Shown here: positions 1 through 53,834 of the stretch, piece by piece
How positions within the stretch are numbered: the first letter of the stretch is position 1
Layout: each line of letters opens with the position of its first letter
Position numbers and translations under genes: made by a program
IMG/VR virus record: IMGVR_UViG_3300030104_001062
Coordinates: 1 to 53,834 of that record
Strand: one strand, 5' to 3'
Origin: a virus
Lineage: Duplodnaviria > Caudoviricetes
DNA length: 53,834 nt
Notes under the pieces: model-generated
The model's input: the letters and a program-made list of their open reading frames with translations, nothing else
Told to the model about the DNA's origin: nothing
The model's database searches: none

Positions 1-100
1 ACGTTTTTACGATTTGAACAAGCAAACATAATTCTTGAATCAGGAGATATTTTTAAAGCACAGGCAAGTGCTGGAAATGATTTACATGTTTCACTATTCA
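1..100. repeat. Terminal direct repeat, left copy (assembly circularity)
   Basis: 1-100 is identical to 53735-53834 except position 99 (C vs T, synonymous TTC/TTT); it lies inside an ORF. Confidence 0.95.
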
Positions 101-132
101 TAGAAGAACACTATGATCCAAGTAGGTAATGA

Positions 133-2850
133 ATGGCTTTAGTTTTAGCTGACAGAGTAAAAGAAACAACCACAACAAGTGGAACAGGAACATATACTCT
201 TGCAGGATCTATTACTGGATTTCAATCTTTTGGAGATGGGGTTGGTAATGGAAATACAACATACTATACGTGTACAGATGGAAGTAGTTTTGAAATTGGT
301 ATAGGAACATACACTGCTTCAGGATCAACGCTTGCTCGTACAACTATACTTAAAAGCACCAATTCAAATAGTGCTGTTGATTGGGGAAGCACTACTAAAG
401 ATATATTTGTTACATACCCTGCTGATAAGGCAGTATTTAAAGATGCAAGTGGTAATTTAGCTGGACTTGGAACAGCTGCAGTATTGGATACTGGAATATC
501 AAATACTAACATTCCAAAATTTACGAGTGGTGTTGCTGACAATGATTTTCTTAAAGTTGATGGAACAACTATTGAAGGTCGTTCTGCAAGTGAAGTATTG
601 AGTGACATTGGGGGGCAAGCATCTTTAACGTTTGGAATTAGTGATACCAATGCAGTTAAAGTAGATAGTGGATCTGTAGCTGATGATGAGTACGCAAGAT
701 TTACAGCCAATGGGCTAGAAAGTCGAAGCACCTCCGAAGTTCTTTCAGATATTGGTGGACAAGCATCCTTGACATTTGGGATTAGTAACACCAATGCAGT
801 TAAAGTAGATAGTGCTTCAGTTGCAGACGATGAGTACGCAAGATTTACAGCTAGTGGGTTGGAGAGTAGGAGTACCTCTGAAGTATTAAGTGACATAGGT
901 GGACAAGCATCTTTGACATTTGGAATTAGTAACACCAATGCAGTTAAAATAGATAGTGCTTCAGTTGCAGACGATGAGTACGCAAGATTTACAGCCAATG
1001 GGCTAGAAAGTCGAAGCACTTCAGAAGTTCTTAGTGACATAGGTGGACAAGCATCTTTGACATTTGGAATTAGTAACACCAATGCAGTTAAAATAGATAG
1101 TGGATCTGTAGCTGATGATGAGTATGCTAGGTTTACATCTAATGGGTTAGAAAGTCGAAGCACTTCAGAAGTTCTTAGTGACATTGGTGGACAAGCATCT
1201 TTAACGTTTGGCATATCAAATACTAACGCTGTAAAAATAGATAGTGGATCTGTAGCTGATGATGAGTATGCTAGGTTTACTGCAGATGGACTAGAAAGCC
1301 GAAGCACCTCTGAAGTATTAAGTGATATTGGAGGACAAGCTTCTCTTACTTTTGGAATATCCAATACTAACGCTGTAAAAATAGACAGTGCTTCCGTTGC
1401 AGACGATGAGTATGCTAGGTTTACTGCAGATGGATTAGAAAGCAGAAGCACATCCGAAGTTCTTTCAGATATTGGTGGACAAGCATCCTTGACATTTGGG
1501 ATTAGTAATACTAATATTCCTATTTTTACAACAGGTGTTGTAGACGATGATTTTCTTAAAGTAGCAGGAACATCTATAGAGGGTCGTAGTGCATCAGAAG
1601 TTCTTAGTGATATTGGTGGACAAGCATCTTTAACATTTGGGATTAGTAATACTAACGCTGTGAAGATAGACAGTGCTTCAGTTGCAGACGATGAGTATGC
1701 TCGATTTACAGCTAACGGATTAGAAAGCAGAAGCACATCCGAAGTTCTTAGTGATATTGGTGGTCAGGCTGCACTTACATTTGGAAAGTCGGATACAAAT
1801 GCGTTAAAACTTGAAGAAGCTGTGTCAACAAATGACATACTATTAGCAGGTTCAAGTAATGTTAAAGGCAGAACATACGCTGAACTTAAATCAGATTTAT
1901 CGTTAAATAACGTAGAAAATACAGCAATTAGCACTTTTGCTGGATCATCAAATATTACTACTGTAGGAACTTTAGCACAAGATTTAACTATAGCTTCTAC
2001 TGATACTGGAGCAGGGGATGGTCCATCTTTAATCTTGTATAGAAATTCCTCAAGTCCAGATGATGCTGATGATATTGGACAAATATTTTTTAGAAGCAGA
2101 AATGATAATTCACAAGACGTAGAATATGCTAGAATAGGTGCAGAACATTTAGATGTTTCAGATGGAACTGAAGATGGAAAACTTGTTTTTCAAGTAATGC
2201 AAGGTGGTTCATTGCAAAGTAGAGTGGATTTTAGAGGTGGGCAAAACACAAGATTTTTTAATCAAGATGTTGAACTTAGTGATGGTGTTGACTTAATATT
2301 TGAAGGTGCGACAGGTAACGACTTTGAAACAACTTTAACTGTAACTGACCCAACAGCCGATAGAACCATAACGCTTCCTAATACAACTGGAACAGTTATG
2401 ACTTCTCTTTACGCTAGTTATTTTGACAGTTCTGGGGGTACAGATATTAACGATGGAGCAACCGTTGCTCTAAACCAAACAAGAATAGAAAGTGATGCTT
2501 CAGTATTTGGTCTTAGTTCTGGTGAAGTGACTGTTGACTTTGCAGGTAAGTTTATGATTACTTATGATTGTACTACAGTAATTGAATCAGGGGGAGGAAC
2601 TTCTAGAAGTGAAGTAAAGGTAGTGTTGCAAGAATACAATGGCTCTTCTTGGTCAGATATTGATGGAACAGTATCTTATACTTATAACAGAACCAATAAT
2701 ATTGGTGAAGCAACATGTACTTGTACAATAATTCATAGTGTAACGAGTGGTTATAAATATAAAATTCTTGCAGATAGAGAAAGTGGAACTTCTAATGTAA
2801 CTACTACACCTCATGGATCAAGGTTAACCTTTATGTTGGTAGGACTTTAA
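133..2850 (+). CDS. Tail fiber/spike protein with tandem 47-48 aa repeats
   Basis: N-terminus [20 protein letters not shown] typical of podovirus fiber anchors; S/T/G/D-rich; TADRTITLP motif. Confidence 0.8.
493..1900 (+). repeat. Ten tandem 141/144-bp coding repeats (A-B6-A-B-C)
   Basis: Units start at 493, 634, 778, 922, 1066, 1210, 1354, 1498, 1639, 1783. Confidence 0.9.
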
Positions 2851-3341
2851 TGTTTGGACATTCACCTCTTTCTGAAGTTCCGTTTTCAACACCTGTTCGG
2901 TTTATTGTATTAGAGTTTAGAACTAGACGACTTAGTGCTAGATCAGGGTTTAAAAGATTTGATTCAGATGCACGACCAACACACCGACAAGTTGTATTTG
3001 TTGCACAAGAATTAGCAAGATTAGCAAAAGTAACAAGAGAAGCAGAAAAAAAAGTATACGTAGTACAAGAACATATACGAAAAGCATATGTTAGTAGGGA
3101 ACATAGCAGAGTTGCAACAGTGGCACAAGAACCTGCAAGAAAAGCAGGAGTAAGTTTAGATACACAAAATGCTGCAATACTTGTTCCACAGGATACACGT
3201 AGAGTTGCAATAGTTGCAAAAGAACAAAGAAGAATGTTGTTTATTGGAGAAGAAATACAAAGAAAAACTTTTGTTGCAAAAGAACCTGATAGAATTACAA
3301 AAGTATTTAAAGAAACCCCAAGAGTTGTAAAGGTAGCATAG
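2850..3341 (+). CDS. Hypothetical tail-associated protein with ~14-aa (V/I)xxExR repeats
   Basis: ORF coupled to neighbours; [14 protein letters not shown]-terminus. Confidence 0.6.
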   Translation: MFGHSPLSEVPFSTPVRFIVLEFRTRRLSARSGFKRFDSDARPTHRQVVFVAQELARLAKVTREAEKKVYVVQEHIRKAYVSREHSRVATVAQEPARKAGVSLDTQNAAILVPQDTRRVAIVAKEQRRMLFIGEEIQRKTFVAKEPDRITKVFKETPRVVKVA

Positions 3342-3342
3342 T

Positions 3343-3684
3343 ATGGCATTAAAATGGCCCGATAAAGACCCAGATGAAAGACTTGATTATACTGTTGATT
3401 GGTCAAGATATTTAGACACGTTAACAATATCAAGTGTTCAATGGACACACATTCAAGCAGACGGAACAGAATCTTCTGCGTTAAGTGCATCTAGCACAGT
3501 AAATGGAATGACAGTACAAGCCGTATCAAATACGACTACAACAGCTTCTATCGTTCTTAGTGGGGGAACAGTAAACACAGAAACAAAGTTTGTATGTCAA
3601 ATTACAACAAACACTAACTCAGCTACAGGTGCTGCTGTAGTTACCAAACGAGTAATTAACCTAACAGTTAGAGAGAGAGTCTAA
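3343..3684 (+). CDS. Putative fiber-tail adaptor protein
   Basis: KDPDERLDYTVDWS motif; lies between fiber and tail tube genes. Confidence 0.6.
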   Translation: MALKWPDKDPDERLDYTVDWSRYLDTLTISSVQWTHIQADGTESSALSASSTVNGMTVQAVSNTTTTASIVLSGGTVNTETKFVCQITTNTNSATGAAVVTKRVINLTVRERV

Positions 3685-4364
3685 TGGCATATAATTTTTT
3701 AGAACTTGTTAATGCAGTTGCACGAAGACTAAACGAAACAGAACTTACATCAAGTAACTTTGCCACAGCAACAGGATTTTATGCACAAATTAAAGATGCT
3801 GTAAATTCATCAATACGAGATTTAAATCTTCACCATGAATACTGGCCCTATAACCATAATTCAGAAAGTATTACATTAACAGCAGGAGTAACACGTTACC
3901 CCATTCCTGCTGATGCTAAATTTGTAGATTATAATAATTTTAGATTAGAAAGAGATACTAGCGTTGATATAGGTGCAGCTAGACGGTTAGAGCAAATTAC
4001 ATATAATGAATACATAGATACATATGTTGACCAAGAAAATGAAACAGATACATCAAAAGGTGCGGCAACAACTAACGTATTTAAAACGTTAGATAACTCT
4101 TTTGGGGTTGTGCCAATGCCTGATAAAGCGTATACTATAACATATGAGTATTTTAATTTTCCTGTAGATTTAAATTTATACACAGATGTTCCTAGTGTTC
4201 CAGAAAGATTTAAATTTGTAATTACAGATGGTGCTATGTACCACGCTTATATGTTTAGAGATAATATAGAAATGGGGCAACTCGCATTTAAAAAATTTGA
4301 AGATGGAATGAAATACATGCGTAAACTACTTGTTAATGAAAACGTTTATTTGAGAGCTACATAA
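3684..4364 (+). CDS. Tail tubular protein A-like head-tail adaptor
   Basis: MAYNFLELVNAVARRLNE N-terminus; size and position before the nozzle gene. Confidence 0.7.
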   Translation: MAYNFLELVNAVARRLNETELTSSNFATATGFYAQIKDAVNSSIRDLNLHHEYWPYNHNSESITLTAGVTRYPIPADAKFVDYNNFRLERDTSVDIGAARRLEQITYNEYIDTYVDQENETDTSKGAATTNVFKTLDNSFGVVPMPDKAYTITYEYFNFPVDLNLYTDVPSVPERFKFVITDGAMYHAYMFRDNIEMGQLAFKKFEDGMKYMRKLLVNENVYLRAT

Positions 4365-6190
4365 TGCCTGATCGTTGGCAAACATATCCATTAGAGTTTA
4401 AAGGGGGTCTAATAACTAATCTATCCCCTCTACAGCATGGAACGGCTGCTCCCGGATCAGCACGAACACTAACTAACTTTGAACCATCTATTGAGGGTGG
4501 GTATAGAAGAATTGAAGGGTTTTCAAAGTATAACAGTAACGCTGTTACAGGAACAAGTGGGAGTGACTTATTAGGGTTGGGTCGTTTTAGAGGAAGCACA
4601 ATAGTAGCTAGACCACAAGACTCTGGAGCACCACGATTGTACCTTGTAACAACGTCAGGGTCACATACAGATTTATCTACATCTGTTCAATTACATTCTA
4701 GTGCAAGTCGTGTAAGATTTGCAAACTTTAATTTTGATGGGGATGCAGATTTAATTATTGTAGATGGGTTTGGGTACCCTTGTGTATTAGTAGGGACAGC
4801 AGCAGGTAATTTAAGTAAGTTATCAACTCCTTCAGATATATCCGGGGCATCCCACGTTACAATATTTAAAAACTCTGTACTAATTGGAAATAATGATAAA
4901 TTAGTTTTTTCTGCTCCTTATTCAGCAACAGATTATACACCTGCAAATGGTGGTGGAGTAATTAATGTTGGAGATGACATTACTGCTTTACAGGTATTTA
5001 GAGAGCAGCTTATAATATTTTGTGAAAAAAGCATTTTTAGATTAACAGGATCTAGTTTTGCTGATTTTGCGTTGCAACCAATCGCTACTGGAGTGGGTTG
5101 CTTAAATGGAGATACAGTACAAGAAGTTGGTGGAGATATAGTTTTCTTATCTCAAGATAGTATTCGATCTTTATCTGCAACAGATAAGATAGGAGATTTT
5201 AATTTAGCTTCTGCATCAAAAACTATACAGGATGATTTTTCGGCTTTTATTCAAAACCACCAATTTTTTTCAAGTCTAGTTATCCCATCAAAAACACAAT
5301 ACAGAATATTTGGCTATTCAGCTAGTATTACAGAAGCTAACGCTCAAGGATTTATAGGTACTCAAGTTATAGGGCAAAGTGGTGTAGAATTTCATTGGGC
5401 AAAAACTAGGGGCATACAAGCAAGAGTTACTGCAGACTCTATTGATTCTGGAAAAGAAACTGCTGTATTTGGAAATAAAGATGGTTATATTTATAAAATG
5501 GAAGAAGGTAACGATTTTGATGGGGGTAACATAGAAGCTACTTTTGCAACTCCTTACTTTCCTTTAACTGATCCACGAACACGAAAAACAATCTACAAAG
5601 CAATATTATACACAGATCCTCAAGGATCATTTAGCACAGATTTTAATTTAAAGTTTGATCTTGCAGAAGCTGGAATTATACAACCTAGTACAATATCACT
5701 TTCTAATGCATCGTCATCAGGGGGAATTAGTTTGTATGGGTCAACAAGTGCAAGATATGCACATGGAGGATTACTTAACGGTGCTAAGTCTAGTGGTGAT
5801 AGTTCAGGAATAGCTGTAGACACTTTATCTTTTGGAGCAGGAGATGGGTTAATCGTAGGTGATCAATTTAAATTTGATAATAATAGTCAAGTTTATGAAA
5901 TAACAGCTATTAGTAGTGCTGTTTCTGGTAGTGCAGGTAGTGCAACAGCTACAGTAACAGTTAACCCTAATTTAGTTGAAGACGTAGCTAACAACCAACA
6001 TTTTAGTTTTGTAAAATTTGCAGGTGGCTTATCCTCAGTTTTTAGTGGAGATAGTCTTAAAAAAGTATTTGAAACACAAACAGTAGGATCAGGATTTTTA
6101 GTATCCATGTCTTTTTCGGCAGATTCAACTGATCCACCCTATTCTTTTGATGCAGCGTCAATTGAGTATGGTCAATATGGGAGAAGATAA
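4364..6190 (+). CDS. Tail tubular protein B / nozzle (beta-propeller)
   Basis: FKGGL, NFEPSIEGGYRRI and GDIVFLS motifs; synteny. Confidence 0.75.
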   Translation: MPDRWQTYPLEFKGGLITNLSPLQHGTAAPGSARTLTNFEPSIEGGYRRIEGFSKYNSNAVTGTSGSDLLGLGRFRGSTIVARPQDSGAPRLYLVTTSGSHTDLSTSVQLHSSASRVRFANFNFDGDADLIIVDGFGYPCVLVGTAAGNLSKLSTPSDISGASHVTIFKNSVLIGNNDKLVFSAPYSATDYTPANGGGVINVGDDITALQVFREQLIIFCEKSIFRLTGSSFADFALQPIATGVGCLNGDTVQEVGGDIVFLSQDSIRSLSATDKIGDFNLASASKTIQDDFSAFIQNHQFFSSLVIPSKTQYRIFGYSASITEANAQGFIGTQVIGQSGVEFHWAKTRGIQARVTADSIDSGKETAVFGNKDGYIYKMEEGNDFDGGNIEATFATPYFPLTDPRTRKTIYKAILYTDPQGSFSTDFNLKFDLAEAGIIQPSTISLSNASSSGGISLYGSTSARYAHGGLLNGAKSSGDSSGIAVDTLSFGAGDGLIVGDQFKFDNNSQVYEITAISSAVSGSAGSATATVTVNPNLVEDVANNQHFSFVKFAGGLSSVFSGDSLKKVFETQTVGSGFLVSMSFSADSTDPPYSFDAASIEYGQYGRR

Positions 6191-6192
6191 AA

Positions 6193-9100
6193 ATGGGAAG
6201 TGAATACACTAGAAATGACTCAGCTAATAATATAGCTGATGGAAACGTCATAAGTGCTGCCGATCTTGATGGAGAGTTTGAAAAACTGGTTACTGCGTTT
6301 ACAGCAGGAACTGGGCATAGCCACGATGGAACAACAGCAGAAGGTGGCTATATAACAAAACTATTGGGTACAGCTATTACAATTGGTGATGGTACAGCAG
6401 GTACAGATATAGCTGTTACATTTGATGGAGAAACAAATGATGGCACATTGACATGGATGGAAGACGAAGCACGTTTTGATTTTGCTAATAAAGTTAAAAT
6501 AGTAGATGCTACGGATGTAGATGTAGCTGATACTTCTGTAGGGTCTTTAGTTACAAATGGGGGGTTAGTTGTAACAAAAGATTTGCTTGTTGGAGATGAT
6601 ATATTTTTAGATTCAGATAGTTCTGTTGTAAAGTTTGGTGCTGATCAAGATATAACACTTACTCATGCAGCCGACACATCTTTAACGCTAGGTGGAGCAG
6701 GGAGTACAACTGGGTTAATAATTAATAATACAGCCACAGACGGTGATCCATTTTTAGCTTTTGCTTTGTCTGGAACACAGACATTTACTATGGGCATTGA
6801 AGATGGGGATAGTGATAAGTTTAAGATAGGCACAAGTGCAATAGGCACAAGCACCATACTTACCCTAACAAGCGATGACATGATTTTGGCTGACGATTTA
6901 AGTTTACAATCAGATGGAGCTATTCTTAATTTTGGTGCAGACGATGATATTTCAGTTACTCATACTGCTGACACATCTTTAACGTTAGGTGGAGCAGGGA
7001 GTACAACTGGGTTAATAATTAATAATACAGCCACAGACGGTGATCCCTTTTTAGCTTTTGCTTTGTCTGGAACACAGACATTTACTATGGGCATTGAAGA
7101 TGGGGATAGTGATAAGTTTAAAATAGGAACAACTGCAATAGGTACAGGCACGATACTTACTTTGACAGGAGATGATGTAATTTTAGCTGATGATCTAAGT
7201 TTACAATCAGATGGAGCTATTCTTAATTTTGGTGCAGACGATGATATTTCAGTTACTCATACTGCTGACACATCTTTAACAGTAGGTGGAGCAGGTAGCA
7301 CAACTGGGGTAATAATAAACAATACTGCTAGTGATGGTGATCCATTTTTAGCTTTTGCCTTGTCTGGAACACAAACATTTACTATGGGCGTAGAGGATGG
7401 AGACAGTGATAAGTTTAAAATAGGAACAACTGCAATAGGTACAAGCACCATACTTACCCTAACAGGCGATGACATGATTTTGGCTGACGATTTAAGTTTA
7501 CAATCAGATAGTGCCCTACTTAATTTTGGTGCAGATGACGATATAACTTTAACTCACACTGCTGATACATCTTTGACATTAGGTGGAGCAGGAGGAACAA
7601 CAGGGTTAATAGTTAATAATACTGCAGGGGATGGAGATCCTTTTTTAGCTTTTGCATTAAGTGGCACACAGACATTTACTATGGGTGTTGATGATGGAGA
7701 TAGTGATAAGTTTAAAATAGGAACAAGTGCAATAGGCACAAACACACGACTTACTATCGATTCAAGTGGAAACTCGGAATTTGGGGGGGATATTACAGCT
7801 AAAACAGGAGATGGTGCTATTCTAGCATTACAAACATCCCTTGATACTGTTATAGATGGATCTGTTTTAGGAACAATTCAATTTACAGCACCTGAAGAAG
7901 CTAGTGACACTGATTCTAGAGAAATTGCAGCTGAAATAGCTGCCGTAGCTGAAGAAGCTTTTTCAACAACATCAAATGCAACAGAACTAGTCTTTAAAAC
8001 AGGTGCATCTGAAGCCGCATCATCTAAAATGGTGTTGTCCAGTACAGGAATTTTATCTGTAAACGGTGGGGTTATTCCAACATCTGCTGACGGAGCAGCA
8101 TTAGGATCTGCAACTAAAGAATGGTCTGATCTTTATTTAGCTGATAGTGGAGTTATTTATTTTGGTGATGACCAAGATACAACTCTTACACACACTGATG
8201 GTACAGGACTAACTCTTAATAGTACAAATAAATTAAACTTTGGGGATACTGGAACTTTTATTAATCAAAGCACAGATGGACAGCTTGATATAGATGCTGA
8301 TACTGAATTAGAATTGACTGCACCTACAGTAGATATTGCAGCTTCAACTGCTGTTACTATAGCAACACCTTCATTAATTATTACAGATAACACAACTGAT
8401 GAACCTATTGTGCAAATTAAAAACACTCATAACGGCACAACAGCAGGTGAGTTACGATTTGTCATGGACAAAGGATCTGCAGGTGCTGATGGAGATGATC
8501 TTGGAACAATATCATTTTATGGAGATGACTCTGGTCAAAATCAAACAGCTTTTGCAAAAATAGTTGGTGAGGTATCAGAATCTGCTGACACAGATGAAGC
8601 AGGTAAACTTTCTTTTTTTGTTGCTGAAAGTGATGGCACAAATACAGCTTTAACAGCAGGTTTAGTTATCGAAGGTGAACACGCTACAGATGGTGAGGTT
8701 GATGTAACAATCGGTGCAGGTGCTGCATCAACAACAGCCGTTACAGGAAAATTAACTGTTGGAGGTACATCTACTTTTACTGGTGCTGTAACTGGCACTA
8801 CCATGACTCTTCTTACTACAACTACAGTTTCTTCTGCTTCACCACAAGCAAATGTAACTTTTGATTCGTCTTTAATTACTGATGACTATATGGATTACAA
8901 AATTGTATTTAGAAATGTTAGTTCAGTAACTGATGGTCAAGACCTTTATCTTCAGCCATCAATAGATAATGGTTCTAATTATAATCTTACAATCGAACAG
9001 TATAAATTCTACCACGATTTAATATCAGATGCTAGTGGGTCGGCAACAGCTCCTAATGATGAGAGTCGTTTTTATATAATGGCTTCACTTTCAAATACGG

Positions 9101-9348
9101 CAAACGAAGGGACTAATGGAGTTATTGAACTTGTGGGTTTAAGACAGACTACTACAAGTAATAAAGGAATATTTTGGAACGCAATGGGTGGTATTTCAAT
9201 ATGGAATAATCACAATGATGGTAATGAATATTGGTGGAATGGTGGTGGTAAAATAATAACTACAGGTGCAGTAAATAATTTAAAGTTAGTTTTGGAAAGT
9301 GGTAATATTAAACAAGGTACATTTTCACTATATGGGATAAAATTGTAA
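6193..9348 (+). CDS. Tail fiber protein with four 99-aa repeats
   Basis: ADLDGEF..GHSHDGT anchor; C-terminal GTFSLYGI domain; followed by a chaperone gene. Confidence 0.8.
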   Translation: MGSEYTRNDSANNIADGNVISAADLDGEFEKLVTAFTAGTGHSHDGTTAEGGYITKLLGTAITIGDGTAGTDIAVTFDGETNDGTLTWMEDEARFDFANKVKIVDATDVDVADTSVGSLVTNGGLVVTKDLLVGDDIFLDSDSSVVKFGADQDITLTHAADTSLTLGGAGSTTGLIINNTATDGDPFLAFALSGTQTFTMGIEDGDSDKFKIGTSAIGTSTILTLTSDDMILADDLSLQSDGAILNFGADDDISVTHTADTSLTLGGAGSTTGLIINNTATDGDPFLAFALSGTQTFTMGIEDGDSDKFKIGTTAIGTGTILTLTGDDVILADDLSLQSDGAILNFGADDDISVTHTADTSLTVGGAGSTTGVIINNTASDGDPFLAFALSGTQTFTMGVEDGDSDKFKIGTTAIGTSTILTLTGDDMILADDLSLQSDSALLNFGADDDITLTHTADTSLTLGGAGGTTGLIVNNTAGDGDPFLAFALSGTQTFTMGVDDGDSDKFKIGTSAIGTNTRLTIDSSGNSEFGGDITAKTGDGAILALQTSLDTVIDGSVLGTIQFTAPEEASDTDSREIAAEIAAVAEEAFSTTSNATELVFKTGASEAASSKMVLSSTGILSVNGGVIPTSADGAALGSATKEWSDLYLADSGVIYFGDDQDTTLTHTDGTGLTLNSTNKLNFGDTGTFINQSTDGQLDIDADTELELTAPTVDIAASTAVTIATPSLIITDNTTDEPIVQIKNTHNGTTAGELRFVMDKGSAGADGDDLGTISFYGDDSGQNQTAFAKIVGEVSESADTDEAGKLSFFVAESDGTNTALTAGLVIEGEHATDGEVDVTIGAGAASTTAVTGKLTVGGTSTFTGAVTGTTMTLLTTTTVSSASPQANVTFDSSLITDDYMDYKIVFRNVSSVTDGQDLYLQPSIDNGSNYNLTIEQYKFYHDLISDASGSATAPNDESRFYIMASLSNTANEGTNGVIELVGLRQTTTSNKGIFWNAMGGISIWNNHNDGNEYWWNGGGKIITTGAVNNLKLVLESGNIKQGTFSLYGIKL
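6595..7780 (+). repeat. Four tandem 297-bp coding repeats
   Basis: GDPFLAFALSGTQTFTMG recurs with a 297-bp period. Confidence 0.9.
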
Positions 9349-9632
9349 TGAAAAAAAATGTTAATGGTGTTGAAATTGAAATGACTGCTGAAGAAATAGC
9401 AGTAAGACAAGCTGAAGAAAAAGCAAGTCAAGCAAAACAACCAGAGAAAAGAATGGCTTGGTTAAGACACATAAGAAATAATTTGTTAAAAGAAACAGAT
9501 TGGATGGGTAATTCTGATGTTACCATGAGTAATGATTGGAAGGTATACAGACAAGCGTTGCGAGACATTACTAAAACAGAGCCAGTAGATATGGCTTTGA
9601 GTAATATAACTTTTCCAACAAAACCAAGTTAA
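9348..9632 (+). CDS. Tail fiber assembly chaperone
   Basis: RNNLLKETDW...WKVYRQALRDIT signature directly after the fiber gene. Confidence 0.8.
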   Translation: MKKNVNGVEIEMTAEEIAVRQAEEKASQAKQPEKRMAWLRHIRNNLLKETDWMGNSDVTMSNDWKVYRQALRDITKTEPVDMALSNITFPTKPS

Positions 9633-9634
9633 TT

Positions 9635-9865
9635 ATGGAAATAAACCCAATACTATTCTGGAATGGAATACTTACAGTAGTTATAGCACCTGCTATATGG
9701 GTATTTCGTGGCATGTTTATGGAAGTAAAACGATTGGATATACTTCTTAATAAAACACGAGAAGAGTATGCCAAGCGTGATGATGTTAAAGAAGATATGC
9801 ATACAGTAATGGATGCACTAAAAAGACTAGAAGATAAATTAGACAAGATACTGATTGGTAAATGA
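9635..9865 (+). CDS. Small membrane-anchored coiled-coil protein
   Basis: N-terminal TM helix followed by heptads (LKRLEDKLDKI). Confidence 0.7.
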   Translation: MEINPILFWNGILTVVIAPAIWVFRGMFMEVKRLDILLNKTREEYAKRDDVKEDMHTVMDALKRLEDKLDKILIGK

Positions 9866-9866
9866 T

Positions 9867-11732
9867 GTGGCTCAAAAGTTTAACACAAACATTAGTGGTA
9901 ATGTAAGTGGAGGTAGTGTAAAAACAGATGCTGAAAAAGAAGCCGATCAAGAAGCTCGTGCAAGAGAAGCACAAGCCAAAACCAAAGCCAAAGTTGATGC
10001 AGAAGCAAAAAAGAAAGTTGATGCAGAAGCAAAAAAGAAAGCTGATGCAGAAGCAAAGAAACAAAAACAAAAAAGTGTACAGGAAGTAAACATGGCAGAA
10101 ATAGAAAACGCACCAAGTCCTTTAGACGAAGCACAATATGCAAAGATGCAGGAATTAGCTAACGCTAACCCTAATTTAAGCATAAAAGAACTTGTTGCAA
10201 AATCAGATGAATTTATTGGTACAGATCCTACGACTATGAAAAACTATCTGGTCAATGCAGGAGTAGACATTGAAGCAGACACTGTTGGTGGTGTGGACAT
10301 GGTTAGTTTAAAAAATGCTACTTCTGCTCCTGTTGTTGATCCTAATCTTGTTTCTGATAAAGTTAAAGATAAAAATATTGAAGCGGCCAAAGGAGAAGTA
10401 TCTAAAGAGGTTGGCGAAGAACAAATTAATCTCAACCAAGAACAACTATACGCAAAAGAACAAACAGGCGAAGCTGCACAAATTACAGGTAACACAAAAC
10501 GAGAAGTTACTGAGGGTGAGTTTGTAACTGGAGCAACAGCTACTCCAGAAGAATTATCCGAAATAAATATGGTTGCCGCAACGGCTGAACCATCAGATCG
10601 TGCAACTACACGAGGGCAACTTGCTCTTATGGAAAAAGATTTTGAAGGGGGCAAAATACCTTCATACGTTGCAGGACAAATGAGAATGGCAAATGCTGTG
10701 ATGCAACGAAGAGGTATATCAGCATCTTCAATTGCTGGGCAAGCTGTTATGCAAGCAGCTCTAGAAGGCAGTGTACAAATAGCGATGGCTGATGCTAAAG
10801 CATTTCAAACATTTGAATTAGCTAGTCTTAGTAACAGACAACAATCGGCTGTTCTTAACGCACAGATACGTGCTAAGATACTTGGTCAAGAACTTACTAA
10901 TAGACAACAGGCTGCCGTTATAAATGCCGCAAGAGTAACTGAAGCAAACAATATGACATTTACTGCTGAACAACGTGTTATGTTGGAAAACTCAAAGATG
11001 ATGCAACAGATGAACCTTGCTAATCTTAACACTAAACAACAAACAGCCCTTGCTAATGCAGCTACATTTGCAAATATGGAAAAAGCTAATTTAGATGCAC
11101 GGATGACTGCACAAGTTACAAATGCACAAAACTTTTTAAAAATGGATTTAGCAAATTTAAGTAATGAGCAACAAGCTCGTACTCTTGAATATCAATCAAC
11201 TATTCAAGCTTTATTTTCAGATCAGGCCGCAACAAATGCTGCTGAACAGTTTAACGCAAAAAGCCAAATGCAAGTTGATCAATTTTATACAGAGTTAAAC
11301 ACACAGATTGAACAAGCTAATGCAACACGAAATGCAAACATGGAACAGTTTAACGTAAATCAAAAAAATGCAATGAAGCAATACAATGAAACAATGAAAT
11401 TAAACAGAGAAAAGTTTAATGTAAATGCTCGTTTACAAATTGATCAATCAAATGTAGAATGGAGAAGACAGATAAATACAGCAAATACGGCTGAACAAAA
11501 CGCTACAAATAGATTAGTGTATCAATCTCTTACAAATCAAACAACACAAGCACAAAACAATTTGTGGAATTTTTATAGAGATTCGGCTTCGTGGTTAATG
11601 ACAACAGCCGAAAATAGAGAACAAAGATCTCACGATGCTGCTATGTTGGCCGCCCAACTATCAGGAAATAAAGATTTGTATAGAACAGAGTTTTTAAACA
11701 ACTTGCTTTTAGAAGTAGGTATGAATTTATAG
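9867..11732 (+). CDS. Internal virion (ejection) protein, Q/A/N-rich
   Basis: Long helical ORF; GTG 9867 follows the upstream stop (alternative ATG 10092); 24-bp KKKVDAEA repeats. Confidence 0.7.
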   Translation: MAQKFNTNISGNVSGGSVKTDAEKEADQEARAREAQAKTKAKVDAEAKKKVDAEAKKKADAEAKKQKQKSVQEVNMAEIENAPSPLDEAQYAKMQELANANPNLSIKELVAKSDEFIGTDPTTMKNYLVNAGVDIEADTVGGVDMVSLKNATSAPVVDPNLVSDKVKDKNIEAAKGEVSKEVGEEQINLNQEQLYAKEQTGEAAQITGNTKREVTEGEFVTGATATPEELSEINMVAATAEPSDRATTRGQLALMEKDFEGGKIPSYVAGQMRMANAVMQRRGISASSIAGQAVMQAALEGSVQIAMADAKAFQTFELASLSNRQQSAVLNAQIRAKILGQELTNRQQAAVINAARVTEANNMTFTAEQRVMLENSKMMQQMNLANLNTKQQTALANAATFANMEKANLDARMTAQVTNAQNFLKMDLANLSNEQQARTLEYQSTIQALFSDQAATNAAEQFNAKSQMQVDQFYTELNTQIEQANATRNANMEQFNVNQKNAMKQYNETMKLNREKFNVNARLQIDQSNVEWRRQINTANTAEQNATNRLVYQSLTNQTTQAQNNLWNFYRDSASWLMTTAENREQRSHDAAMLAAQLSGNKDLYRTEFLNNLLLEVGMNL

Positions 11733-11740
11733 GATAACAT

Positions 11741-12151
11741 ATGTTAGGAAATTTAATAAAATTATTTGTAGGAGCTAACTTAGCATCAACAGGAGCATCT
11801 TACATGTTAGGACCAGAGAACATGCTAACTAAAAGTATGGGGAAATTAACAGGATCATTTTTAGGCATGGGTTCTAGTTCATCGTCTACCAATAGAAGCG
11901 ATTTAAAATACGTTTCAAAAGTTGAACCTCAAGAAATTAAATTGTCTGGGGCTAGTAGTGTAGGAACAGCAAAACCTAGTTTATCTTCTGCAACCCAACC
12001 TAGTCAATTTCCAATGGGTTATAAAAGTAAGTTAAATATATCTCCTGAAGTTAGACGACTTTTGCAAGATGTAAATGATGGCATGGTAGGAAATCAAAAT
12101 ATTCGATTATCTTTATACCAAACACCAGAAAATAAAATAGATGTGGGGTAA
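11741..12151 (+). CDS. Putative small internal virion protein
   Basis: AGGA RBS; Gly/Ser-rich hydrophobic N-terminus. Confidence 0.6.
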   Translation: MLGNLIKLFVGANLASTGASYMLGPENMLTKSMGKLTGSFLGMGSSSSSTNRSDLKYVSKVEPQEIKLSGASSVGTAKPSLSSATQPSQFPMGYKSKLNISPEVRRLLQDVNDGMVGNQNIRLSLYQTPENKIDVG

Positions 12152-12157
12152 ATAATA

Positions 12158-12766
12158 ATGGTAGCACGAGATAGAAGTCTTGAAGAAGAACGAGAGGAAA
12201 TAGCAAGAAGTGTTGTAGATGAGGGTATTCTTGAAACTCCAGACCAGTTAAATGGTCTTTCTTCTATTCCGGGATTTGGTATGACACAACCAAAAGGAAA
12301 ATGGGCATGGGAAAATCCACCACAATTTTCTGATCCTAATGATGCAATAGACGCTATTGTAGAAAAATTTGATGAAGAACCTACAAAATCTAATTTATTA
12401 AAAGTAATTCTTGCAGGGGTATCTGTAGAAGAAATAATTAACACTACAGTTATGAATGGATTTACAGAAGGTAAATTTACTCCAGACGTTGCAGAACTTA
12501 TAAAACCAGCGTTAACTGTAAAACTTTTAACAATGGCTCAAGAGAAAGATGTTCCTGTTCGTATGTTTGTAGATCAAGTAGATTCTGGTGAAATGGAAGA
12601 TGAACAATTATTTAGAATAATGCAGGAAAGAAATCCTACTATGTTTAAAGAATTATCTGAAAAAATAAATGAAGAAATACGAATGGGAACTCAACCTGCT
12701 CCACCATCACCACAACCTAAACCTTCTCCAATAAGTGAAAACAGTTTTTTAAATATAGGTAATTAA
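12158..12766 (+). CDS. Conserved virion-module protein
   Basis: IPGFGMT..WAWENPPQF..GKFTPDVAEL motifs. Confidence 0.7.
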   Translation: MVARDRSLEEEREEIARSVVDEGILETPDQLNGLSSIPGFGMTQPKGKWAWENPPQFSDPNDAIDAIVEKFDEEPTKSNLLKVILAGVSVEEIINTTVMNGFTEGKFTPDVAELIKPALTVKLLTMAQEKDVPVRMFVDQVDSGEMEDEQLFRIMQERNPTMFKELSEKINEEIRMGTQPAPPSPQPKPSPISENSFLNIGN

Positions 12767-12768
12767 AT

Positions 12769-15700
12769 ATGTCAGTAAATCCAATAGATGTTTTTACCAT
12801 TTTACTTTCAGGTAAAAAAATAAAAGAATCAAAAGATGCAAAAAAACTTGCAGCAGCAGAGTTAGAATATGATCAGTGGCTAGACAAACAAGAGTATTTG
12901 CAAGACCAAAGAGAAAGTTATGATGCTACAAAAAGAAAAATTAAAATTGAAGATGAAAAAAGAAAACGTATAGACGATTTTAATTTTAAAATGAAAACAA
13001 AGCCTATTGAATCTCAAGTTGAGTTTGGTGTTAAAGCTAGAGAAGAAGGTCTTGGTGGACTTTCTCAAGATAGATTTGGAAATCCTTTGCCTTTTGATGT
13101 ATTTAGTCAACGTGTTAATCAAGCACGAACACAAAAAAAATTACGAGATAAACTTAAATCAGAAAAACAATCTTTTCTTCAAACACAAAACTTAGAACAA
13201 AGTGATCTTGCACTACGAACAGCTACAATCCAAGCTCAGAATAAAGCAGAAGCAACATTTGCTGAACAAGGTTATGGAAATTTAAAAACTGAAGATATGA
13301 GTTTTAACGACTTTGCCATAGCAGTTAAAACTGCTAAAGAAAAAGATGCATTAGCTGCAACCAGTGCTGAAGAAAGACAAAAGGTAATAGAAAAATATGT
13401 AGGTATGGGGTATGGAAATTTTCTAAAAGATGAAAATGGTAATGATCGCTCATATGAAGATTTTATAAAATTAGCCGTAGAACAAGAACAAACAGACATT
13501 CTCAAAAGAAAAAAGCAGCAGTTTACACAAGAAAAAGAAATAAGTGCAAAGTTTGAAACTAAAAAAAGAGAAGCTGTAAGAGAAGAAAGTCTTAGAGAAT
13601 TAGCTTTTAAATATGGAATTAATCCAGATGATGAAATTGCTTACGATGGCACAGATATTTGGAAAGATGATCTTCAGAAAAAACTTCAAGGTATGGAAGA
13701 AAATTTAACTTTTGAAGAAAAGAGCAGTTTAAATTTATTAAATGAAGTAAATAAAACAAATAAACTTAATGAAATAGCATCTACTTTTGAAAAAGTAAAA
13801 AATACTGACTACACTTTGTTTAAAGATATAGAAGGAGTAACACCTTTTGTAATGCCTAAAAAGGTTGCAGGTACAAAAACTTCAGAAACAGATAGACTAA
13901 GGCTTATGGATGCATGGGGATATAAAAATTTTGATAATGTAGCACGAGCTACTAATGGGTTAAAAAATTCTGATATGGTTAGGTTTATACATGAATTTAA
14001 TAACGCTTATCGAAATACACTAACAGAAAAAACTAAAGTAACAGAAAAGGGAATATTTAAACCAACATCTCTTGGGGTATCTTTTCTTTCATCTCATCCG
14101 TATTTTAGACAAATAATAAAAAGACAGCATAACAAAGTCTTTAATATTGGTAACTTAATGAAAGAAGGAGCTTTACTTAAAGCAATAGGATCAAGTCGAG
14201 TTATACCTTCATCTGATGTTGCACAAGTAACTGACCCAAAAACAATGGAAACTGAGAGTGGTATTATAATAAATTGGACAAAGGGAACTCCTGAAGAACA
14301 AAATGCGTATGCTCAAATAATGAATGAACTAGACAAAAATAGAGGTTTTGAAGGAGATGAAGAAGCTCTTTTAATTGCTATGTCGAGTTATGTTGGTACG
14401 AAATTAATTAACGGTAAGCGTGTTCCTGATTTATCTGTACCTAAATTTTATGCATCTATGCTTGACAAAGGTTTTACGATGACTCAAATGAGACAATACG
14501 ATCCTAATCAAAAAACAGATAATGATGGTCTTATTACGTATAATCACAGTCTTACCGAAGAAATAACTAGAACAGCTAATGAAACTTTTTCAAGCCCATT
14601 ACCATTTATTATGGCTTTATCTGTAACTGCTAAAGCTAATGACACAGGACTACTTGGTATTAGTCCTAGTGAATACGCTGAACAACAAGGTGTTAAGCTT
14701 GATGCTTTGTATAAACAAAACTTTGATGCAAATGATTTAATAAACGATGCAGATGCAGCTTTACGTACTCTTACTAATGATGATTTAGAAGAATTAAGAG
14801 AGCTTAATTTAAGAAATGGAATTTTATTACAGAATAATGGGGTTTTTATTGAATCTGATCCAGACCAATCAAGTGAGTTATTTGGTGCTCCATTAAGTAC
14901 CTACGGTACTATTTTTAGTACATTAGGGGATCAGGTTAGTGCTGCTATAAAAACAGGCAAAAATATGGCTGGCATAGAAGATAGCACAATTGGTGGAGCA
15001 ATTATTGCACAGTATGATAAATTAGACGGTAAAAACAGACGTTGGTCATCTTACCAAGATGATGTTAACCCAAAGACAAAGCGAACGTTTTTAGAAGAAG
15101 AAGCTGCAAGAAGGGGCATGGATGTAAATTCTTTTTTAAAGGCAGAAGAACGAGCTAGACAACAAAACATGAAAGACTTAGCTGCAGCTCAAGCAACACT
15201 TAATGATCCAAATGCTAAACAAGATTCAATAGTTGCCGCAAGAAGACAATTTTTTGCTTTTACTATGGCATACAAGCTTGCTTCCTTATTACAGGGAGGA
15301 ACAGGTGGTCGAACAATTTCTGACCAAGACGTACAAAACATGTTTAGAGTGCTATCTCAAGATTCTTTAACAGACTCACGTAAATATGGTGAGTCTATGT
15401 TAAACATAAAAAGAATGGCTAAAAATGCTTTAGAAGTTAACCAGATGGTTCAAATTGGTTTAGGTATAGGTAGTAATGGGGAAACTCCAAACAGACCTTT
15501 GTTTGTTGCAGCACAACATTATAAAGCTTTTCATGCAGGAACATTTACACCAACGTATAACAATGTTGTAAATTTTATTAGGTATGGAAATCCAACAGAA
15601 AAAGGTTTCAATTCGGAACAAAACGCTGTAGATGCATCAGGTATAAACAAAACACAACAATTTATGAAAAGACGAATCTACCCAGATAATGTACCTTCAA

Positions 15701-15855
15701 AAGCTGTAGATAAATTGTTTAATGAACCAACTGAACAGATGCTTCAATTTTACATACAAAAATATGGAGAAGATAAAGTTCCAAAGGGATTTACTGTAAT
15801 AAATCCTCCAACACCAGAAGAACAAATTAACCAAGCAGCAGGGATGTCTTTGTAA
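12769..15855 (+). CDS. Large internal virion protein
   Basis: 1028-aa helical ORF; GRTISDQDV motif; position analogous to T7 gp15. Confidence 0.65.
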   Translation: MSVNPIDVFTILLSGKKIKESKDAKKLAAAELEYDQWLDKQEYLQDQRESYDATKRKIKIEDEKRKRIDDFNFKMKTKPIESQVEFGVKAREEGLGGLSQDRFGNPLPFDVFSQRVNQARTQKKLRDKLKSEKQSFLQTQNLEQSDLALRTATIQAQNKAEATFAEQGYGNLKTEDMSFNDFAIAVKTAKEKDALAATSAEERQKVIEKYVGMGYGNFLKDENGNDRSYEDFIKLAVEQEQTDILKRKKQQFTQEKEISAKFETKKREAVREESLRELAFKYGINPDDEIAYDGTDIWKDDLQKKLQGMEENLTFEEKSSLNLLNEVNKTNKLNEIASTFEKVKNTDYTLFKDIEGVTPFVMPKKVAGTKTSETDRLRLMDAWGYKNFDNVARATNGLKNSDMVRFIHEFNNAYRNTLTEKTKVTEKGIFKPTSLGVSFLSSHPYFRQIIKRQHNKVFNIGNLMKEGALLKAIGSSRVIPSSDVAQVTDPKTMETESGIIINWTKGTPEEQNAYAQIMNELDKNRGFEGDEEALLIAMSSYVGTKLINGKRVPDLSVPKFYASMLDKGFTMTQMRQYDPNQKTDNDGLITYNHSLTEEITRTANETFSSPLPFIMALSVTAKANDTGLLGISPSEYAEQQGVKLDALYKQNFDANDLINDADAALRTLTNDDLEELRELNLRNGILLQNNGVFIESDPDQSSELFGAPLSTYGTIFSTLGDQVSAAIKTGKNMAGIEDSTIGGAIIAQYDKLDGKNRRWSSYQDDVNPKTKRTFLEEEAARRGMDVNSFLKAEERARQQNMKDLAAAQATLNDPNAKQDSIVAARRQFFAFTMAYKLASLLQGGTGGRTISDQDVQNMFRVLSQDSLTDSRKYGESMLNIKRMAKNALEVNQMVQIGLGIGSNGETPNRPLFVAAQHYKAFHAGTFTPTYNNVVNFIRYGNPTEKGFNSEQNAVDASGINKTQQFMKRRIYPDNVPSKAVDKLFNEPTEQMLQFYIQKYGEDKVPKGFTVINPPTPEEQINQAAGMSL

Positions 15856-18800
15856 TGGCAGATAACATAACTAACCCATTTGACGAATTTGATGAAAAAG
15901 ATACAGTTGTTACTCGTAACCCTTTTGACAATCTTGATTCTGAACAAAAATCATCTGTTGCAGACAAATTAGAACAAAAAATTAAAAAGTCAACTCTTAA
16001 AAGAGAAGAGTCTTTACTTAAAGAACCTATAGAAAAAATAGCTGGAACTGCTAAGAGTACAGTTTTTGATGCTACTGGGGATGTATACACTAAAGTAGCT
16101 CCTCAGTCTTTGCAGTATAAAACTGCAATAGAATATGATGAAAGAGGGCAACCTATTGTTAAAGAAGGTAGAGTAATTCCTGAAGTTTCTATATTTGAAG
16201 AGCCCACAGTTAAACAATATTTTAATGATCCTAAAAAAGAAAAAGAATTAAACAACGTTTTAAAAGGATATGTTACAGCATCAGGAACAGCTATATATTG
16301 GGATGAAAAACAAAAAAAAGAATTTCCAACAGCAAGAGAATTTTTAAAAGATGCTGAACAATTAAGTCCACGCTCATTACTTTTTGCTGAACCTTTTGAA
16401 GCTTATGATTTAGATTATACTGATGTAATAAAAAAGTATACTGAACTTCCAGAAGATAAAAAGGGATTTCAACTTAGCCGTTTACAGTTTTCAGATTATA
16501 AACAAGAACCTTTTACTATTGGGTCAATGCTTCCGGGAACTGAAAGATTTGGTGGAGCGTTAGTTAAAGATACTGTTGATTACGTTAAAGATACTATGGG
16601 GGTAAAAGACACTCAAACATTAGCTGTCATAGCTAAGATGACAGAGAGTGGTGAAATTGCAGGAAGAAGAGCTATATCAGGATTGTATACAACTGTTAAA
16701 TTTTTAACAGCAGATGCAGCAGTTTTTATGGCTAGAACAACACAAAGTCTTATGAATTATAATGAAACTAGACAATTTGTACCCTACAGTTCTGACATAG
16801 AAAGAAAAATATTTAATGACAGATGGCTTGCTGGATCAGCAGCAGATTTTAGAAAAAGATTGTTAGTGGCAGGTATATCTCCTATATATGCAACACAAGA
16901 GTTTGCAGAAAAACTATTGGCTTTTAGTCCGACTATTGCTGACAGAGGACTTAAAGTTGCTATTGATGTAAAGGGTTTTACTGCAGCACTTGGAATGAAA
17001 ATGACATCTAGTGCCAACGCAGCCTTTATTGATTTTACAAATTTTGTAAAGGCAAGACCTAAGATGTTTAAAATGGATGCTGATGGAAAGATGGTAAAGG
17101 GCACATATGAAGAAGCTATAACAGCATATAAGAAACAAAGAGGAGAATACGCTGATAATTTAATGGGTAGGTTTTTAGATAATTTACAAACCGATAAATT
17201 GGTAAGAGGATTTGAACTTAATCTTGCAAAGCTACCAGTTGAAAAAAGAAAAATAGTTCAATATAATAGAAAACTATTAGCAGAACTTACACAAGAAAGA
17301 GACAGACTTAAAAATTTAGAAAAAATAAATACATACAATAAAAGATATGGACTAGAGGGCAAGCTTCCTGCTAACTACGATAAAGATATAATTGATATTA
17401 ACAGAGCAATAGCTCAACAAAGGATTGCTACATCTGTTGCAGAAAGCACAAGTGGCACTGCTAAATGGGTCAGAGAATTAAATTCTGCAGATGCTGGTTT
17501 TGTTTTATACGGAACATCACTAGGTCAACTTAATCAAAATTTAAATGGAGATCCTTTATTTGGAGAGTTTGCAGGGTATACATATGCAATGGGAGAACTC
17601 TTATCAAAAGGAACTCGATTTGAAAAGTTTCCATTTATAGTAGCAGGAAGTGTAAAAGCTGGAGCTAGAGCAGTTGAAAACTTAACGTTAAAAACACTTG
17701 AGTTATATACTGGCAAAGGAACATTTTTAGATCCAAAACTTACTGCAAAAGGTAGTGAAGATATAATTGATCTTGCTAACACAGTTAAAACATTAAGTCC
17801 TCAAGCTCAGACATATGTAGAAGAACGTGTAGCTGGATTTAAAATTGTTATGGATGATTTAATTAGCAAAGATGTTAACCCAGATGTATTAAAGCCTACA
17901 CTAGCAAAACTATCTGGTTTAGCAGCCGTAGAAGCATTTGAAATGGGTGTAAGATCTGAAATGTATGCTTCAAGAACTTTTGATTCAGATGTTATAGCTT
18001 CATTGCAGGATGCAACAAATACGAAAAAAGAAATAGTAAATGAGTTAAAAAAATTATCTATGGGTTTTACAGATAATATGCCTGAAGCAGGAATGGCAGA
18101 TTTAGTTACTAAATTTAGAGTTAATATAAGTGATGCTCTTAAAAGTATAGAAAAAGATATAAAAGAAAGTGATATCCTATATAAAGAATATAAAAACTTA
18201 CAATTAAACTTTTTAGCCGATGAATATGTGTCTCCTGTAAAAGGAGAAGATTCAGCAAGAATAGTAAAAAAAATAAATGACATAACGGATGGAGAACCTT
18301 TACCTATATCTATGTTAGATACTGTTACAGTTATGACAAAAGATAAAAAAACAAGGTTAATTCAAGAATTAAATACTGAAGCCATTAGAAGTGAAACAGA
18401 AAAACTTACAACAAAAATACAATCATCAATAAAATTAAATAAAAATATAGAATTTAAAGAAAATGACGATGTAACTAGAGCCGTTACTGAAAGAGTGCTA
18501 GAATCCCAAAGAGAAATTTTACAAATTAATGGATCAAGGGGATATAAAATTATGGATAACGATCCTAAATTGGGTTTAGCAAAAACAGATGCCACTAATT
18601 TATTTAATAGTGTATTTGATGACGTAACAAGCATATCAGGAAAAGCTAGAAAATTTAATGAAGCAACAATGAAAGAATCAGATTCGTCTGGTTTAATTAA
18701 AATATTTGATGCTGCTGCAAATAAAATGTTACTTAACAAACTAACTCCAGAAGAAATAGCTGATCTTAGAGGAGCAATGAAAGCAGATGGATATGACAGG

Positions 18801-20696
18801 TTTAGTCCTGCTTTTATGTTACACTACAGTAATGAAATACAAAAAACTGCTGGCAACCCAGTTCTTCCTTTTAATTTAGGGTTTGAAGAATCAGCCCAAA
18901 TTAAATCTGCTTTAACACGAATACGAAATTCATATGAGTTTCAAGCACAGAATGGAAATACAGCAGCTGGAGCTAGAGCGAGAGCATACGCTGAGTATAC
19001 AAATGCGGCCAGAAATCTTTTTAAAAATTTTAAAAGTCCAAAAGGAATAACTTTAACAGGGCTTGATGAGAAGTTAGCTAAAGCTGATGCAATTTACAAA
19101 ACAGAGTATGCAGATAAATTTTTTGATAATGACCTTGCAAAAAACTTAACGTATGAAAGAAAATTTGGATACAGAGATCCAGTTAAAGAAAATGAATTTA
19201 TATCACAACCAACAACAGCTCATCCAGAAGCAAAAAAATATGTAAAGAATAGTAATACTTGGTTTAACCTCAACAAATTATCTACTGACTCAGATGCATC
19301 TTCAAATTTAAATGCTGATATTTTAAGAATGTTTGGTAAAAGAAATGAAAAAGGTCAAAATGTAATATCGGCAGAAGATAACCCAGATTTAGTAGCTCTT
19401 AGTAAGCATTTAACAACAGAGTGGATTTTAAAACAACTTACAAAACGTAACGTAAATGGTAAGCTTAGTGATGTTGCAGTCAACACTCCTGAATTTATGG
19501 CTAAATTAGAGAACATACAAAGGGCTTTTGCTACAGGCGATGGCAAATATTTGTTTTCAGTTGATGAGTTTTTTGATATAAATGGTCCATTTGGTTTTCA
19601 TGCTGCACGACAAAATCAAAAAGAAATAGACTCTATAGCAACTGATAGTGAAGTTATTTTAAAAAATGCATTTGATAAAAGTAAAGCAAATAAAGACCAC
19701 TTAGCACGTATAGATAAAATAAATGAAAATCAAGCTTTAATATTCAATGCTAAAAAAGAATGGAAATTAGCTAGTGATATATACGATGATCTAGTCATAA
19801 TGAGAAACACAGATATAGGGGAATTTAAAAAAGCTTTTATAGCTAATAATAAAGGAGTAAAAGCCGAAGAGGTTGATGGTGCTTTACGTTATATAATAGC
19901 AAAACATATAAATGAAGAAGTCTTTCAAGTATCAAAAGAATTAGAGGTATTTCCAGCAGATCAGTTTGGTCAATTAGCAAGACAAGTACAAGATGTTGAT
20001 TTTGAAAAACTTAGAGAAATGATAACTAAAGATGAAAGAGGTCCTGCATTAAAAGAAATATTAGGAGATAATCATTACAATGCCCTATTAAGCATTAGCC
20101 GATATATGGAATTAACAAAGATGCGACAGGATAAAATTCAAGTAATGGGTATCCCACGATCGTTATCTGTTGAAAGTTGGATTAGTAGAATATACAGTAT
20201 TAATCGTGGTGTTGTTTCTCCTAAATATGTTGCAACAGAAGCAGCATTGCAACAAGCAAGGAAGAAAAATATAAGTACGCTTGAAGCTATTATTGCAGAT
20301 CCAGATGCTGCAGAACTTTTTGCAAAAATTATATTAGAGCAAAAACCATTAGAAGAACAATTAGGAAAAAGATTGTTTGGAGCAATAGCTTTTCATTTTA
20401 GTTACTCAGCTTCTAGAGTTGGGTGGAAAGATTATATTATAGAGGGTGGAGATGCACAATTACAAAAAGTAAAATACCAAGCAGCTCAAGTTATTCCAGA
20501 TGCTATTCAGCCTGAATTTTTAACACCTACCAATGCTATGGATAAACAGATGAAAGAACTACAGTTTCTTAAAACTAGAAATCCTAAAAAGCTTTGGGGA
20601 AAAGGAACACCATTTAGTAATTATGCTGCATGGAAAAAAGCACAACCAGAATACAGAACTTCAACATATTTAAATAATAAACAATATACAAATTAA
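15855..20696 (+). CDS. Largest internal virion protein
   Basis: 1613 aa; last large gene of the arm; analogous to T7 gp16. Confidence 0.65.
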   Translation: MADNITNPFDEFDEKDTVVTRNPFDNLDSEQKSSVADKLEQKIKKSTLKREESLLKEPIEKIAGTAKSTVFDATGDVYTKVAPQSLQYKTAIEYDERGQPIVKEGRVIPEVSIFEEPTVKQYFNDPKKEKELNNVLKGYVTASGTAIYWDEKQKKEFPTAREFLKDAEQLSPRSLLFAEPFEAYDLDYTDVIKKYTELPEDKKGFQLSRLQFSDYKQEPFTIGSMLPGTERFGGALVKDTVDYVKDTMGVKDTQTLAVIAKMTESGEIAGRRAISGLYTTVKFLTADAAVFMARTTQSLMNYNETRQFVPYSSDIERKIFNDRWLAGSAADFRKRLLVAGISPIYATQEFAEKLLAFSPTIADRGLKVAIDVKGFTAALGMKMTSSANAAFIDFTNFVKARPKMFKMDADGKMVKGTYEEAITAYKKQRGEYADNLMGRFLDNLQTDKLVRGFELNLAKLPVEKRKIVQYNRKLLAELTQERDRLKNLEKINTYNKRYGLEGKLPANYDKDIIDINRAIAQQRIATSVAESTSGTAKWVRELNSADAGFVLYGTSLGQLNQNLNGDPLFGEFAGYTYAMGELLSKGTRFEKFPFIVAGSVKAGARAVENLTLKTLELYTGKGTFLDPKLTAKGSEDIIDLANTVKTLSPQAQTYVEERVAGFKIVMDDLISKDVNPDVLKPTLAKLSGLAAVEAFEMGVRSEMYASRTFDSDVIASLQDATNTKKEIVNELKKLSMGFTDNMPEAGMADLVTKFRVNISDALKSIEKDIKESDILYKEYKNLQLNFLADEYVSPVKGEDSARIVKKINDITDGEPLPISMLDTVTVMTKDKKTRLIQELNTEAIRSETEKLTTKIQSSIKLNKNIEFKENDDVTRAVTERVLESQREILQINGSRGYKIMDNDPKLGLAKTDATNLFNSVFDDVTSISGKARKFNEATMKESDSSGLIKIFDAAANKMLLNKLTPEEIADLRGAMKADGYDRFSPAFMLHYSNEIQKTAGNPVLPFNLGFEESAQIKSALTRIRNSYEFQAQNGNTAAGARARAYAEYTNAARNLFKNFKSPKGITLTGLDEKLAKADAIYKTEYADKFFDNDLAKNLTYERKFGYRDPVKENEFISQPTTAHPEAKKYVKNSNTWFNLNKLSTDSDASSNLNADILRMFGKRNEKGQNVISAEDNPDLVALSKHLTTEWILKQLTKRNVNGKLSDVAVNTPEFMAKLENIQRAFATGDGKYLFSVDEFFDINGPFGFHAARQNQKEIDSIATDSEVILKNAFDKSKANKDHLARIDKINENQALIFNAKKEWKLASDIYDDLVIMRNTDIGEFKKAFIANNKGVKAEEVDGALRYIIAKHINEEVFQVSKELEVFPADQFGQLARQVQDVDFEKLREMITKDERGPALKEILGDNHYNALLSISRYMELTKMRQDKIQVMGIPRSLSVESWISRIYSINRGVVSPKYVATEAALQQARKKNISTLEAIIADPDAAELFAKIILEQKPLEEQLGKRLFGAIAFHFSYSASRVGWKDYIIEGGDAQLQKVKYQAAQVIPDAIQPEFLTPTNAMDKQMKELQFLKTRNPKKLWGKGTPFSNYAAWKKAQPEYRTSTYLNNKQYTN

Positions 20697-20707
20697 ACGG
20701 AGAAACT

Positions 20708-20902
20708 ATGAAGACTTATTATAACGGCCCAAGACAAAGAATGAACTATGGTGGTATGAGTATGGGAACAACTCTTGGTAGCACTATGGGACAAAAAAAT
20801 CAAATGGCATCTAGTCGTATGCAAACAATGAAAGCAAACAACCCAATGAACCAACAACCCACGATGATGATGTATGGTGGTAAAAAATCTAAGAAAAAGT
20901 AG
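20708..20902 (+). CDS. Small Met-rich basic protein with two MxYGG motifs
   Basis: GGAG RBS, ATG 20708. Confidence 0.7.
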   Translation: MKTYYNGPRQRMNYGGMSMGTTLGSTMGQKNQMASSRMQTMKANNPMNQQPTMMMYGGKKSKKK

Positions 20903-20935
20903 ACTTTACTAAAAAAAGTCTCTATATAAACGTGC

Positions 20936-20998
20936 TGAGAGGGGTAGAACTATAGTCTCTGGTGTAATCATACCTGAGAAATAGCTCTACCCCTCTCA
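20936..20998. terminator. Long hairpin at the convergence of the two arms (terminator or processing site)
   Basis: 18-bp inverted repeat TGAGAGGGGTAGAACTAT / ATAGCTCTACCCCTCTCA with 1 mismatch, plus an inner stem. Confidence 0.7.
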
Positions 20999-21012
20999 AT
21001 CTTTTAAAAACG

Positions 21013-21192
21013 CTACTGCTTCGGTTTGTCCGATTTTAACTGGTCAAGTTCCTTTTTTAACTGTACATTTTCATTTAATAACCCAGCAAACACATTTAAC
21101 AATGTTACTTTCTCTTCTGAACCTATAATCATAGCTTTTATATCATTATAAGTCATATTGGGTTTTACTTTTTCTGCTTTTTCTTTAGCCAT
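21013..21192 (-). CDS. Hypothetical protein (MAKEKAEK..)
   Basis: GAGGTG RBS before ATG 21192. Confidence 0.65.
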   Translation of the reverse strand: MAKEKAEKVKPNMTYNDIKAMIIGSEEKVTLLNVFAGLLNENVQLKKELDQLKSDKPKQ

Positions 21193-21199
21193 GTTCACC

Positions 21200-21424
21200 T
21201 CAGTGTGTATATATTGATGATTTGTTAAGCATCTCATCGCCTGTTGTTTTTAAGTAACGGACAAGAGATGCAAGTTTAAATGTGCCTTCGTATTGTGGAA
21301 GACCATGCTCCATAACCCTGATCAATTCTTCTGGGTTTACAGATTCCATACGTATATCAACTTTACCATCTTGGTTGAGATACGCTTTAAATGAAAATAG
21401 TTCTGCTAATTTATTCTGTGCCAT
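21200..21424 (-). CDS. Hypothetical protein
   Basis: ORF coupled to the upstream gene. Confidence 0.65.
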   Translation of the reverse strand: MAQNKLAELFSFKAYLNQDGKVDIRMESVNPEELIRVMEHGLPQYEGTFKLASLVRYLKTTGDEMLNKSSIYTH

Positions 21425-21896
21425 GTACTGTGTCCAACTGATGTATCTTTACATTATAGCAGTCAGCTTTAAATCTAAATTTATTATCAGGATCTAGCTC
21501 ACCTTTTTTATGGTGTTTTGCTTTTTTAAAATAATCATCTTTCATTATCTTTCCCAATATCCACGCTTTAGAAAAATCGTTTAGTACACGAACAAACACA
21601 TACATATCACATTTTTGTTTTGTGCCATGTGCAGCAATACTACAGTCGTAGTTTGATTTGGGTTCAGAGTTGCAACGTTTTGTTTTGACATCTATCTTGT
21701 TGCCAACTTTATCGACTATATCATAATCATAGGTATTCTGTTCTTTTGCTTTGATGTAGTCCGTTACAACTATCTCTCCGATAAACCCTGCAAGGTTGCC
21801 CCCACCATTCGTAATAGAGTTTGCTATGCGACCCATATCAATGGCTTTCTTTCTTGCCCTAATAAATTGATCACCAGAAACTTCTAATTCTATCAT
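21411..21896 (-). CDS. PD-(D/E)xK-like hypothetical protein
   Basis: GFIGE...YDYD...IDVKTK...YVFVRV pattern. Confidence 0.6.
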   Translation of the reverse strand: MIELEVSGDQFIRARKKAIDMGRIANSITNGGGNLAGFIGEIVVTDYIKAKEQNTYDYDIVDKVGNKIDVKTKRCNSEPKSNYDCSIAAHGTKQKCDMYVFVRVLNDFSKAWILGKIMKDDYFKKAKHHKKGELDPDNKFRFKADCYNVKIHQLDTVHGTE

Positions 21897-23827
21897 GCAA
21901 CTTCTCCAATATCAACAACTTCACAAGCATCTGCAGTACACGCTAATTCTCGACTTCCTGTTGTGCTATCCTCTTTTTCATATACGGATAATTTGCTAAA
22001 GTCAATTTCTTTTGGTGTCTTTAATAACATAGATGCATACTCTCCTCTTCCACAATCTTGATAAGGTGCTTGTTGATAGACGTGATCATCATATGGTAAG
22101 AAAGATATACCTGATATTATATCAAAATTATCATATACCCACGCACCTACATTCATCCACTCATCTTCTTTCACTGTTACAGTTATGGATGGTTTGTGTT
22201 CACACCACGTTTCTGCATATATCTTCCACAATTCTAGTTGTTCAATAGCTGATATATTTTTTCGTACAATAGCATTTTTTGGTGACATTGTAGGAAATGA
22301 AAATATTGTTGTGTACTCAGGTTTTACTACATCAGGTTCGTTTATTACTCCCTCATCTTTCATAAGTTTTGTAAGAGGATCATTGTTATCTGCTCTTACT
22401 GTTCGTATGTAATACTCACTATGTCTTGCATGTATGCCACTTGCAGAGTTAGTCAGTTGCGACACAGTACCTGAGGGTTTGACACAAGTTATCGCTGCAC
22501 TCTGAGGGATACCCAGTAGTTTTGCATACTCTTGATTTGTAAGGACTGCTTCTTCCTTCATTTCTTTTAGCCATCGTGTAGAGTCTGTAGTTTTTGATAA
22601 AACTGGATGATCCATGATACCAGTTAATGATACTCCTAATAATCTTTCTTCCTCTGTGTTCTGTTTCCATACCTTCCTCAAGTATTTAAAGTTAGTTAAA
22701 GTTGATTGAAATGTTCCAAGTATCGTAGCCATACGAACTTTCTTCTTTAGTGTTTGCAGTGTATCATCACTACGAACTATAACTTCAGACAAGTTGCAAA
22801 ACTGATAAGGTCTAAGTATTATTTCAGAACATGGGTTTGTACCCCATGCATGTCCTGTTTCTCTTCTTCCGTTTTTTGCAACTTGCTTGTCTGATGCTTC
22901 ACGATTAAACATACCACGCTCACCAGACTTTGATTCATACAGAGATACCCATTCACGCATAAACGTACCCATCTCTGGTTTATTCTTGTAGGATACACTA
23001 TTATTCGCTAAAGAACGTTGTTTTTCTGTGTCATACCAATTACCAGATTTAGCGTGTCGCATTTGATCATCACCAAGATTAGATAAACTAATTAGTGCAG
23101 ATCTTCTAACCCCACCAACTACAACTACTTGCCCAACCTTGCACATAATATCGTGACATTCTATTGGATATAGTTTGCGGCCACTAGCTTTTTTAAACGT
23201 ATTTACTGTAAAATCAAATAGCTCAACTAATGGTTCAGCACCAGATGCTCTACCCCCCATAACTTTTAGTTTTGCTCCTGCAGGGCGAACTAACGACACA
23301 TCCCATGTAGGTATCTGTCCAGAGTAAAGTAATGCGACTAGCTCTTTATAGGCTTTTGCCCATCCCATTCGACTATCTGCAACGCTTATAATTGTATTGC
23401 TTCGATGAAAGTTTTCAGCAATAATTGGTAGTTTGTCTACATTTTCTCGTTCTACTGAGAACCCAACACCTGTCCCACACATAAGTATATACATGCACTC
23501 ATCAAAAGCTCTAGGATGATCAACAGGAATATAACTACAGTTGTATCCACAGATGTTATCTCTGGTTAGTGCTTCCCCGGCAGTCATCATTGCTCGCATA
23601 GATGGCATTATCTTTAGTTCTAATATGTGGTTTCTAAGTGACGAATACAAGCCTATGTTGTGTCCATCTATATCAAAGTTATGCTCATTTTTTATATGAC
23701 TTGATACGTAACTTAAATATCTGTCTACTGTTTCATCCCAATCTTCTCGCCTTTTATCTTCTTCGTTCCATCGTGCGTATCGTGATTTATGTATAAAATC
23801 TTGATAAGGTGTTGGTAAATTTTTCAT
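21893..23827 (-). CDS. nrdJ: Class II adenosylcobalamin-dependent ribonucleotide reductase (monomeric RTPR type)
   Basis: YNCS, GGVRRSA, TNPCSEI, TCVKPSGTVS and C-terminal ELACTADACE; no small-subunit gene seen. Confidence 0.92.
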   Translation of the reverse strand: MKNLPTPYQDFIHKSRYARWNEEDKRREDWDETVDRYLSYVSSHIKNEHNFDIDGHNIGLYSSLRNHILELKIMPSMRAMMTAGEALTRDNICGYNCSYIPVDHPRAFDECMYILMCGTGVGFSVERENVDKLPIIAENFHRSNTIISVADSRMGWAKAYKELVALLYSGQIPTWDVSLVRPAGAKLKVMGGRASGAEPLVELFDFTVNTFKKASGRKLYPIECHDIMCKVGQVVVVGGVRRSALISLSNLGDDQMRHAKSGNWYDTEKQRSLANNSVSYKNKPEMGTFMREWVSLYESKSGERGMFNREASDKQVAKNGRRETGHAWGTNPCSEIILRPYQFCNLSEVIVRSDDTLQTLKKKVRMATILGTFQSTLTNFKYLRKVWKQNTEEERLLGVSLTGIMDHPVLSKTTDSTRWLKEMKEEAVLTNQEYAKLLGIPQSAAITCVKPSGTVSQLTNSASGIHARHSEYYIRTVRADNNDPLTKLMKDEGVINEPDVVKPEYTTIFSFPTMSPKNAIVRKNISAIEQLELWKIYAETWCEHKPSITVTVKEDEWMNVGAWVYDNFDIISGISFLPYDDHVYQQAPYQDCGRGEYASMLLKTPKEIDFSKLSVYEKEDSTTGSRELACTADACEVVDIGEVA

Positions 23828-24084
23828 GCCCTTTCATTTCCTTTCAGTTCTTGTTCCATTTTTATTTCTATTAATTTTTGCAGATACCATTCTGCTTTTT
23901 TTAAATCTTCTACGGCATTGTTCTTGTATCTGTATCTCCACAGATATTTAATTACTACTCCTTGTAGGTAATATTCAAACCCACTGTTTGTTGCTGATTC
24001 GATAGCATCAATACATTCTATTTTATTTTGATTGTAGTGGGGGGGTTGATTAACCATATCTTTCATTTTAAATTCATCTTTCAT
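23824..24084 (-). CDS. DUF3310 / T7 gp1.7-like nucleotide kinase family protein
   Basis: DMVNQPPHY..ECIDAI..KYLWRY..EDLKKAEWYL. Confidence 0.85.
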   Translation of the reverse strand: MKDEFKMKDMVNQPPHYNQNKIECIDAIESATNSGFEYYLQGVVIKYLWRYRYKNNAVEDLKKAEWYLQKLIEIKMEQELKGNERA

Positions 24085-24377
24085 TGTTTTTTCCCAAAAT
24101 CTACTTTTATTACATTATCTTCCACAGGTGCAAATTCTCTATTCTTAATACGAACCATTCCCATTTTTAAAATCATATTTAAATCTATATCAACCATCTC
24201 TAATATTCCTTCTTGTGCTATTGCTGCTGAACATGGATTCTTATCATCATGTACTCCTGTAGTATCATATGCAGTAAGTGTAAAGGAGTCTTCATCTACT
24301 TTGTTTAATATAATATAATATCTATCGGGCAGTAAAGTTAATTTTTCTATTTGTCTTTCTTTTTCTCCATCACTCAT
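24081..24377 (-). CDS. Hypothetical protein
   Basis: Coupled ORF; C-terminal NVIKVDF motif. Confidence 0.65.
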   Translation of the reverse strand: MSDGEKERQIEKLTLLPDRYYIILNKVDEDSFTLTAYDTTGVHDDKNPCSAAIAQEGILEMVDIDLNMILKMGMVRIKNREFAPVEDNVIKVDFGKKQ

Positions 24378-24735
24378 TTTTCAACCACTCTCTTGGTACA
24401 GCTTTTTCTGCCCATTCAAATCCATGTCTGTTACACCAATCACCATATGTTGTATTACTGTTTTTGTAAAGTTTATTTTTTGCATTTCCAAAAACAAATC
24501 GAATATCACACTCTGGATGTTGTTGTTTTATCAAAATCATCTTAGATCTGTCTTCTCGTGTTAACCTGCCTTTTGCTTCTATGTATATGTCTGTTTCTGG
24601 TATGTAGAAGTCTGGAGTGTAGTGTCTAACTTTAGGAACGTAAGGCAACCTGATTGTTTCGTACTTAAATTTGCCACCTTCTTGTGCCATCTTAACGGCT
24701 AATATTTTTTCAAATTGTGATCTATATACTGGCAT
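24370..24735 (-). CDS. T7 gp3-like endonuclease I (Holliday junction resolvase)
   Basis: YRSQFE, YTPDF, IEAKG, DIRFVF, TTYGDWC; likely start ATG 24735. Confidence 0.9.
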   Translation of the reverse strand: MPVYRSQFEKILAVKMAQEGGKFKYETIRLPYVPKVRHYTPDFYIPETDIYIEAKGRLTREDRSKMILIKQQHPECDIRFVFGNAKNKLYKNSNTTYGDWCNRHGFEWAEKAVPREWLKNE

Positions 24736-25118
24736 TACGAAAATGTCTCCTTTATGTAGTTCATTCTTGTTGTTAACATCTTTGCCACTTCTGGGGAGTG
24801 TTTTTCTAAATTCTCTAGCTCTCTTTGAAATGGTGTAATTGGAAGACATATAATAGTTTGACTCCATAATTTTTGTTGTATATCTTTAAATTGTTTTAAG
24901 AGAGTTGCCTTATCTCGTGATTGTGTATCAGAGATTAGATGTCCTTTGGCCGCATAGTTTTCTCGCAACGTTACTGGTATGCCTTTAAGATGTCCTCTCA
25001 ACACTGCTAACATCCTACCCCCACCCATTTCTTTACGTGACTCTACATACATACAAGCCATATGAGGGTTCAACGATATGAACTCAATATCATAATCGTT
25101 TGTGTATACTAATGACAT
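24735..25118 (-). CDS. Hypothetical protein
   Basis: AAGGAG RBS before ATG 25118. Confidence 0.65.
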   Translation of the reverse strand: MSLVYTNDYDIEFISLNPHMACMYVESRKEMGGGRMLAVLRGHLKGIPVTLRENYAAKGHLISDTQSRDKATLLKQFKDIQQKLWSQTIICLPITPFQRELENLEKHSPEVAKMLTTRMNYIKETFS

Positions 25119-25993
25119 TACAAACTCCTTTGTACGTACCGAGTGTACCAAATCTGTGGTGGAGACTTTGCCTTTGATGTAATCTTGTTTTCAAGTCTAG
25201 CATCTTCCCAACAATGTTTTTTATACTCACAGAAAGAACACAACTTAGGCATCAGTCTGTTTTTAGTTCGGACTATTTCACCATCTTTTCTGTAAGTTTC
25301 CCAATCATCTTTTAGTTTTGCCTTTTTAAAGTCTGCTTTCTTAACAACTTTAACGATGTTATCAGCCTGTTGCAAAACTCTTTTTCTTTCACTTATATCC
25401 TCTGGTGCATCAACAACAGCCCATTCACCTGTGGACTTATTAATTACAATCCAACCACCAAACGGCATATTGTTTGCTTCGCCATACAGATGTCCTTGTA
25501 CTATGTATCCAAATGGATCATCTTCCTTTATCTTATCATATCCGTTTTTAAATTTTTGATCAAAAGAAAAGGGGGATGCTGATTTAATGTCCCAAACTTT
25601 TTTTGTTCCATCTTCATCTAAGATAACATCTAATGTTCCTTTTATGTTTTCTTTATCCAATACAATAGAACATGGCTTTTGTTCACCCACAACTTTTATT
25701 CCTGCAGCTTTAATAACAAGCATAGCAACTGCTTCAATTAAATCACCAAACAGGAAACGCATTATATCGTTGTAGGAACTCTCTTTAGGACAATCTTGCA
25801 TACTAAGTATCTGTTGACAGACAGGTCTACCTATGCCAGACATTCTTAGTTTAGCACCTTCTCGTCTATTAAATTGTTTTTTTATTGCAGTTTCGCAAGA
25901 ATCTTTGAACTCTTGGATAAGATGATCAGGGAGTTTAACTTCTCCCTGACCAGCTTTGTCTAAAAACTCCTGTATACTAACTAGCAACAGCAT
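25118..25993 (-). CDS. PD-(D/E)xK (Cas4/RecB-like) exonuclease
   Basis: LRMSGIGRPVC, GTLD..WDIKS, QGHLY, CSFCEYKKHCW. Confidence 0.85.
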   Translation of the reverse strand: MLLLVSIQEFLDKAGQGEVKLPDHLIQEFKDSCETAIKKQFNRREGAKLRMSGIGRPVCQQILSMQDCPKESSYNDIMRFLFGDLIEAVAMLVIKAAGIKVVGEQKPCSIVLDKENIKGTLDVILDEDGTKKVWDIKSASPFSFDQKFKNGYDKIKEDDPFGYIVQGHLYGEANNMPFGGWIVINKSTGEWAVVDAPEDISERKRVLQQADNIVKVVKKADFKKAKLKDDWETYRKDGEIVRTKNRLMPKLCSFCEYKKHCWEDARLENKITSKAKSPPQIWYTRYVQRSL

Positions 25994-26828
25994 CGAAGTC
26001 TTTGGAAAGGTCTGAATCTTCTTCAGATACATTACCTTTTAAAGCTTCGTTGTACTGCTTCATAACGTTAACATTTGCAGCATCAATGGTATCTTTGAAC
26101 ATTCTGATTAAAGTTTTATCCTCATCGGATAGAGAAGTCAAAGACTTACCTTCAGTTGGTACAGGTACAAAAAATGTAACTGAACCTTTCTTCATTTTAG
26201 ACGTTTTTAAATCAATCCAAATTCTTTGCATGATTTTTTTCTGTTTGTTTAGTCCTGTAATAAAATTGTTTATAGGCATAAACCCAGATTTCTTAAAGTA
26301 ACTGACAATAGGCAGGTTATCTATCTCCACATCATTGCCATCAGCATCTTTCATTTTGCCAGATAACACTCCGTAAATAACTTGATTACACGTGACTGCT
26401 TTAGATGTAATCAGTCGAGGATCATCATCTGGTAAAGTTTCTGCTTCTTCTTTCGCTAGACGACCACATTTGTTGCCACCTATCGTGTCTGCAAAGTCTC
26501 CAGACAGACTTGCTTTTTGAACAGAATTACAAATGGGTTTCCCCTCATCTGCATCAAAAAGCGACCACATGAACGATCTCATAAATACACGTAATTTAAT
26601 CTCTGGGGCATATAAATATCGTCCATCATACCAGACTCTCCAATCACCCTTTTTTAGAGTTTGTCCAGTATCAGTTTCGGTTTCGTAGTTAATAGCCAGT
26701 TTGGACAACTCACTTTTAACTTGTCCATCATCCTGACCTGTTAGTTGCATCAGAGCTTGATCATCATCATTTTCTAATGCTTCGACCATCTTACCAAATT
26801 GGTCATTTATTGTTGCTAAATTATTTAT
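25977..26828 (-). CDS. Putative single-stranded DNA-binding protein
   Basis: Between pol and exonuclease; acidic C-terminal tail; AAGGAG 8 nt before in-frame ATA 26828 (first ATG 26789). Confidence 0.65.
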   Translation of the reverse strand: MNNLATINDQFGKMVEALENDDDQALMQLTGQDDGQVKSELSKLAINYETETDTGQTLKKGDWRVWYDGRYLYAPEIKLRVFMRSFMWSLFDADEGKPICNSVQKASLSGDFADTIGGNKCGRLAKEEAETLPDDDPRLITSKAVTCNQVIYGVLSGKMKDADGNDVEIDNLPIVSYFKKSGFMPINNFITGLNKQKKIMQRIWIDLKTSKMKKGSVTFFVPVPTEGKSLTSLSDEDKTLIRMFKDTIDAANVNVMKQYNEALKGNVSEEDSDLSKDFDAVAS

Positions 26829-26863
26829 TTTAATTTCTCCTTTTAAGAAAGTTAGCGATAAAT

Positions 26864-28402
26864 TTATTCTACAGGATAAACAACGTTGGTGTCAAGCCAA
26901 TTCTCACCTTTTTTTATTTCTATTTCAACAGGCATTAAGTAATTGATTTTGTAACGTTTTTTAAGATCGGCCGCAACACCCAGCATGGAAACTTTTAAAA
27001 TTTCTATCACATGTAGTTCTTCATCTGGATGACAATCAACTACGATTGAGTCGTGTACCGTATTACAAATTATAGATTTATATGGTCTTAATCTTTTCTC
27101 TAATTCGACTAAACAACAGGGCAAAATATCAGCCGTTGCAAATCCTTGAACAGGGTAATTACAGATAGCAGTTCTGTTTGTTGCAGTACCCCATTTTGTC
27201 CATTGTGTATCCGGGAAACAGTATCTGCGACCAGAGGGCAGTATGATTTGTTTTGTTTGTACGGCTTCTTTCTGCAGGTCTTCGTGCCAATCTGTTACAC
27301 CTTCATACTTTTTCTTAAACGCTCTGTAATATTTTTGTTGTTCAGGTGTACCTGTAGTGCCACCGTACAATGGTTTGAATGTATCTGCTTTTGCCGTTTG
27401 TCTATCACAACCAATGACAGACGCTGTATATGAATGTACATCTACACCTTCTTTTACATCTTTATATATTTGCGAATCATTTGCCAAAAACCCTGCAACT
27501 CTAAACTCCAACTGTGAATAATCACCTTCAATAATTGACCCACCCTCAAACCTACTCTCCACAACTTTCCGTATACGAAACGTAGATCCACGTGGCATGT
27601 TCTGAAAATTTGGGTTTCTTGACGATAGACGACCTGTAGCAGTAATGCACTGCATAAATTCTGGATGTATATAACTATTCTCATCAACATTGTTTTCCAT
27701 TCCTTCTACAAATGTACTAAGGTATGTACGCAAAGCTGAATACCTTACATACAACTCAACAAACTCTTTTGCTTCACCTTTTAAAGATGACAACATACTT
27801 TCAAGAGTTGTCTTATCTGTTTTAAATCCTGCTTGTGCAACATCCTTAGTGTTTCTTGGTACGATGCGTAATCCTGCAACTTGTTTACTTTGAGAGTATA
27901 CAACACCTGTCGCATTACAATTCTTACACAATCTATTTGCTTTGCCTAACTCTCCACTCTTAAGTCTAAATCTTTGTCGACCTTCACCTTCACATGTACC
28001 ACATTGATACCCTGTTGTCTTTGTAATTATCTGTGTGTTATTTCTTATGGTTGCGGCAAAATTAGTTTTTGACATTGGCTTACGCATCTTTACTTTCTTA
28101 GTTGCACCACGCATCTCATGCCCAATGTTAAATAGTCTTGCCCATGTTTCTTTGTTGTTTATCTTTCGTGAATAAAACAACATAGACCTATCATCTGCAC
28201 TGTTTAAATTTATTGGTGTGTCGCCCATAACATTACTTACTAATTCTTTTAGACGTTTGTCTATTGTCGTTAGCTCGTGTTCATATTCGTTGCGTATATC
28301 ATTTAATGTCTCTAGGTTTATTTTTATTCCTGCATGTTCTATCTTTGCAAGAACGTCTGTCATATCAAGCGACAAACGCAGTGTCGGCAATAGTTTCTTC
28401 AT
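26864..28402 (-). CDS. polA: Family A DNA polymerase, polymerase subunit with DnaJ-type Zn-finger insert
   Basis: TGRLSS, DYSQLEFR, motif B KADTFKPLYG (Phe at 762-equivalent), VHDS; CGTCEGEG..CKNCNATG; GAGGAG before ATG 28402. Confidence 0.92.
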   Translation of the reverse strand: MKKLLPTLRLSLDMTDVLAKIEHAGIKINLETLNDIRNEYEHELTTIDKRLKELVSNVMGDTPINLNSADDRSMLFYSRKINNKETWARLFNIGHEMRGATKKVKMRKPMSKTNFAATIRNNTQIITKTTGYQCGTCEGEGRQRFRLKSGELGKANRLCKNCNATGVVYSQSKQVAGLRIVPRNTKDVAQAGFKTDKTTLESMLSSLKGEAKEFVELYVRYSALRTYLSTFVEGMENNVDENSYIHPEFMQCITATGRLSSRNPNFQNMPRGSTFRIRKVVESRFEGGSIIEGDYSQLEFRVAGFLANDSQIYKDVKEGVDVHSYTASVIGCDRQTAKADTFKPLYGGTTGTPEQQKYYRAFKKKYEGVTDWHEDLQKEAVQTKQIILPSGRRYCFPDTQWTKWGTATNRTAICNYPVQGFATADILPCCLVELEKRLRPYKSIICNTVHDSIVVDCHPDEELHVIEILKVSMLGVAADLKKRYKINYLMPVEIEIKKGENWLDTNVVYPVE

Positions 28403-28943
28403 CTCCAAATAACTCCTCAAATGTTGTGCCAAAGGCTTCTAATTGTTTTAAAGCAACTTGCTCTGTTGCTTCAACGTCTGACCGACCATACTCTTCAATT
28501 ATGTCGTAAGGTATCTCATAGAATGTTTTACCATCTTTTAAATATCCGTCAACAAGACTTTTCTTTTTTAATGCTCCATACTTTTCAGCTACGAGTTGTA
28601 ATCCTAAACTCCAACGTCTAGAGGATGAAAGGATGTATTCAGCAACCATAGTATCATAAAGGTGATTATTATATACAAACCCACAATCACGTAGCCAAGT
28701 AATATCGAACTTGATATTGTGACCAATGAGGACATCAACGTTGTCCAAAGATTCTTGCAATAATTCTTTAGCCTTGAAGTCAGGTTTACGAACAGAATGA
28801 TTAAAGCATAAGTAAGAGGTAAAGCTATCCATGTACTTATAGCCAACGCTAACGAGTTTGTTGCCAAAATAAGGTAAGGGAGTGTGTCCACCATTAGTCT
28901 TCTCCTTGTGTGTTGTTTCTACGTCTAGTGTCATGTAAATCAT
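28365..28943 (-). CDS. 3'-5' exonuclease domain of PolA encoded separately
   Basis: LDVET (ExoI), GHNIKFD (ExoII), YGRSDV (ExoIII). Confidence 0.88.
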   Translation of the reverse strand: MIYMTLDVETTHKEKTNGGHTPLPYFGNKLVSVGYKYMDSFTSYLCFNHSVRKPDFKAKELLQESLDNVDVLIGHNIKFDITWLRDCGFVYNNHLYDTMVAEYILSSSRRWSLGLQLVAEKYGALKKKSLVDGYLKDGKTFYEIPYDIIEEYGRSDVEATEQVALKQLEAFGTTFEELFGDEETIADTAFVA

Positions 28944-29052
28944 ATTTTTTTTGTCTCTCTTTCTTTTTATCATACTTCTTTTTATCTGGCATTATTCTAC
29001 GTCTATTGTGTGCCATCATTAGTAGTCTAGCTATTGGGTTTATCTTTTGCAT
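28894..29052 (-). CDS. Small basic protein, 52 aa (NPIAR...PDKKKY), absent from the ORF track
   Basis: Manual translation MQKINPIARLLMMAHNRRRIMPDKKKYDKKKERQ..; fills the gap between HNH and exonuclease genes. Confidence 0.65.
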   Translation of the reverse strand: MQKINPIARLLMMAHNRRRIMPDKKKYDKKKERQKKYDLHDTRRRNNTQGED

Positions 29053-29377
29053 TTTTACGAGGTCCTGATGAAACTAATTTATTTTGTCTTTGATATTCTG
29101 AGTGTACTGCATGACAGTTAGCACAAAGAACTCTACACTTTCTCATTTCTTTTTTTATAGCTTCTATTGAGTAATTATTCATCCTGCTAATAATTTTAAA
29201 TTTAGTTTTAGGATCTATGTGATCAAACTGTAAAGCACATGCATGTTTTCTATAACCACATAATTCACAACCCAAAAAAAGTTTTACTCGTTTGATAAAT
29301 CTTTTTCTATGCAAACTTGTATTCTTTTTAGATAACTGTTTTTTCTTTTTAGTTGACTCTTTAATAATACACTCCAT
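29027..29377 (-). CDS. HNH endonuclease-like Zn-binding protein
   Basis: CELCG..FDHIDP..CRVLCANCH. Confidence 0.75.
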   Translation of the reverse strand: MECIIKESTKKKKQLSKKNTSLHRKRFIKRVKLFLGCELCGYRKHACALQFDHIDPKTKFKIISRMNNYSIEAIKKEMRKCRVLCANCHAVHSEYQRQNKLVSSGPRKNAKDKPNS

Positions 29378-30590
29378 GTTCTACATCTATATTACAATTC
29401 AACATACCATGCCAACCATTTATTTTATTTTTTGATATACAGATATGTCGCACTATATTCTCAACTTCACTTGAGCCTGTTTTACCTATGCCCACTATTA
29501 CATCTGCTTCTCCTGCTTTGCCTGTCTTACTATTGTCAAGCATTGCATAGTCAATGAAAGCACGATCATGTGCTTCATAACTTGCTTGGGAAACTGCCCA
29601 CAATAAAAGATTTCCACGTTTTGCAACTTCTCTAGCAAGTATGTAAATCTCTTTCAATCGTTCATCCCCACGACCAAACTCACCACGCACCTTAAACTTA
29701 TCCAACTGATCACAAAACATTATGTCAGGCTTGTTCAACTGTGCATAGTCGTTTACCTCTTCAATAGATGTTCCAACTGAATCCATAATCCGTAGGTATG
29801 GCTTTATTTCTTTTCTGTACAGTTCAATATACTTCTCACGATCTGTATTTAGTTCTTGTTTTGTCACGTTAAAATAACTTTGTATAATTCGTAATTTTAT
29901 GTTTACGGCAGGTTCTTCGTTAGCCCAGTACACGACTAATCTTTTCTGTCGTATGTAACTGGCACATAAGAAAGCACAGAATGTCGTCTTACCTACTTCT
30001 GGTCTGGCAAATATAATACCTAAGTTACCCCTCCACATACCTTGCAGCACATCACTAATGATGCCCCAATCAAATGGAAAATCAGGCTGTCCAGCACCAT
30101 GATCAAGCAACTCTCCAAGATCCATGTCAACTTCAGTATATGTCGTTTTGTTTTCCATGCGACCATCTTCAACTGTATCTATAATGCGTTGCAATTCACC
30201 AAAGTCTTCATCCTGTCCTGTAAATATGGATATGGCTTTCTCACCAATGATCCTTGCTCTGTCACGCAACCAAAAGTTTTTGACTATATCCATTTGTAAG
30301 TCGTGGTTGTTTGCATCAGGTGGTAGTGAATCAACTACAAGAGATAGTTCTTTCTTTGAGGAAGATGGCATAGCAGGATGTTTGTCAACATGCAATGCAA
30401 ACAATTCATCTTTTGTCAGGTCTTTCTCATAGTTTGTATGTGCAAATGAAATACTTCTGAACAATTCTTTTAACTGTCCAGAAAACATTTCGTCATCAAG
30501 TATGTTTTTTACTTTGTTGAAAAAGTCATGGTTTAAACAAAACCCTATGACCTTATGATCAATTGATATGTTTTCTAATGATTCGTTCAC
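29361..30590 (-). CDS. DnaB/T7 gp4-like replicative helicase
   Basis: Walker A ARPEVGKT, CDQLD, VSQAS, SKTGKAGEAD, KNK. Confidence 0.9.
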   Translation of the reverse strand: MNESLENISIDHKVIGFCLNHDFFNKVKNILDDEMFSGQLKELFRSISFAHTNYEKDLTKDELFALHVDKHPAMPSSSKKELSLVVDSLPPDANNHDLQMDIVKNFWLRDRARIIGEKAISIFTGQDEDFGELQRIIDTVEDGRMENKTTYTEVDMDLGELLDHGAGQPDFPFDWGIISDVLQGMWRGNLGIIFARPEVGKTTFCAFLCASYIRQKRLVVYWANEEPAVNIKLRIIQSYFNVTKQELNTDREKYIELYRKEIKPYLRIMDSVGTSIEEVNDYAQLNKPDIMFCDQLDKFKVRGEFGRGDERLKEIYILAREVAKRGNLLLWAVSQASYEAHDRAFIDYAMLDNSKTGKAGEADVIVGIGKTGSSEVENIVRHICISKNKINGWHGMLNCNIDVEHGVYY

Positions 30591-31359
30591 GTTCGTTATC
30601 CTTTAAGTTTTTCAGATCATCTGTTAATATTGCAACTTTGCAGTTCACATAATGTGAAATCTTTTTTGTCATCTCCATTGCCTTGAGTGTTGCATCTTTG
30701 TCAAGTGCAACTACTGCATTTTTATATTTCTTAATAATGTCAACATGTTGTTGCAACAAGTTAGTTCCCATCAATGCTAATGTCGAAACTTTGTCAGCTA
30801 TACTACACGCAGATGGGCAATCTTCTACAATAAAAATATTGTCACTATTATTGTGTATATGAAATCCAAAGTTTGTCTTTCCGTATCTATACCACTTTGG
30901 CTTTTTGTCAGCTAATGTTCTCCCTATTGCATCAACTACCCTACCCTTGTCCTTTACAAGAAATGTCACCCTATCGAAACGAATGTCATACATAATGTCA
31001 GCACGATTGTCCAAGTACGCTTGATACGAATTAACTGAACGTACATAGTCAATAGCCTTTTGATTACGTGATAAAGGAACAAAGGTAGTTGGTAGTTGAA
31101 ACTCAATAGAAGGAGTATGTTTTATACTTGGCTTTAACTTCTTTTCAAACACCATACGAGAGTTAGTTTTTGTCAGCCTTTTGCCTGTCACACCTTTGAC
31201 ATCACAATCAGCATAAAAACAATTGTACATTCTCTCATAACCATTGTCACTAACGCTTAAAGTATTCTTCTTATGACACGATGGACAATCTATTCTTAAT
31301 CGCCCATTGGGTTGCAAAGCTAAATCTTCAATAAATGTTTTCACCCAAGTATAACTCAT
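30559..31359 (-). CDS. DNA primase (Zn ribbon + TOPRIM)
   Basis: CPSC..NCFYADC; KPKWYRYG; IVED; ALDKDA; likely start ATG 31359. Confidence 0.88.
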   Translation of the reverse strand: MSYTWVKTFIEDLALQPNGRLRIDCPSCHKKNTLSVSDNGYERMYNCFYADCDVKGVTGKRLTKTNSRMVFEKKLKPSIKHTPSIEFQLPTTFVPLSRNQKAIDYVRSVNSYQAYLDNRADIMYDIRFDRVTFLVKDKGRVVDAIGRTLADKKPKWYRYGKTNFGFHIHNNSDNIFIVEDCPSACSIADKVSTLALMGTNLLQQHVDIIKKYKNAVVALDKDATLKAMEMTKKISHYVNCKVAILTDDLKNLKDNERERIIRKHIN

Positions 31360-31366
31360 AAAATCA

Positions 31367-31395
31367 AAACTAAACCATAACAAAAACTATGTCAA
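31367..31395 (-). promoter_or_regulatory. Sigma70 promoter of the replication arm
   Basis: TTGACA-17-TAGTTT; predicted +1 at about the primase ATG. Confidence 0.65.
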
Positions 31396-31417
31396 ATAAT
31401 TTTTTTTTATTTTTTTG

Positions 31418-31445
31418 TTGACAGATAGTTTTCTATGCTTATTAT
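31418..31445 (+). promoter_or_regulatory. Sigma70 promoter of the early arm (divergent from the previous one)
   Basis: TTGACA-16-TATTAT after an upstream T-tract. Confidence 0.65.
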
Positions 31446-31488
31446 CATAGTTCAGAGGTTCAACCCACTAGTAAAGAAAGGAAGGTCT

Positions 31489-32127
31489 ATGACCCAATAT
31501 TATAGTAATACTAAAGAAAACTATGTAAATATAAATGATATGCATCATCAACACGTTTGGTATGCATTTAAAAAACTTTGTGATCGATTAGAAGAATTAG
31601 AAATGTCTAAAAAGATATGGAGTAATTCTTTTGATTCGACAACAACAGAGTATATTCGTAAAGATGTATACAAAATGTTGTTCGATAAGTGTGAACGACA
31701 AGATAATACAATCAAACATCTTTTAAATGAGAATAGCAAACTAAAGAAAAAATTTGATAATGCCATATCCGAATTGTTTGAGAATAGCAAACTAAAGAGA
31801 AATGCTAATTCCAAATCTGTATTTAAATTAGAGAAAGAAGTGTCTAGATTAAAAGAACAGATCAATCGTATGTATAAAGATCAAAAACATAAAGGACATC
31901 GATATGCATTTTCTAATATTCCCAATGATGATAATGGTCAATCGCTTGTAAAGGCAATGAGGTTTTATTTAAATAAAGAAACTTATTCTATGCGAGTAAG
32001 AGGACAATACTTAGATAAGTCTAAATTAGAGAGAGGAGAAAGTTGGAAAACGTATGATGATGGTCAACCATTAAGTAAGTCTAAATGTATCCGTCTGTAT
32101 ATAGATAAGAAAAGGGAGAGTGCATAA
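31489..32127 (+). CDS. Early hypothetical protein (coiled coil; C-terminal MRVRGQY domain)
   Basis: GAAAGGAAGG RBS before ATG 31489. Confidence 0.7.
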   Translation: MTQYYSNTKENYVNINDMHHQHVWYAFKKLCDRLEELEMSKKIWSNSFDSTTTEYIRKDVYKMLFDKCERQDNTIKHLLNENSKLKKKFDNAISELFENSKLKRNANSKSVFKLEKEVSRLKEQINRMYKDQKHKGHRYAFSNIPNDDNGQSLVKAMRFYLNKETYSMRVRGQYLDKSKLERGESWKTYDDGQPLSKSKCIRLYIDKKRESA

Positions 32128-32339
32128 TGGCTATGAATAAAAAAGAAAAAGAATTTATGAATAAGCTAGTTGAAGAGAATGGTAATTTTAGAAAGTTACT
32201 TAAATATACTGTTAAAGATTTAACAGATTTAGCATGGGATTATGATCGTATGTCTACGAGTGGTCAACAAACATATGATCGTTTATCTAGAATGTATGCA
32301 ATGAAATTTGAGGAGAAACGTAATGCCATATCTCAATAA
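32127..32339 (+). CDS. Early hypothetical protein
   Basis: WDYDRMSTSGQ motif; coupled ORF. Confidence 0.65.
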   Translation: MAMNKKEKEFMNKLVEENGNFRKLLKYTVKDLTDLAWDYDRMSTSGQQTYDRLSRMYAMKFEEKRNAISQ

Positions 32340-32535
32340 TCATTTTCATATATATGATCAGCACAAAGATTTGTCATTTCAAATCGTGGGTAAAACTAAC
32401 TTCATTAAATGGTTAAATGAATGTACGACTGAACGTTTAGTTGACTATGGTAGATATAAATACTTTACAACTTATTCAGAATTGAGTAAGTTCTTAAAAA
32501 GTAAAGGAAAGGATATAGATAATGAGAGTGTATAG
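32323..32535 (+). CDS. Early hypothetical protein
   Basis: GAGGAG RBS before ATG 32323. Confidence 0.6.
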   Translation: MPYLNNHFHIYDQHKDLSFQIVGKTNFIKWLNECTTERLVDYGRYKYFTTYSELSKFLKSKGKDIDNESV

Positions 32536-33667
32536 TGCATTTAATGGCTTTAGTGGTGCTAATGTTGCTCTAGATAGAGCAGATAGAAAAGTAACTACAT
32601 ACTTAGCTAGTGAGATAGATAAATGGTGCAATGCCGTTACTAGATACAACTACCCCAATACAAAATTTATTGGGGACATAACTAAACTTAATCCAAATAG
32701 TATAAAGGACATTGATCTGATGATCGGTGGATCGCCTTGTCAAGATGTATCCTTTAGTGGAAAAGGTAAAGGTTTAGTTGAAGGTGAACGATCTAATTTG
32801 TTCTTCGTATGGTTGGAACATCTCAAGACAATCAAACCAAAGTACTTCTTGTTGGAGAATGTCAAGATGAAAAAAGAATATCAAGATATGATTTCTGATG
32901 CTCTTGGTGTTCAGCCTATGATGATTCCGTCTAGTCTTGTAAGTGGACAAAAACGAGATCGTCTGTATTGGTTTAATTGGAAGTGTGACTTACCAAAGGA
33001 CAAAGGTATTTATCTACAAGATATAGTTGAAGATGGTGCAGTTGATAGAGATAAGTCTTTCTGTATAGATGCAAACTATTGGAAAGGTGGTAATCTTAAA
33101 TCATACTTCACAAAGAATAGACGACAGTTAGTATTTGACAATCATAGGTGTATCCAAGTCGGTGAAGCAGATATAAAAGGTTATGATGTGATCAAACGAG
33201 TGTATGCAAGAGAAGGTAAATCCCCAACTCTAACAACTATGCAAGGTGGACACAGAGAACCAAAGGTAATTTGTGGACAGATGGTAGGTCGTAAGATTAA
33301 TCCTAAAACCAATAAACGAGATGACTACAATCCTAACATTAAAACTAAACAACGTATTGAGTTGAAAGGTGATGGTAAAAGTGGTGCTTTGACAACTGTA
33401 CAGAAGGATAATCTTGTTGTTACTGATAAGTATTGGAGAGCATTAACACCTAAAGAGTGTGAACGTCTGATGACACTACCTGATGACTATACTATGTTTG
33501 GAGATTTTGAGGAAAACAACTATGCACATTACAAAGAATCTATTGGAGATGCCGATTGGTATAATGATATAAAGGACATATCCAAGACTCAACGATATCG
33601 TATGCTTGGTAATGGTTTTGTTGTTGATGTAATCGCTCACATATTAAGGAGTATGCCTAATGGCTAG
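32522..33667 (+). CDS. C5-cytosine DNA methyltransferase, probably multispecific
   Basis: SEID, GGSPCQ, ENV, QKRDR, LTPKECERL, RYRMLGNG; variable region with three KS-x-(C/T/A)-(I/L) modules. Confidence 0.92.
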   Translation: MRVYSAFNGFSGANVALDRADRKVTTYLASEIDKWCNAVTRYNYPNTKFIGDITKLNPNSIKDIDLMIGGSPCQDVSFSGKGKGLVEGERSNLFFVWLEHLKTIKPKYFLLENVKMKKEYQDMISDALGVQPMMIPSSLVSGQKRDRLYWFNWKCDLPKDKGIYLQDIVEDGAVDRDKSFCIDANYWKGGNLKSYFTKNRRQLVFDNHRCIQVGEADIKGYDVIKRVYAREGKSPTLTTMQGGHREPKVICGQMVGRKINPKTNKRDDYNPNIKTKQRIELKGDGKSGALTTVQKDNLVVTDKYWRALTPKECERLMTLPDDYTMFGDFEENNYAHYKESIGDADWYNDIKDISKTQRYRMLGNGFVVDVIAHILRSMPNG

Positions 33668-33863
33668 ACCTAAGAAATTTAAAGAAGATGTCAAGATGTA
33701 CAACATAGCATTGTCAGTTAATATGTTTAAAAAATTGTCAAATATATCTTTACAAGAAACACAAAATAGTTTAGAACATATAAGTATAGCCGATCTAATA
33801 AGATCAAGTATTGAAGTGTTTGTCGAATGTTATGAAAAAGAGAATGTCAATGGGAAAAGTTAA
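33660..33863 (+). CDS. Ribbon-helix-helix-like DNA-binding protein
   Basis: MARPKK..YNIAL..SIADLIRSSIE. Confidence 0.6.
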   Translation: MARPKKFKEDVKMYNIALSVNMFKKLSNISLQETQNSLEHISIADLIRSSIEVFVECYEKENVNGKS

Positions 33864-34062
33864 AAGTATGTGTATGGATATGGAAGATAAGTATGTTGAT
33901 CTATCTATAGATAATGTCAGCGATTGTCACCATATAGAAGAGTATATAAAAAAAATGTCAGCCCATTCTCATCTGATTGATTGGAGAGATGATTGGAAAG
34001 AATGGTCACACGAAATTTTGACCGAAAATTGGAATGAGTATTGGTCGAAATACAATCCCTAA
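33850..34062 (+). CDS. Acidic Trp-rich early protein
   Basis: MGKVKSMCMDME..WNEYWSKY. Confidence 0.65.
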   Translation: MGKVKSMCMDMEDKYVDLSIDNVSDCHHIEEYIKKMSAHSHLIDWRDDWKEWSHEILTENWNEYWSKYNP

Positions 34063-34093
34063 AAGAATTTTTTTATCCTTTCGCTTTTAGGGC

Positions 34094-34136
34094 TTGACTT
34101 AATAGGACTATGGAGTAATCTGTAGTCCTATTTTTT
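34094..34136 (+). promoter_or_regulatory. Sigma70 promoter overlapping a terminator-like hairpin
   Basis: TTGACT-16-TAATCT inside the AATAGGACTA..TAGTCCTATT + T-run hairpin. Confidence 0.55.
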
Positions 34137-34152
34137 ATGAAAGGACAAATAG

Positions 34153-34641
34153 ATGAAACATTGGAGAACTAAAGAAGAAATGGGTGAGGGCTTTCAGTTT
34201 AATGAGAAAGACCACATGGAAAATGAATATAATTCCCTAGAAAAATTTGAAGAACATGAAAAAAATTTAATGCGAACTTTTTATCTAATTAGAGATGTTT
34301 GGACTTATAAACAATTAATTCAGTTGCGAAACGTCTTAGATGACATTATTGAAGATAAAGAAAATTCAGACGAACAGCCATTGTGTACTACTCACACATT
34401 TTATAAATGGAATGATAAAGATACTTTTGATAGTGTTCTTGAATTAGCTCAAGATGGTATTGATACAATTCACACAGAGGTTGCATTTTATAAAGATAAA
34501 GTTGTTTTAACAAAAACCGATTGTGAAATATTTGATGTCAAAAAACACATTAAAGAATTATCTTATAAAGATTTTGTTTTAATGATGAATAGGGGAAAAG
34601 AAATTGAAACAAAGTTTTATGATTGGGAGTTTGACAAATGA
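34153..34641 (+). CDS. Early hypothetical protein
   Basis: GAAAGGA RBS, ATG. Confidence 0.65.
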   Translation: MKHWRTKEEMGEGFQFNEKDHMENEYNSLEKFEEHEKNLMRTFYLIRDVWTYKQLIQLRNVLDDIIEDKENSDEQPLCTTHTFYKWNDKDTFDSVLELAQDGIDTIHTEVAFYKDKVVLTKTDCEIFDVKKHIKELSYKDFVLMMNRGKEIETKFYDWEFDK

Positions 34642-34808
34642 GTATCAAGATAGTAGACGTAACAGAAGAAGATACAATCACTTGCAATGTTTGTAACTGT
34701 ACCTTTGACACGAATGAAATTACTACTGATGATTTTTATTTTGCTTGGGACAATATAGTTTCAACAGATTGTTGTCGCAGTTGTAGTAAAAAGGAAATTG
34801 GCAAATGA
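34638..34808 (+). CDS. Small Zn-finger protein, 56 aa, absent from the ORF track
   Basis: MSIKIVD..CNVCNC..DCCRSC; ATGA coupling at both ends. Confidence 0.6.
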   Translation: MSIKIVDVTEEDTITCNVCNCTFDTNEITTDDFYFAWDNIVSTDCCRSCSKKEIGK

Positions 34809-35065
34809 TGAAACAATGGAGTAAACGAGATTGGGCATTGGCTAATATTCATTTTGAAAATATTGTCAGCCCAAAGCTAAATAATGTCAGCCCAAAGCTA
34901 AATAATGTCAGCCCAAAGCTTGATAGCCACAGAGCTACTGATCCTCTGTTGACCGAACTTCAAGAAATTATTTTTGATTTATATGATGAAGAAAATTTTG
35001 AATATGCCAGAAGATTAGAAGATTTTGAAATTTCTTTTATGAAATTTTTACAAAATAATATTTGA
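34805..35065 (+). CDS. Early hypothetical protein containing a 7-aa tandem repeat
   Basis: NNVSPKL x3. Confidence 0.55.
   Translation: MMKQWSKRDWALANIHFENIVSPKLNNVSPKLNNVSPKLDSHRATDPLLTELQEIIFDLYDEENFEYARRLEDFEISFMKFLQNNI
34859..34921 (+). repeat. 3 x 21-bp tandem repeat AATAATGTCAGCCCAAAGCTA
   Basis: Read directly from the sequence. Confidence 0.9.
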
Positions 35066-35089
35066 CTATCTATACAGTTGTGATATTTA
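35062..35089 (+). promoter_or_regulatory. Putative sigma70 promoter
   Basis: TTGACT-16-TATTTA with extended TG. Confidence 0.4.
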
Positions 35090-35125
35090 AGTGTTGTCGT
35101 AATTTTAAAATGAAAGGAAAAAATA

Positions 35126-35380
35126 ATGACAGTCAAAATAATCTCAGATGAGTTGATCACTCAGATAAACGATCAATTAAAAACTGTAGTTACTGATGCA
35201 GTTAAAGAAGAAATTCGCAATATCGATTGGAGTGGTGAATTAGATATATATAGTCTTGTTCAAGATGAACTTCAGAATATGGATATTATGGATTATATGG
35301 ATACATCTAGCCTTGACGATAAGATCGGTGATCAGTTGGAAAGTATGCTCTCAGAATTAACAATTCAGAGGGGGCATTAA
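35126..35380 (+). CDS. Small acidic early protein
   Basis: GAAAGGA RBS; about 19 D/E vs 6 K/R. Confidence 0.7.
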   Translation: MTVKIISDELITQINDQLKTVVTDAVKEEIRNIDWSGELDIYSLVQDELQNMDIMDYMDTSSLDDKIGDQLESMLSELTIQRGH

Positions 35381-35382
35381 TT

Positions 35383-35592
35383 ATGAATATGGTTGATATA
35401 ATTCATACTACAACTGAATTAGAAACTTTAGAAAATGATCTAACTGTTGAAGTTTCAAAATTTATTCGTGAACGTCTACAAAATTCATCACTAGATTTTA
35501 TTGGTGGTAATGGTCTAGATATTTTAATTGATACTAATATTGATATTGAAAGTATTGTATCCAAAGCTTTAATTGAAAGGAAAAATAAATGA
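35383..35592 (+). CDS. Small acidic early protein
   Basis: GAGGGG RBS; coupled ORF. Confidence 0.6.
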   Translation: MNMVDIIHTTTELETLENDLTVEVSKFIRERLQNSSLDFIGGNGLDILIDTNIDIESIVSKALIERKNK

Positions 35593-36686
35593 GTGATCAA
35601 ATGGATATTGAAGAACTATTAACTGAAAGTGACAATGCAAATGTTACTCCATTTAAAACTAACATTCCTCCAAAGTGGTCTGTATCATTAGATGATAATG
35701 GCTATAAACAAATGCCAAATGGTGTTGAGTTTATTCATGATGATGTAAGGAATAATCGATTGTTTGAAGATGTAGGAACAGTTGAACCTACTCCATTATT
35801 TGTAGATAAACCATTTGGTGTAGGTATGGGAACAATGCAAAAAGTTGATAATTATAGAGCGTTGATTTCAACTCATACGGGTGATGTTTTAAACTGTCGA
35901 CCAATTTCAGATACTTATAAACTTGTTAATCACTCAGAATTGTTTGAAAAGCAGGGAAACCATTTGAAGGAAAATAGTGATTTGCCTTTAGATAATGTTG
36001 AAGTAATTGATCGAGTATTTGAGAATGGAAGACGTGCAACTAGAACTATTCATTTTAATGATTTAAAGATGGACGTTGGACAAAATGATCTAGTTAAGTG
36101 TCGTTTAGATGTTTTTAATTCTGTCGATATGTCGTGGGCATTCCAAGTCTTTAGTGGTGCTTATCGATCACTATGTCAAAACACTCAAGTATTTGGGGGT
36201 GAAAAAGCATACCAACAAAAGCATTTACATAGTAAGAATTTAGATGTTGATGCTTTGATGAACAATGCTCAGACTAGCTTGTCATCATGGAATAATAATA
36301 AAGAGCAGATGAAAGAGTGGAAAGTGTCACCAATTTCAGATAAACAATTTGCGACATTCTTAGCAAATACTCTATGTCAAGTTGAACGTGGTGTAGGAAG
36401 TCGTTTGGTTGCTGATAGTCAATATAAGGTCAATAATAAGTTATTGAATTTTATGACACAAATATTCCAAAAAGAAAGTCAAGATTGTGGTGCAAATATG
36501 TGGAGTGCTTATAATGCTTTGACTTATTGGTCTACTCATACTGATGCAGATTATGTCGATGTCGATGGTAAAAGTCAGCGATTGGGTGAAACAAAGTCAA
36601 AGCATACTGTGCAATTACAACGTCAAGATAAAGTCAGAAAGCTATTGTCATCTGATGCTTGGAATGAGTTGTCATTAGTTGCATAA
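35589..36686 (+). CDS. DUF932-family protein
   Basis: YKLVNH, NSVDMS, RSLCQN, MWSAYNALTYWSTH. Confidence 0.8.
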   Translation: MSDQMDIEELLTESDNANVTPFKTNIPPKWSVSLDDNGYKQMPNGVEFIHDDVRNNRLFEDVGTVEPTPLFVDKPFGVGMGTMQKVDNYRALISTHTGDVLNCRPISDTYKLVNHSELFEKQGNHLKENSDLPLDNVEVIDRVFENGRRATRTIHFNDLKMDVGQNDLVKCRLDVFNSVDMSWAFQVFSGAYRSLCQNTQVFGGEKAYQQKHLHSKNLDVDALMNNAQTSLSSWNNNKEQMKEWKVSPISDKQFATFLANTLCQVERGVGSRLVADSQYKVNNKLLNFMTQIFQKESQDCGANMWSAYNALTYWSTHTDADYVDVDGKSQRLGETKSKHTVQLQRQDKVRKLLSSDAWNELSLVA

Positions 36687-36766
36687 TGGGAGAACTTATT
36701 TCAGCAATCTATAAATTAGTTATTATATTTGTTTTAATAATTATTGTATTTCAAATATTTGGATAA
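36686..36766 (+). CDS. 26-aa single-TM peptide, absent from the ORF track
   Basis: TAATG coupling; MGELISAIYKLVIIFVLIIIVFQIFG; followed by a terminator. Confidence 0.55.
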   Translation: MGELISAIYKLVIIFVLIIIVFQIFG

Positions 36767-36790
36767 TTAATTAAAAATAAAATAAATTTA

Positions 36791-36820
36791 AAGGGGGTGT
36801 ATTTACATTCCCTTTTTTTT
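36791..36820 (+). terminator. Intrinsic terminator overlapping the next promoter
   Basis: AAGGGGGTGT..ACATTCCC + T8; TTTACA-18-TATACT at 36802-36831. Confidence 0.6.
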
Positions 36821-36864
36821 GTGTCTATACTCCTGAACAAAATAAAAACTGAAAGGTAAATAAA

Positions 36865-37125
36865 ATGAAATTTATTAAAGTACACAATATAAACAATCGA
36901 CCCAATCAATTCTTGATTGTTACTCCAGATGCTCATTACTTTCAATCATATGAAAGTTTAATCGCTATGAGAGATAATGAAGGAAAAGTATATTTAGATA
37001 AAAACTATTGGGATTATTCTAGTACAACTGGAAAGTATAGAAATATATTTTTAAATGAAAATAAACATTTGACACAGAAAAAGATTAATTCTAATGTCTA
37101 TTCATTGGTTGATTTAAACAACTAA
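36865..37125 (+). CDS. Conserved early phage protein (FQSY..WDYSxTTGKY)
   Basis: GAAAGG RBS; recognisable motif. Confidence 0.75.
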   Translation: MKFIKVHNINNRPNQFLIVTPDAHYFQSYESLIAMRDNEGKVYLDKNYWDYSSTTGKYRNIFLNENKHLTQKKINSNVYSLVDLNN

Positions 37126-37160
37126 TATTTAATTTTAACAACTTGCAAAGGATAAAACAG

Positions 37161-37406
37161 ATGCAAAAATTAATTAAAGTAAATAAATCTAATTTAGAAA
37201 ATATGATTGTTAATGAATATAAAGATTTAAATTTAATAGCTTTACAAGTAAGATCTTTAAAAATGCAAATTGAAAGTTTAAATGAATTAATTGATGCTAT
37301 GGGTATTTGTGCTTATGGAACATCTCATAAACAAGTTAAATTAAAAGATTATCAATTAGATGATAATGATAATTTTATTATTAAGACTGAAGAAAGAACA
37401 TATTAA
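37161..37406 (+). CDS. Early hypothetical protein
   Basis: AAAGGA RBS before ATG 37161. Confidence 0.6.
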   Translation: MQKLIKVNKSNLENMIVNEYKDLNLIALQVRSLKMQIESLNELIDAMGICAYGTSHKQVKLKDYQLDDNDNFIIKTEERTY

Positions 37407-37407
37407 G

Positions 37408-37632
37408 ATGGCTAATGTGTTAAATTTTTCTCATGATATTGTCCATTGTTCTGCTTGTAATAAAGGTCAAGAAAGATATTTGCACGTTCAAGAGAATGGT
37501 AAATATTTATGTGTTGCTTGTTGGTTAAAAGATGCTAACAATTTTAGAGCAAATCAAAGAGTTCAAGAACAAGTTGAACAATACCAAATAGATTATAGAA
37601 CTAAATATTTTAGTGGTTCTTCAAAGTATTAA
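37408..37632 (+). CDS. Small Zn-finger early protein
   Basis: CSAC..CVAC; ATG 37408. Confidence 0.6.
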   Translation: MANVLNFSHDIVHCSACNKGQERYLHVQENGKYLCVACWLKDANNFRANQRVQEQVEQYQIDYRTKYFSGSSKY

Positions 37633-37656
37633 TATAATATAATTTCCTCCCAAACT

Positions 37657-37687
37657 GCCCTCAGATTAATCTCTGAGGGTTTTTTTT
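37657..37687 (+). terminator. Intrinsic terminator ending the early arm
   Basis: GCCCTCAGA-ttaatc-TCTGAGGGT + T7. Confidence 0.85.
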
Positions 37688-38040
37688 ATGTCTAAACTAA
37701 AATATAAATATGTAATTGTATTTATTACATTGTATGTTTTAAATGCTATTTTTATAGACCTTGAAAGACAGTATTAATAATTAATTGTATTGTTAATAAA
37801 AAATGTCGGTGCAAGTTTGCACATACATACATGCAAGAAAAACTATTAATACAAGTTTAGCTTGTTGCAAATCTTTATATTATCTAAATGTCTGTCATTT
37901 ATGGTTATTAATAATGGTATTTGCCTATATGTACAAAGGGTCACTGGGGGTACTCTAGCACTTGCTAGCAATCTAGGGATATTTTTTATATTTTAGGGTT
38001 ATATGTATGGAAAACTTTGCAACTCACTGAGTAGGCTCAT

Positions 38041-38071
38041 AAAAAAAGCCCCATATGCAACGCATTGGGGC
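38041..38071 (-). terminator. Intrinsic terminator on the minus strand
   Basis: GCCCCAATGCGTTGCATATGGGGC + T7. Confidence 0.8.
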
Positions 38072-38109
38072 AACTTATTGGGTATACTATATATATCCTC
38101 GGCAGGTTC
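38041..38109 (-). ncRNA. Candidate ~70-nt small RNA
   Basis: Bounded by a consensus promoter and an intrinsic terminator, with no substantial ORF. Confidence 0.5.
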
Positions 38110-38115
38110 ATCTGC

Positions 38116-38144
38116 ATTATACCGTCTGAAATCAATTTCGTCAA
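38116..38144 (-). promoter_or_regulatory. Near-consensus sigma70 promoter, leftward
   Basis: TTGACG-17-TATAAT. Confidence 0.8.
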
Positions 38145-38150
38145 CCCCCC

Positions 38151-38179
38151 TTGACAAATTTTTTTTAAATTAGTATTAT
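38151..38179 (+). promoter_or_regulatory. Sigma70 promoter of the packaging/structural arm
   Basis: TTGACA-17-TATTAT. Confidence 0.8.
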
Positions 38180-38277
38180 AAGTATGTATTATAGGTGCAA
38201 GATGTCACATTGGCACACGATATAGCTTAGTTTGCATCCAGTTCGTAGACTTACGCACCGTAATAACAGAGATTACA

Positions 38278-38679
38278 ATGAATTTATTACCAGAAAAACG
38301 CAAATCTACTAAGATTTCTGAAAAAGAAGAGCTTTTCTTACAAAACTTGTTTGAGAATGGCGGCCAAGTAGTCGCTGCAGCTGAAAATGCTGGGTACACG
38401 AAGGGTTCTGCAGGATATTTGCGAAGCAAATTAGCCGATGAGATCATAACACGGTCAAAGAACCTACTCGCTAGTGCTTCTGTAAAAGCTACCAACAGGT
38501 TAATTAGTATGATCGACACCCCACAAGTCGAAAGAGGGGATGATGTGCGTTTAAAGGCTGCTGAATCGCTGTTAAACAGAGTTGGGCTGGGTAGAGAGGA
38601 AACACATAACCATAATGTACAGGCATTACATGGAGTAGTATTGCTCCCACCTAAAAAAGGAATAGAAGTAAGTGGCTAA
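38278..38679 (+). CDS. terS: Terminase small subunit
   Basis: HTH AAENAGY, RLKAAESLLNRVG, VVLLPPK; directly upstream of terL. Confidence 0.85.
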   Translation: MNLLPEKRKSTKISEKEELFLQNLFENGGQVVAAAENAGYTKGSAGYLRSKLADEIITRSKNLLASASVKATNRLISMIDTPQVERGDDVRLKAAESLLNRVGLGREETHNHNVQALHGVVLLPPKKGIEVSG

Positions 38680-40339
38680 TAAACGTGGTCGCCCAAGAAA
38701 AGATCCTAATGCTCCGAAGGAATCTTATAACATTTCATCATTAGAACGAGCTAAAAGAGCAACTCGTAAAAAACTTGCAGCTGAAAGGCGACAAGCTAAC
38801 AAGGCTGCAAAGAAAGTACAGAAACACAGACAAAATGCTAAACGTATTGAAAACACTGCCAAGAACCTGTCTAACGGAACTTCAAAAGTTGTGGACTTGG
38901 GTGACGAACTCAATTCGTTACAACCTGTATCAGATCTGGTCGATGATCAAGAGATTATATTTAAACCTAATAATGGTCCTCAAGAAGAATTTCTATCTTC
39001 CTCTGAAGAAGATGTGTTATACGGTGGGGCTGCAGGAGGGGGCAAGTCTTTCGCTTTGCTTGTTGATCCTCTTCGTTATTGCCATAACCCTAATCATCGT
39101 GGTCTTCTCCTAAGAAGAACTCTTGATGAATTAACAGAACTAATAGACAAATCAAGACAACTATATACTAAAGCTTTTCCAAAAGCACACTTTAGAGAAT
39201 CAAAATCCACGTGGGTGTTCCCTTCTGGGGCAACGATGTGGTTTACTTATCTAGACAGAGACAAAGATGTTACTCGATTTCAGGGACAGGCTTTTAACTG
39301 GATAGGAATAGACGAAATAACACAATACCCCACACCATACGTGTGGGATTACTTGCGTTCAAGACTACGTACAACAGATGACGAACTAAGACCAAACATG
39401 TCTATGCGTTGTACTGGAAACCCCGGTGGAGTTGGAGGGTGGTGGATTAAGAAGATGTACATTGATCCACACGAATATAATAAACCTTTTCCAGCCACAG
39501 ATATAGAAACAAGAGAGCAGTTACTATACCCAGAGGGTCACGAGAAAGCAAGGCAACCGTTGTTCTACCGAAAGTTTATTCCTGCACGGTTGACCGATAA
39601 TCCCTATCTGATGCAAGATGGCAGATACGAAGCCATGCTCAGATCGCTCCCAGAAGTTGAACGGAAGAGACTTCTTGAAGGGGATTGGGATGTCGCAGAG
39701 GGAGCGGCCTTCCCAGAGTTTTCTAAACAGAAGCACGTTGTCGAGCCATTTGAAATGCCAACTAACTGGCCCAGAATACGTGCAGCGGATTATGGATACG
39801 CAAGTCCATCCTGTGTATTGTGGGGGGCTATAGATTGGGACAACAACATTTGGATCTATAAAGAACTCTACGTAAAGCAACACACAGCAGAGCAACTTGC
39901 TGACAAAATACTGGAGATGGAACAACTTGAACCCACACCACATTACTCTGTACTTGACTCATCGTGTTGGAACAAGACAGGGTTTGGTCCTTCAATTGCA
40001 GAGACTATGATGCGTTTGGGTGTGAGGTGGACACCATCCGATAGAAACAGGTTACAGGGTAAAATGGAAATACATAGACGATTAGCAGATAACCCATTGA
40101 CAAAGTTACCCAGAATCCGTATATTTAATACATGTAGTAACACAGTTAGACAACTTGCAGGAATACCGTTGTCGAAAAGTAATTCAGAAGATGTAGATAC
40201 AAAAGCAGAAGACCACGCATATGATGCGTTGCGTTATCTAGTAATGACTAGAACCAGTGGATATGCTTCAATACATAAAAGTCTACAGGGAATAAAAGAT
40301 CAAACATACCAACCAGTAAATAGTACATTTGGATATTAA
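38672..40339 (+). CDS. terL: Terminase large subunit
   Basis: YGGAAGGGKS, IGIDE, TGNPGG, ADYGY, DHAYDALRY. Confidence 0.95.
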   Translation: MANKRGRPRKDPNAPKESYNISSLERAKRATRKKLAAERRQANKAAKKVQKHRQNAKRIENTAKNLSNGTSKVVDLGDELNSLQPVSDLVDDQEIIFKPNNGPQEEFLSSSEEDVLYGGAAGGGKSFALLVDPLRYCHNPNHRGLLLRRTLDELTELIDKSRQLYTKAFPKAHFRESKSTWVFPSGATMWFTYLDRDKDVTRFQGQAFNWIGIDEITQYPTPYVWDYLRSRLRTTDDELRPNMSMRCTGNPGGVGGWWIKKMYIDPHEYNKPFPATDIETREQLLYPEGHEKARQPLFYRKFIPARLTDNPYLMQDGRYEAMLRSLPEVERKRLLEGDWDVAEGAAFPEFSKQKHVVEPFEMPTNWPRIRAADYGYASPSCVLWGAIDWDNNIWIYKELYVKQHTAEQLADKILEMEQLEPTPHYSVLDSSCWNKTGFGPSIAETMMRLGVRWTPSDRNRLQGKMEIHRRLADNPLTKLPRIRIFNTCSNTVRQLAGIPLSKSNSEDVDTKAEDHAYDALRYLVMTRTSGYASIHKSLQGIKDQTYQPVNSTFGY

Positions 40340-42213
40340 TGACTAAAGCTAGATTAAAAAAAGTTGATAATTTTTTAGAATTTCAAGAAAGGCTGTTTCC
40401 TGATGGAAATATTCCAACTCGTGAAGAAATTAAAAATCTTGTGCAAAGTGGGGATACCTCTGTAAGAACACATATTTTAAATAAAATGTATAGAGATGGA
40501 GTTCCAACAGATCCATTTCTTTTACTTGATGAAAGAGCAAAAGATTTTGCAAATAAATTTAATGATGCATTTGGTAAAAATACATTACAAACAGCTAAAA
40601 ACATTACAGGTGTTGTAAAAGATGTAGATAATGTACTTAAAAAAGGATTTACATTAGAAGATGATTTTATAACTGTCAAAGAAGCAGGAACATTTCCTGA
40701 AGCTGATAGAAAAGCTTTTGAAAACAGATATACTAGCACTGCAGATTTACCAAAAGGTGATGATATGCCTGTGCCAACTATAAAAGGTTCTAAAAAACTT
40801 GCAAGTGGTAAAGTTCCTAAAGGGTTATTAAAAACAGTATTGGAAGCAGTAGGAAGTATACCAGATGAAGTATTACGTGATGCCGCAATAGCAAGTTTAA
40901 TTGGGTACAGAGGAGCAGATCTTGTAGGATCTATGACAAATGAGGTCAATCCTTTAAGTGGAAATTTTGTAGCTTCTGAAGAATATCCTGCTAGACCATA
41001 TTACGATCCAAAAACAAATAGCTTAATAGCTCCAGATGTAGATATAGGAGCAGGTAGAAAAGGCAAAGATCCTCTTAAAGAGCTAGGACCTTTAATGCAA
41101 TCTATATTTGATAGAAGATTTGCAAATGCCGTAGATGGAGAATTATTTCCTGATATTGGAACAAAAGATATTTCAAATGCTTTAAATAAATATGTATTTC
41201 CAAAAATACCAAAAGAAGTATTAGCACATTTAAAGACACAACCAAGTGGCTACTCAGCTATGCGTAAAATATTTGCATCAGCCGTAGCGAATGATTTGAA
41301 CAAACCAGAAATTGCAGCTCAGTTGATGGGGCATGGAACAGGTGAATTAGGTGGGCAAAGTGTTTTAAATAAATTTTATGCTACGATTATTGATGAGGGA
41401 GGACTTCAAGCTAGAACAGATACGTTATTGCAACTTGAAAAGTTTATGGCTGATGCTTTAGGTGTAACGACTTCTGGAGAATTAGCAACTAGATTAAATT
41501 TAAAACTTGATAACCCTGATCTAAATATAACATATCCAGAGTTTGATATGGATAAACCTATACAAGGTCCTGAAGGTCAAAAGATACAGTTGAGCGAAGA
41601 AGAATTACAAGCTCAAGAACAAGAAAGAATTAAAGCTTCTCAAAAAAGAACACAGGATCAAGCTGTAGCTACTGCTGAAGGTGTTCAAAAAGAAGTGGGT
41701 ATATACAAAGGTATATCCAAAGAAGACATTGATGAAACAACTTCAAAGAAAGCGTTAGCTAAATTTAGTGAAAAAGAAAAAACAGCCGAGCTATTTAAAC
41801 AAAAAAAATTAGATGACAAAAAAACTAAACGAGATAATCTTTTTAAAAAGTTAGCAGAAATTTCAAAAAGAGATGGAATTAAAAGTGTAGCAGGATTAAT
41901 TACTGCAGGGACTGCTACAAAGATTGCGGCTGGAGTTTTGTCTGGTGGAACTGCTGCTCTACCTTTAGCGGCCGAAGCTGCGGCAGAAGTTGTACTTAGT
42001 CCTACTCCTACTGGAGAAAAAGCCATAGATCCTAAAATTGGATTAGAGTATACACAACCTGAAAGACCACCATCTGATTTTATGACTGAAGACGAAATTT
42101 TAAGTAGTTCAAGAATGGCTAAAGGGCAGTTTGAACCAGACATATTTCAACAAGCTAGATTAGATAGAAAAGCACAAAAAGATAAAATACAAAGTTTTTT
42201 AACAACCAACTAA
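40339..42213 (+). CDS. Tyrosine recombinase/integrase-fold protein with long C-terminal extension
   Basis: GYR191GADL, K241, S306AMR309K, LMGH332, Y347. Confidence 0.65.
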   Translation: MTKARLKKVDNFLEFQERLFPDGNIPTREEIKNLVQSGDTSVRTHILNKMYRDGVPTDPFLLLDERAKDFANKFNDAFGKNTLQTAKNITGVVKDVDNVLKKGFTLEDDFITVKEAGTFPEADRKAFENRYTSTADLPKGDDMPVPTIKGSKKLASGKVPKGLLKTVLEAVGSIPDEVLRDAAIASLIGYRGADLVGSMTNEVNPLSGNFVASEEYPARPYYDPKTNSLIAPDVDIGAGRKGKDPLKELGPLMQSIFDRRFANAVDGELFPDIGTKDISNALNKYVFPKIPKEVLAHLKTQPSGYSAMRKIFASAVANDLNKPEIAAQLMGHGTGELGGQSVLNKFYATIIDEGGLQARTDTLLQLEKFMADALGVTTSGELATRLNLKLDNPDLNITYPEFDMDKPIQGPEGQKIQLSEEELQAQEQERIKASQKRTQDQAVATAEGVQKEVGIYKGISKEDIDETTSKKALAKFSEKEKTAELFKQKKLDDKKTKRDNLFKKLAEISKRDGIKSVAGLITAGTATKIAAGVLSGGTAALPLAAEAAAEVVLSPTPTGEKAIDPKIGLEYTQPERPPSDFMTEDEILSSSRMAKGQFEPDIFQQARLDRKAQKDKIQSFLTTN

Positions 42214-42223
42214 GGAGGGCGAC

Positions 42224-42442
42224 ATGCCACAAGGTAACTACAACTATGACGCAGGGTACATCATGAACTCAGATAAAACATCTGTTGATGACCAAATGGG
42301 AGCAAACCAATTAAATCGTGAAGGATTGCAGTTTGATACAAAAGTAACACAAGATGTCTTTACTCAAGATGCTCCAAAGCAACAGTCAAAGCCGACAGTT
42401 GAAGCATCATTGTTTGCAATGGCAGAACAACGAGATTACTAA
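42224..42442 (+). CDS. Small protein upstream of portal
   Basis: AAGGAGG RBS. Confidence 0.75.
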   Translation: MPQGNYNYDAGYIMNSDKTSVDDQMGANQLNREGLQFDTKVTQDVFTQDAPKQQSKPTVEASLFAMAEQRDY

Positions 42443-42448
42443 TATATA

Positions 42449-44572
42449 ATGTCTGATAACTTTCTTGAACCAGCCGATGATGAGCAGGTAGTTGTTGCAA
42501 CCCCAGAGGATCAACTACCCGGTCTTGTTGGATATATAAAAGAAAAATTTGATGGGGCTGAGAATGGGAGATACACCCATGAACAGCGTTGGCTGACCTC
42601 GTTCAAGAACTTTAGGGGTATCTATGATTCAAGTACAACCTATAGAGAGTCAGAGCGATCACAAGTCTTTATAAAAATTACAAAGACAAAAGTGCTGGCT
42701 GCCTATGGTCAAATTGTAGATATACTTTTTGGGTCTAAGAAGTTTCCAATTACAATTGAGCCTACTCCTGTTCCTGAAGGAATAGCAGAGTTTGCACATC
42801 AAAAGACACCTCTTGATGATTCACAAGCTCCTCAAGATCCTTTTGGATATCAAGGAGATGGAAGAGAAGTTCTTCCCGGTGCAATGGAAGCTACACCTAA
42901 AAATAACGTATTAGGGGGTCTTGCTGATAAGTATGAAGGAATACCTCTTGTTGAGGGTGCTTCTAAGATTGGTGAAGTGCAAATATCTCCTGCAATGGAA
43001 TCAGCGTTAGTTCTTGAAAAACAAATACAGGATCAGTTGCTTGATACTCGTGCTGTTAACACAATGAGAGCTGCCATCTTTGAAATGGCTATGTTAGGTA
43101 CAGGTGTTGTAAAAGGACCATTTAATTTCTATAAGCGTGTTCATAAGTGGACAAAAGGCGAAGATGGGGAAAAGAAATACACACCTTACGAAAAAACTGT
43201 TCCACGTATGGAGCATGTGTCCTGTTGGGATTTCTTTCCAGATCCTACAGCAACATCTATTGATGATGCTGAATATGTAATACAAAGACATAGACTCAAT
43301 AAGTCTCAGTTTCGTGCATTAATTAATCTTCCGTTCTTTGATGCAACAGCAATTGAAAACTGTGTAGCTAAAGGTCCTAACTATGAAGACAAGTATTACG
43401 AAGATACAATACGAGAAGACGAGACAGAAGCAAACTACCGAGAAAATCGTTTTGAAGTATTAGAATACTGGGGGGTTTTAGATGCTCAACTTGCTAGAGC
43501 AACAGGTCTTGATGTAGCTAACTCAATGTCTGATCTTGAACAAGTACAGATAAATGCTTGGATCTGTAATGGCATGGTATTACGATGTGTATTAAATCCA
43601 TTTACACCTGCACGAATACCTTATCAAGTTGTTCCATACGAAGTAAATCCTTACCAGATGTTTGGTGTTGGAGTTGCAGAAAACATGGAAGATTCCCAGC
43701 TATTGATGAATGGTCACGTAAGAATGGCTATTGATAACTTAGCACTAGCAGGTAATCTTGTATTTGATGTAGATGAAGCAAGTTTAGTTCCCGGACAAAA
43801 CATGGATGTGTTTCCGGGCAAGATATTTAGAAGACAATCTGGGGTAACAGGAACAGCAATCAATGGATTAAAGTTTCCAAACACAGCACCAGAAAATTTA
43901 CAGATGTATCAAATTAGTAGGCAGTTAGCTGACGAACAAACTGGTATACCTTCTATACTACACGGACAAACAGGTGTAACAGGAACAGGAAGAACAGCTT
44001 CTGGGCTATCTATGCTGTTAGGTGGAGCAAATTTATCCATGAAAACAGTTATAAAAAACATTGATGACTATATGTTAAAGCCTGTTGGTGAAGCATACTT
44101 TCAATGGAACATGCAGTTTAATGAGTCTACCCCTGAGATACAAGGCGATTTAGAAATAAAGCCCGGTGGTACAAATTCAATAATGCAGAAAGAAGTACGA
44201 AGTCAAAGATTGACAGCGTTACTACAAACTGTAGCAAACCCAATGTTAGCACCATTTATTAAGTTGCCAAACCTAATGAGAGAACTAGCTATTGCACAGG
44301 ATATTGATCCTGATAGTCTAGTAAATAATTTAAATGAAGCAAAACTATATGCAGAACTATTAAGAGGATTACAAAATGCTCAACAAGAAGCAAGCCAGCA
44401 GTCTCAGCCCACTGGTCAACAACCAACAGGCATGGGTGGCACTGGAGGAACACCTTCAGCACCTAACAGAAATGACGGTGCAAGCGTTGATGGCAGCCCC
44501 ACTGGAGTCGGAGCTACGCCAGCTGCAGGGGAAGCTTCGTTTACTGGAAACCCTCAAGGGGTTGAAGAATGA
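42449..44572 (+). CDS. Portal protein
   Basis: FIKITKTKVLAAYGQI, GTGVVKGP, WDFFPDP, RMAIDNLAL, TGRTASG; synteny. Confidence 0.9.
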   Translation: MSDNFLEPADDEQVVVATPEDQLPGLVGYIKEKFDGAENGRYTHEQRWLTSFKNFRGIYDSSTTYRESERSQVFIKITKTKVLAAYGQIVDILFGSKKFPITIEPTPVPEGIAEFAHQKTPLDDSQAPQDPFGYQGDGREVLPGAMEATPKNNVLGGLADKYEGIPLVEGASKIGEVQISPAMESALVLEKQIQDQLLDTRAVNTMRAAIFEMAMLGTGVVKGPFNFYKRVHKWTKGEDGEKKYTPYEKTVPRMEHVSCWDFFPDPTATSIDDAEYVIQRHRLNKSQFRALINLPFFDATAIENCVAKGPNYEDKYYEDTIREDETEANYRENRFEVLEYWGVLDAQLARATGLDVANSMSDLEQVQINAWICNGMVLRCVLNPFTPARIPYQVVPYEVNPYQMFGVGVAENMEDSQLLMNGHVRMAIDNLALAGNLVFDVDEASLVPGQNMDVFPGKIFRRQSGVTGTAINGLKFPNTAPENLQMYQISRQLADEQTGIPSILHGQTGVTGTGRTASGLSMLLGGANLSMKTVIKNIDDYMLKPVGEAYFQWNMQFNESTPEIQGDLEIKPGGTNSIMQKEVRSQRLTALLQTVANPMLAPFIKLPNLMRELAIAQDIDPDSLVNNLNEAKLYAELLRGLQNAQQEASQQSQPTGQQPTGMGGTGGTPSAPNRNDGASVDGSPTGVGATPAAGEASFTGNPQGVEE

Positions 44573-44609
44573 TTATATGGCAGTACAAAAATTAAAGGAT
44601 AACGTATGA
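44376..44609 (+). CDS. Small helical post-portal protein overlapping the portal 3' end
   Basis: AGAGGA RBS; WVALEEHL..LRQLQGKLRLLETL; ATGA-coupled to the next gene. Confidence 0.7.
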   Translation: MLNKKQASSLSPLVNNQQAWVALEEHLQHLTEMTVQALMAAPLESELRQLQGKLRLLETLKGLKNDYMAVQKLKDNV

Positions 44610-46912
44610 CAACTCTTATTCCACAAGGATTTTTTCCATTAACAGATACAGGTAACAGGTATAGTTTCTTTCATCAATTTTTTAAAGGATTGTATCCTGA
44701 AATGTATAAAGATGTGTTAAAAAATTTAGGACAAGATGTAGAATCAGAAGAAGATCCCTCACCTCCAATTCCAGTATCAACAGGTGCTGCATTACAGGAT
44801 GGCAGAGATGATGACCCATATGACAAAGCTAGACAAGATGCTTTAAGATTACAATGGATGATGGATGGCAAGTATAAAATACAAGGACAAGCTGTAACAT
44901 TAAATGTTCCTGAGTTTCCAGCAGGGCAAAAAGGACAGTCTGCTTCTATTAGTAAATTTGAAACAGGAATTGCATCTGATCCAAATATATTAAGTAGTTT
45001 ATTTGGAGGAATGACAGAAAAAGCACACGCAGCCAATATTCAAAAACTTATGGATGAAGGTGTTGGTGGAGCAGGATTAGTATGGAGTCCAACAGGGGGT
45101 TTTTCTAGTGTTTCATTAAGTGTAAACAAACGTAACTTGTTGGGAAAAGAAGTAACAACAAAAAACTTAGTGGGTAATGTTCCTGATGTGTTTATCTATG
45201 GGGATACAGTATATAATATGCAAAATCCACTTTCTAAAAAAGCATTTATAACAGCTTTTGAAAATTCATCACAAAAACGTGCTACTGAAATTAAAAAGGT
45301 AGAAAGTAAAAGACAGGGGTTAGTTAAAACTTTTGGATACTATGGGGATGACAGAGAAACTGTAGAAGGTTCTGAATATGCTACTGGTAAAGCTTCTTTT
45401 GAAAAAATGAAAAAAGAAAGAGGGTTTAGTGCTGATGCTCAATATTTTGGATCAGAAGGAATGGGGGATGCATATGAAAGAACTCCAGAAGGTGTACAAT
45501 CTGCTGCAGGGTTAACTGCTGAACAAAAACAAAGTGCATCAGATGCGGCACGTGATGACAGAGAGCGAGAAAGAGCAGAAAATCAAGCTAAACAGGATGC
45601 AGCAAATATTTCTGATAAACAAGCTTCAGAATTTGCATCAGGAACACAATCAGACGTTGACCAAATGGCAAAAGATTTTGGGTATAACACTGGTGGTTTT
45701 ATAGGTGGAATGAACCCAGATCAAGTAACAGACGCACAAACTGTAGCTGACGATTACCCAATAGATTCTGATGATGGCGACTTTATGATTAATGCCGCAG
45801 CAATTGAAAGAGATCCACAGATGTTTAATGAAATTATATCTCAAGGATTGCAGAAGGCACGAGAAAAAGGAGTTGACGTAGGAGACATTTCAGGAGTTGG
45901 TATGGATGGGTCTGGGGATGTACTAGCATCAAAAGGAGAGTTCCTTGTTAAAAAACCTCTTGCTGAAACCATAGGGTATGATGCGTTAAATCAATTTAAT
46001 GATCAAGGCAAACCAGAGGTTGACAGACGAGTTGCAGCATCAGGTGGATTTTTAGATGGATACGCAAATGGTGGAGATATATCATTACCTGTATCAAAAC
46101 CAAATCGTGATCCAGATATTGTTAGATTTTATAATAGCATAAAAGATAGATTTAAAGGATCAGAGGAAGCTAGAAAAAAGACAGATGAAATTATTAGTAA
46201 CTTTCCTGAAGAAAAATTATTAGCTTTACTGTCTATTACTGAAGCGAGTAAACTAGGAGATAGAGGTATGGAAGCTGTAATGCACGTTGTTAATAACCGT
46301 GCAAAATCAGATTATAGAAACTTTGGTAAATTAAATTCTGTTGCAGATGTCTTGTTGCAAAAAACTGGTAAAGGAGCATATGAATTTACTGGTTTAGAAA
46401 TTAGTGGTAGAGATGAAAAGTATGATCTTAGAGTACAATTATCAGAATTGTTATCAAGAGCAGGTGGGTTAAAAGAATTTGATAGACAAGTAGAAGTTGC
46501 AAAAAAAGTATTAGCTGGAACAAAAAGAGATTTTACAAAAGGATCTTTATTCTTTTGGAATCCAGACACCTCAGATATAAGCCCTGTTGGACTTAGTAAA
46601 GAAGAATTTGAAGAAAAAGTGCAAGCAGGAGAATATTTAATAACAGAGAACATTGAAGGTTCTACAGGTAGACACGAGCATATTCGCCCTGCTGATATAC
46701 CTGAAACAGAATACCCAGAAGAATCTTTTTTAAGATCTGTAGAAACAAAAAAACGAGCGTCTAATCAATTAAAAATAGCAGAAGATAATAAGATGTCTCG
46801 ATTTACTGAGAGATTAGAACCTCTTCCTGAACCTGAAGGGTTGTCCCAAAAAACATTTTTAGGGAACATACTTAGTCAGGGAGTTAAACCTCAAATGGGA
46901 AGAAGGAACTAA
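44606..46912 (+). CDS. Virion protein with C-terminal SleB/Hydrolase_2-like cell-wall hydrolase domain
   Basis: LLSITEAS..GMEAVMHVVNNR..YEF..DFTKGSLFFWNP..GRHEH; DGDFMINAAA and SKGEFLV repeats. Confidence 0.75.
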   Translation: MTTLIPQGFFPLTDTGNRYSFFHQFFKGLYPEMYKDVLKNLGQDVESEEDPSPPIPVSTGAALQDGRDDDPYDKARQDALRLQWMMDGKYKIQGQAVTLNVPEFPAGQKGQSASISKFETGIASDPNILSSLFGGMTEKAHAANIQKLMDEGVGGAGLVWSPTGGFSSVSLSVNKRNLLGKEVTTKNLVGNVPDVFIYGDTVYNMQNPLSKKAFITAFENSSQKRATEIKKVESKRQGLVKTFGYYGDDRETVEGSEYATGKASFEKMKKERGFSADAQYFGSEGMGDAYERTPEGVQSAAGLTAEQKQSASDAARDDRERERAENQAKQDAANISDKQASEFASGTQSDVDQMAKDFGYNTGGFIGGMNPDQVTDAQTVADDYPIDSDDGDFMINAAAIERDPQMFNEIISQGLQKAREKGVDVGDISGVGMDGSGDVLASKGEFLVKKPLAETIGYDALNQFNDQGKPEVDRRVAASGGFLDGYANGGDISLPVSKPNRDPDIVRFYNSIKDRFKGSEEARKKTDEIISNFPEEKLLALLSITEASKLGDRGMEAVMHVVNNRAKSDYRNFGKLNSVADVLLQKTGKGAYEFTGLEISGRDEKYDLRVQLSELLSRAGGLKEFDRQVEVAKKVLAGTKRDFTKGSLFFWNPDTSDISPVGLSKEEFEEKVQAGEYLITENIEGSTGRHEHIRPADIPETEYPEESFLRSVETKKRASNQLKIAEDNKMSRFTERLEPLPEPEGLSQKTFLGNILSQGVKPQMGRRN

Positions 46913-46917
46913 AAAAC

Positions 46918-46982
46918 GTAGCTACCTGCAATAAAGCAGCCCTACATTACCGAGCAGCCACCCCAAGCCATGTGGCACTGCT
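46918..46982 (+). promoter_or_regulatory. Tandem structured RNA hairpins before the scaffold RBS
   Basis: Two stem-loops sharing a C(U/C)AC / C(C/A) internal loop, ending just before GAAGGAG. Confidence 0.5.
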
Positions 46983-46997
46983 AGAAGGAGAATTATC

Positions 46998-47879
46998 ATG
47001 GCAAAGAAACCAAGCGGCCACAGAGCTAATAAACACAATGATTCCTTTGGAACTATAAATGACGAAAACCTGTACAGAAACGCATACCGTAAAGACGTTT
47101 ACAAAGATGACGATGATGAACAGGAAGTAGAAGCATCCCCTGCAGAAGAAGCAGCTACGGTGCAACAAAATACAAGTTTCGTTGAGTCAAAACAATCTGA
47201 CGAAGTTGACTTTAAAAAAAGATATGATGACCTTAAAAAGCATTATGACCAAAAACTTGATACATGGAAGTCTGAAAAAAGCGAATTAGAAAACGCTATA
47301 AAGAACTCCGTAGCTCAAAATACTAATGTTCAAATGCCTAAAACTCCAGAAGAATTGGAGCAATTTAAGACTGAGTATCCAGATGTGTATGCAGTTGTAC
47401 AAACTGTTGCCCATCAACAAGCTGAAGAAAAATCAAAAGATCTTCATAAAGAGTTGGAAACAATTCGTGAACGTGAAAGGAATTTGGTTGTTCAGAAAGC
47501 TTACGAAGAACTTCTAAGAAAACATTCTGATTTTGATGAAATTAGAAAAGACAAAAACTTTCTAAGTTGGTTGGAAACTCAACCTGCATCTCTTGCAGAT
47601 GGTATCTATAAAAACAACACTGATGCATTATGGGCATCAAGAGTTATAGACCTTTACAAAGCAGATGCTGGCATAGGTAAAAAATCAAAAGCAACAAAGC
47701 CAACAGCGGCATCAGCGATAACCCCTGCACAAGCAAGGGAAGTAAACGTTAATTCCAATGGTGGCAAACGTGTATGGAAAGCTTCTGAAATTGCTAAACT
47801 AAAAAGTCAAGAATTTGAACGTTTTGAAAAAGATATTGATATAGCTAGAATAGAAGGTCGTATTGATTTTAATTCTTAA
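46998..47879 (+). CDS. Capsid scaffolding protein
   Basis: FKKRYDDLKKHYD coiled coil; C-terminal IDIARIEGRI; directly upstream of MCP. Confidence 0.85.
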   Translation: MAKKPSGHRANKHNDSFGTINDENLYRNAYRKDVYKDDDDEQEVEASPAEEAATVQQNTSFVESKQSDEVDFKKRYDDLKKHYDQKLDTWKSEKSELENAIKNSVAQNTNVQMPKTPEELEQFKTEYPDVYAVVQTVAHQQAEEKSKDLHKELETIRERERNLVVQKAYEELLRKHSDFDEIRKDKNFLSWLETQPASLADGIYKNNTDALWASRVIDLYKADAGIGKKSKATKPTAASAITPAQAREVNVNSNGGKRVWKASEIAKLKSQEFERFEKDIDIARIEGRIDFNS

Positions 47880-47912
47880 TTTAAAACTTTAACTAAATAA
47901 AGGAGAAGCGTA

Positions 47913-48878
47913 ATGGCTTTTACTACATCAGCAGGATATGGTAACCTGCCTAGTGGTAATTTTACACCGTCTATATTTAGTCAAAAAGTTCTTAAATTCT
48001 TTCGCAGAGCATCGGTTGTAGAGGACATTACCAATACAGACTATGCTGGGGAAATTGAGAACTTTGGTGACACGGTTAATATTATCAAAGAACCTACAAT
48101 CACAGTATCCTCGTATCAAAGGGGTGCAGTGGTTAACCCACAAGACTTGGCTGACGATCAAATTAGTATGGTTGTTGACCAAGCAAACGCATTTGCGTTT
48201 AAAATTGACGACATCGAAGAACGTCAGTCACATGTTAATTTTGAAGCACTCGCTACCTCATCAGGTGCGTATTCTTTAAAGAGAGCATATGATGCTAACG
48301 TTCTCGACTTAATGGCGACTAACGCTGGAATATCTAGTGAAACTGATGCTGCAACTGCAACTGTTGCAGGACTAGGAACATTAGGTGGTGTGTTAGACCT
48401 TACAGAAGATGGCGATGTAGCTATGAATCTACTAACTAAGATGGCTAGAGCATTAGACGACCAAAGTATTCCAGAGGAAAACAGATGGTTTGTCGGTCCT
48501 CCAATTTTTTATGAAATTCTTCATAAAGCTGCGGCAAAACTTTCTGCAGTTAACATAACTGGGGATGCTGCTTCACCATTAAGAAACGGTATGGTCGCTC
48601 CACAAAAAATTGCTGGATTTACATGCTATAAGACTACAGCATTAAATTCAAGTGGTGGTACTGATCAAGTTACTTTAACAGGTTTAGCTACAGACGGCAA
48701 CGAGCATGCTGTTTTGGCTGGGCATATTTCATCAACTGCTACAGCATCTCACATTGCTAAAACAGAGGTAGTTAGATCTACTGAATCTTTTAGTGACGTT
48801 GTGAGAGGATTACACGTTTTTGGTCGTAAAGTTTTAAGACCAGAAGCTATAGTTCGTGCTGCAGTTAAGTGTAACTAA
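47913..48878 (+). CDS. Major capsid protein
   Basis: AGYGNLPSGNF, ITNTDYAGEI..GDTV, FAFKIDDIE, DVVRGLHVFGRKVLRPEA. Confidence 0.92.
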   Translation: MAFTTSAGYGNLPSGNFTPSIFSQKVLKFFRRASVVEDITNTDYAGEIENFGDTVNIIKEPTITVSSYQRGAVVNPQDLADDQISMVVDQANAFAFKIDDIEERQSHVNFEALATSSGAYSLKRAYDANVLDLMATNAGISSETDAATATVAGLGTLGGVLDLTEDGDVAMNLLTKMARALDDQSIPEENRWFVGPPIFYEILHKAAAKLSAVNITGDAASPLRNGMVAPQKIAGFTCYKTTALNSSGGTDQVTLTGLATDGNEHAVLAGHISSTATASHIAKTEVVRSTESFSDVVRGLHVFGRKVLRPEAIVRAAVKCN

Positions 48879-48893
48879 GGGGAGGATTAACTT

Positions 48894-49370
48894 ATGGCTA
48901 CATATAATAACACCTTAACTGGTGGTGGCACTACAGGTCACATAGCTGACGCTGCTAAAGCTTACGTTAGAACTTCTAAAGTTTGGGATACTGCTGATGG
49001 TGGTACAGGTGGAGATGTTGTTCAAATGATGGACATCCCTGCTGACACTATGATTATCGGTGGATGCCTTGAAGTTCTTGAAGCTAGAGGTAACGGACAG
49101 ATAACTTTGGATCTAGGATATACTGGTGGAGATGTTGATACATTTATTGATGGATCAGCATGTGCTGCTGGATTTTCACCTTTCCTAAACGCTGCAGTTG
49201 GAGCATCTGGGTCAAACCCAAAGATGTTGACTTCTGCAGATACTATTGATGCACTCATCCTTGATGGTGGATCAACTGGGGAAAGTGCATTACGTTTCCG
49301 TATTCACGTTGTAATGTGTGACGTTTCCAAAAACCCAGTAGAATCTGCTACAGTTTCAACTGGTACATAA
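48894..49370 (+). CDS. Putative minor capsid/decoration protein
   Basis: GGAGG RBS; follows MCP; GDVVQ..IPA..ADTID beta-rich pattern. Confidence 0.65.
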   Translation: MATYNNTLTGGGTTGHIADAAKAYVRTSKVWDTADGGTGGDVVQMMDIPADTMIIGGCLEVLEARGNGQITLDLGYTGGDVDTFIDGSACAAGFSPFLNAAVGASGSNPKMLTSADTIDALILDGGSTGESALRFRIHVVMCDVSKNPVESATVSTGT

Positions 49371-49381
49371 TAACTTTTTAT

Positions 49382-49414
49382 GAGGGGGCAGGGTAACTTG
49401 CCCCTTCTAACTTT
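49382..49414 (+). terminator. Hairpin after the capsid genes
   Basis: GGGGCAG..TTGCCCC stem with a weak U tail. Confidence 0.55.
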
Positions 49415-49428
49415 AACAAGGAAGTTAA

Positions 49429-50058
49429 ATGTTACTTCAATTATTAACTCCAGAAGAGGTAGACTTCTGTGTCAAAAATAGCTGCCAAATGGAAGATGGC
49501 TCAAAATCTAAGCCACTCACAGGATCAAAGAATAACAAAGAATCAACAAACATGCCTGATAAGGTACGTGAGTTAATAACACAAAGGATATATAATAATC
49601 CGTTTGTTGATGCAGTAATAAACCCTACAAAAGTATCGGTAAATTTTTATAACCAATATAATGAAGGGGGACATTATGATAAACATATAGATAACTTCAA
49701 AGCTGAACCTAAAATAAATAATACATATTTTGACTATGGGTTTTCTATATGCTTAAATAGTGATTACGATGGTGGAGAATTTATTGTTGATAATGAAATA
49801 GGTCAGATACCCTATAAGTTACAAGCAGGACAAGTTCTTTTCTTTCCTATAATATACGCTCACACAGTTGCACCAATTAAAAAGGGAGTGCGAAAAGCAG
49901 TTATAGGTTGGATGTCTACTAACGTAACATACGAACAAACTTATATATTGCGTAACATATATGATGTTAATATGCATTTTGTAAAAGAAAATAATAATGA
50001 AATGGCTGTAAAGTCTACTTTAACACAAAACTATTTAAAAAAGTTATGGGGAAAATAA
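49429..50058 (+). CDS. PKHD-type (YbiX/PiuC-like) 2OG-Fe(II) dioxygenase
   Basis: HID, YDGGEF, HTVAP, RKAVIGW. Confidence 0.85.
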   Translation: MLLQLLTPEEVDFCVKNSCQMEDGSKSKPLTGSKNNKESTNMPDKVRELITQRIYNNPFVDAVINPTKVSVNFYNQYNEGGHYDKHIDNFKAEPKINNTYFDYGFSICLNSDYDGGEFIVDNEIGQIPYKLQAGQVLFFPIIYAHTVAPIKKGVRKAVIGWMSTNVTYEQTYILRNIYDVNMHFVKENNNEMAVKSTLTQNYLKKLWGK

Positions 50059-50064
50059 CTTAAA

Positions 50065-50244
50065 TTGATCTGGGTTTTAATAGTATTTTTAATAGGAACA
50101 GATGTAAAAGAAGAAATATATTTTCAAGACTTAGATACTTGTTTAGAATATTCTAATAAAGTACAAAATCAAAACAACCATCAAAGAGTTGCAGGGGATG
50201 AAATATATATTAAAACTTATTGCGTTCCTAAAAAAACAGATTAA
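50065..50244 (+). CDS. Small two-Cys exported-type protein, absent from the ORF track
   Basis: TTG start; IWVLIVFLIG..FQDLDTC..TYCVP. Confidence 0.55.
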   Translation: MIWVLIVFLIGTDVKEEIYFQDLDTCLEYSNKVQNQNNHQRVAGDEIYIKTYCVPKKTD

Positions 50245-50286
50245 AAAAGAAGAAGATAAAGTTCCAAAATATTTAAAGGGAAAATA

Positions 50287-50577
50287 ATGGCATCTAAAAA
50301 AGGCGACATGAAGGGTCACACCATTGGTGGAGGACACAAGCGACCTACTAAAGCAGGTGCTGGAATGACTAAAAAAGGTGTTGCAAAATACCGAAGAGAT
50401 AACCCCGGAAGTAAACTTAAAACAGCCGTTACAGGCAAAGTTAAAAAGGGAAGTAAGGATGCAAAGCGTAGGAAATCATATTGTGCTAGATCTGCAGGAC
50501 AAATGAAAAAGTTTCCTAAAGCTGCGAAAAACCCTAACAGCAGATTAAGACAAGCACGAAGGAGATGGAAGTGTTAA
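50287..50577 (+). CDS. Small highly basic protein (KRRKSYCARS)
   Basis: NPGSKLKTAV..RKSYCARS..NPNSRLRQARRRWKC. Confidence 0.8.
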   Translation: MASKKGDMKGHTIGGGHKRPTKAGAGMTKKGVAKYRRDNPGSKLKTAVTGKVKKGSKDAKRRKSYCARSAGQMKKFPKAAKNPNSRLRQARRRWKC

Positions 50578-50828
50578 AAAAAGTACCAGCTAAAAATAAA
50601 GGTTTATCAAAATTACCAACACCAGTTAGAAATAAAATGGGATTTAAAAAAAAGGGGGGCGAAGTTGCACCTAAAAAAATGAAGGGTGGAGGTTTGTATG
50701 CCAATATTCACGCTAAGAAAAAAAGAATTGCAGCAGGAAGTGGTGAAAAAATGAGAAAGCCCGGAAGTAAGGGTGCTCCTACTGCCGCAAACTTTAAAAG
50801 AGCGGCTAAAACTGCTAAGAAAAAATAA
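50565..50828 (+). CDS. Small highly basic protein (GLYANIHAKKKRI)
   Basis: Lys-rich; GG motifs. Confidence 0.75.
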   Translation: MEVLKKVPAKNKGLSKLPTPVRNKMGFKKKGGEVAPKKMKGGGLYANIHAKKKRIAAGSGEKMRKPGSKGAPTAANFKRAAKTAKKK

Positions 50829-51037
50829 TGTGGATTCCAGTAATAACAATACTATGGGCATTAGGTGATAATGCTACATGGGTAAACTTTCCAATGGTCA
50901 ATTTTCCATTTACTTCATCTGATAATTGTTACGAGTATGTAGCAAAAGTAAGATCTAGTATAACACAAGATCCTCAATATTTAAATGGATATAGCACCTG
51001 TGTATACATAGGCGAACCAAAAGGAGAAAATACATAG
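50828..51037 (+). CDS. Small two-Cys exported-type protein
   Basis: Hydrophobic N-terminus; FTSSDNC..STCV. Confidence 0.6.
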   Translation: MWIPVITILWALGDNATWVNFPMVNFPFTSSDNCYEYVAKVRSSITQDPQYLNGYSTCVYIGEPKGENT

Positions 51038-51420
51038 TGTTTCAAGCATTGATAGGACCTATATCTGAACTTGCAGGATCGTTTATGCAAGGACAAATTA
51101 ATAAACAAAAAGCAAAAGCTACATTAGCACAAACTAAAGCTGAAGCAGAAGCAGAGATAATGAAAACTGCGGCCACACATGATTCAAAGTGGGAAATCAT
51201 TATGGCACAAGGCACTCAAAACAGTTTTAAAGATGAACTGGTTACAATCGTTATACTGATTCCAACAATTTTAGTATTTATTCCCGGAATGGAAGATGTG
51301 GTTAAGAATGGCTTTGCTAGACTTAACGAGTTGCCAGAGTGGTATACTTACTTGTTGTTTTTAACAGTCTCTGCTGCGTTAGGCATAAGAGGACTAGATA
51401 AATTTAAAGGTAAAAAATGA
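51037..51420 (+). CDS. Putative holin (GTA 3TM-holin-like)
   Basis: SFKDELVT, LPEWY, LGIRG; TM segments; near the endolysin. Confidence 0.65.
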   Translation: MFQALIGPISELAGSFMQGQINKQKAKATLAQTKAEAEAEIMKTAATHDSKWEIIMAQGTQNSFKDELVTIVILIPTILVFIPGMEDVVKNGFARLNELPEWYTYLLFLTVSAALGIRGLDKFKGKK

Positions 51421-51566
51421 GTTTAACTAAAAACCAAAAAACTATTATGAAGAAACATAGTAAGCACCATACAAAAAAACACATGAAAGAAATGACTAAA
51501 AGTATGAAAAAGGGTAAAACTTTTACACAGGCACATAAAAAAGCCATGAAGAAAGTTGGAAAATAG
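51417..51566 (+). CDS. 49-aa Lys/His/Met-rich basic protein, absent from the ORF track
   Basis: MSLTKNQKTIMKKHSKHHTKKHMKEM..FTQAHKKAMKKVGK; coupled on both sides. Confidence 0.75.
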   Translation: MSLTKNQKTIMKKHSKHHTKKHMKEMTKSMKKGKTFTQAHKKAMKKVGK

Positions 51567-51817
51567 TGGCATGTAAGTGTGGAAAAGAGACATGTGAGTG
51601 TTCACAGGATTTAATCCCTGATAAAGTAGCATATCAAACAAACAAACGGAGAATGGCTTGGGTTTTAATTATACTTATGGGTATTACAACTATACTGACT
51701 TTAGCTTTCCCAGACAGGCTATCAGAAGCAGAGAGTATCCTCATGACACAATATATAAGTATGTGTGGCTTAGTAGGGGCATATTTTGGTTTTAGTGCAA
51801 TAAGTGGAAGAAAATAA
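51566..51817 (+). CDS. Two-TM membrane protein (holin-like)
   Basis: RRMAW TM1; TM2 ending GLVGAYFG. Confidence 0.65.
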   Translation: MACKCGKETCECSQDLIPDKVAYQTNKRRMAWVLIILMGITTILTLAFPDRLSEAESILMTQYISMCGLVGAYFGFSAISGRK

Positions 51818-51823
51818 TGAACT

Positions 51824-52072
51824 ATGGAAGGCATATTACAATATTGGGAACAACTAATATTTTTTCTAGGTGCTTTAGTTGTAGCTGTTAAGTTACACAC
51901 TGAAGTAACTACATTAAGAAAAGATGTTGATAAATTAGAAGAAGATTGTAAAAGTGCTAATGAAAAAATACAAACTAATTTTGTAAGTTCTGTAAGAACT
52001 GAAAGTGCTGTAAAAGAAACAGAAAAAAAGATAGAGTCTTTATTTATATTACATAATAAAAAGGAACAATAG
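51824..52072 (+). CDS. TM + coiled-coil protein
   Basis: Sequence pattern; lysis-region context. Confidence 0.6.
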   Translation: MEGILQYWEQLIFFLGALVVAVKLHTEVTTLRKDVDKLEEDCKSANEKIQTNFVSSVRTESAVKETEKKIESLFILHNKKEQ

Positions 52073-52530
52073 TGGAAACAATAATAGATAGATTACGTGT
52101 AGAATTAGAACAAGATGAGGGTTGCAAATATCACATATATTTAGATCACTTAGGTTTACCTACGGCAGGTATTGGACATTTGCTTAAAGGCACAGATCCA
52201 GAATACAATAAATCTGTAGGCACAGTTATAAGTAAAGAACGAGTGGATGAGTGGTTTGAACAAGACATACAAACTACACTTAATGATTGCAAAAAAGTAT
52301 TTGATGATTGGGATTCCATGAATGAGGAAGTAAGACTAATATGTTGCAATATGATGTTTAATCTAGGCTACCCAAGATTTTGCAAATTTAAGCTTATGAT
52401 ACAGGCTATAAAAGATGGTGATTACATCGAAGCAGCGAATCAAATGAAAGATTCAAGATGGTACAAACAAGTAACAAACAGGGCAGACAGACTAATAAGC
52501 CGAATGAAAGCTGTACCTTTACAAAAATAG
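52072..52530 (+). CDS. Endolysin, GH24 T4-type lysozyme
   Basis: DEG..YLDHLGLPTAGIGH (E/D/T triad), NMMFNLG, DSRWYKQV..RA. Confidence 0.9.
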   Translation: METIIDRLRVELEQDEGCKYHIYLDHLGLPTAGIGHLLKGTDPEYNKSVGTVISKERVDEWFEQDIQTTLNDCKKVFDDWDSMNEEVRLICCNMMFNLGYPRFCKFKLMIQAIKDGDYIEAANQMKDSRWYKQVTNRADRLISRMKAVPLQK

Positions 52531-52620
52531 AACTTATTAAACAAAAAGATAGGGAGAGACACAAACTAATATTGTCTCAATATTTTAAACCAAGAGACAA
52601 AAAATTTAAAGGGTATACAC

Positions 52621-53100
52621 ATGATTGATCCGATCACGTTGTCCGCTGCTGTTAGTGGAGCAACGGCCGCCTATAACGGCATAAAAAAAGCCATTATGAT
52701 GGGTAAAGAAATTGAAGATTTAGGATCACAGTTATCTACATGGATGTCTGCTGTAAGCGATGTAGATAACATTCACAAAAATGCAAATAGCCCTTCAACG
52801 TTTGATAGACTATTTAACGGCTCAATTGAACAAGTTGCAATGGAGTCTTTCGCAAGTAAGAAGAAACTTGCAAAACAAAGAGAAGAACTTAAAAATTTCT
52901 TGGTGGCACACTACGGAACACAAGCATGGGATGATTTACTACGTGAAGAAGGTCGTATAAGACGTGTTAGAAAAGAAATTGTATATGCTAGAGAAGAAAA
53001 AAACAGACAAATAAGAGACTACACAATTATGGGTATAGCTTCTTTAGTTGGTTTTAGTGCTTTAGGGTGGATGCTCTGGATCGTAAGTCGTTCTATCTAG
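52621..53100 (+). CDS. Membrane-associated conserved phage protein
   Basis: MIDPITL..IKKAI..GKEIED; C-terminal TM. Confidence 0.7.
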   Translation: MIDPITLSAAVSGATAAYNGIKKAIMMGKEIEDLGSQLSTWMSAVSDVDNIHKNANSPSTFDRLFNGSIEQVAMESFASKKKLAKQREELKNFLVAHYGTQAWDDLLREEGRIRRVRKEIVYAREEKNRQIRDYTIMGIASLVGFSALGWMLWIVSRSI

Positions 53101-53369
53101 CTTTACTAACAATGCTTGTTGTTATGTACTTATTTGTGGGTATAGTTAGTGCAAAAAAAATAACAACTTGTAGATTAGCAAGTCAAATATTAGGGAATAA
53201 TCAACGTGTATGTGTATATAGTGGAGCAAATAACACTCAGTACAGAGAGTATATTCCGTATGATGCTGGAGAGTGTCCAAGAGAGTATCAATGCCCTTAC
53301 CGACCAAATGAAAAACCCTTTGATATAAAGAGTGTTGTACGCAGCATAAAAGAACAGTTTACAAAATAG
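53067..53369 (+). CDS. Exported Cys-containing protein
   Basis: Signal-like TM; CRL..CVY..CPREYQC. Confidence 0.6.
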   Translation: MDALDRKSFYLALLTMLVVMYLFVGIVSAKKITTCRLASQILGNNQRVCVYSGANNTQYREYIPYDAGECPREYQCPYRPNEKPFDIKSVVRSIKEQFTK

Positions 53370-53512
53370 GTAATTATATGTATACTAAAATATGGAACAG
53401 TTTTGTAAAGATGCTCAAGAATTTGCTATAAAGAAAGCAAAAGATGAACAGCAAAAAGTTGAAATTAAAAAAAGTTTTAAAGATATATTTAAAACATTAG
53501 AAAAATTAAAAC

Positions 53513-53834
53513 ATGACAGAAAAATCAAAACGACTTAGGAATGTTTTTGTAGCTCTAGGAGATACACTCTTAACGTCTGTTTATACTTGTCCTAGTAATT
53601 TTATTGGTGTTATAAAAGAAGTTATAGTCTGTAACGTAGATGGATCAGCAAGTGCTGACATTACTTTGCAAATTACAGATAGTTCTGCAAGTGCTACTTT
53701 TAGTTTGGCTTCAACTAAAGCTGTAGCACAAGATACGTTTTTACGATTTGAACAAGCAAACATAATTCTTGAATCAGGAGATATTTTTAAAGCACAGGCA
53801 AGTGCTGGAAATGATTTACATGTTTCACTATTTA
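53513..53834 (+). CDS. Origin-spanning putative virion protein, ~116 aa (continues in frame to TAA at 127-129)
   Basis: ATG 53513 MTEKSKRLRNV..YTCPSNF..IILESGDIFKAQAS..YDPSR*; reads in frame through the terminal overlap. Confidence 0.75.
   Translation, partial: MTEKSKRLRNVFVALGDTLLTSVYTCPSNFIGVIKEVIVCNVDGSASADITLQITDSSASATFSLASTKAVAQDTFLRFEQANIILESGDIFKAQASAGNDLHVSLF
53735..53834. repeat. Terminal direct repeat, right copy
   Basis: Matches 1-100. Confidence 0.95.

Follow-up and report, generated by a model that had tools for sequence, protein, structure and literature searches.

GGCC is strongly avoided in the phage DNA analysed here, and the copies that remain are confined to two contexts, GCGGCC and GGSCC. 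The stretch examined (the window, 53,834 nucleotides) is, judged from its genes, a near-complete genome of a marine HMO-2011-type podovirus. An exact count yielded 17 GGCC sites, 13 of them within GCGGCC (or its complement GGCCGC), 4 within GGCCC and none in any other context, WGGCCW included. The original prediction, made by eye, had reported the same 17 sites and the same partition; offsets of 2 nt from the GGCC starts (3356, 3844, 10385, 11225, 11648, 19007, 20726, 23179, 24948, 26969, 38362, 39706, 39768, 41970, 47016, 51171 and 52665) reflect its quoting of hexamer starts, and the 13 GCGGCC hexamers match its coordinates. The pattern is genuine and adds a new form to restriction-site avoidance. 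The sites are the following:

3356..3360, plus strand: GGCCC, Trp-Pro (AAA TGG CCC GAT), in the Gp77-like tail adaptor gene at 3343..3684
3844..3848, plus strand: GGCCC, Trp-Pro (TAC TGG CCC TAT), in the SU10-type adaptor gene at 3684..4364
10383..10388, plus strand: GCGGCC, Ala-Ala (GCG GCC)
11225..11230, minus strand: GGCCGC on the plus strand, Gln-Ala-Ala (CAG GCC GCA)
11648..11653, minus strand: GGCCGC on the plus strand, Leu-Ala-Ala (TTG GCC GCC)
19005..19010, plus strand: GCGGCC, Ala-Ala (GCG GCC), in a gene of 1613 aa
20726..20730, plus strand: GGCCC, Gly-Pro (GGC CCA); GGNCC is forced, GGCC is chosen
23177..23182, plus strand: GCGGCC, inside the ribonucleotide reductase gene on the minus strand (sense AGT GGC CGC), unforced
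24948..24953, minus strand: GGCCGC on the plus strand, intergenic
26969..26974, minus strand: GGCCGC on the plus strand, Ala-Ala (sense GCG GCC) in the minus-strand DNA polymerase gene
38360..38365, plus strand: GCGGCC, Gly-Gly-Gln (GGC GGC CAA), unforced
39704..39709, plus strand: GCGGCC, Ala-Ala, in the terminase large subunit gene
39768..39772, plus strand: GGCCC, Trp-Pro (AAC TGG CCC AGA), in the terminase gene
41968..41973, plus strand: GCGGCC, Ala-Ala (GCG GCC GAA)
47014..47019, plus strand: GCGGCC, Ser-Gly-His (AGC GGC CAC), unforced
51169..51174, plus strand: GCGGCC, Ala-Ala (GCG GCC)
52665..52670, minus strand: GGCCGC on the plus strand, Thr-Ala-Ala (ACG GCC GCC)

Dinucleotide shuffles of the window (n = 100) contained a mean of 53.2 GGCC and at least 17 in every case, as compared to 17 observed, and a mean of 2.1 GCGGCC (maximum 6) as compared to 13. 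Synonymous-codon shuffles (200 per scheme) were run on a model of 61 genes derived by simple ORF heuristics. They gave 31.3 ± 4.9 GGCC, 16.2 WGGCCW (minimum 8; 0 observed), 21.2 ± 4.3 GGCC outside GCGGCC and GGSCC (minimum 10; 0 observed) and 2.3 ± 1.1 GCGGCC (maximum 8). The avoidance thus exceeds chance and supports the earlier view of a strong purifying selection against GGCC, of the kind expected from restriction. The permitted contexts take about 32% of the shuffled GGCC, so that the odds of finding 17 out of 17 there are roughly 0.32^17, or about 4e-9 by hand arithmetic. The three Trp-Pro pairs of the window proteome model are all encoded by TGG CCC, as had been claimed.

Other short motifs behave similarly. 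GCGC, CGCG, CCWGG, GAATTC and TTCGAA are absent from the window (1..53834), codon shuffles giving means of 24.4, 12.9 and 18.5 for the first three, and both GGCC and CCGG are about 3-fold below composition. All 15 CCGG lie within CCSGG; most CCSGG sites are forced, because the ban on CCWGG makes Pro-Gly use CCS GGN. All 30 GCGG/CCGC overlap GCNGC, 28 of them as GCGGC, and the only two lacking the next C are:

39782..39788, plus strand: GCAGCGG, overlapping GCNGC
52643..52649, minus strand: GCAGCGG, overlapping GCNGC

C precedes none of the 28 GCGGC, and the single overlap in CGCGGC is not spared, a point against shielding. GCNGC itself is not avoided (117 sites versus 116 in shuffles), and Ala-Ala pairs number 105 versus 98 expected.

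The same overlap was found when the window genome (G000) was pooled with two related, complete genomes (G001 and G002). GCNGC overlapped 120 of 121 GCGG, 3 of 3 GCGC and 3 of 4 CGCG, against null fractions of 0.28, 0.10 and 0.10, i.e. the survivors overlap a second, non-avoided motif far above chance. Among unique cases, GCGC survived as GCGCWGC in 4 out of 4 and CGCG as GCCGCGGC in 3 out of 5, for a background overlap of 18-19%. GCNGC as a protective context is therefore independently supported by the GCGG/CCGC, GCGC and CGCG survivors, geometries that the original prediction had not seen. GGSCC was at its neutral frequency in the three genomes (4, 7 and 8 observed, 8-9 expected).

Both related genomes replicate the avoidance of GCGC, CGCG, CCWGG and unshielded GGCC, and obey the context rule (13 GCGGCC-type, 6 GGSCC-type and 0 other GGCC in G001; 14, 7 and 0 in G002), GCGGCC accounting for 40 of the 57 sites of the three genomes. 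The two contexts named at the outset are thus truly permitted, in the window and in its relatives. Of the 126 unique GGCC in a set of 56 loci (525 kb, counting the window), 125 obey the rule (67 GCGGCC-type, 58 GGSCC-type, 1 other), though such counts overstate independence because the loci are related and duplicates were removed by local context alone. Within 23 close loci, the 35 GGCC comprised 34 GCGGCC-type, 1 GGSCC-type and no other, all 22 CCGG were in CCSGG and all 42 GCGG in GCGGC. C followed GCGG in only 32% of cases in 57 distant loci. The clade sharing the bans was defined by a GC content below 0.40 and the near-absence of GCGC and CGCG, which makes the avoidance of these two motifs circular within it, but not the context rules.

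The sites themselves turn over: of the 13 GGCC sites of the window genome with an alignment in G001, only 5 read GGCC in both genomes, and all the lineage-specific ones obey the rule. Codon choice follows the same constraint. The 37 unique Trp-Pro pairs comprised 19 TGG CCC and 18 TGG CCG, the latter followed by C in 18 out of 18 cases; none used CCA or CCT, yet these represent 83% of the Pro codons, and relatives without the bans used CCT in 137 of 248 Trp-Pro pairs. Gly preceding a C-initial non-Pro codon was encoded by GGC in only 16 of 1,032 cases, all 16 GC-flanked and none unflanked. CCGG not forced by Pro-Gly was found in CCSGG in 17 of 17 cases (23% background).

The assignment of the window to the HMO-2011 type is based on core replication and structural genes common to HMO-2011, HTVC033P and CRP phages: a family A polymerase, a DnaB-like helicase, a primase, endonuclease I, ribonucleotide reductase, an SU10-type portal and adaptor, and terminase. 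The DNA polymerase shares 45.4% identity with that of HTVC033P and 38-41% with those of CRP phages and HMO-2011, with 94-99% of the query aligned. Unlike the window, these cultured phages do not follow the rules, the numbers of GCGGCC-type, GGSCC-type and other GGCC being 4, 15 and 26 in HMO-2011, 0, 8 and 11 in HTVC033P, and 1, 22 and 31 in CRP-603. A search of genome contigs, bearing on the question of a host with the restriction enzymes, returned no more than a phage-like contig of a MAG, with 60% identity, and one unrelated match.

Restriction-site avoidance in phages has reportedly been described by Sharp (1986), Karlin (1992) and Rocha (2001). As there, short palindromes are strongly under-represented or absent in the window; the difference is that the survivors are confined to overlapping motifs, into which forced sites are steered by codon choice. 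Cross-protection by overlapping methylation is known from the blocking of sites that overlap Dam or Dcm motifs and from methylase-limited digestion, and enzymes of the M.Fnu4HI type (G-m5C-NGC) and of the M.Sau96I type (GGN-m5C-C) place m5C at the inner cytosine of GGCC. The geometry fits the window, where overlap with GCNGC or GGNCC would put a methyl-cytosine inside GGCC on at least one strand. Yet cross-protection is familiar from in-vitro work, as a nuisance or a tool, whereas the pattern described here would be an evolutionary footprint. Our literature search did not find overlap protection as a footprint deciding which sites a phage genome keeps, and the words 'overlap' and 'flank' are absent from the available portion of a systematic avoidance survey (PMC6286503).

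We consider it rather probable that the survivor contexts are methylated motifs that block cutting, the marks being written by the phage, its host or the two together. The lineage would be under selection from several restriction enzymes of the host that recognise short GC-rich sites (GGCC, CCGG, CCGC/GCGG, GCGC, CGCG, CCWGG and some 6-mers), and every copy removable by a synonymous or amino-acid change would have been purged. Of the copies left, some would be imposed by the protein (GGCC by Trp-Pro and, given the CCWGG ban, CCSGG by Pro-Gly) and the others nested in the non-avoided five-base palindromes GCNGC, GGNCC (seen as GGSCC) and CCSGG. Methylation of these motifs in virion DNA would put a methyl-cytosine on at least one strand of the overlapping four-base site and so prevent its cutting. 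Protein-forced sites would be steered into a shielding motif by codon choice, as TGG CCC, or TGG CCG followed by C. The writers would be modification enzymes widespread among the hosts, the single C5 methyltransferase of the phage, or both. The purge, the rules of context and their recurrence and turnover among genomes are observed; methylation as the shielding mark, and the identity of its writer, are inferred from sequence statistics, and GGNCC methylation is presumed from a single banned motif. The sequence may in this way record its own methylation pattern. CCNGG and GGWCC/GGHCC methylation is present in marine viral genomes, and m5C is missed by SMRT surveys (PMC8919816); a GCNGC 5mC methyltransferase has been characterised from a marine bacterium (PMC10734518).

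We considered the possibility that the phage enzyme itself writes the marks, methylating GCNGC and possibly, through a second recognition unit, GGNCC. The gene is:

32522..33667, plus strand: C5 cytosine methyltransferase of 381 aa, the only recognisable DNA methyltransferase in the genome

Its product matches PF00145 (E 1.9e-36, 126.6 bits for a cut-off of 22) and displays the motifs GGSPCQ, LENV and LGNGF (catalytic PCQ and ENV; GNG). The gene is present, with 87-95% identity, in every clade member covering the region (L003, L011, L089, L262, G001 and G002), and conservation within the enzyme is highest in the recognition domain (92-95%). The variable region contains two similar units, GKSPTLTTMQ and GKSGALTTVQ. 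Furthermore, Ala-Ala pairs force GCNGC, which makes this motif unpurgeable and an enzyme the only remedy. Outside the clade, L275 has the recognition domain closest to that of the window enzyme (73% and 74%), and 10 of its 10 survivors overlap GCNGC; none of five distant relatives without this gene shows such rules. If the phage enzyme is the writer, one gene would neutralise several host enzymes.

Yet, in 79 loci with members of the enzyme family, sparing and similarity of the recognition domain do not go together. No sparing of GCGGCC was found in G005 and L101, with 59-60% identical recognition domains. G005 (60%) has 1 GCGGCC among 21 GGCC, for about 9 estimated from composition, encodes 5 of 5 Trp-Pro pairs by TGG CCT, and has Ala-Ala pairs shifted away from GCWGC, i.e. 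GCWGC is selected against. L269 has a similar domain (71% and 64%), but GCGG is depleted and only 2 of 7 survivors overlap GCNGC; conversely, the rule is present in L287 (45% and 38%) and L316 (51% and 45%), with divergent domains. None of the 120 homologs listed bears a specificity name, matches in the PDB are confined to the core of M.HhaI, M.HaeIII and DNMT3, and modelling gave an unusable structure for the recognition domain (residues 171-245 and 277-304; pLDDT below 50). Moreover, as many as three separate marks would be left to a single enzyme, CCSGG around CCGG being a third permitted context that would need another one. The number of marks, G005 and the lack of tracking across loci also count against the broader methylation reading. 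We regard sole authorship by the phage as possible but doubtful, and its methyltransferase as a candidate for writing some of the marks at most. The original prediction had combined host restriction with a phage methylation shield; the purge, the contexts and the GCNGC half of this proposal hold, while phage authorship is not established.

Multispecific C5 methyltransferases are known from the Bacillus phages SPbeta and phi3T (both GGCC and GCNGC), SPR and rho11s. The window enzyme, as proposed here, would resemble those of SPbeta and phi3T in being a phage-borne C5 enzyme that protects against GGCC-type restriction, with GCNGC among its specificities and several recognition units within one variable region. 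Such enzymes methylate GGCC itself, so that GGCC need not be avoided; in the window, by contrast, GGCC is purged and any protection would come only through overlap. The window enzyme has no detectable similarity to the Bacillus phage enzymes beyond the catalytic core.

Alternatively, no mark would be needed if the restriction enzymes had longer or degenerate sites (WGGCCW, YGGCCR, RCCGGY, WCCGGW, etc.) and forced codon pairs took the least harmful option. Consistent with this, 12 of the 15 CCGG of the window are Pro-Gly pairs forced to CCS GGN, all 13 GGWCC are Gly-Pro pairs, HTVC033P makes the mirror choice (0 CCGG and 54 CCWGG) and GGSCC contexts evade both WGGCCW and YGGCCR. However, the hexamer that survives most often (8 of 17) is CGGCCA, a match to YGGCCR, and it occurs only after G, a context of 7-8 bp that is beyond such enzymes; AGGCCG/CGGCCT falls outside both enzyme types and yet is seen only GC-flanked. 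Four different banned motifs have the same GCNGC overlap, and the 16 GC-flanked GGC-C and 17 CCSGG sites that the protein does not force have no unflanked equivalents. This explanation is accordingly unlikely.

Least probable by far is a mutational, repair or translational bias creating GCGGCC and CCSGG directly, through very-short-patch-like repair that restores methylated sites or a codon-pair preference: GCGGCC does exceed the codon-shuffle null about 5-fold in the three genomes (13, 13 and 14 versus 2.4-2.6) and the pair GCG GCC occurs 6 times in the window versus 0.3 expected, but the latter excess shrinks to 6 versus about 2.1 (hand arithmetic) if the higher frequency of G/C-ending codons in Ala-Ala is allowed for, a translational cause fails because the sites span three frames, both strands and one intergenic spot, and both the absence of all other contexts and the common overlap rule for GCGG, GCGC and CGCG are left unexplained.

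Relative to codon shuffles, GCWGC is mildly depleted (z -2.4 to -9.1) and GCSGC enriched (z +3.5 to +9.2) in the three genomes, which is unexpected if every GCNGC is fully neutral; we attribute this skew to a probable suppression of G/C-ending codons except in shielded contexts.

Exact counting in the window returned 17 GGCC sites, 13 in GCGGCC/GGCCGC, four in GGCCC and none elsewhere, as the original prediction had put them. It was equally right that the Trp-Pro pairs, three in the proteome model, are without exception written TGG CCC and that WGGCCW is absent, where codon shuffles gave 16 (minimum 8). The comparison with a codon-shuffled null, which had been proposed as a check, was run on a 61-gene model in which synonymous codons were shuffled under two schemes, 200 times each, and it yielded 21 GGCC sites outside both contexts (minimum 10) against none observed. 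The confinement of GGCC to these contexts in the window was confirmed and is well past chance. GGCC as a whole stood at 17 sites versus 31 in codon shuffles and 53 in dinucleotide shuffles, and GCGGCC at 13 versus 2.3 in codon shuffles and 2.1 (maximum 6) in dinucleotide shuffles. The GC-flanked sites are not dictated by the protein: Ala-Ala, for instance, can be written GCA GCA, and four such sites fall in a different frame (AGT GGC CGC, GGC GGC CAA, AGC GGC CAC) or between genes (one). We read the apparent GCGGCC enrichment as an effect of the null, which underestimates G/C-ending codons in the sole context where they are free, because the bans suppress such codons nearly everywhere else. 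Ala-Ala pairs with a GCS first codon amounted to 24% in the window versus 37% in relatives without the bans.

The window also lacked GCGC, CGCG and CCWGG altogether (24, 13 and 18.5 in codon shuffles). All 15 CCGG sites fell within CCCGG/CCGGG, and the 30 GCGG/CCGC sites, down from about 65, consisted of 28 GCGGC and 2 GCAGCGG, the latter form likewise overlapping GCNGC. GCNGC itself was not avoided (117 sites, 116 expected), since Ala-Ala (GCN GCN), present 105 times where 98 were expected, forces it. Pro-Gly is always CCNGG, Gly-Pro was the source of 13/13 GGWCC sites, and Trp-Pro always includes GGCC. Under the CCWGG ban Pro-Gly must therefore be CCS GGN, carrying CCGG, and 12 of the 15 CCGG sites arise in this way.

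Several 6-bp palindromes were scarcer in the window than the 4-mer bans account for. GAATTC and TTCGAA were absent (9.5 and 10.2 in codon shuffles), and AGTACT (1), CTTAAG (1), ACTAGT (2) and GATATC (3) each compare with about 18 from composition; CTGCAG (27) and TTGCAA (51) were several-fold over composition. When the window was pooled with G001 and G002, two complete genomes of relatives, some non-palindromic 4-mers also fell far below codon shuffles, namely CCTC/GAGG (418 versus 593, z -10.9), CGTC/GACG (293 versus 456, z -10.5), CGCC/GGCG (100 versus 213) and ACCG/CGGT (205 versus 329), and TCGA and GTAC were partially depleted.

Because of its polymerase identities and encoded gene set, we place the window (53,834 bp, GC 35.0%, completeness 98% as estimated by CheckV) among the marine HMO-2011-type podoviruses, as an uncultured member. 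The polymerase shares 45.4% identity with its counterpart in Pelagibacter phage HTVC033P and 38-41% with the polymerases of Puniceispirillum phage HMO-2011 and the Roseobacter CRP phages. Besides the three genes listed below, the window encodes a DnaB-like helicase, a Toprim primase, endonuclease I, a DUF3310 protein, the terminase large subunit, ribonucleotide reductase, Gp77-like and SU10-type adaptors, an SU10-type portal, a lysozyme and a 2OG-Fe(II) oxygenase. A search of prokaryote genomes yielded no usable host.

26864..28432, minus strand: family A DNA polymerase
28365..28973, minus strand: separate 3'-5' exonuclease
32522..33667, plus strand: C5 cytosine methyltransferase, 381 aa

Three queries (polymerase, terminase and a structural protein of 608 aa) were scanned against viral contigs and retrieved 240 loci. 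In the 23 with at least 72% polymerase identity, the 35 GGCC sites split into 34 GCGGCC-type (GCGGCC/GGCCGC), 1 GGSCC-type (GGCCC/GGGCC) and 0 other, 22/22 CCGG sites were in CCSGG and 42/42 GCGG sites were GCGGC. Loci at 66% or less had a GC content of 39-49%, and these context rules did not apply to them. We defined a ban clade by a GC fraction below 0.40 and a combined GCGC and CGCG count under 3 per 10 kb; it held 56 loci (525 kb) for the GGCC split and 60 sequences in later analyses. After removal of duplicate local contexts and locus-end sites, the 126 GGCC sites of the 56 loci comprised 67 GCGGCC-type, 58 GGSCC-type and 1 other. G001 and G002, whose methyltransferases are 89% and 91% identical to the window's, gave splits of 13, 6 and 0 and of 14, 7 and 0, with CCGG in CCSGG at 21/21 and 23/23 sites and GCGG overlapping GCNGC at 35/36 and 55/55. 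Sites turn over between genomes: 5 of the 13 GGCC sites of the window that align to G001 are still GGCC there, G001 has 9 aligned GGCC sites absent from the window, and all turnover sites obey the GGCC rule. In five loci (L121, L123, L135, L152 and L166) the rules for GGCC and CCGG hold with GCGG free; the pressures are therefore separable, as distinct enzymes would give.

Three distant members of the group, loci L275, L287 and L316, share the GCNGC-overlap and CCSGG rules, with GCNGC overlapping 10/10, 10/10 and 5/5 survivors. The polymerase of L316 is about 40% identical to the window's, and the terminases of L275 and L287 are 58-61% identical over partial alignments. Relatives with intermediate polymerase identity (63-66%) lack both rules, which are therefore polyphyletic and track ecology or the enzyme rather than phage phylogeny. 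CCWGG occurred at 3 sites in the 2.32 Mb of the 240 retrieved relatives, those without the methyltransferase included, versus 3,247 from composition, and at none in the first 50 kb of HMO-2011 (62 expected). Its absence from the entire phage group was considered and dropped, HTVC033P having 54 sites and the phage CRP-603 33; their CCGG counts are 0 and 1. Pro-Gly is thus a forced pick between two restriction targets, which lineages settle in opposite directions. GATC was absent from G005, a complete relative's genome of 55,430 bp (204 from composition), and from HMO-2011 (188), and present 178 times in the window, which points to unlike host restriction landscapes inside one phage group.

Codon choice was counted in the ban clade over unique 30-nt contexts. 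The 37 Trp-Pro pairs comprised 19 TGG CCC and 18 TGG CCG, a C following in 18/18 of the latter; none used CCA or CCT, yet these make up 83% of Pro codons in the clade. Relatives without the bans used CCT in 137 of 248 pairs. Before a C-initial non-Pro codon, Gly was GGC in 16 of 1,032 cases, all 16 GC-flanked, against a GGC codon share of 11%. At Gly-Pro, GGS was found in 30 of 212 pairs (14%) versus a codon share of 22%, and GGCC within GGSCC is therefore close to neutral. CCGG unforced by Pro-Gly was CCSGG in 17/17 cases versus a background of 23%. We considered the possibility that GGNCC is itself avoided, Gly-Pro numbering 14 versus 36.7 expected. This was withdrawn, since Gly-Pro and Pro-Gly stand at 0.5-0.6 of expectation in the relatives without the bans too, and it is also countered by GGWCC, which has no significant deficit versus codon shuffles (z about -1.1). 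The objection that purging gains nothing as long as forced sites persist was rejected, per-site escape from restriction being multiplicative.

Outside the five free-GCGG loci, the ban clade held only 5 unique contexts with GCGG lacking both a following C and a GCNGC overlap; GCWGCGG accounted for 16 unique contexts in the entire clade, those loci included. The rare GCGC survivors were GCGCWGC in 4/4 unique cases and the CGCG survivors were GCCGCGGC in 3/5, each against a background overlap of 18-19%. When every 4-mer of the window, G001 and G002 was scanned without preselection, GCNGC overlapped 120/121 GCGG, 3/3 GCGC and 3/4 CGCG sites (null fractions 0.28, 0.10 and 0.10). Five geometries over four banned motifs thus point to one common five-base motif, GCNGC. 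From these strong context statistics we infer a shielding mechanism, in which banned 4-mers would survive inside presumably methylated GCNGC, GGNCC (seen as GGSCC) and CCSGG. M.Fnu4HI-type and M.Sau96I-type enzymes methylate at G-m5C-NGC and GGN-m5C-C, and HaeIII is sensitive to GG-m5C-C. In each geometry the overlapped site should gain a single modified C, whichever GCNGC cytosine is modified; in GCCGCGGC, GCNGC overlaps CGCG on either side, so that both CGCG strands would be methylated.

Six-frame searches of the window turned up a single C5 methyltransferase, and nothing that belongs to PF01555 or PF02086. No further methyltransferase emerged from a Pfam scan of 60 translated ORFs, namely 59 of the 61 modelled genes (leaving out 53392..53538 and 53581..53763) and an alternative short ORF at 23824..24081. 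Annotated phages matched the enzyme by tblastn at 41% identity or less, under generic names only, and no specificity name appeared among the 120 matches listed from a search of 5.8 billion proteins. PDB matches covered the catalytic core only, and the recognition domain of the AlphaFold model was unusable. No part of the enzyme is better conserved across the window, G001 and G002 than that domain (92-95%), which is 56-60% identical in the relatives G005, G004 and L101. In G005, 1 of 21 GGCC sites is GCGGCC, Trp-Pro is TGG CCT in 5/5 pairs, and Ala-Ala is depleted (72 versus 107 expected), with GCS GCN in 50 of the 72; G005 DNA is therefore apparently unprotected at GCNGC. Among 79 loci bearing the enzyme family, L275 has recognition-domain identities of 73% and 74% and its 10 GCNGC-overlapping survivors, L287 and L316 combine divergent recognition domains with the GCNGC-overlap rule, and L269 lacks that rule. 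Five distant relatives without the gene follow no rule of this kind. A link between permitted context and enzyme family was rejected, these 79 loci being heterogeneous in avoidance with no motif that tracks the family. CCSGG specificity, considered since G005 shares the CCSGG rule only, was dropped, as several family-bearing phages purge CCGG, CCSGG included. The writer of the presumed marks may be the phage or the host.

The variable region of the methyltransferase contains an internal repeat, GKSPTLTTMQGG (residues about 226-243) and GKSGALTTVQKD (about 280-297); as read from the alignment with G005, conservation is about 70% for the first unit together with its surroundings and about 40% for the second. 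The repeat could represent two recognition units. It is a speculative and rather improbable extension that this small protein is multispecific as well as compact, with GCNGC and GGNCC, and perhaps CCSGG, written by its two LTT-containing units, and that the genome nests every unavoidable GC-rich restriction site in the phage's own motifs. If so, one small gene would beat at least five host restriction specificities, and the contexts of survivors would reveal the specificity of a viral enzyme from sequence alone, in uncultured phages too.

Site avoidance and methylation, whether by phage or host, are commonly regarded as alternative ways around restriction. In this genome the two seem to interlock, protected five-base motifs setting what the genome keeps, including the Pro codon after every Trp, and we class the confinement of survivors to overlapping motifs as a new form of restriction-site avoidance. 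A literature search returned no account of such confinement, the supplementary tables of PMC8919816 and the Proxi-RIMS-seq2 paper lying outside it, and a term search of the main survey on how prokaryotic viruses avoid restriction sites met neither 'overlap' nor 'flank' (PMC6286503). Marine viral methylomes are reported to include CCNGG, GGWCC and GGHCC, mostly m4C and in myovirus-like genomes, with m5C missed by SMRT sequencing (PMC8919816); a GCNGC 5mC enzyme of a marine bacterium has been characterised (PMC10734518). If the marks are confirmed, survivor contexts would let m5C motifs, largely invisible to long-read methylome surveys, be read from the raw sequence of uncultured viruses, and would also show which restriction specificities a virus meets. 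Phage protein and codon evolution is constrained by the site-forcing pairs Ala-Ala (GCNGC), Pro-Gly (CCNGG), Gly-Pro (GGNCC) and Trp-Pro (GGCC).

Of note, the exonuclease and polymerase ORFs of the window overlap by 68 nt in different frames, and the same two-frame split is found in G001, G002 and G005. This layout means either that the gene is truly split or that a programmed frameshift operates; in HMO-2011, HTVC033P and CRP-603 the annotation shows just one polymerase gene, about 2.04 kb long.

Follow-up and report, generated by a model that had tools for sequence, protein, structure and literature searches.

A predicted multispecific cytosine-C5 methyltransferase with three tandem recognition modules in an uncultured marine phage

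The window analyzed here, meaning the whole 53,834-nucleotide stretch of IMG/VR record IMGVR_UViG_3300030104_001062, comes from a member of the Caudoviricetes whose clade we take to be the HMO-2011-type group. It encodes a 381-amino-acid protein that is, by sequence, an intact C5-cytosine methyltransferase. Profile searches match the ORF product to PF00145 (E 1.9e-36) and TIGR00675 (E 3.9e-38), its matches in the PDB include M.HhaI, M.HaeIII and the DNMT3 catalytic domains, and all six core motifs are present in canonical order, as expected of a PF00145 C5-methyltransferase. The gene and its parts, including three candidate target-recognition domains (TRDs), are as follows.

32522..33667, plus strand: C5-cytosine DNA methyltransferase gene (381-aa ORF; PF00145 and TIGR00675 matches)
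32540..32557, plus strand: motif I, FNGFSG (aa 7-12), the S-adenosylmethionine-binding loop, aligned to the M.HhaI and DNMT3 N-termini
32732..32743, plus strand: motif IV, SPCQ (aa 71-74), with catalytic cysteine C73 (PDB alignment)
32855..32863, plus strand: motif VI, ENV (aa 112-114), from PDB alignment and invariant in 69 homologues
32948..32962, plus strand: motif VIII, QKRDR (aa 143-147), bounding the variable region on its N-terminal side
33044..33136, plus strand: module 1 (type A1; DRDKSFCIDANYWKGG...RRQLVF; aa 175-205), a candidate TRD cassette, with DRDKSFCIDANYWKG at 33044-33088, plus strand
33170..33268, plus strand: module 2 (type B/F; DIKGYDVIKRVYAREGKSPTLTTMQGGHREPKV; aa 217-249), homologue of the phi3T GCNGC TRD, reading DIKGYDVIKRVY...GGHREPKV over 33170-33268, plus strand
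33272..33412, plus strand: module 3 (type Ca; CGQMVGRKINP...KSGALTTVQKDN; aa 251-297), possibly a CCSGG reader, reading CGQMVGRK...LTTVQKDN over 33272-33412, plus strand
33437..33469, plus strand: motif IX, RALTPKECERL (aa 306-316), bounding the variable region on its C-terminal side (PDB alignment)
33500..33583, plus strand: acidic insertion (aa 327-354) lying between motifs IX and X, variable in or missing from aligned homologues
33608..33619, plus strand: motif X, GNGF (aa 363-366), from PDB alignment

Across the 69 homologues, P72, C73 and Q74 of motif IV, R145 and R147 of motif VIII, and G363 and N364 of motif X are invariant. The acidic insertion has no visible TRD-like core, and aa 334-343 within it are modeled with low confidence. 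An AlphaFold2 model of the enzyme has a mean pLDDT of 73, exceeding 90 in the catalytic core and falling mostly below 50 over aa 172-299; because the model is unreliable over that stretch, we draw no conclusion about the fold of the modules. The protein is the only PF00145 match in the whole record, where profile searches also found no PF01555 or PF02086 methylases. In the nine ORFs neighboring the gene, several of them small and without family, Toprim and DUF932 are the sole domain matches and no nuclease domain was recognized. The methylase appears to be an orphan, although a novel nuclease may be encoded among the small ORFs. A DNA search of a phage collection with the gene and the first 20 kb returned no match.

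Between motifs VIII and IX lie about 155 amino acids made up of three units, with the cores KSFCI (aa 178-182), KSPTL (aa 233-237) and KSGAL (aa 286-290). Such an enlarged variable region with at least two tandem TRD-like units is the arrangement of the SPR/phi3T-type enzymes. All three modules are highly conserved in the 69 homologues; K178, C181, K233, P235 and K286 are invariant, L237, L290, T291 and T292 nearly so, and Pfam aligns the module 3 stretch to the TRD-proximal part of PF00145. With core residues conserved and whole modules that come and go among relatives, sequence comparison indicates that the modules are more than a chance pattern. The three tandem TRD-like modules of the preliminary description were found where it had placed them, and they behave as independent cassettes across relatives.

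That behavior is evident from natural variants, which we sampled at 80 loci per scan among roughly 600 or more IMG/VR relatives. Across about 150 relatives, modules are present, absent, swapped, duplicated or re-ordered. An approximate regular-expression count over 146 complete relatives (135 distinct sequences) gives the orders A1-B-C in 50, B-C in 27 and A1-B in 19; A1 stands alone in 15, C in 11 and B in 9, the orders C-A1-B, A1-C and C-B occur once each, and 12 relatives have none of the three modules. Module 1 is the sole TRD-like module in L169-L172 (304 aa) and L161 (268 aa), is swapped for other modules of the K-x-x-C-L-T-A-x-x-Y-K-G type in L037, L049, L052 and L056, is absent in L017 and is doubled in L016. 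Relative L059 has no module 2. Module 3 is cleanly deleted in three of 18 aligned homologues (P0032, P0033 and P0077; P0012 is otherwise close), and others of the 18 carry extra modules. A second copy of module 3 precedes module 2 in P0036 and P0116, and a copy precedes module 1 in L145; in L176 and L188 a C-type module is the only one in an apparently intact enzyme. Taken together, these variants suggest that the TRD-like modules are autonomous and exchangeable.

Module 2 offers the most direct clue to specificity. It shares 26 of 37 residues with a module of the Bacillus phage phi3T enzyme, compared with 26% identity over the whole proteins (BLASTP), and its tblastn alignment with phi3T, SPbeta, H2 and rho11s spans 49 aa at 59% identity. 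The preliminary description had noted the resemblance to phi3T, and the phi3T string it quoted proved exact in the translated phi3T gene (M13488). M.Phi3TI and M.SPBetaI methylate GGCC and GCNGC, and the phi3T counterpart of module 2 (KGHDAIKRVY...SPTLTTMGGGHREPK) is what we take to be the 'F' domain, the GCNGC-reading TRD. The core PTLTTM-x-GGHREPK is common to module 2 and the phi3T/H2 module, as expected of a GCNGC-reading TRD; module 2 has a glutamine in place of the first glycine in the phi3T GGG. The rho11s module is a near-copy of that of phi3T with one G-to-E change, at the second glycine, and the rho11s enzyme is not known to methylate GCNGC. Given the specificities of these enzymes, a GCNGC domain fits the distribution of the homologue, which phi3T, SPbeta, H2 and rho11s have and SPR lacks. 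The view that module 2 reads GCNGC is well supported, by the homology to the phi3T domain together with four kinds of genome evidence.

The Bacillus enzymes and the one described here are alike in design: M.Phi3TI and M.SPBetaI are phage-encoded orphan C5-methylases, as the window enzyme appears to be, and have their TRDs in tandem in the stretch that motifs VIII and IX enclose, M.SPRI, M.H2I and M.Rho11sI also carry several TRDs on one core, and the H2 and rho11s enzymes have four modules in a row, the phi3T-like one included. The M.Phi3TI and M.SPBetaI backbone is 26% identical to that of the window enzyme (overall identity to phi3T and SPR is 26-27%), and motif I of the window enzyme, an FDG-x-S-x-G type, is closer to that of DNMT3 and unlike that of M.Phi3TI and M.SPBetaI. 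Modules 1 and 3 are unrelated to the modules of M.Phi3TI and M.SPBetaI and, in pairwise comparison, show no similarity to the CCGG-, CCWGG- and GAGCTC-type modules of the SPR/H2/rho11s group. Neither the GGCC domain of M.Phi3TI and M.SPBetaI (VLTPEREEKRQNGRRF...FTVNT) nor the C-terminal module common to all four Bacillus enzymes has a counterpart in the window enzyme, while the SPR enzyme has no homologue of module 2. The Bacillus enzymes form one close lineage with 50-100% identity, whereas the window enzyme is a member of a large marine family. By sequence it stands outside the line of descent of the SPbeta-group enzymes, which it probably resembles in its working.

If the enzyme methylates the phage's own DNA, its targets might be legible in the genome. 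Of the 17 GGCC sites in the window, 13 overlap GCNGC and the remaining four are GGCCC; GGCC as such is unprotected in this phage. All 15 CCGG sites have the CCSGG context. An order-3 Markov null predicts a GCNGC overlap with probability 0.049 per site and a CCSGG context with probability 0.155 per site, giving tails of 2e-14 and 7e-13, and none of 400 simulations reached either result. The same holds across five genomes with the same three-module set (the window, G016, G017, G003 and G004; 253 kb). Their 59 GGCC sites comprise 42 that overlap GCNGC, 17 in GGSCC and no others; CCGG is in CCSGG in 81 of 81 cases, CAGCTG overlaps GCNGC in 22 of 22, CGCG overlaps GCSGC in four of five, and the three GCGC sites examined all overlap GCAGC. 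Most of these sites are non-orthologous between the five genomes; the window and G016 have only three GGCC and two CCGG sites conserved between them. Among terminase relatives, 17 low-G+C loci have CCGG in CCSGG at 168/168 sites and GGCC in one of the two contexts at 88/88. An unbiased search through the flanks of every 4- and 6-mer palindrome in the five three-module genomes revealed no additional protected context. CTGCAG is enriched, yet 11 of its 27 sites overlap GCNGC, and we consider it unrelated to the methylase.

The targets GCNGC, CCSGG and GGNCC named in the preliminary description, and its proposal that dangerous 4-mers are kept only under the phage's own predicted methylation, therefore agree well with these genomes, in which the contexts GCNGC, CCSGG and GGSCC account for every GGCC, CCGG and CAGCTG site. 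That three pentamer contexts shield the residual sites in five genomes gives indirect support to two or more unrelated targets for one polypeptide. A precedent for reading methylation in this way comes from M.BatI, a C5-methylase of a Bacillus anthracis prophage which has a target of the GCNGC family (GCDGC), as predicted for the window enzyme: GGCC and CGCG inside GCSGC were used with HaeIII and BstUI to read GCNGC-type methylation, the overlap with such sites controlling cutting by both enzymes (PMC8936443). As described there, M.BatI has a single short TRD, unlike the three modules here, and does not methylate GCCGC (PMC8936443). M.BatI could not shield GGCCGC, because GCCGC is not methylated; the window keeps GGCCGC sites.

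The same bias in relatives that lack the gene would, according to the preliminary description, count against a role for the methylase; it was not seen. In five relatives whose records have no PF00145 match, CCGG is in CCSGG at 212 of 468 sites, 135 of the 236 GGCC sites lie in one or other of the two contexts, and each has 0-1 CAGCTG sites. These relatives have 46-53% G+C vs 35% and therefore probably have other hosts, which leaves some room for an explanation of the contexts unrelated to methylation: host nucleases with longer or degenerate sites might spare GCGGCC, GGCCC, CCSGG and GCAGCTG, and the methylase might serve regulation, packaging or evasion of mismatch repair. The window does avoid many unrelated palindromes (GAATTC 0 vs 16.8 expected, CTTAAG 1 vs 20, GGNNCC 1 vs 47), which implies that its hosts carry many restriction systems. 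We nonetheless regard this explanation as highly improbable, given that GGCC, CAGCTG, CGCG, GCGC and CCGG are all spared only under one of three overlapping pentamers, one of which was predicted independently from module 2 homology, and that, for CCGG alone, a nuclease set with just this pattern of sparing would need to exclude nine combinations of flanks.

Assigning the other two pentamers to modules is harder. Most likely, judging from the genomes only, modules 1 and 3 read CCSGG and GGSCC (or GGNCC) between them; the third motif looks like GGSCC, with GGNCC as the alternative. CCSGG is avoided (O/E <0.3) in nine of 43 genomes with a C-type module vs 19 of 34 without one (Fisher p = 0.002, on phylogenetically uncorrected counts, as in all our module-versus-motif comparisons), which gives a slight lean toward module 3 as the CCSGG reader. 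Exceptions blur this link. Some carriers of C-type modules avoid CCSGG, which holds 3/38 of the CCGG sites in L038, 0/15 in L043, 1/12 in L030 and 0/9 in L083, as do two Vibrio phages with C-like modules (1/64 in 1.021.A and 1/22 in 1.210.O), and L072, L071 and L149-L156 show the CCSGG context without a C module. GCNGC is hardly avoided at all, in five of 55 relatives with a B module vs one of 56 without, so its normal abundance proves nothing. The Vibrio phages 1.132.O, 1.242.O and 1.122.A, with B and/or Ca modules, avoid nothing and are for that reason uninformative. A scan of 112 genomes for motifs never avoided with a given module was dominated by motifs that none of them avoid; its contrast version yielded the lean of C toward CCSGG as its sole outcome. 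For module 1, a GGCC reader is ruled out by the A1 carriers WIN (the window), G004 and L014, which avoid GGCC, and a CCSGG reader by the 18 of 26 A1-positive, C-negative genomes that avoid CCSGG; a GGNCC reader is doubtful, as the A1 carrier G011 has no GGWCC and about one GGSCC and avoids GGNCC.

This looseness raises the possibility that only one or two specificities are active, GCNGC through module 2 among them, with module 1, module 3 or both serving as pseudo-domains or structural elements and the CCSGG and GGSCC contexts arising from host methylation or another phage function. Module 2 is the only one with a characterized homologue, no module class tracks either of those contexts cleanly, and some modules could be inactive, which is plausible because the rho11s enzyme, with its near-copy carrying the G-to-E change, is not known to methylate GCNGC. 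We consider this unlikely, since type A and type C modules each stand alone in apparently intact enzymes and so are no mere scaffold, the conservation across the 69 homologues extends to all three modules, the record holds no other methylase of three common families, and genomes with a C module avoid CCSGG less.

The analysis establishes directly that the enzyme is intact, that its modules behave as cassettes, that module 2 is homologous to the phi3T module and in which contexts the sites lie. From the sequence evidence as a whole we consider it probable (roughly 0.7) that the gene encodes an orphan multispecific C5-methyltransferase with three tandem recognition cassettes that shields the phage genome at overlapped sites. 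One catalytic core (motifs I-VIII and IX-X) would carry the three cassettes, with module 2 reading GCNGC and modules 1 and 3 reading CCSGG and GGSCC (or GGNCC). After infection the enzyme would methylate phage DNA, and host enzymes that cut GGCC, CCGG, CAGCTG, CGCG and GCGC would be blocked wherever a methylated pentamer overlaps their sites. Unprotected copies would be purged over evolutionary time, and new copies would survive only in a protected context. We infer from the genomes that methylation occurs, which cytosines receive it and that host enzymes are blocked. Methylation might instead be the first step of cytosine hypermodification (5mC to 5hmC and beyond), with a bulkier base protecting the DNA, as in phage TET clusters; C5-methylases paired with TET enzymes are described from viral metagenomes (PMC8256090). 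This we hold to be extremely improbable: the record has no Tet_JBP match (in a weak search that matched none of the control genomes either), the nine neighboring ORFs have no dioxygenase or glycosyltransferase domain, and site-specific retention fits sequence-specific methylation.

Homologues of the backbone family with 37-41% identity occur in cultured phages, namely the Roseobacter phages CRP-9 and CRP-603, Vibrio phage ICP1, Escherichia phage phi92 and relatives, and Vibrio phages of the Nahant collection, and their module sets differ from that of the window. The phi92 and ICP1 enzymes have module 1 and a C-type module, that of Vibrio phage 1.132.O has B and Ca, and those of CRP-9 and CRP-603, which are terminase relatives of the window phage (50-53%), have module 1 in common with it at 86%. 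In ICP1_2006_E the methylase gene has an in-frame TGA after motif IV. The accessible part of the BASEL collection paper reports no specificity for these homologues (PMC8594841), and what is accessible of the RIMS-seq2, phage TET and BASEL papers contains nothing on the window's methylase family. A literature search whose coverage left out most subscription journals returned no description of marine multi-TRD methylases and no account of site retention under overlapping phage methylation.

Known multispecific C5-methylases come chiefly from a small set of Bacillus phages investigated decades ago. The comparisons presented here suggest that the same design, with a far wider range of cassettes, exists on an unrelated backbone in an abundant group of uncultured marine phages. 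The signature in the genomes is unusually clean and leads to a direct prediction of methylation at GCNGC, CCSGG and GGSCC. Methylation and site avoidance would act together, with avoidance complete except under the phage's own overlapping predicted methylation, and comparing phages that differ both in their cassettes and in the contexts of their sites could assign TRD specificities without culturing. More tentatively, and with more doubt than confidence, we propose that HMO-2011-type and many other phages share a combinatorial library of TRD cassettes (at least three positional classes, with many variants), shuffled even across unrelated backbones as far as the Bacillus phages, and that their genomes have been sculpted so that targets may be read from surviving sites. 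If so, rules linking cassette to motif would be derivable from metagenomes alone, yielding a recognition code for the TRDs of C5-methylases and mapping the dominant restriction systems in uncultured marine hosts.

The record, of 53,834 bases and an estimated completeness of 98%, encodes a large terminase with 50–55% identity to its counterparts in Roseobacter phages CRP-1 to CRP-738 and in Pelagibacter phage HTVC033P. The phage is therefore uncultured but related to this group of marine podoviruses. Its C5-methylase has all six diagnostic motifs intact and in canonical order, and a search of solved structures matched it to the catalytic domains of M.HhaI, M.HaeIII and DNMT3A/B.

32522–33667, plus strand: C5-cytosine DNA methyltransferase (381-aa ORF; PF00145, E 1.9e-36; TIGR00675, E 3.9e-38)
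33500–33583: 28-residue acidic insertion between motif IX and motif X

The enzyme, besides which the record gives no PF00145 match, looks like an orphan. Searches of the record for N6/N4 (PF01555) and Dam-type (PF02086) methylases found none, and the nine ORFs adjoining the gene hold no nuclease domain, only Toprim and DUF932 being matched. A Tet_JBP search of the record also gave no match, a weak result because the same profile was silent in every control. The DUF932 match (E 1e-17) lies 2 kb downstream, in a 365-aa ORF (35589–36686) among small ORFs without any family. Within the methylase, the N-terminal half (32522–32980) matches the catalytic domains of eukaryotic DNMT3A/3B (E about 1e-14) roughly as closely as it does M.HhaI, motif I is of the F-D/N-G-x-S-x-G type, and the acidic insertion is variable or missing among homologues and partly poorly modelled.

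Motifs VIII (aa 143–147) and IX (aa 306–316) stand about 155 residues apart, and the space between them houses three tandem modules, with the cores KSFCI (module 1, type A1), KSPTL (module 2, type B) and KSGAL (module 3, class C), where the preliminary description had placed them. Its account of a C5-methylase with three modules resembling target-recognition domains (TRDs) is confirmed. An AlphaFold2 model is confident in the catalytic core and of low confidence across aa 172–299. Marine metagenomes contain thousands of related proteins, at 93% to about 40% identity among the best 120. In an alignment of 18 relatives, module 3 is absent as a clean block from three homologues (P0032, P0033, P0077), one of which, P0032, is elsewhere almost identical to P0012; two (P0036, P0116) have an extra module-3-like copy preceding module 2; and five (P0047, P0100, P0069, P0082, P0110) have further modules inserted, each with its own T-L-like core. 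We also examined 156 loci of relatives from IMG/VR and counted module orders by regular expression in those enzymes that are complete, 146 in number with 135 distinct sequences; the counts are approximate, and the expression missed, for instance, a B-like module in loci L149–L156.

Module orders in 146 complete enzymes (regular expression)
A1-B-C: 50
B-C: 27
A1-B: 19
A1 alone: 15
None of the three: 12
C alone: 11
B alone: 9
C-A1-B: 1
A1-C: 1
C-B: 1

Reading by eye, we found module 1 as the sole TRD-like module in L169–L172 (304 aa) and L161 (268 aa), replaced in L037, L049, L052 and L056 by different modules, of K-x-x-C-L-T-A-x-x-Y-K-G type, present twice in L016 and missing from L017; in L059, modules 1 and 3 occur but module 2 does not. 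Module 1 is paired with a C-type module in Escherichia phage phi92 and Vibrio phage ICP1. Such loss, gain, replacement and doubling among relatives bears out the proposed tandem-TRD architecture: on this comparative evidence each module behaves as an autonomous, exchangeable cassette, the build that defines the multispecific enzymes of Bacillus phages. The homologue in Vibrio phage ICP1_2006_E (L126, record positions 127142–128125), also with module 1 and a C-type module, is interrupted by an in-frame TGA just behind motif IV and carries an annotation as two ORFs; CCGG sites over the first 50 kb of this phage genome follow no CCSGG rule (2/21 in that context).

Module 2 offers the clearest link to a known target. 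Used alone as a tblastn query, it matches the methylases of phi3T and SPbeta (59% identity over 49 residues) and of H2 and rho11s (64–67% over a shorter stretch of 39 residues), as well as marine, Vibrio, Flavobacterium and lactic-acid-bacteria phages. The preliminary description had suggested the resemblance to a phi3T module: the string it quoted matches the phi3T sequence exactly, and pairwise alignment gives 26/37 identical residues in the module against 26% identity overall. The phi3T-like module is also present in H2 and in rho11s, where it has one G-to-E change, and is absent from the SPR enzyme. The phi3T, SPbeta and H2 enzymes methylate GCNGC, which to our knowledge the SPR and rho11s enzymes do not, and all five methylate GGCC. 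Taken together, the module distribution and these specificities assign the homologue of module 2 to GCNGC and the C-terminal module common to the Bacillus enzymes to GGCC. GCNGC as the predicted target of module 2 is therefore well supported.

The genome itself retains restriction sites in particular contexts. Against expectations from dinucleotide content, the window lacks GCGC (0 vs 34), CGCG (0 vs 16) and CCWGG (0 vs 39) and has few GGNNCC (1 vs 47) and CCNNGG (5 vs 47), while GCNGC is not depleted (117 vs 65–105). Of 17 GGCC sites, 13 are GCGGCC or GGCCGC, overlapping GCNGC, and the other four are GGCCC; each of the 15 CCGG sites is either CCCGG or CCGGG. With a null model of order-3 Markov type, in which 4-mer counts are kept, a site would overlap GCNGC with probability 0.049 and fall in the CCSGG context with probability 0.155 (binomial tails 2e-14 and 7e-13), and none of 400 simulated genomes reached either result. 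Other palindromes are nearly absent from the window as well (observed vs expected: GAATTC 0 vs 16.8, CTTAAG 1 vs 20.4, AGTACT 1 vs 16.7, ACTAGT 2 vs 16.7, TTCGAA 0 vs 10, TCATGA 4 vs 20.4); so many depleted AT-rich 6-mers, together with GGNNCC and CCNNGG, point to hosts with many restriction systems. CTGCAG is over-represented (27 vs 9.8; 141 vs 48 in five genomes with the same three modules), with no tie to GCNGC overlap (11/27 window sites).

The other four of those genomes repeat the window's pattern. The two complete close relatives have 21 GGCC sites (G016: 14 overlapping GCNGC, 7 in GGSCC) and 19 (G017: 13 and 6), none in any other context, and all of their CCGG sites are in CCSGG (23/23 and 21/21). 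The distant G003 and G004, which share about 67–68% DNA identity with the window over only 2–3 kb, have GGCC sites numbering two (both in one of these contexts) and zero, and CCGG in CCSGG at 13/13 and 9/9. Pooled over 253 kb, 59 GGCC sites divide into 42 overlapping GCNGC, 17 in GGSCC and 0 others, and 81/81 CCGG sites are in CCSGG. All 22 CAGCTG sites overlap GCNGC (chance per site about one third), as do 4/5 CGCG sites; the 3/3 GCGC sites of G016 and G017 sit in GCAGCGC, two sites in G003 being left out of this count. Inheritance does not account for most sites: the window shares only three GGCC and two CCGG sites with G016, and five and nine with G017, so new sites keep arising and survive only in these contexts. 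In PMC8936443, overlaps of this kind served, with HaeIII and BstUI, as a readout of GCNGC-family methylation, in support of the idea that cutting is blocked by the overlap.

A terminase scan returned at least 80 loci, one of them (L007) already sampled; 79 new loci were scanned and 33 of at least 9 kb tabulated. In the 17 loci with G+C ≤40%, CCGG is in CCSGG at 168/168 and GGCC in a GCNGC-overlap or GGSCC context at 88/88, counts that are not independent, as two loci lie on the G016/G017 contigs and many regions are orthologous. Five relatives without any PF00145 match (G018–G022; 46–53% G+C, two at least 96% complete) lack the context rule: CCGG is in CCSGG at 212/468 and GGCC in either context at 135/236. 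The preliminary description had named a shared bias in relatives lacking the gene as grounds for refutation, and its hypothesis withstands this check, though in a comparison with carriers confounded by the G+C difference, which itself suggests different hosts. Their CAGCTG counts (0, 0, 0, 1, 0) are expected if a CAGCTG cutter presses on the clade and methylase carriers alone can afford sites. CCWGG is absent from all 33 tabulated loci (within L238–L316), including methylase-free ones of 46–53% G+C with 100 or more CCGG sites; the whole clade avoids it, whether or not the methylase is present.

Targets for the other modules are less clear. Eight CCSGG-perfect genomes, complete or long (118/118 CCGG sites), vary in their A and B types but all have a module of C type, and two genomes without it lack the pattern (G011 3/26; G009 0/5). 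Across 112 genomes or loci no shorter than 8 kb, CCSGG is avoided (O/E below 0.3) in 9/43 with a C module against 19/34 without (Fisher p = 0.002, kinship ignored), and among A1 carriers in 6/25 against 18/26 (kinship likewise ignored). Against CCSGG as the target of module 3, however, stand C-type carriers that avoid CCSGG and tolerate CCGG, namely L038 (3/38 CCGG in CCSGG), L043 (0/15), L030 (1/12), L083 (0/9) and, with C-like modules, Vibrio phages 1.021.A (1/64) and 1.210.O (1/22), as well as L072, L071 and L149–L156, which show the context without a C module. C-type variants differing in target may explain these exceptions, as may module gain or loss younger than the k-mer composition. 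The mirror-image pattern, with CCGG common and hardly ever in CCSGG, recurs in L039 (0/9), L068 (1/44) and L032 (0/12) besides the four loci just named; it looks as if the hosts of these phages, the two Vibrio phages included, cut CCSGG rather than CCGG.

No target of module 1 is supported: GGCC, GGNCC and CCSGG were each tried and each ran into counter-examples. Scanning the flanks of all 4- and 6-mer palindromes in the five genomes, without a motif chosen beforehand, revealed no fourth protected context. The third motif appears to be GGSCC: in G002, 31/38 GGCC sites are in GGCCC and GGWCC is absent. GGWCC is only mildly depleted in the window clade (13 vs 29 expected), so that the motif may instead be GGNCC. 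Separately, among the 112 genomes or loci, GGCC is strongly avoided (O/E below 0.3) in 40/64 with a C-type module and 5/48 without (Fisher p = 2e-8), whatever their A1 and B content; this link may reflect host groups.

Like M.SPRI, M.Phi3TI, M.H2I and M.Rho11sI, the window enzyme appears to be a phage-borne orphan C5-methylase in which several autonomous TRDs stand in tandem. Unlike them, it has a motif I of another type and lacks any equivalent of the C-terminal module that they share, and its backbone is only 26–27% identical to M.SPRI and M.Phi3TI. Sequence comparison thus places it outside the Bacillus multispecific lineage despite the same design, and the single TRD in common points to exchange between unrelated backbones. 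In the literature covered, which excluded most subscription journals and REBASE, we found no description of this marine methylase family, nor of restriction sites surviving solely under a phage's own overlapping methylation. Cassette behaviour, module 2 homology and site contexts support the interpretation first proposed, of an enzyme methylating GCNGC and perhaps GGNCC and CCSGG, and this multispecific reading yields clear, cheap experimental predictions.
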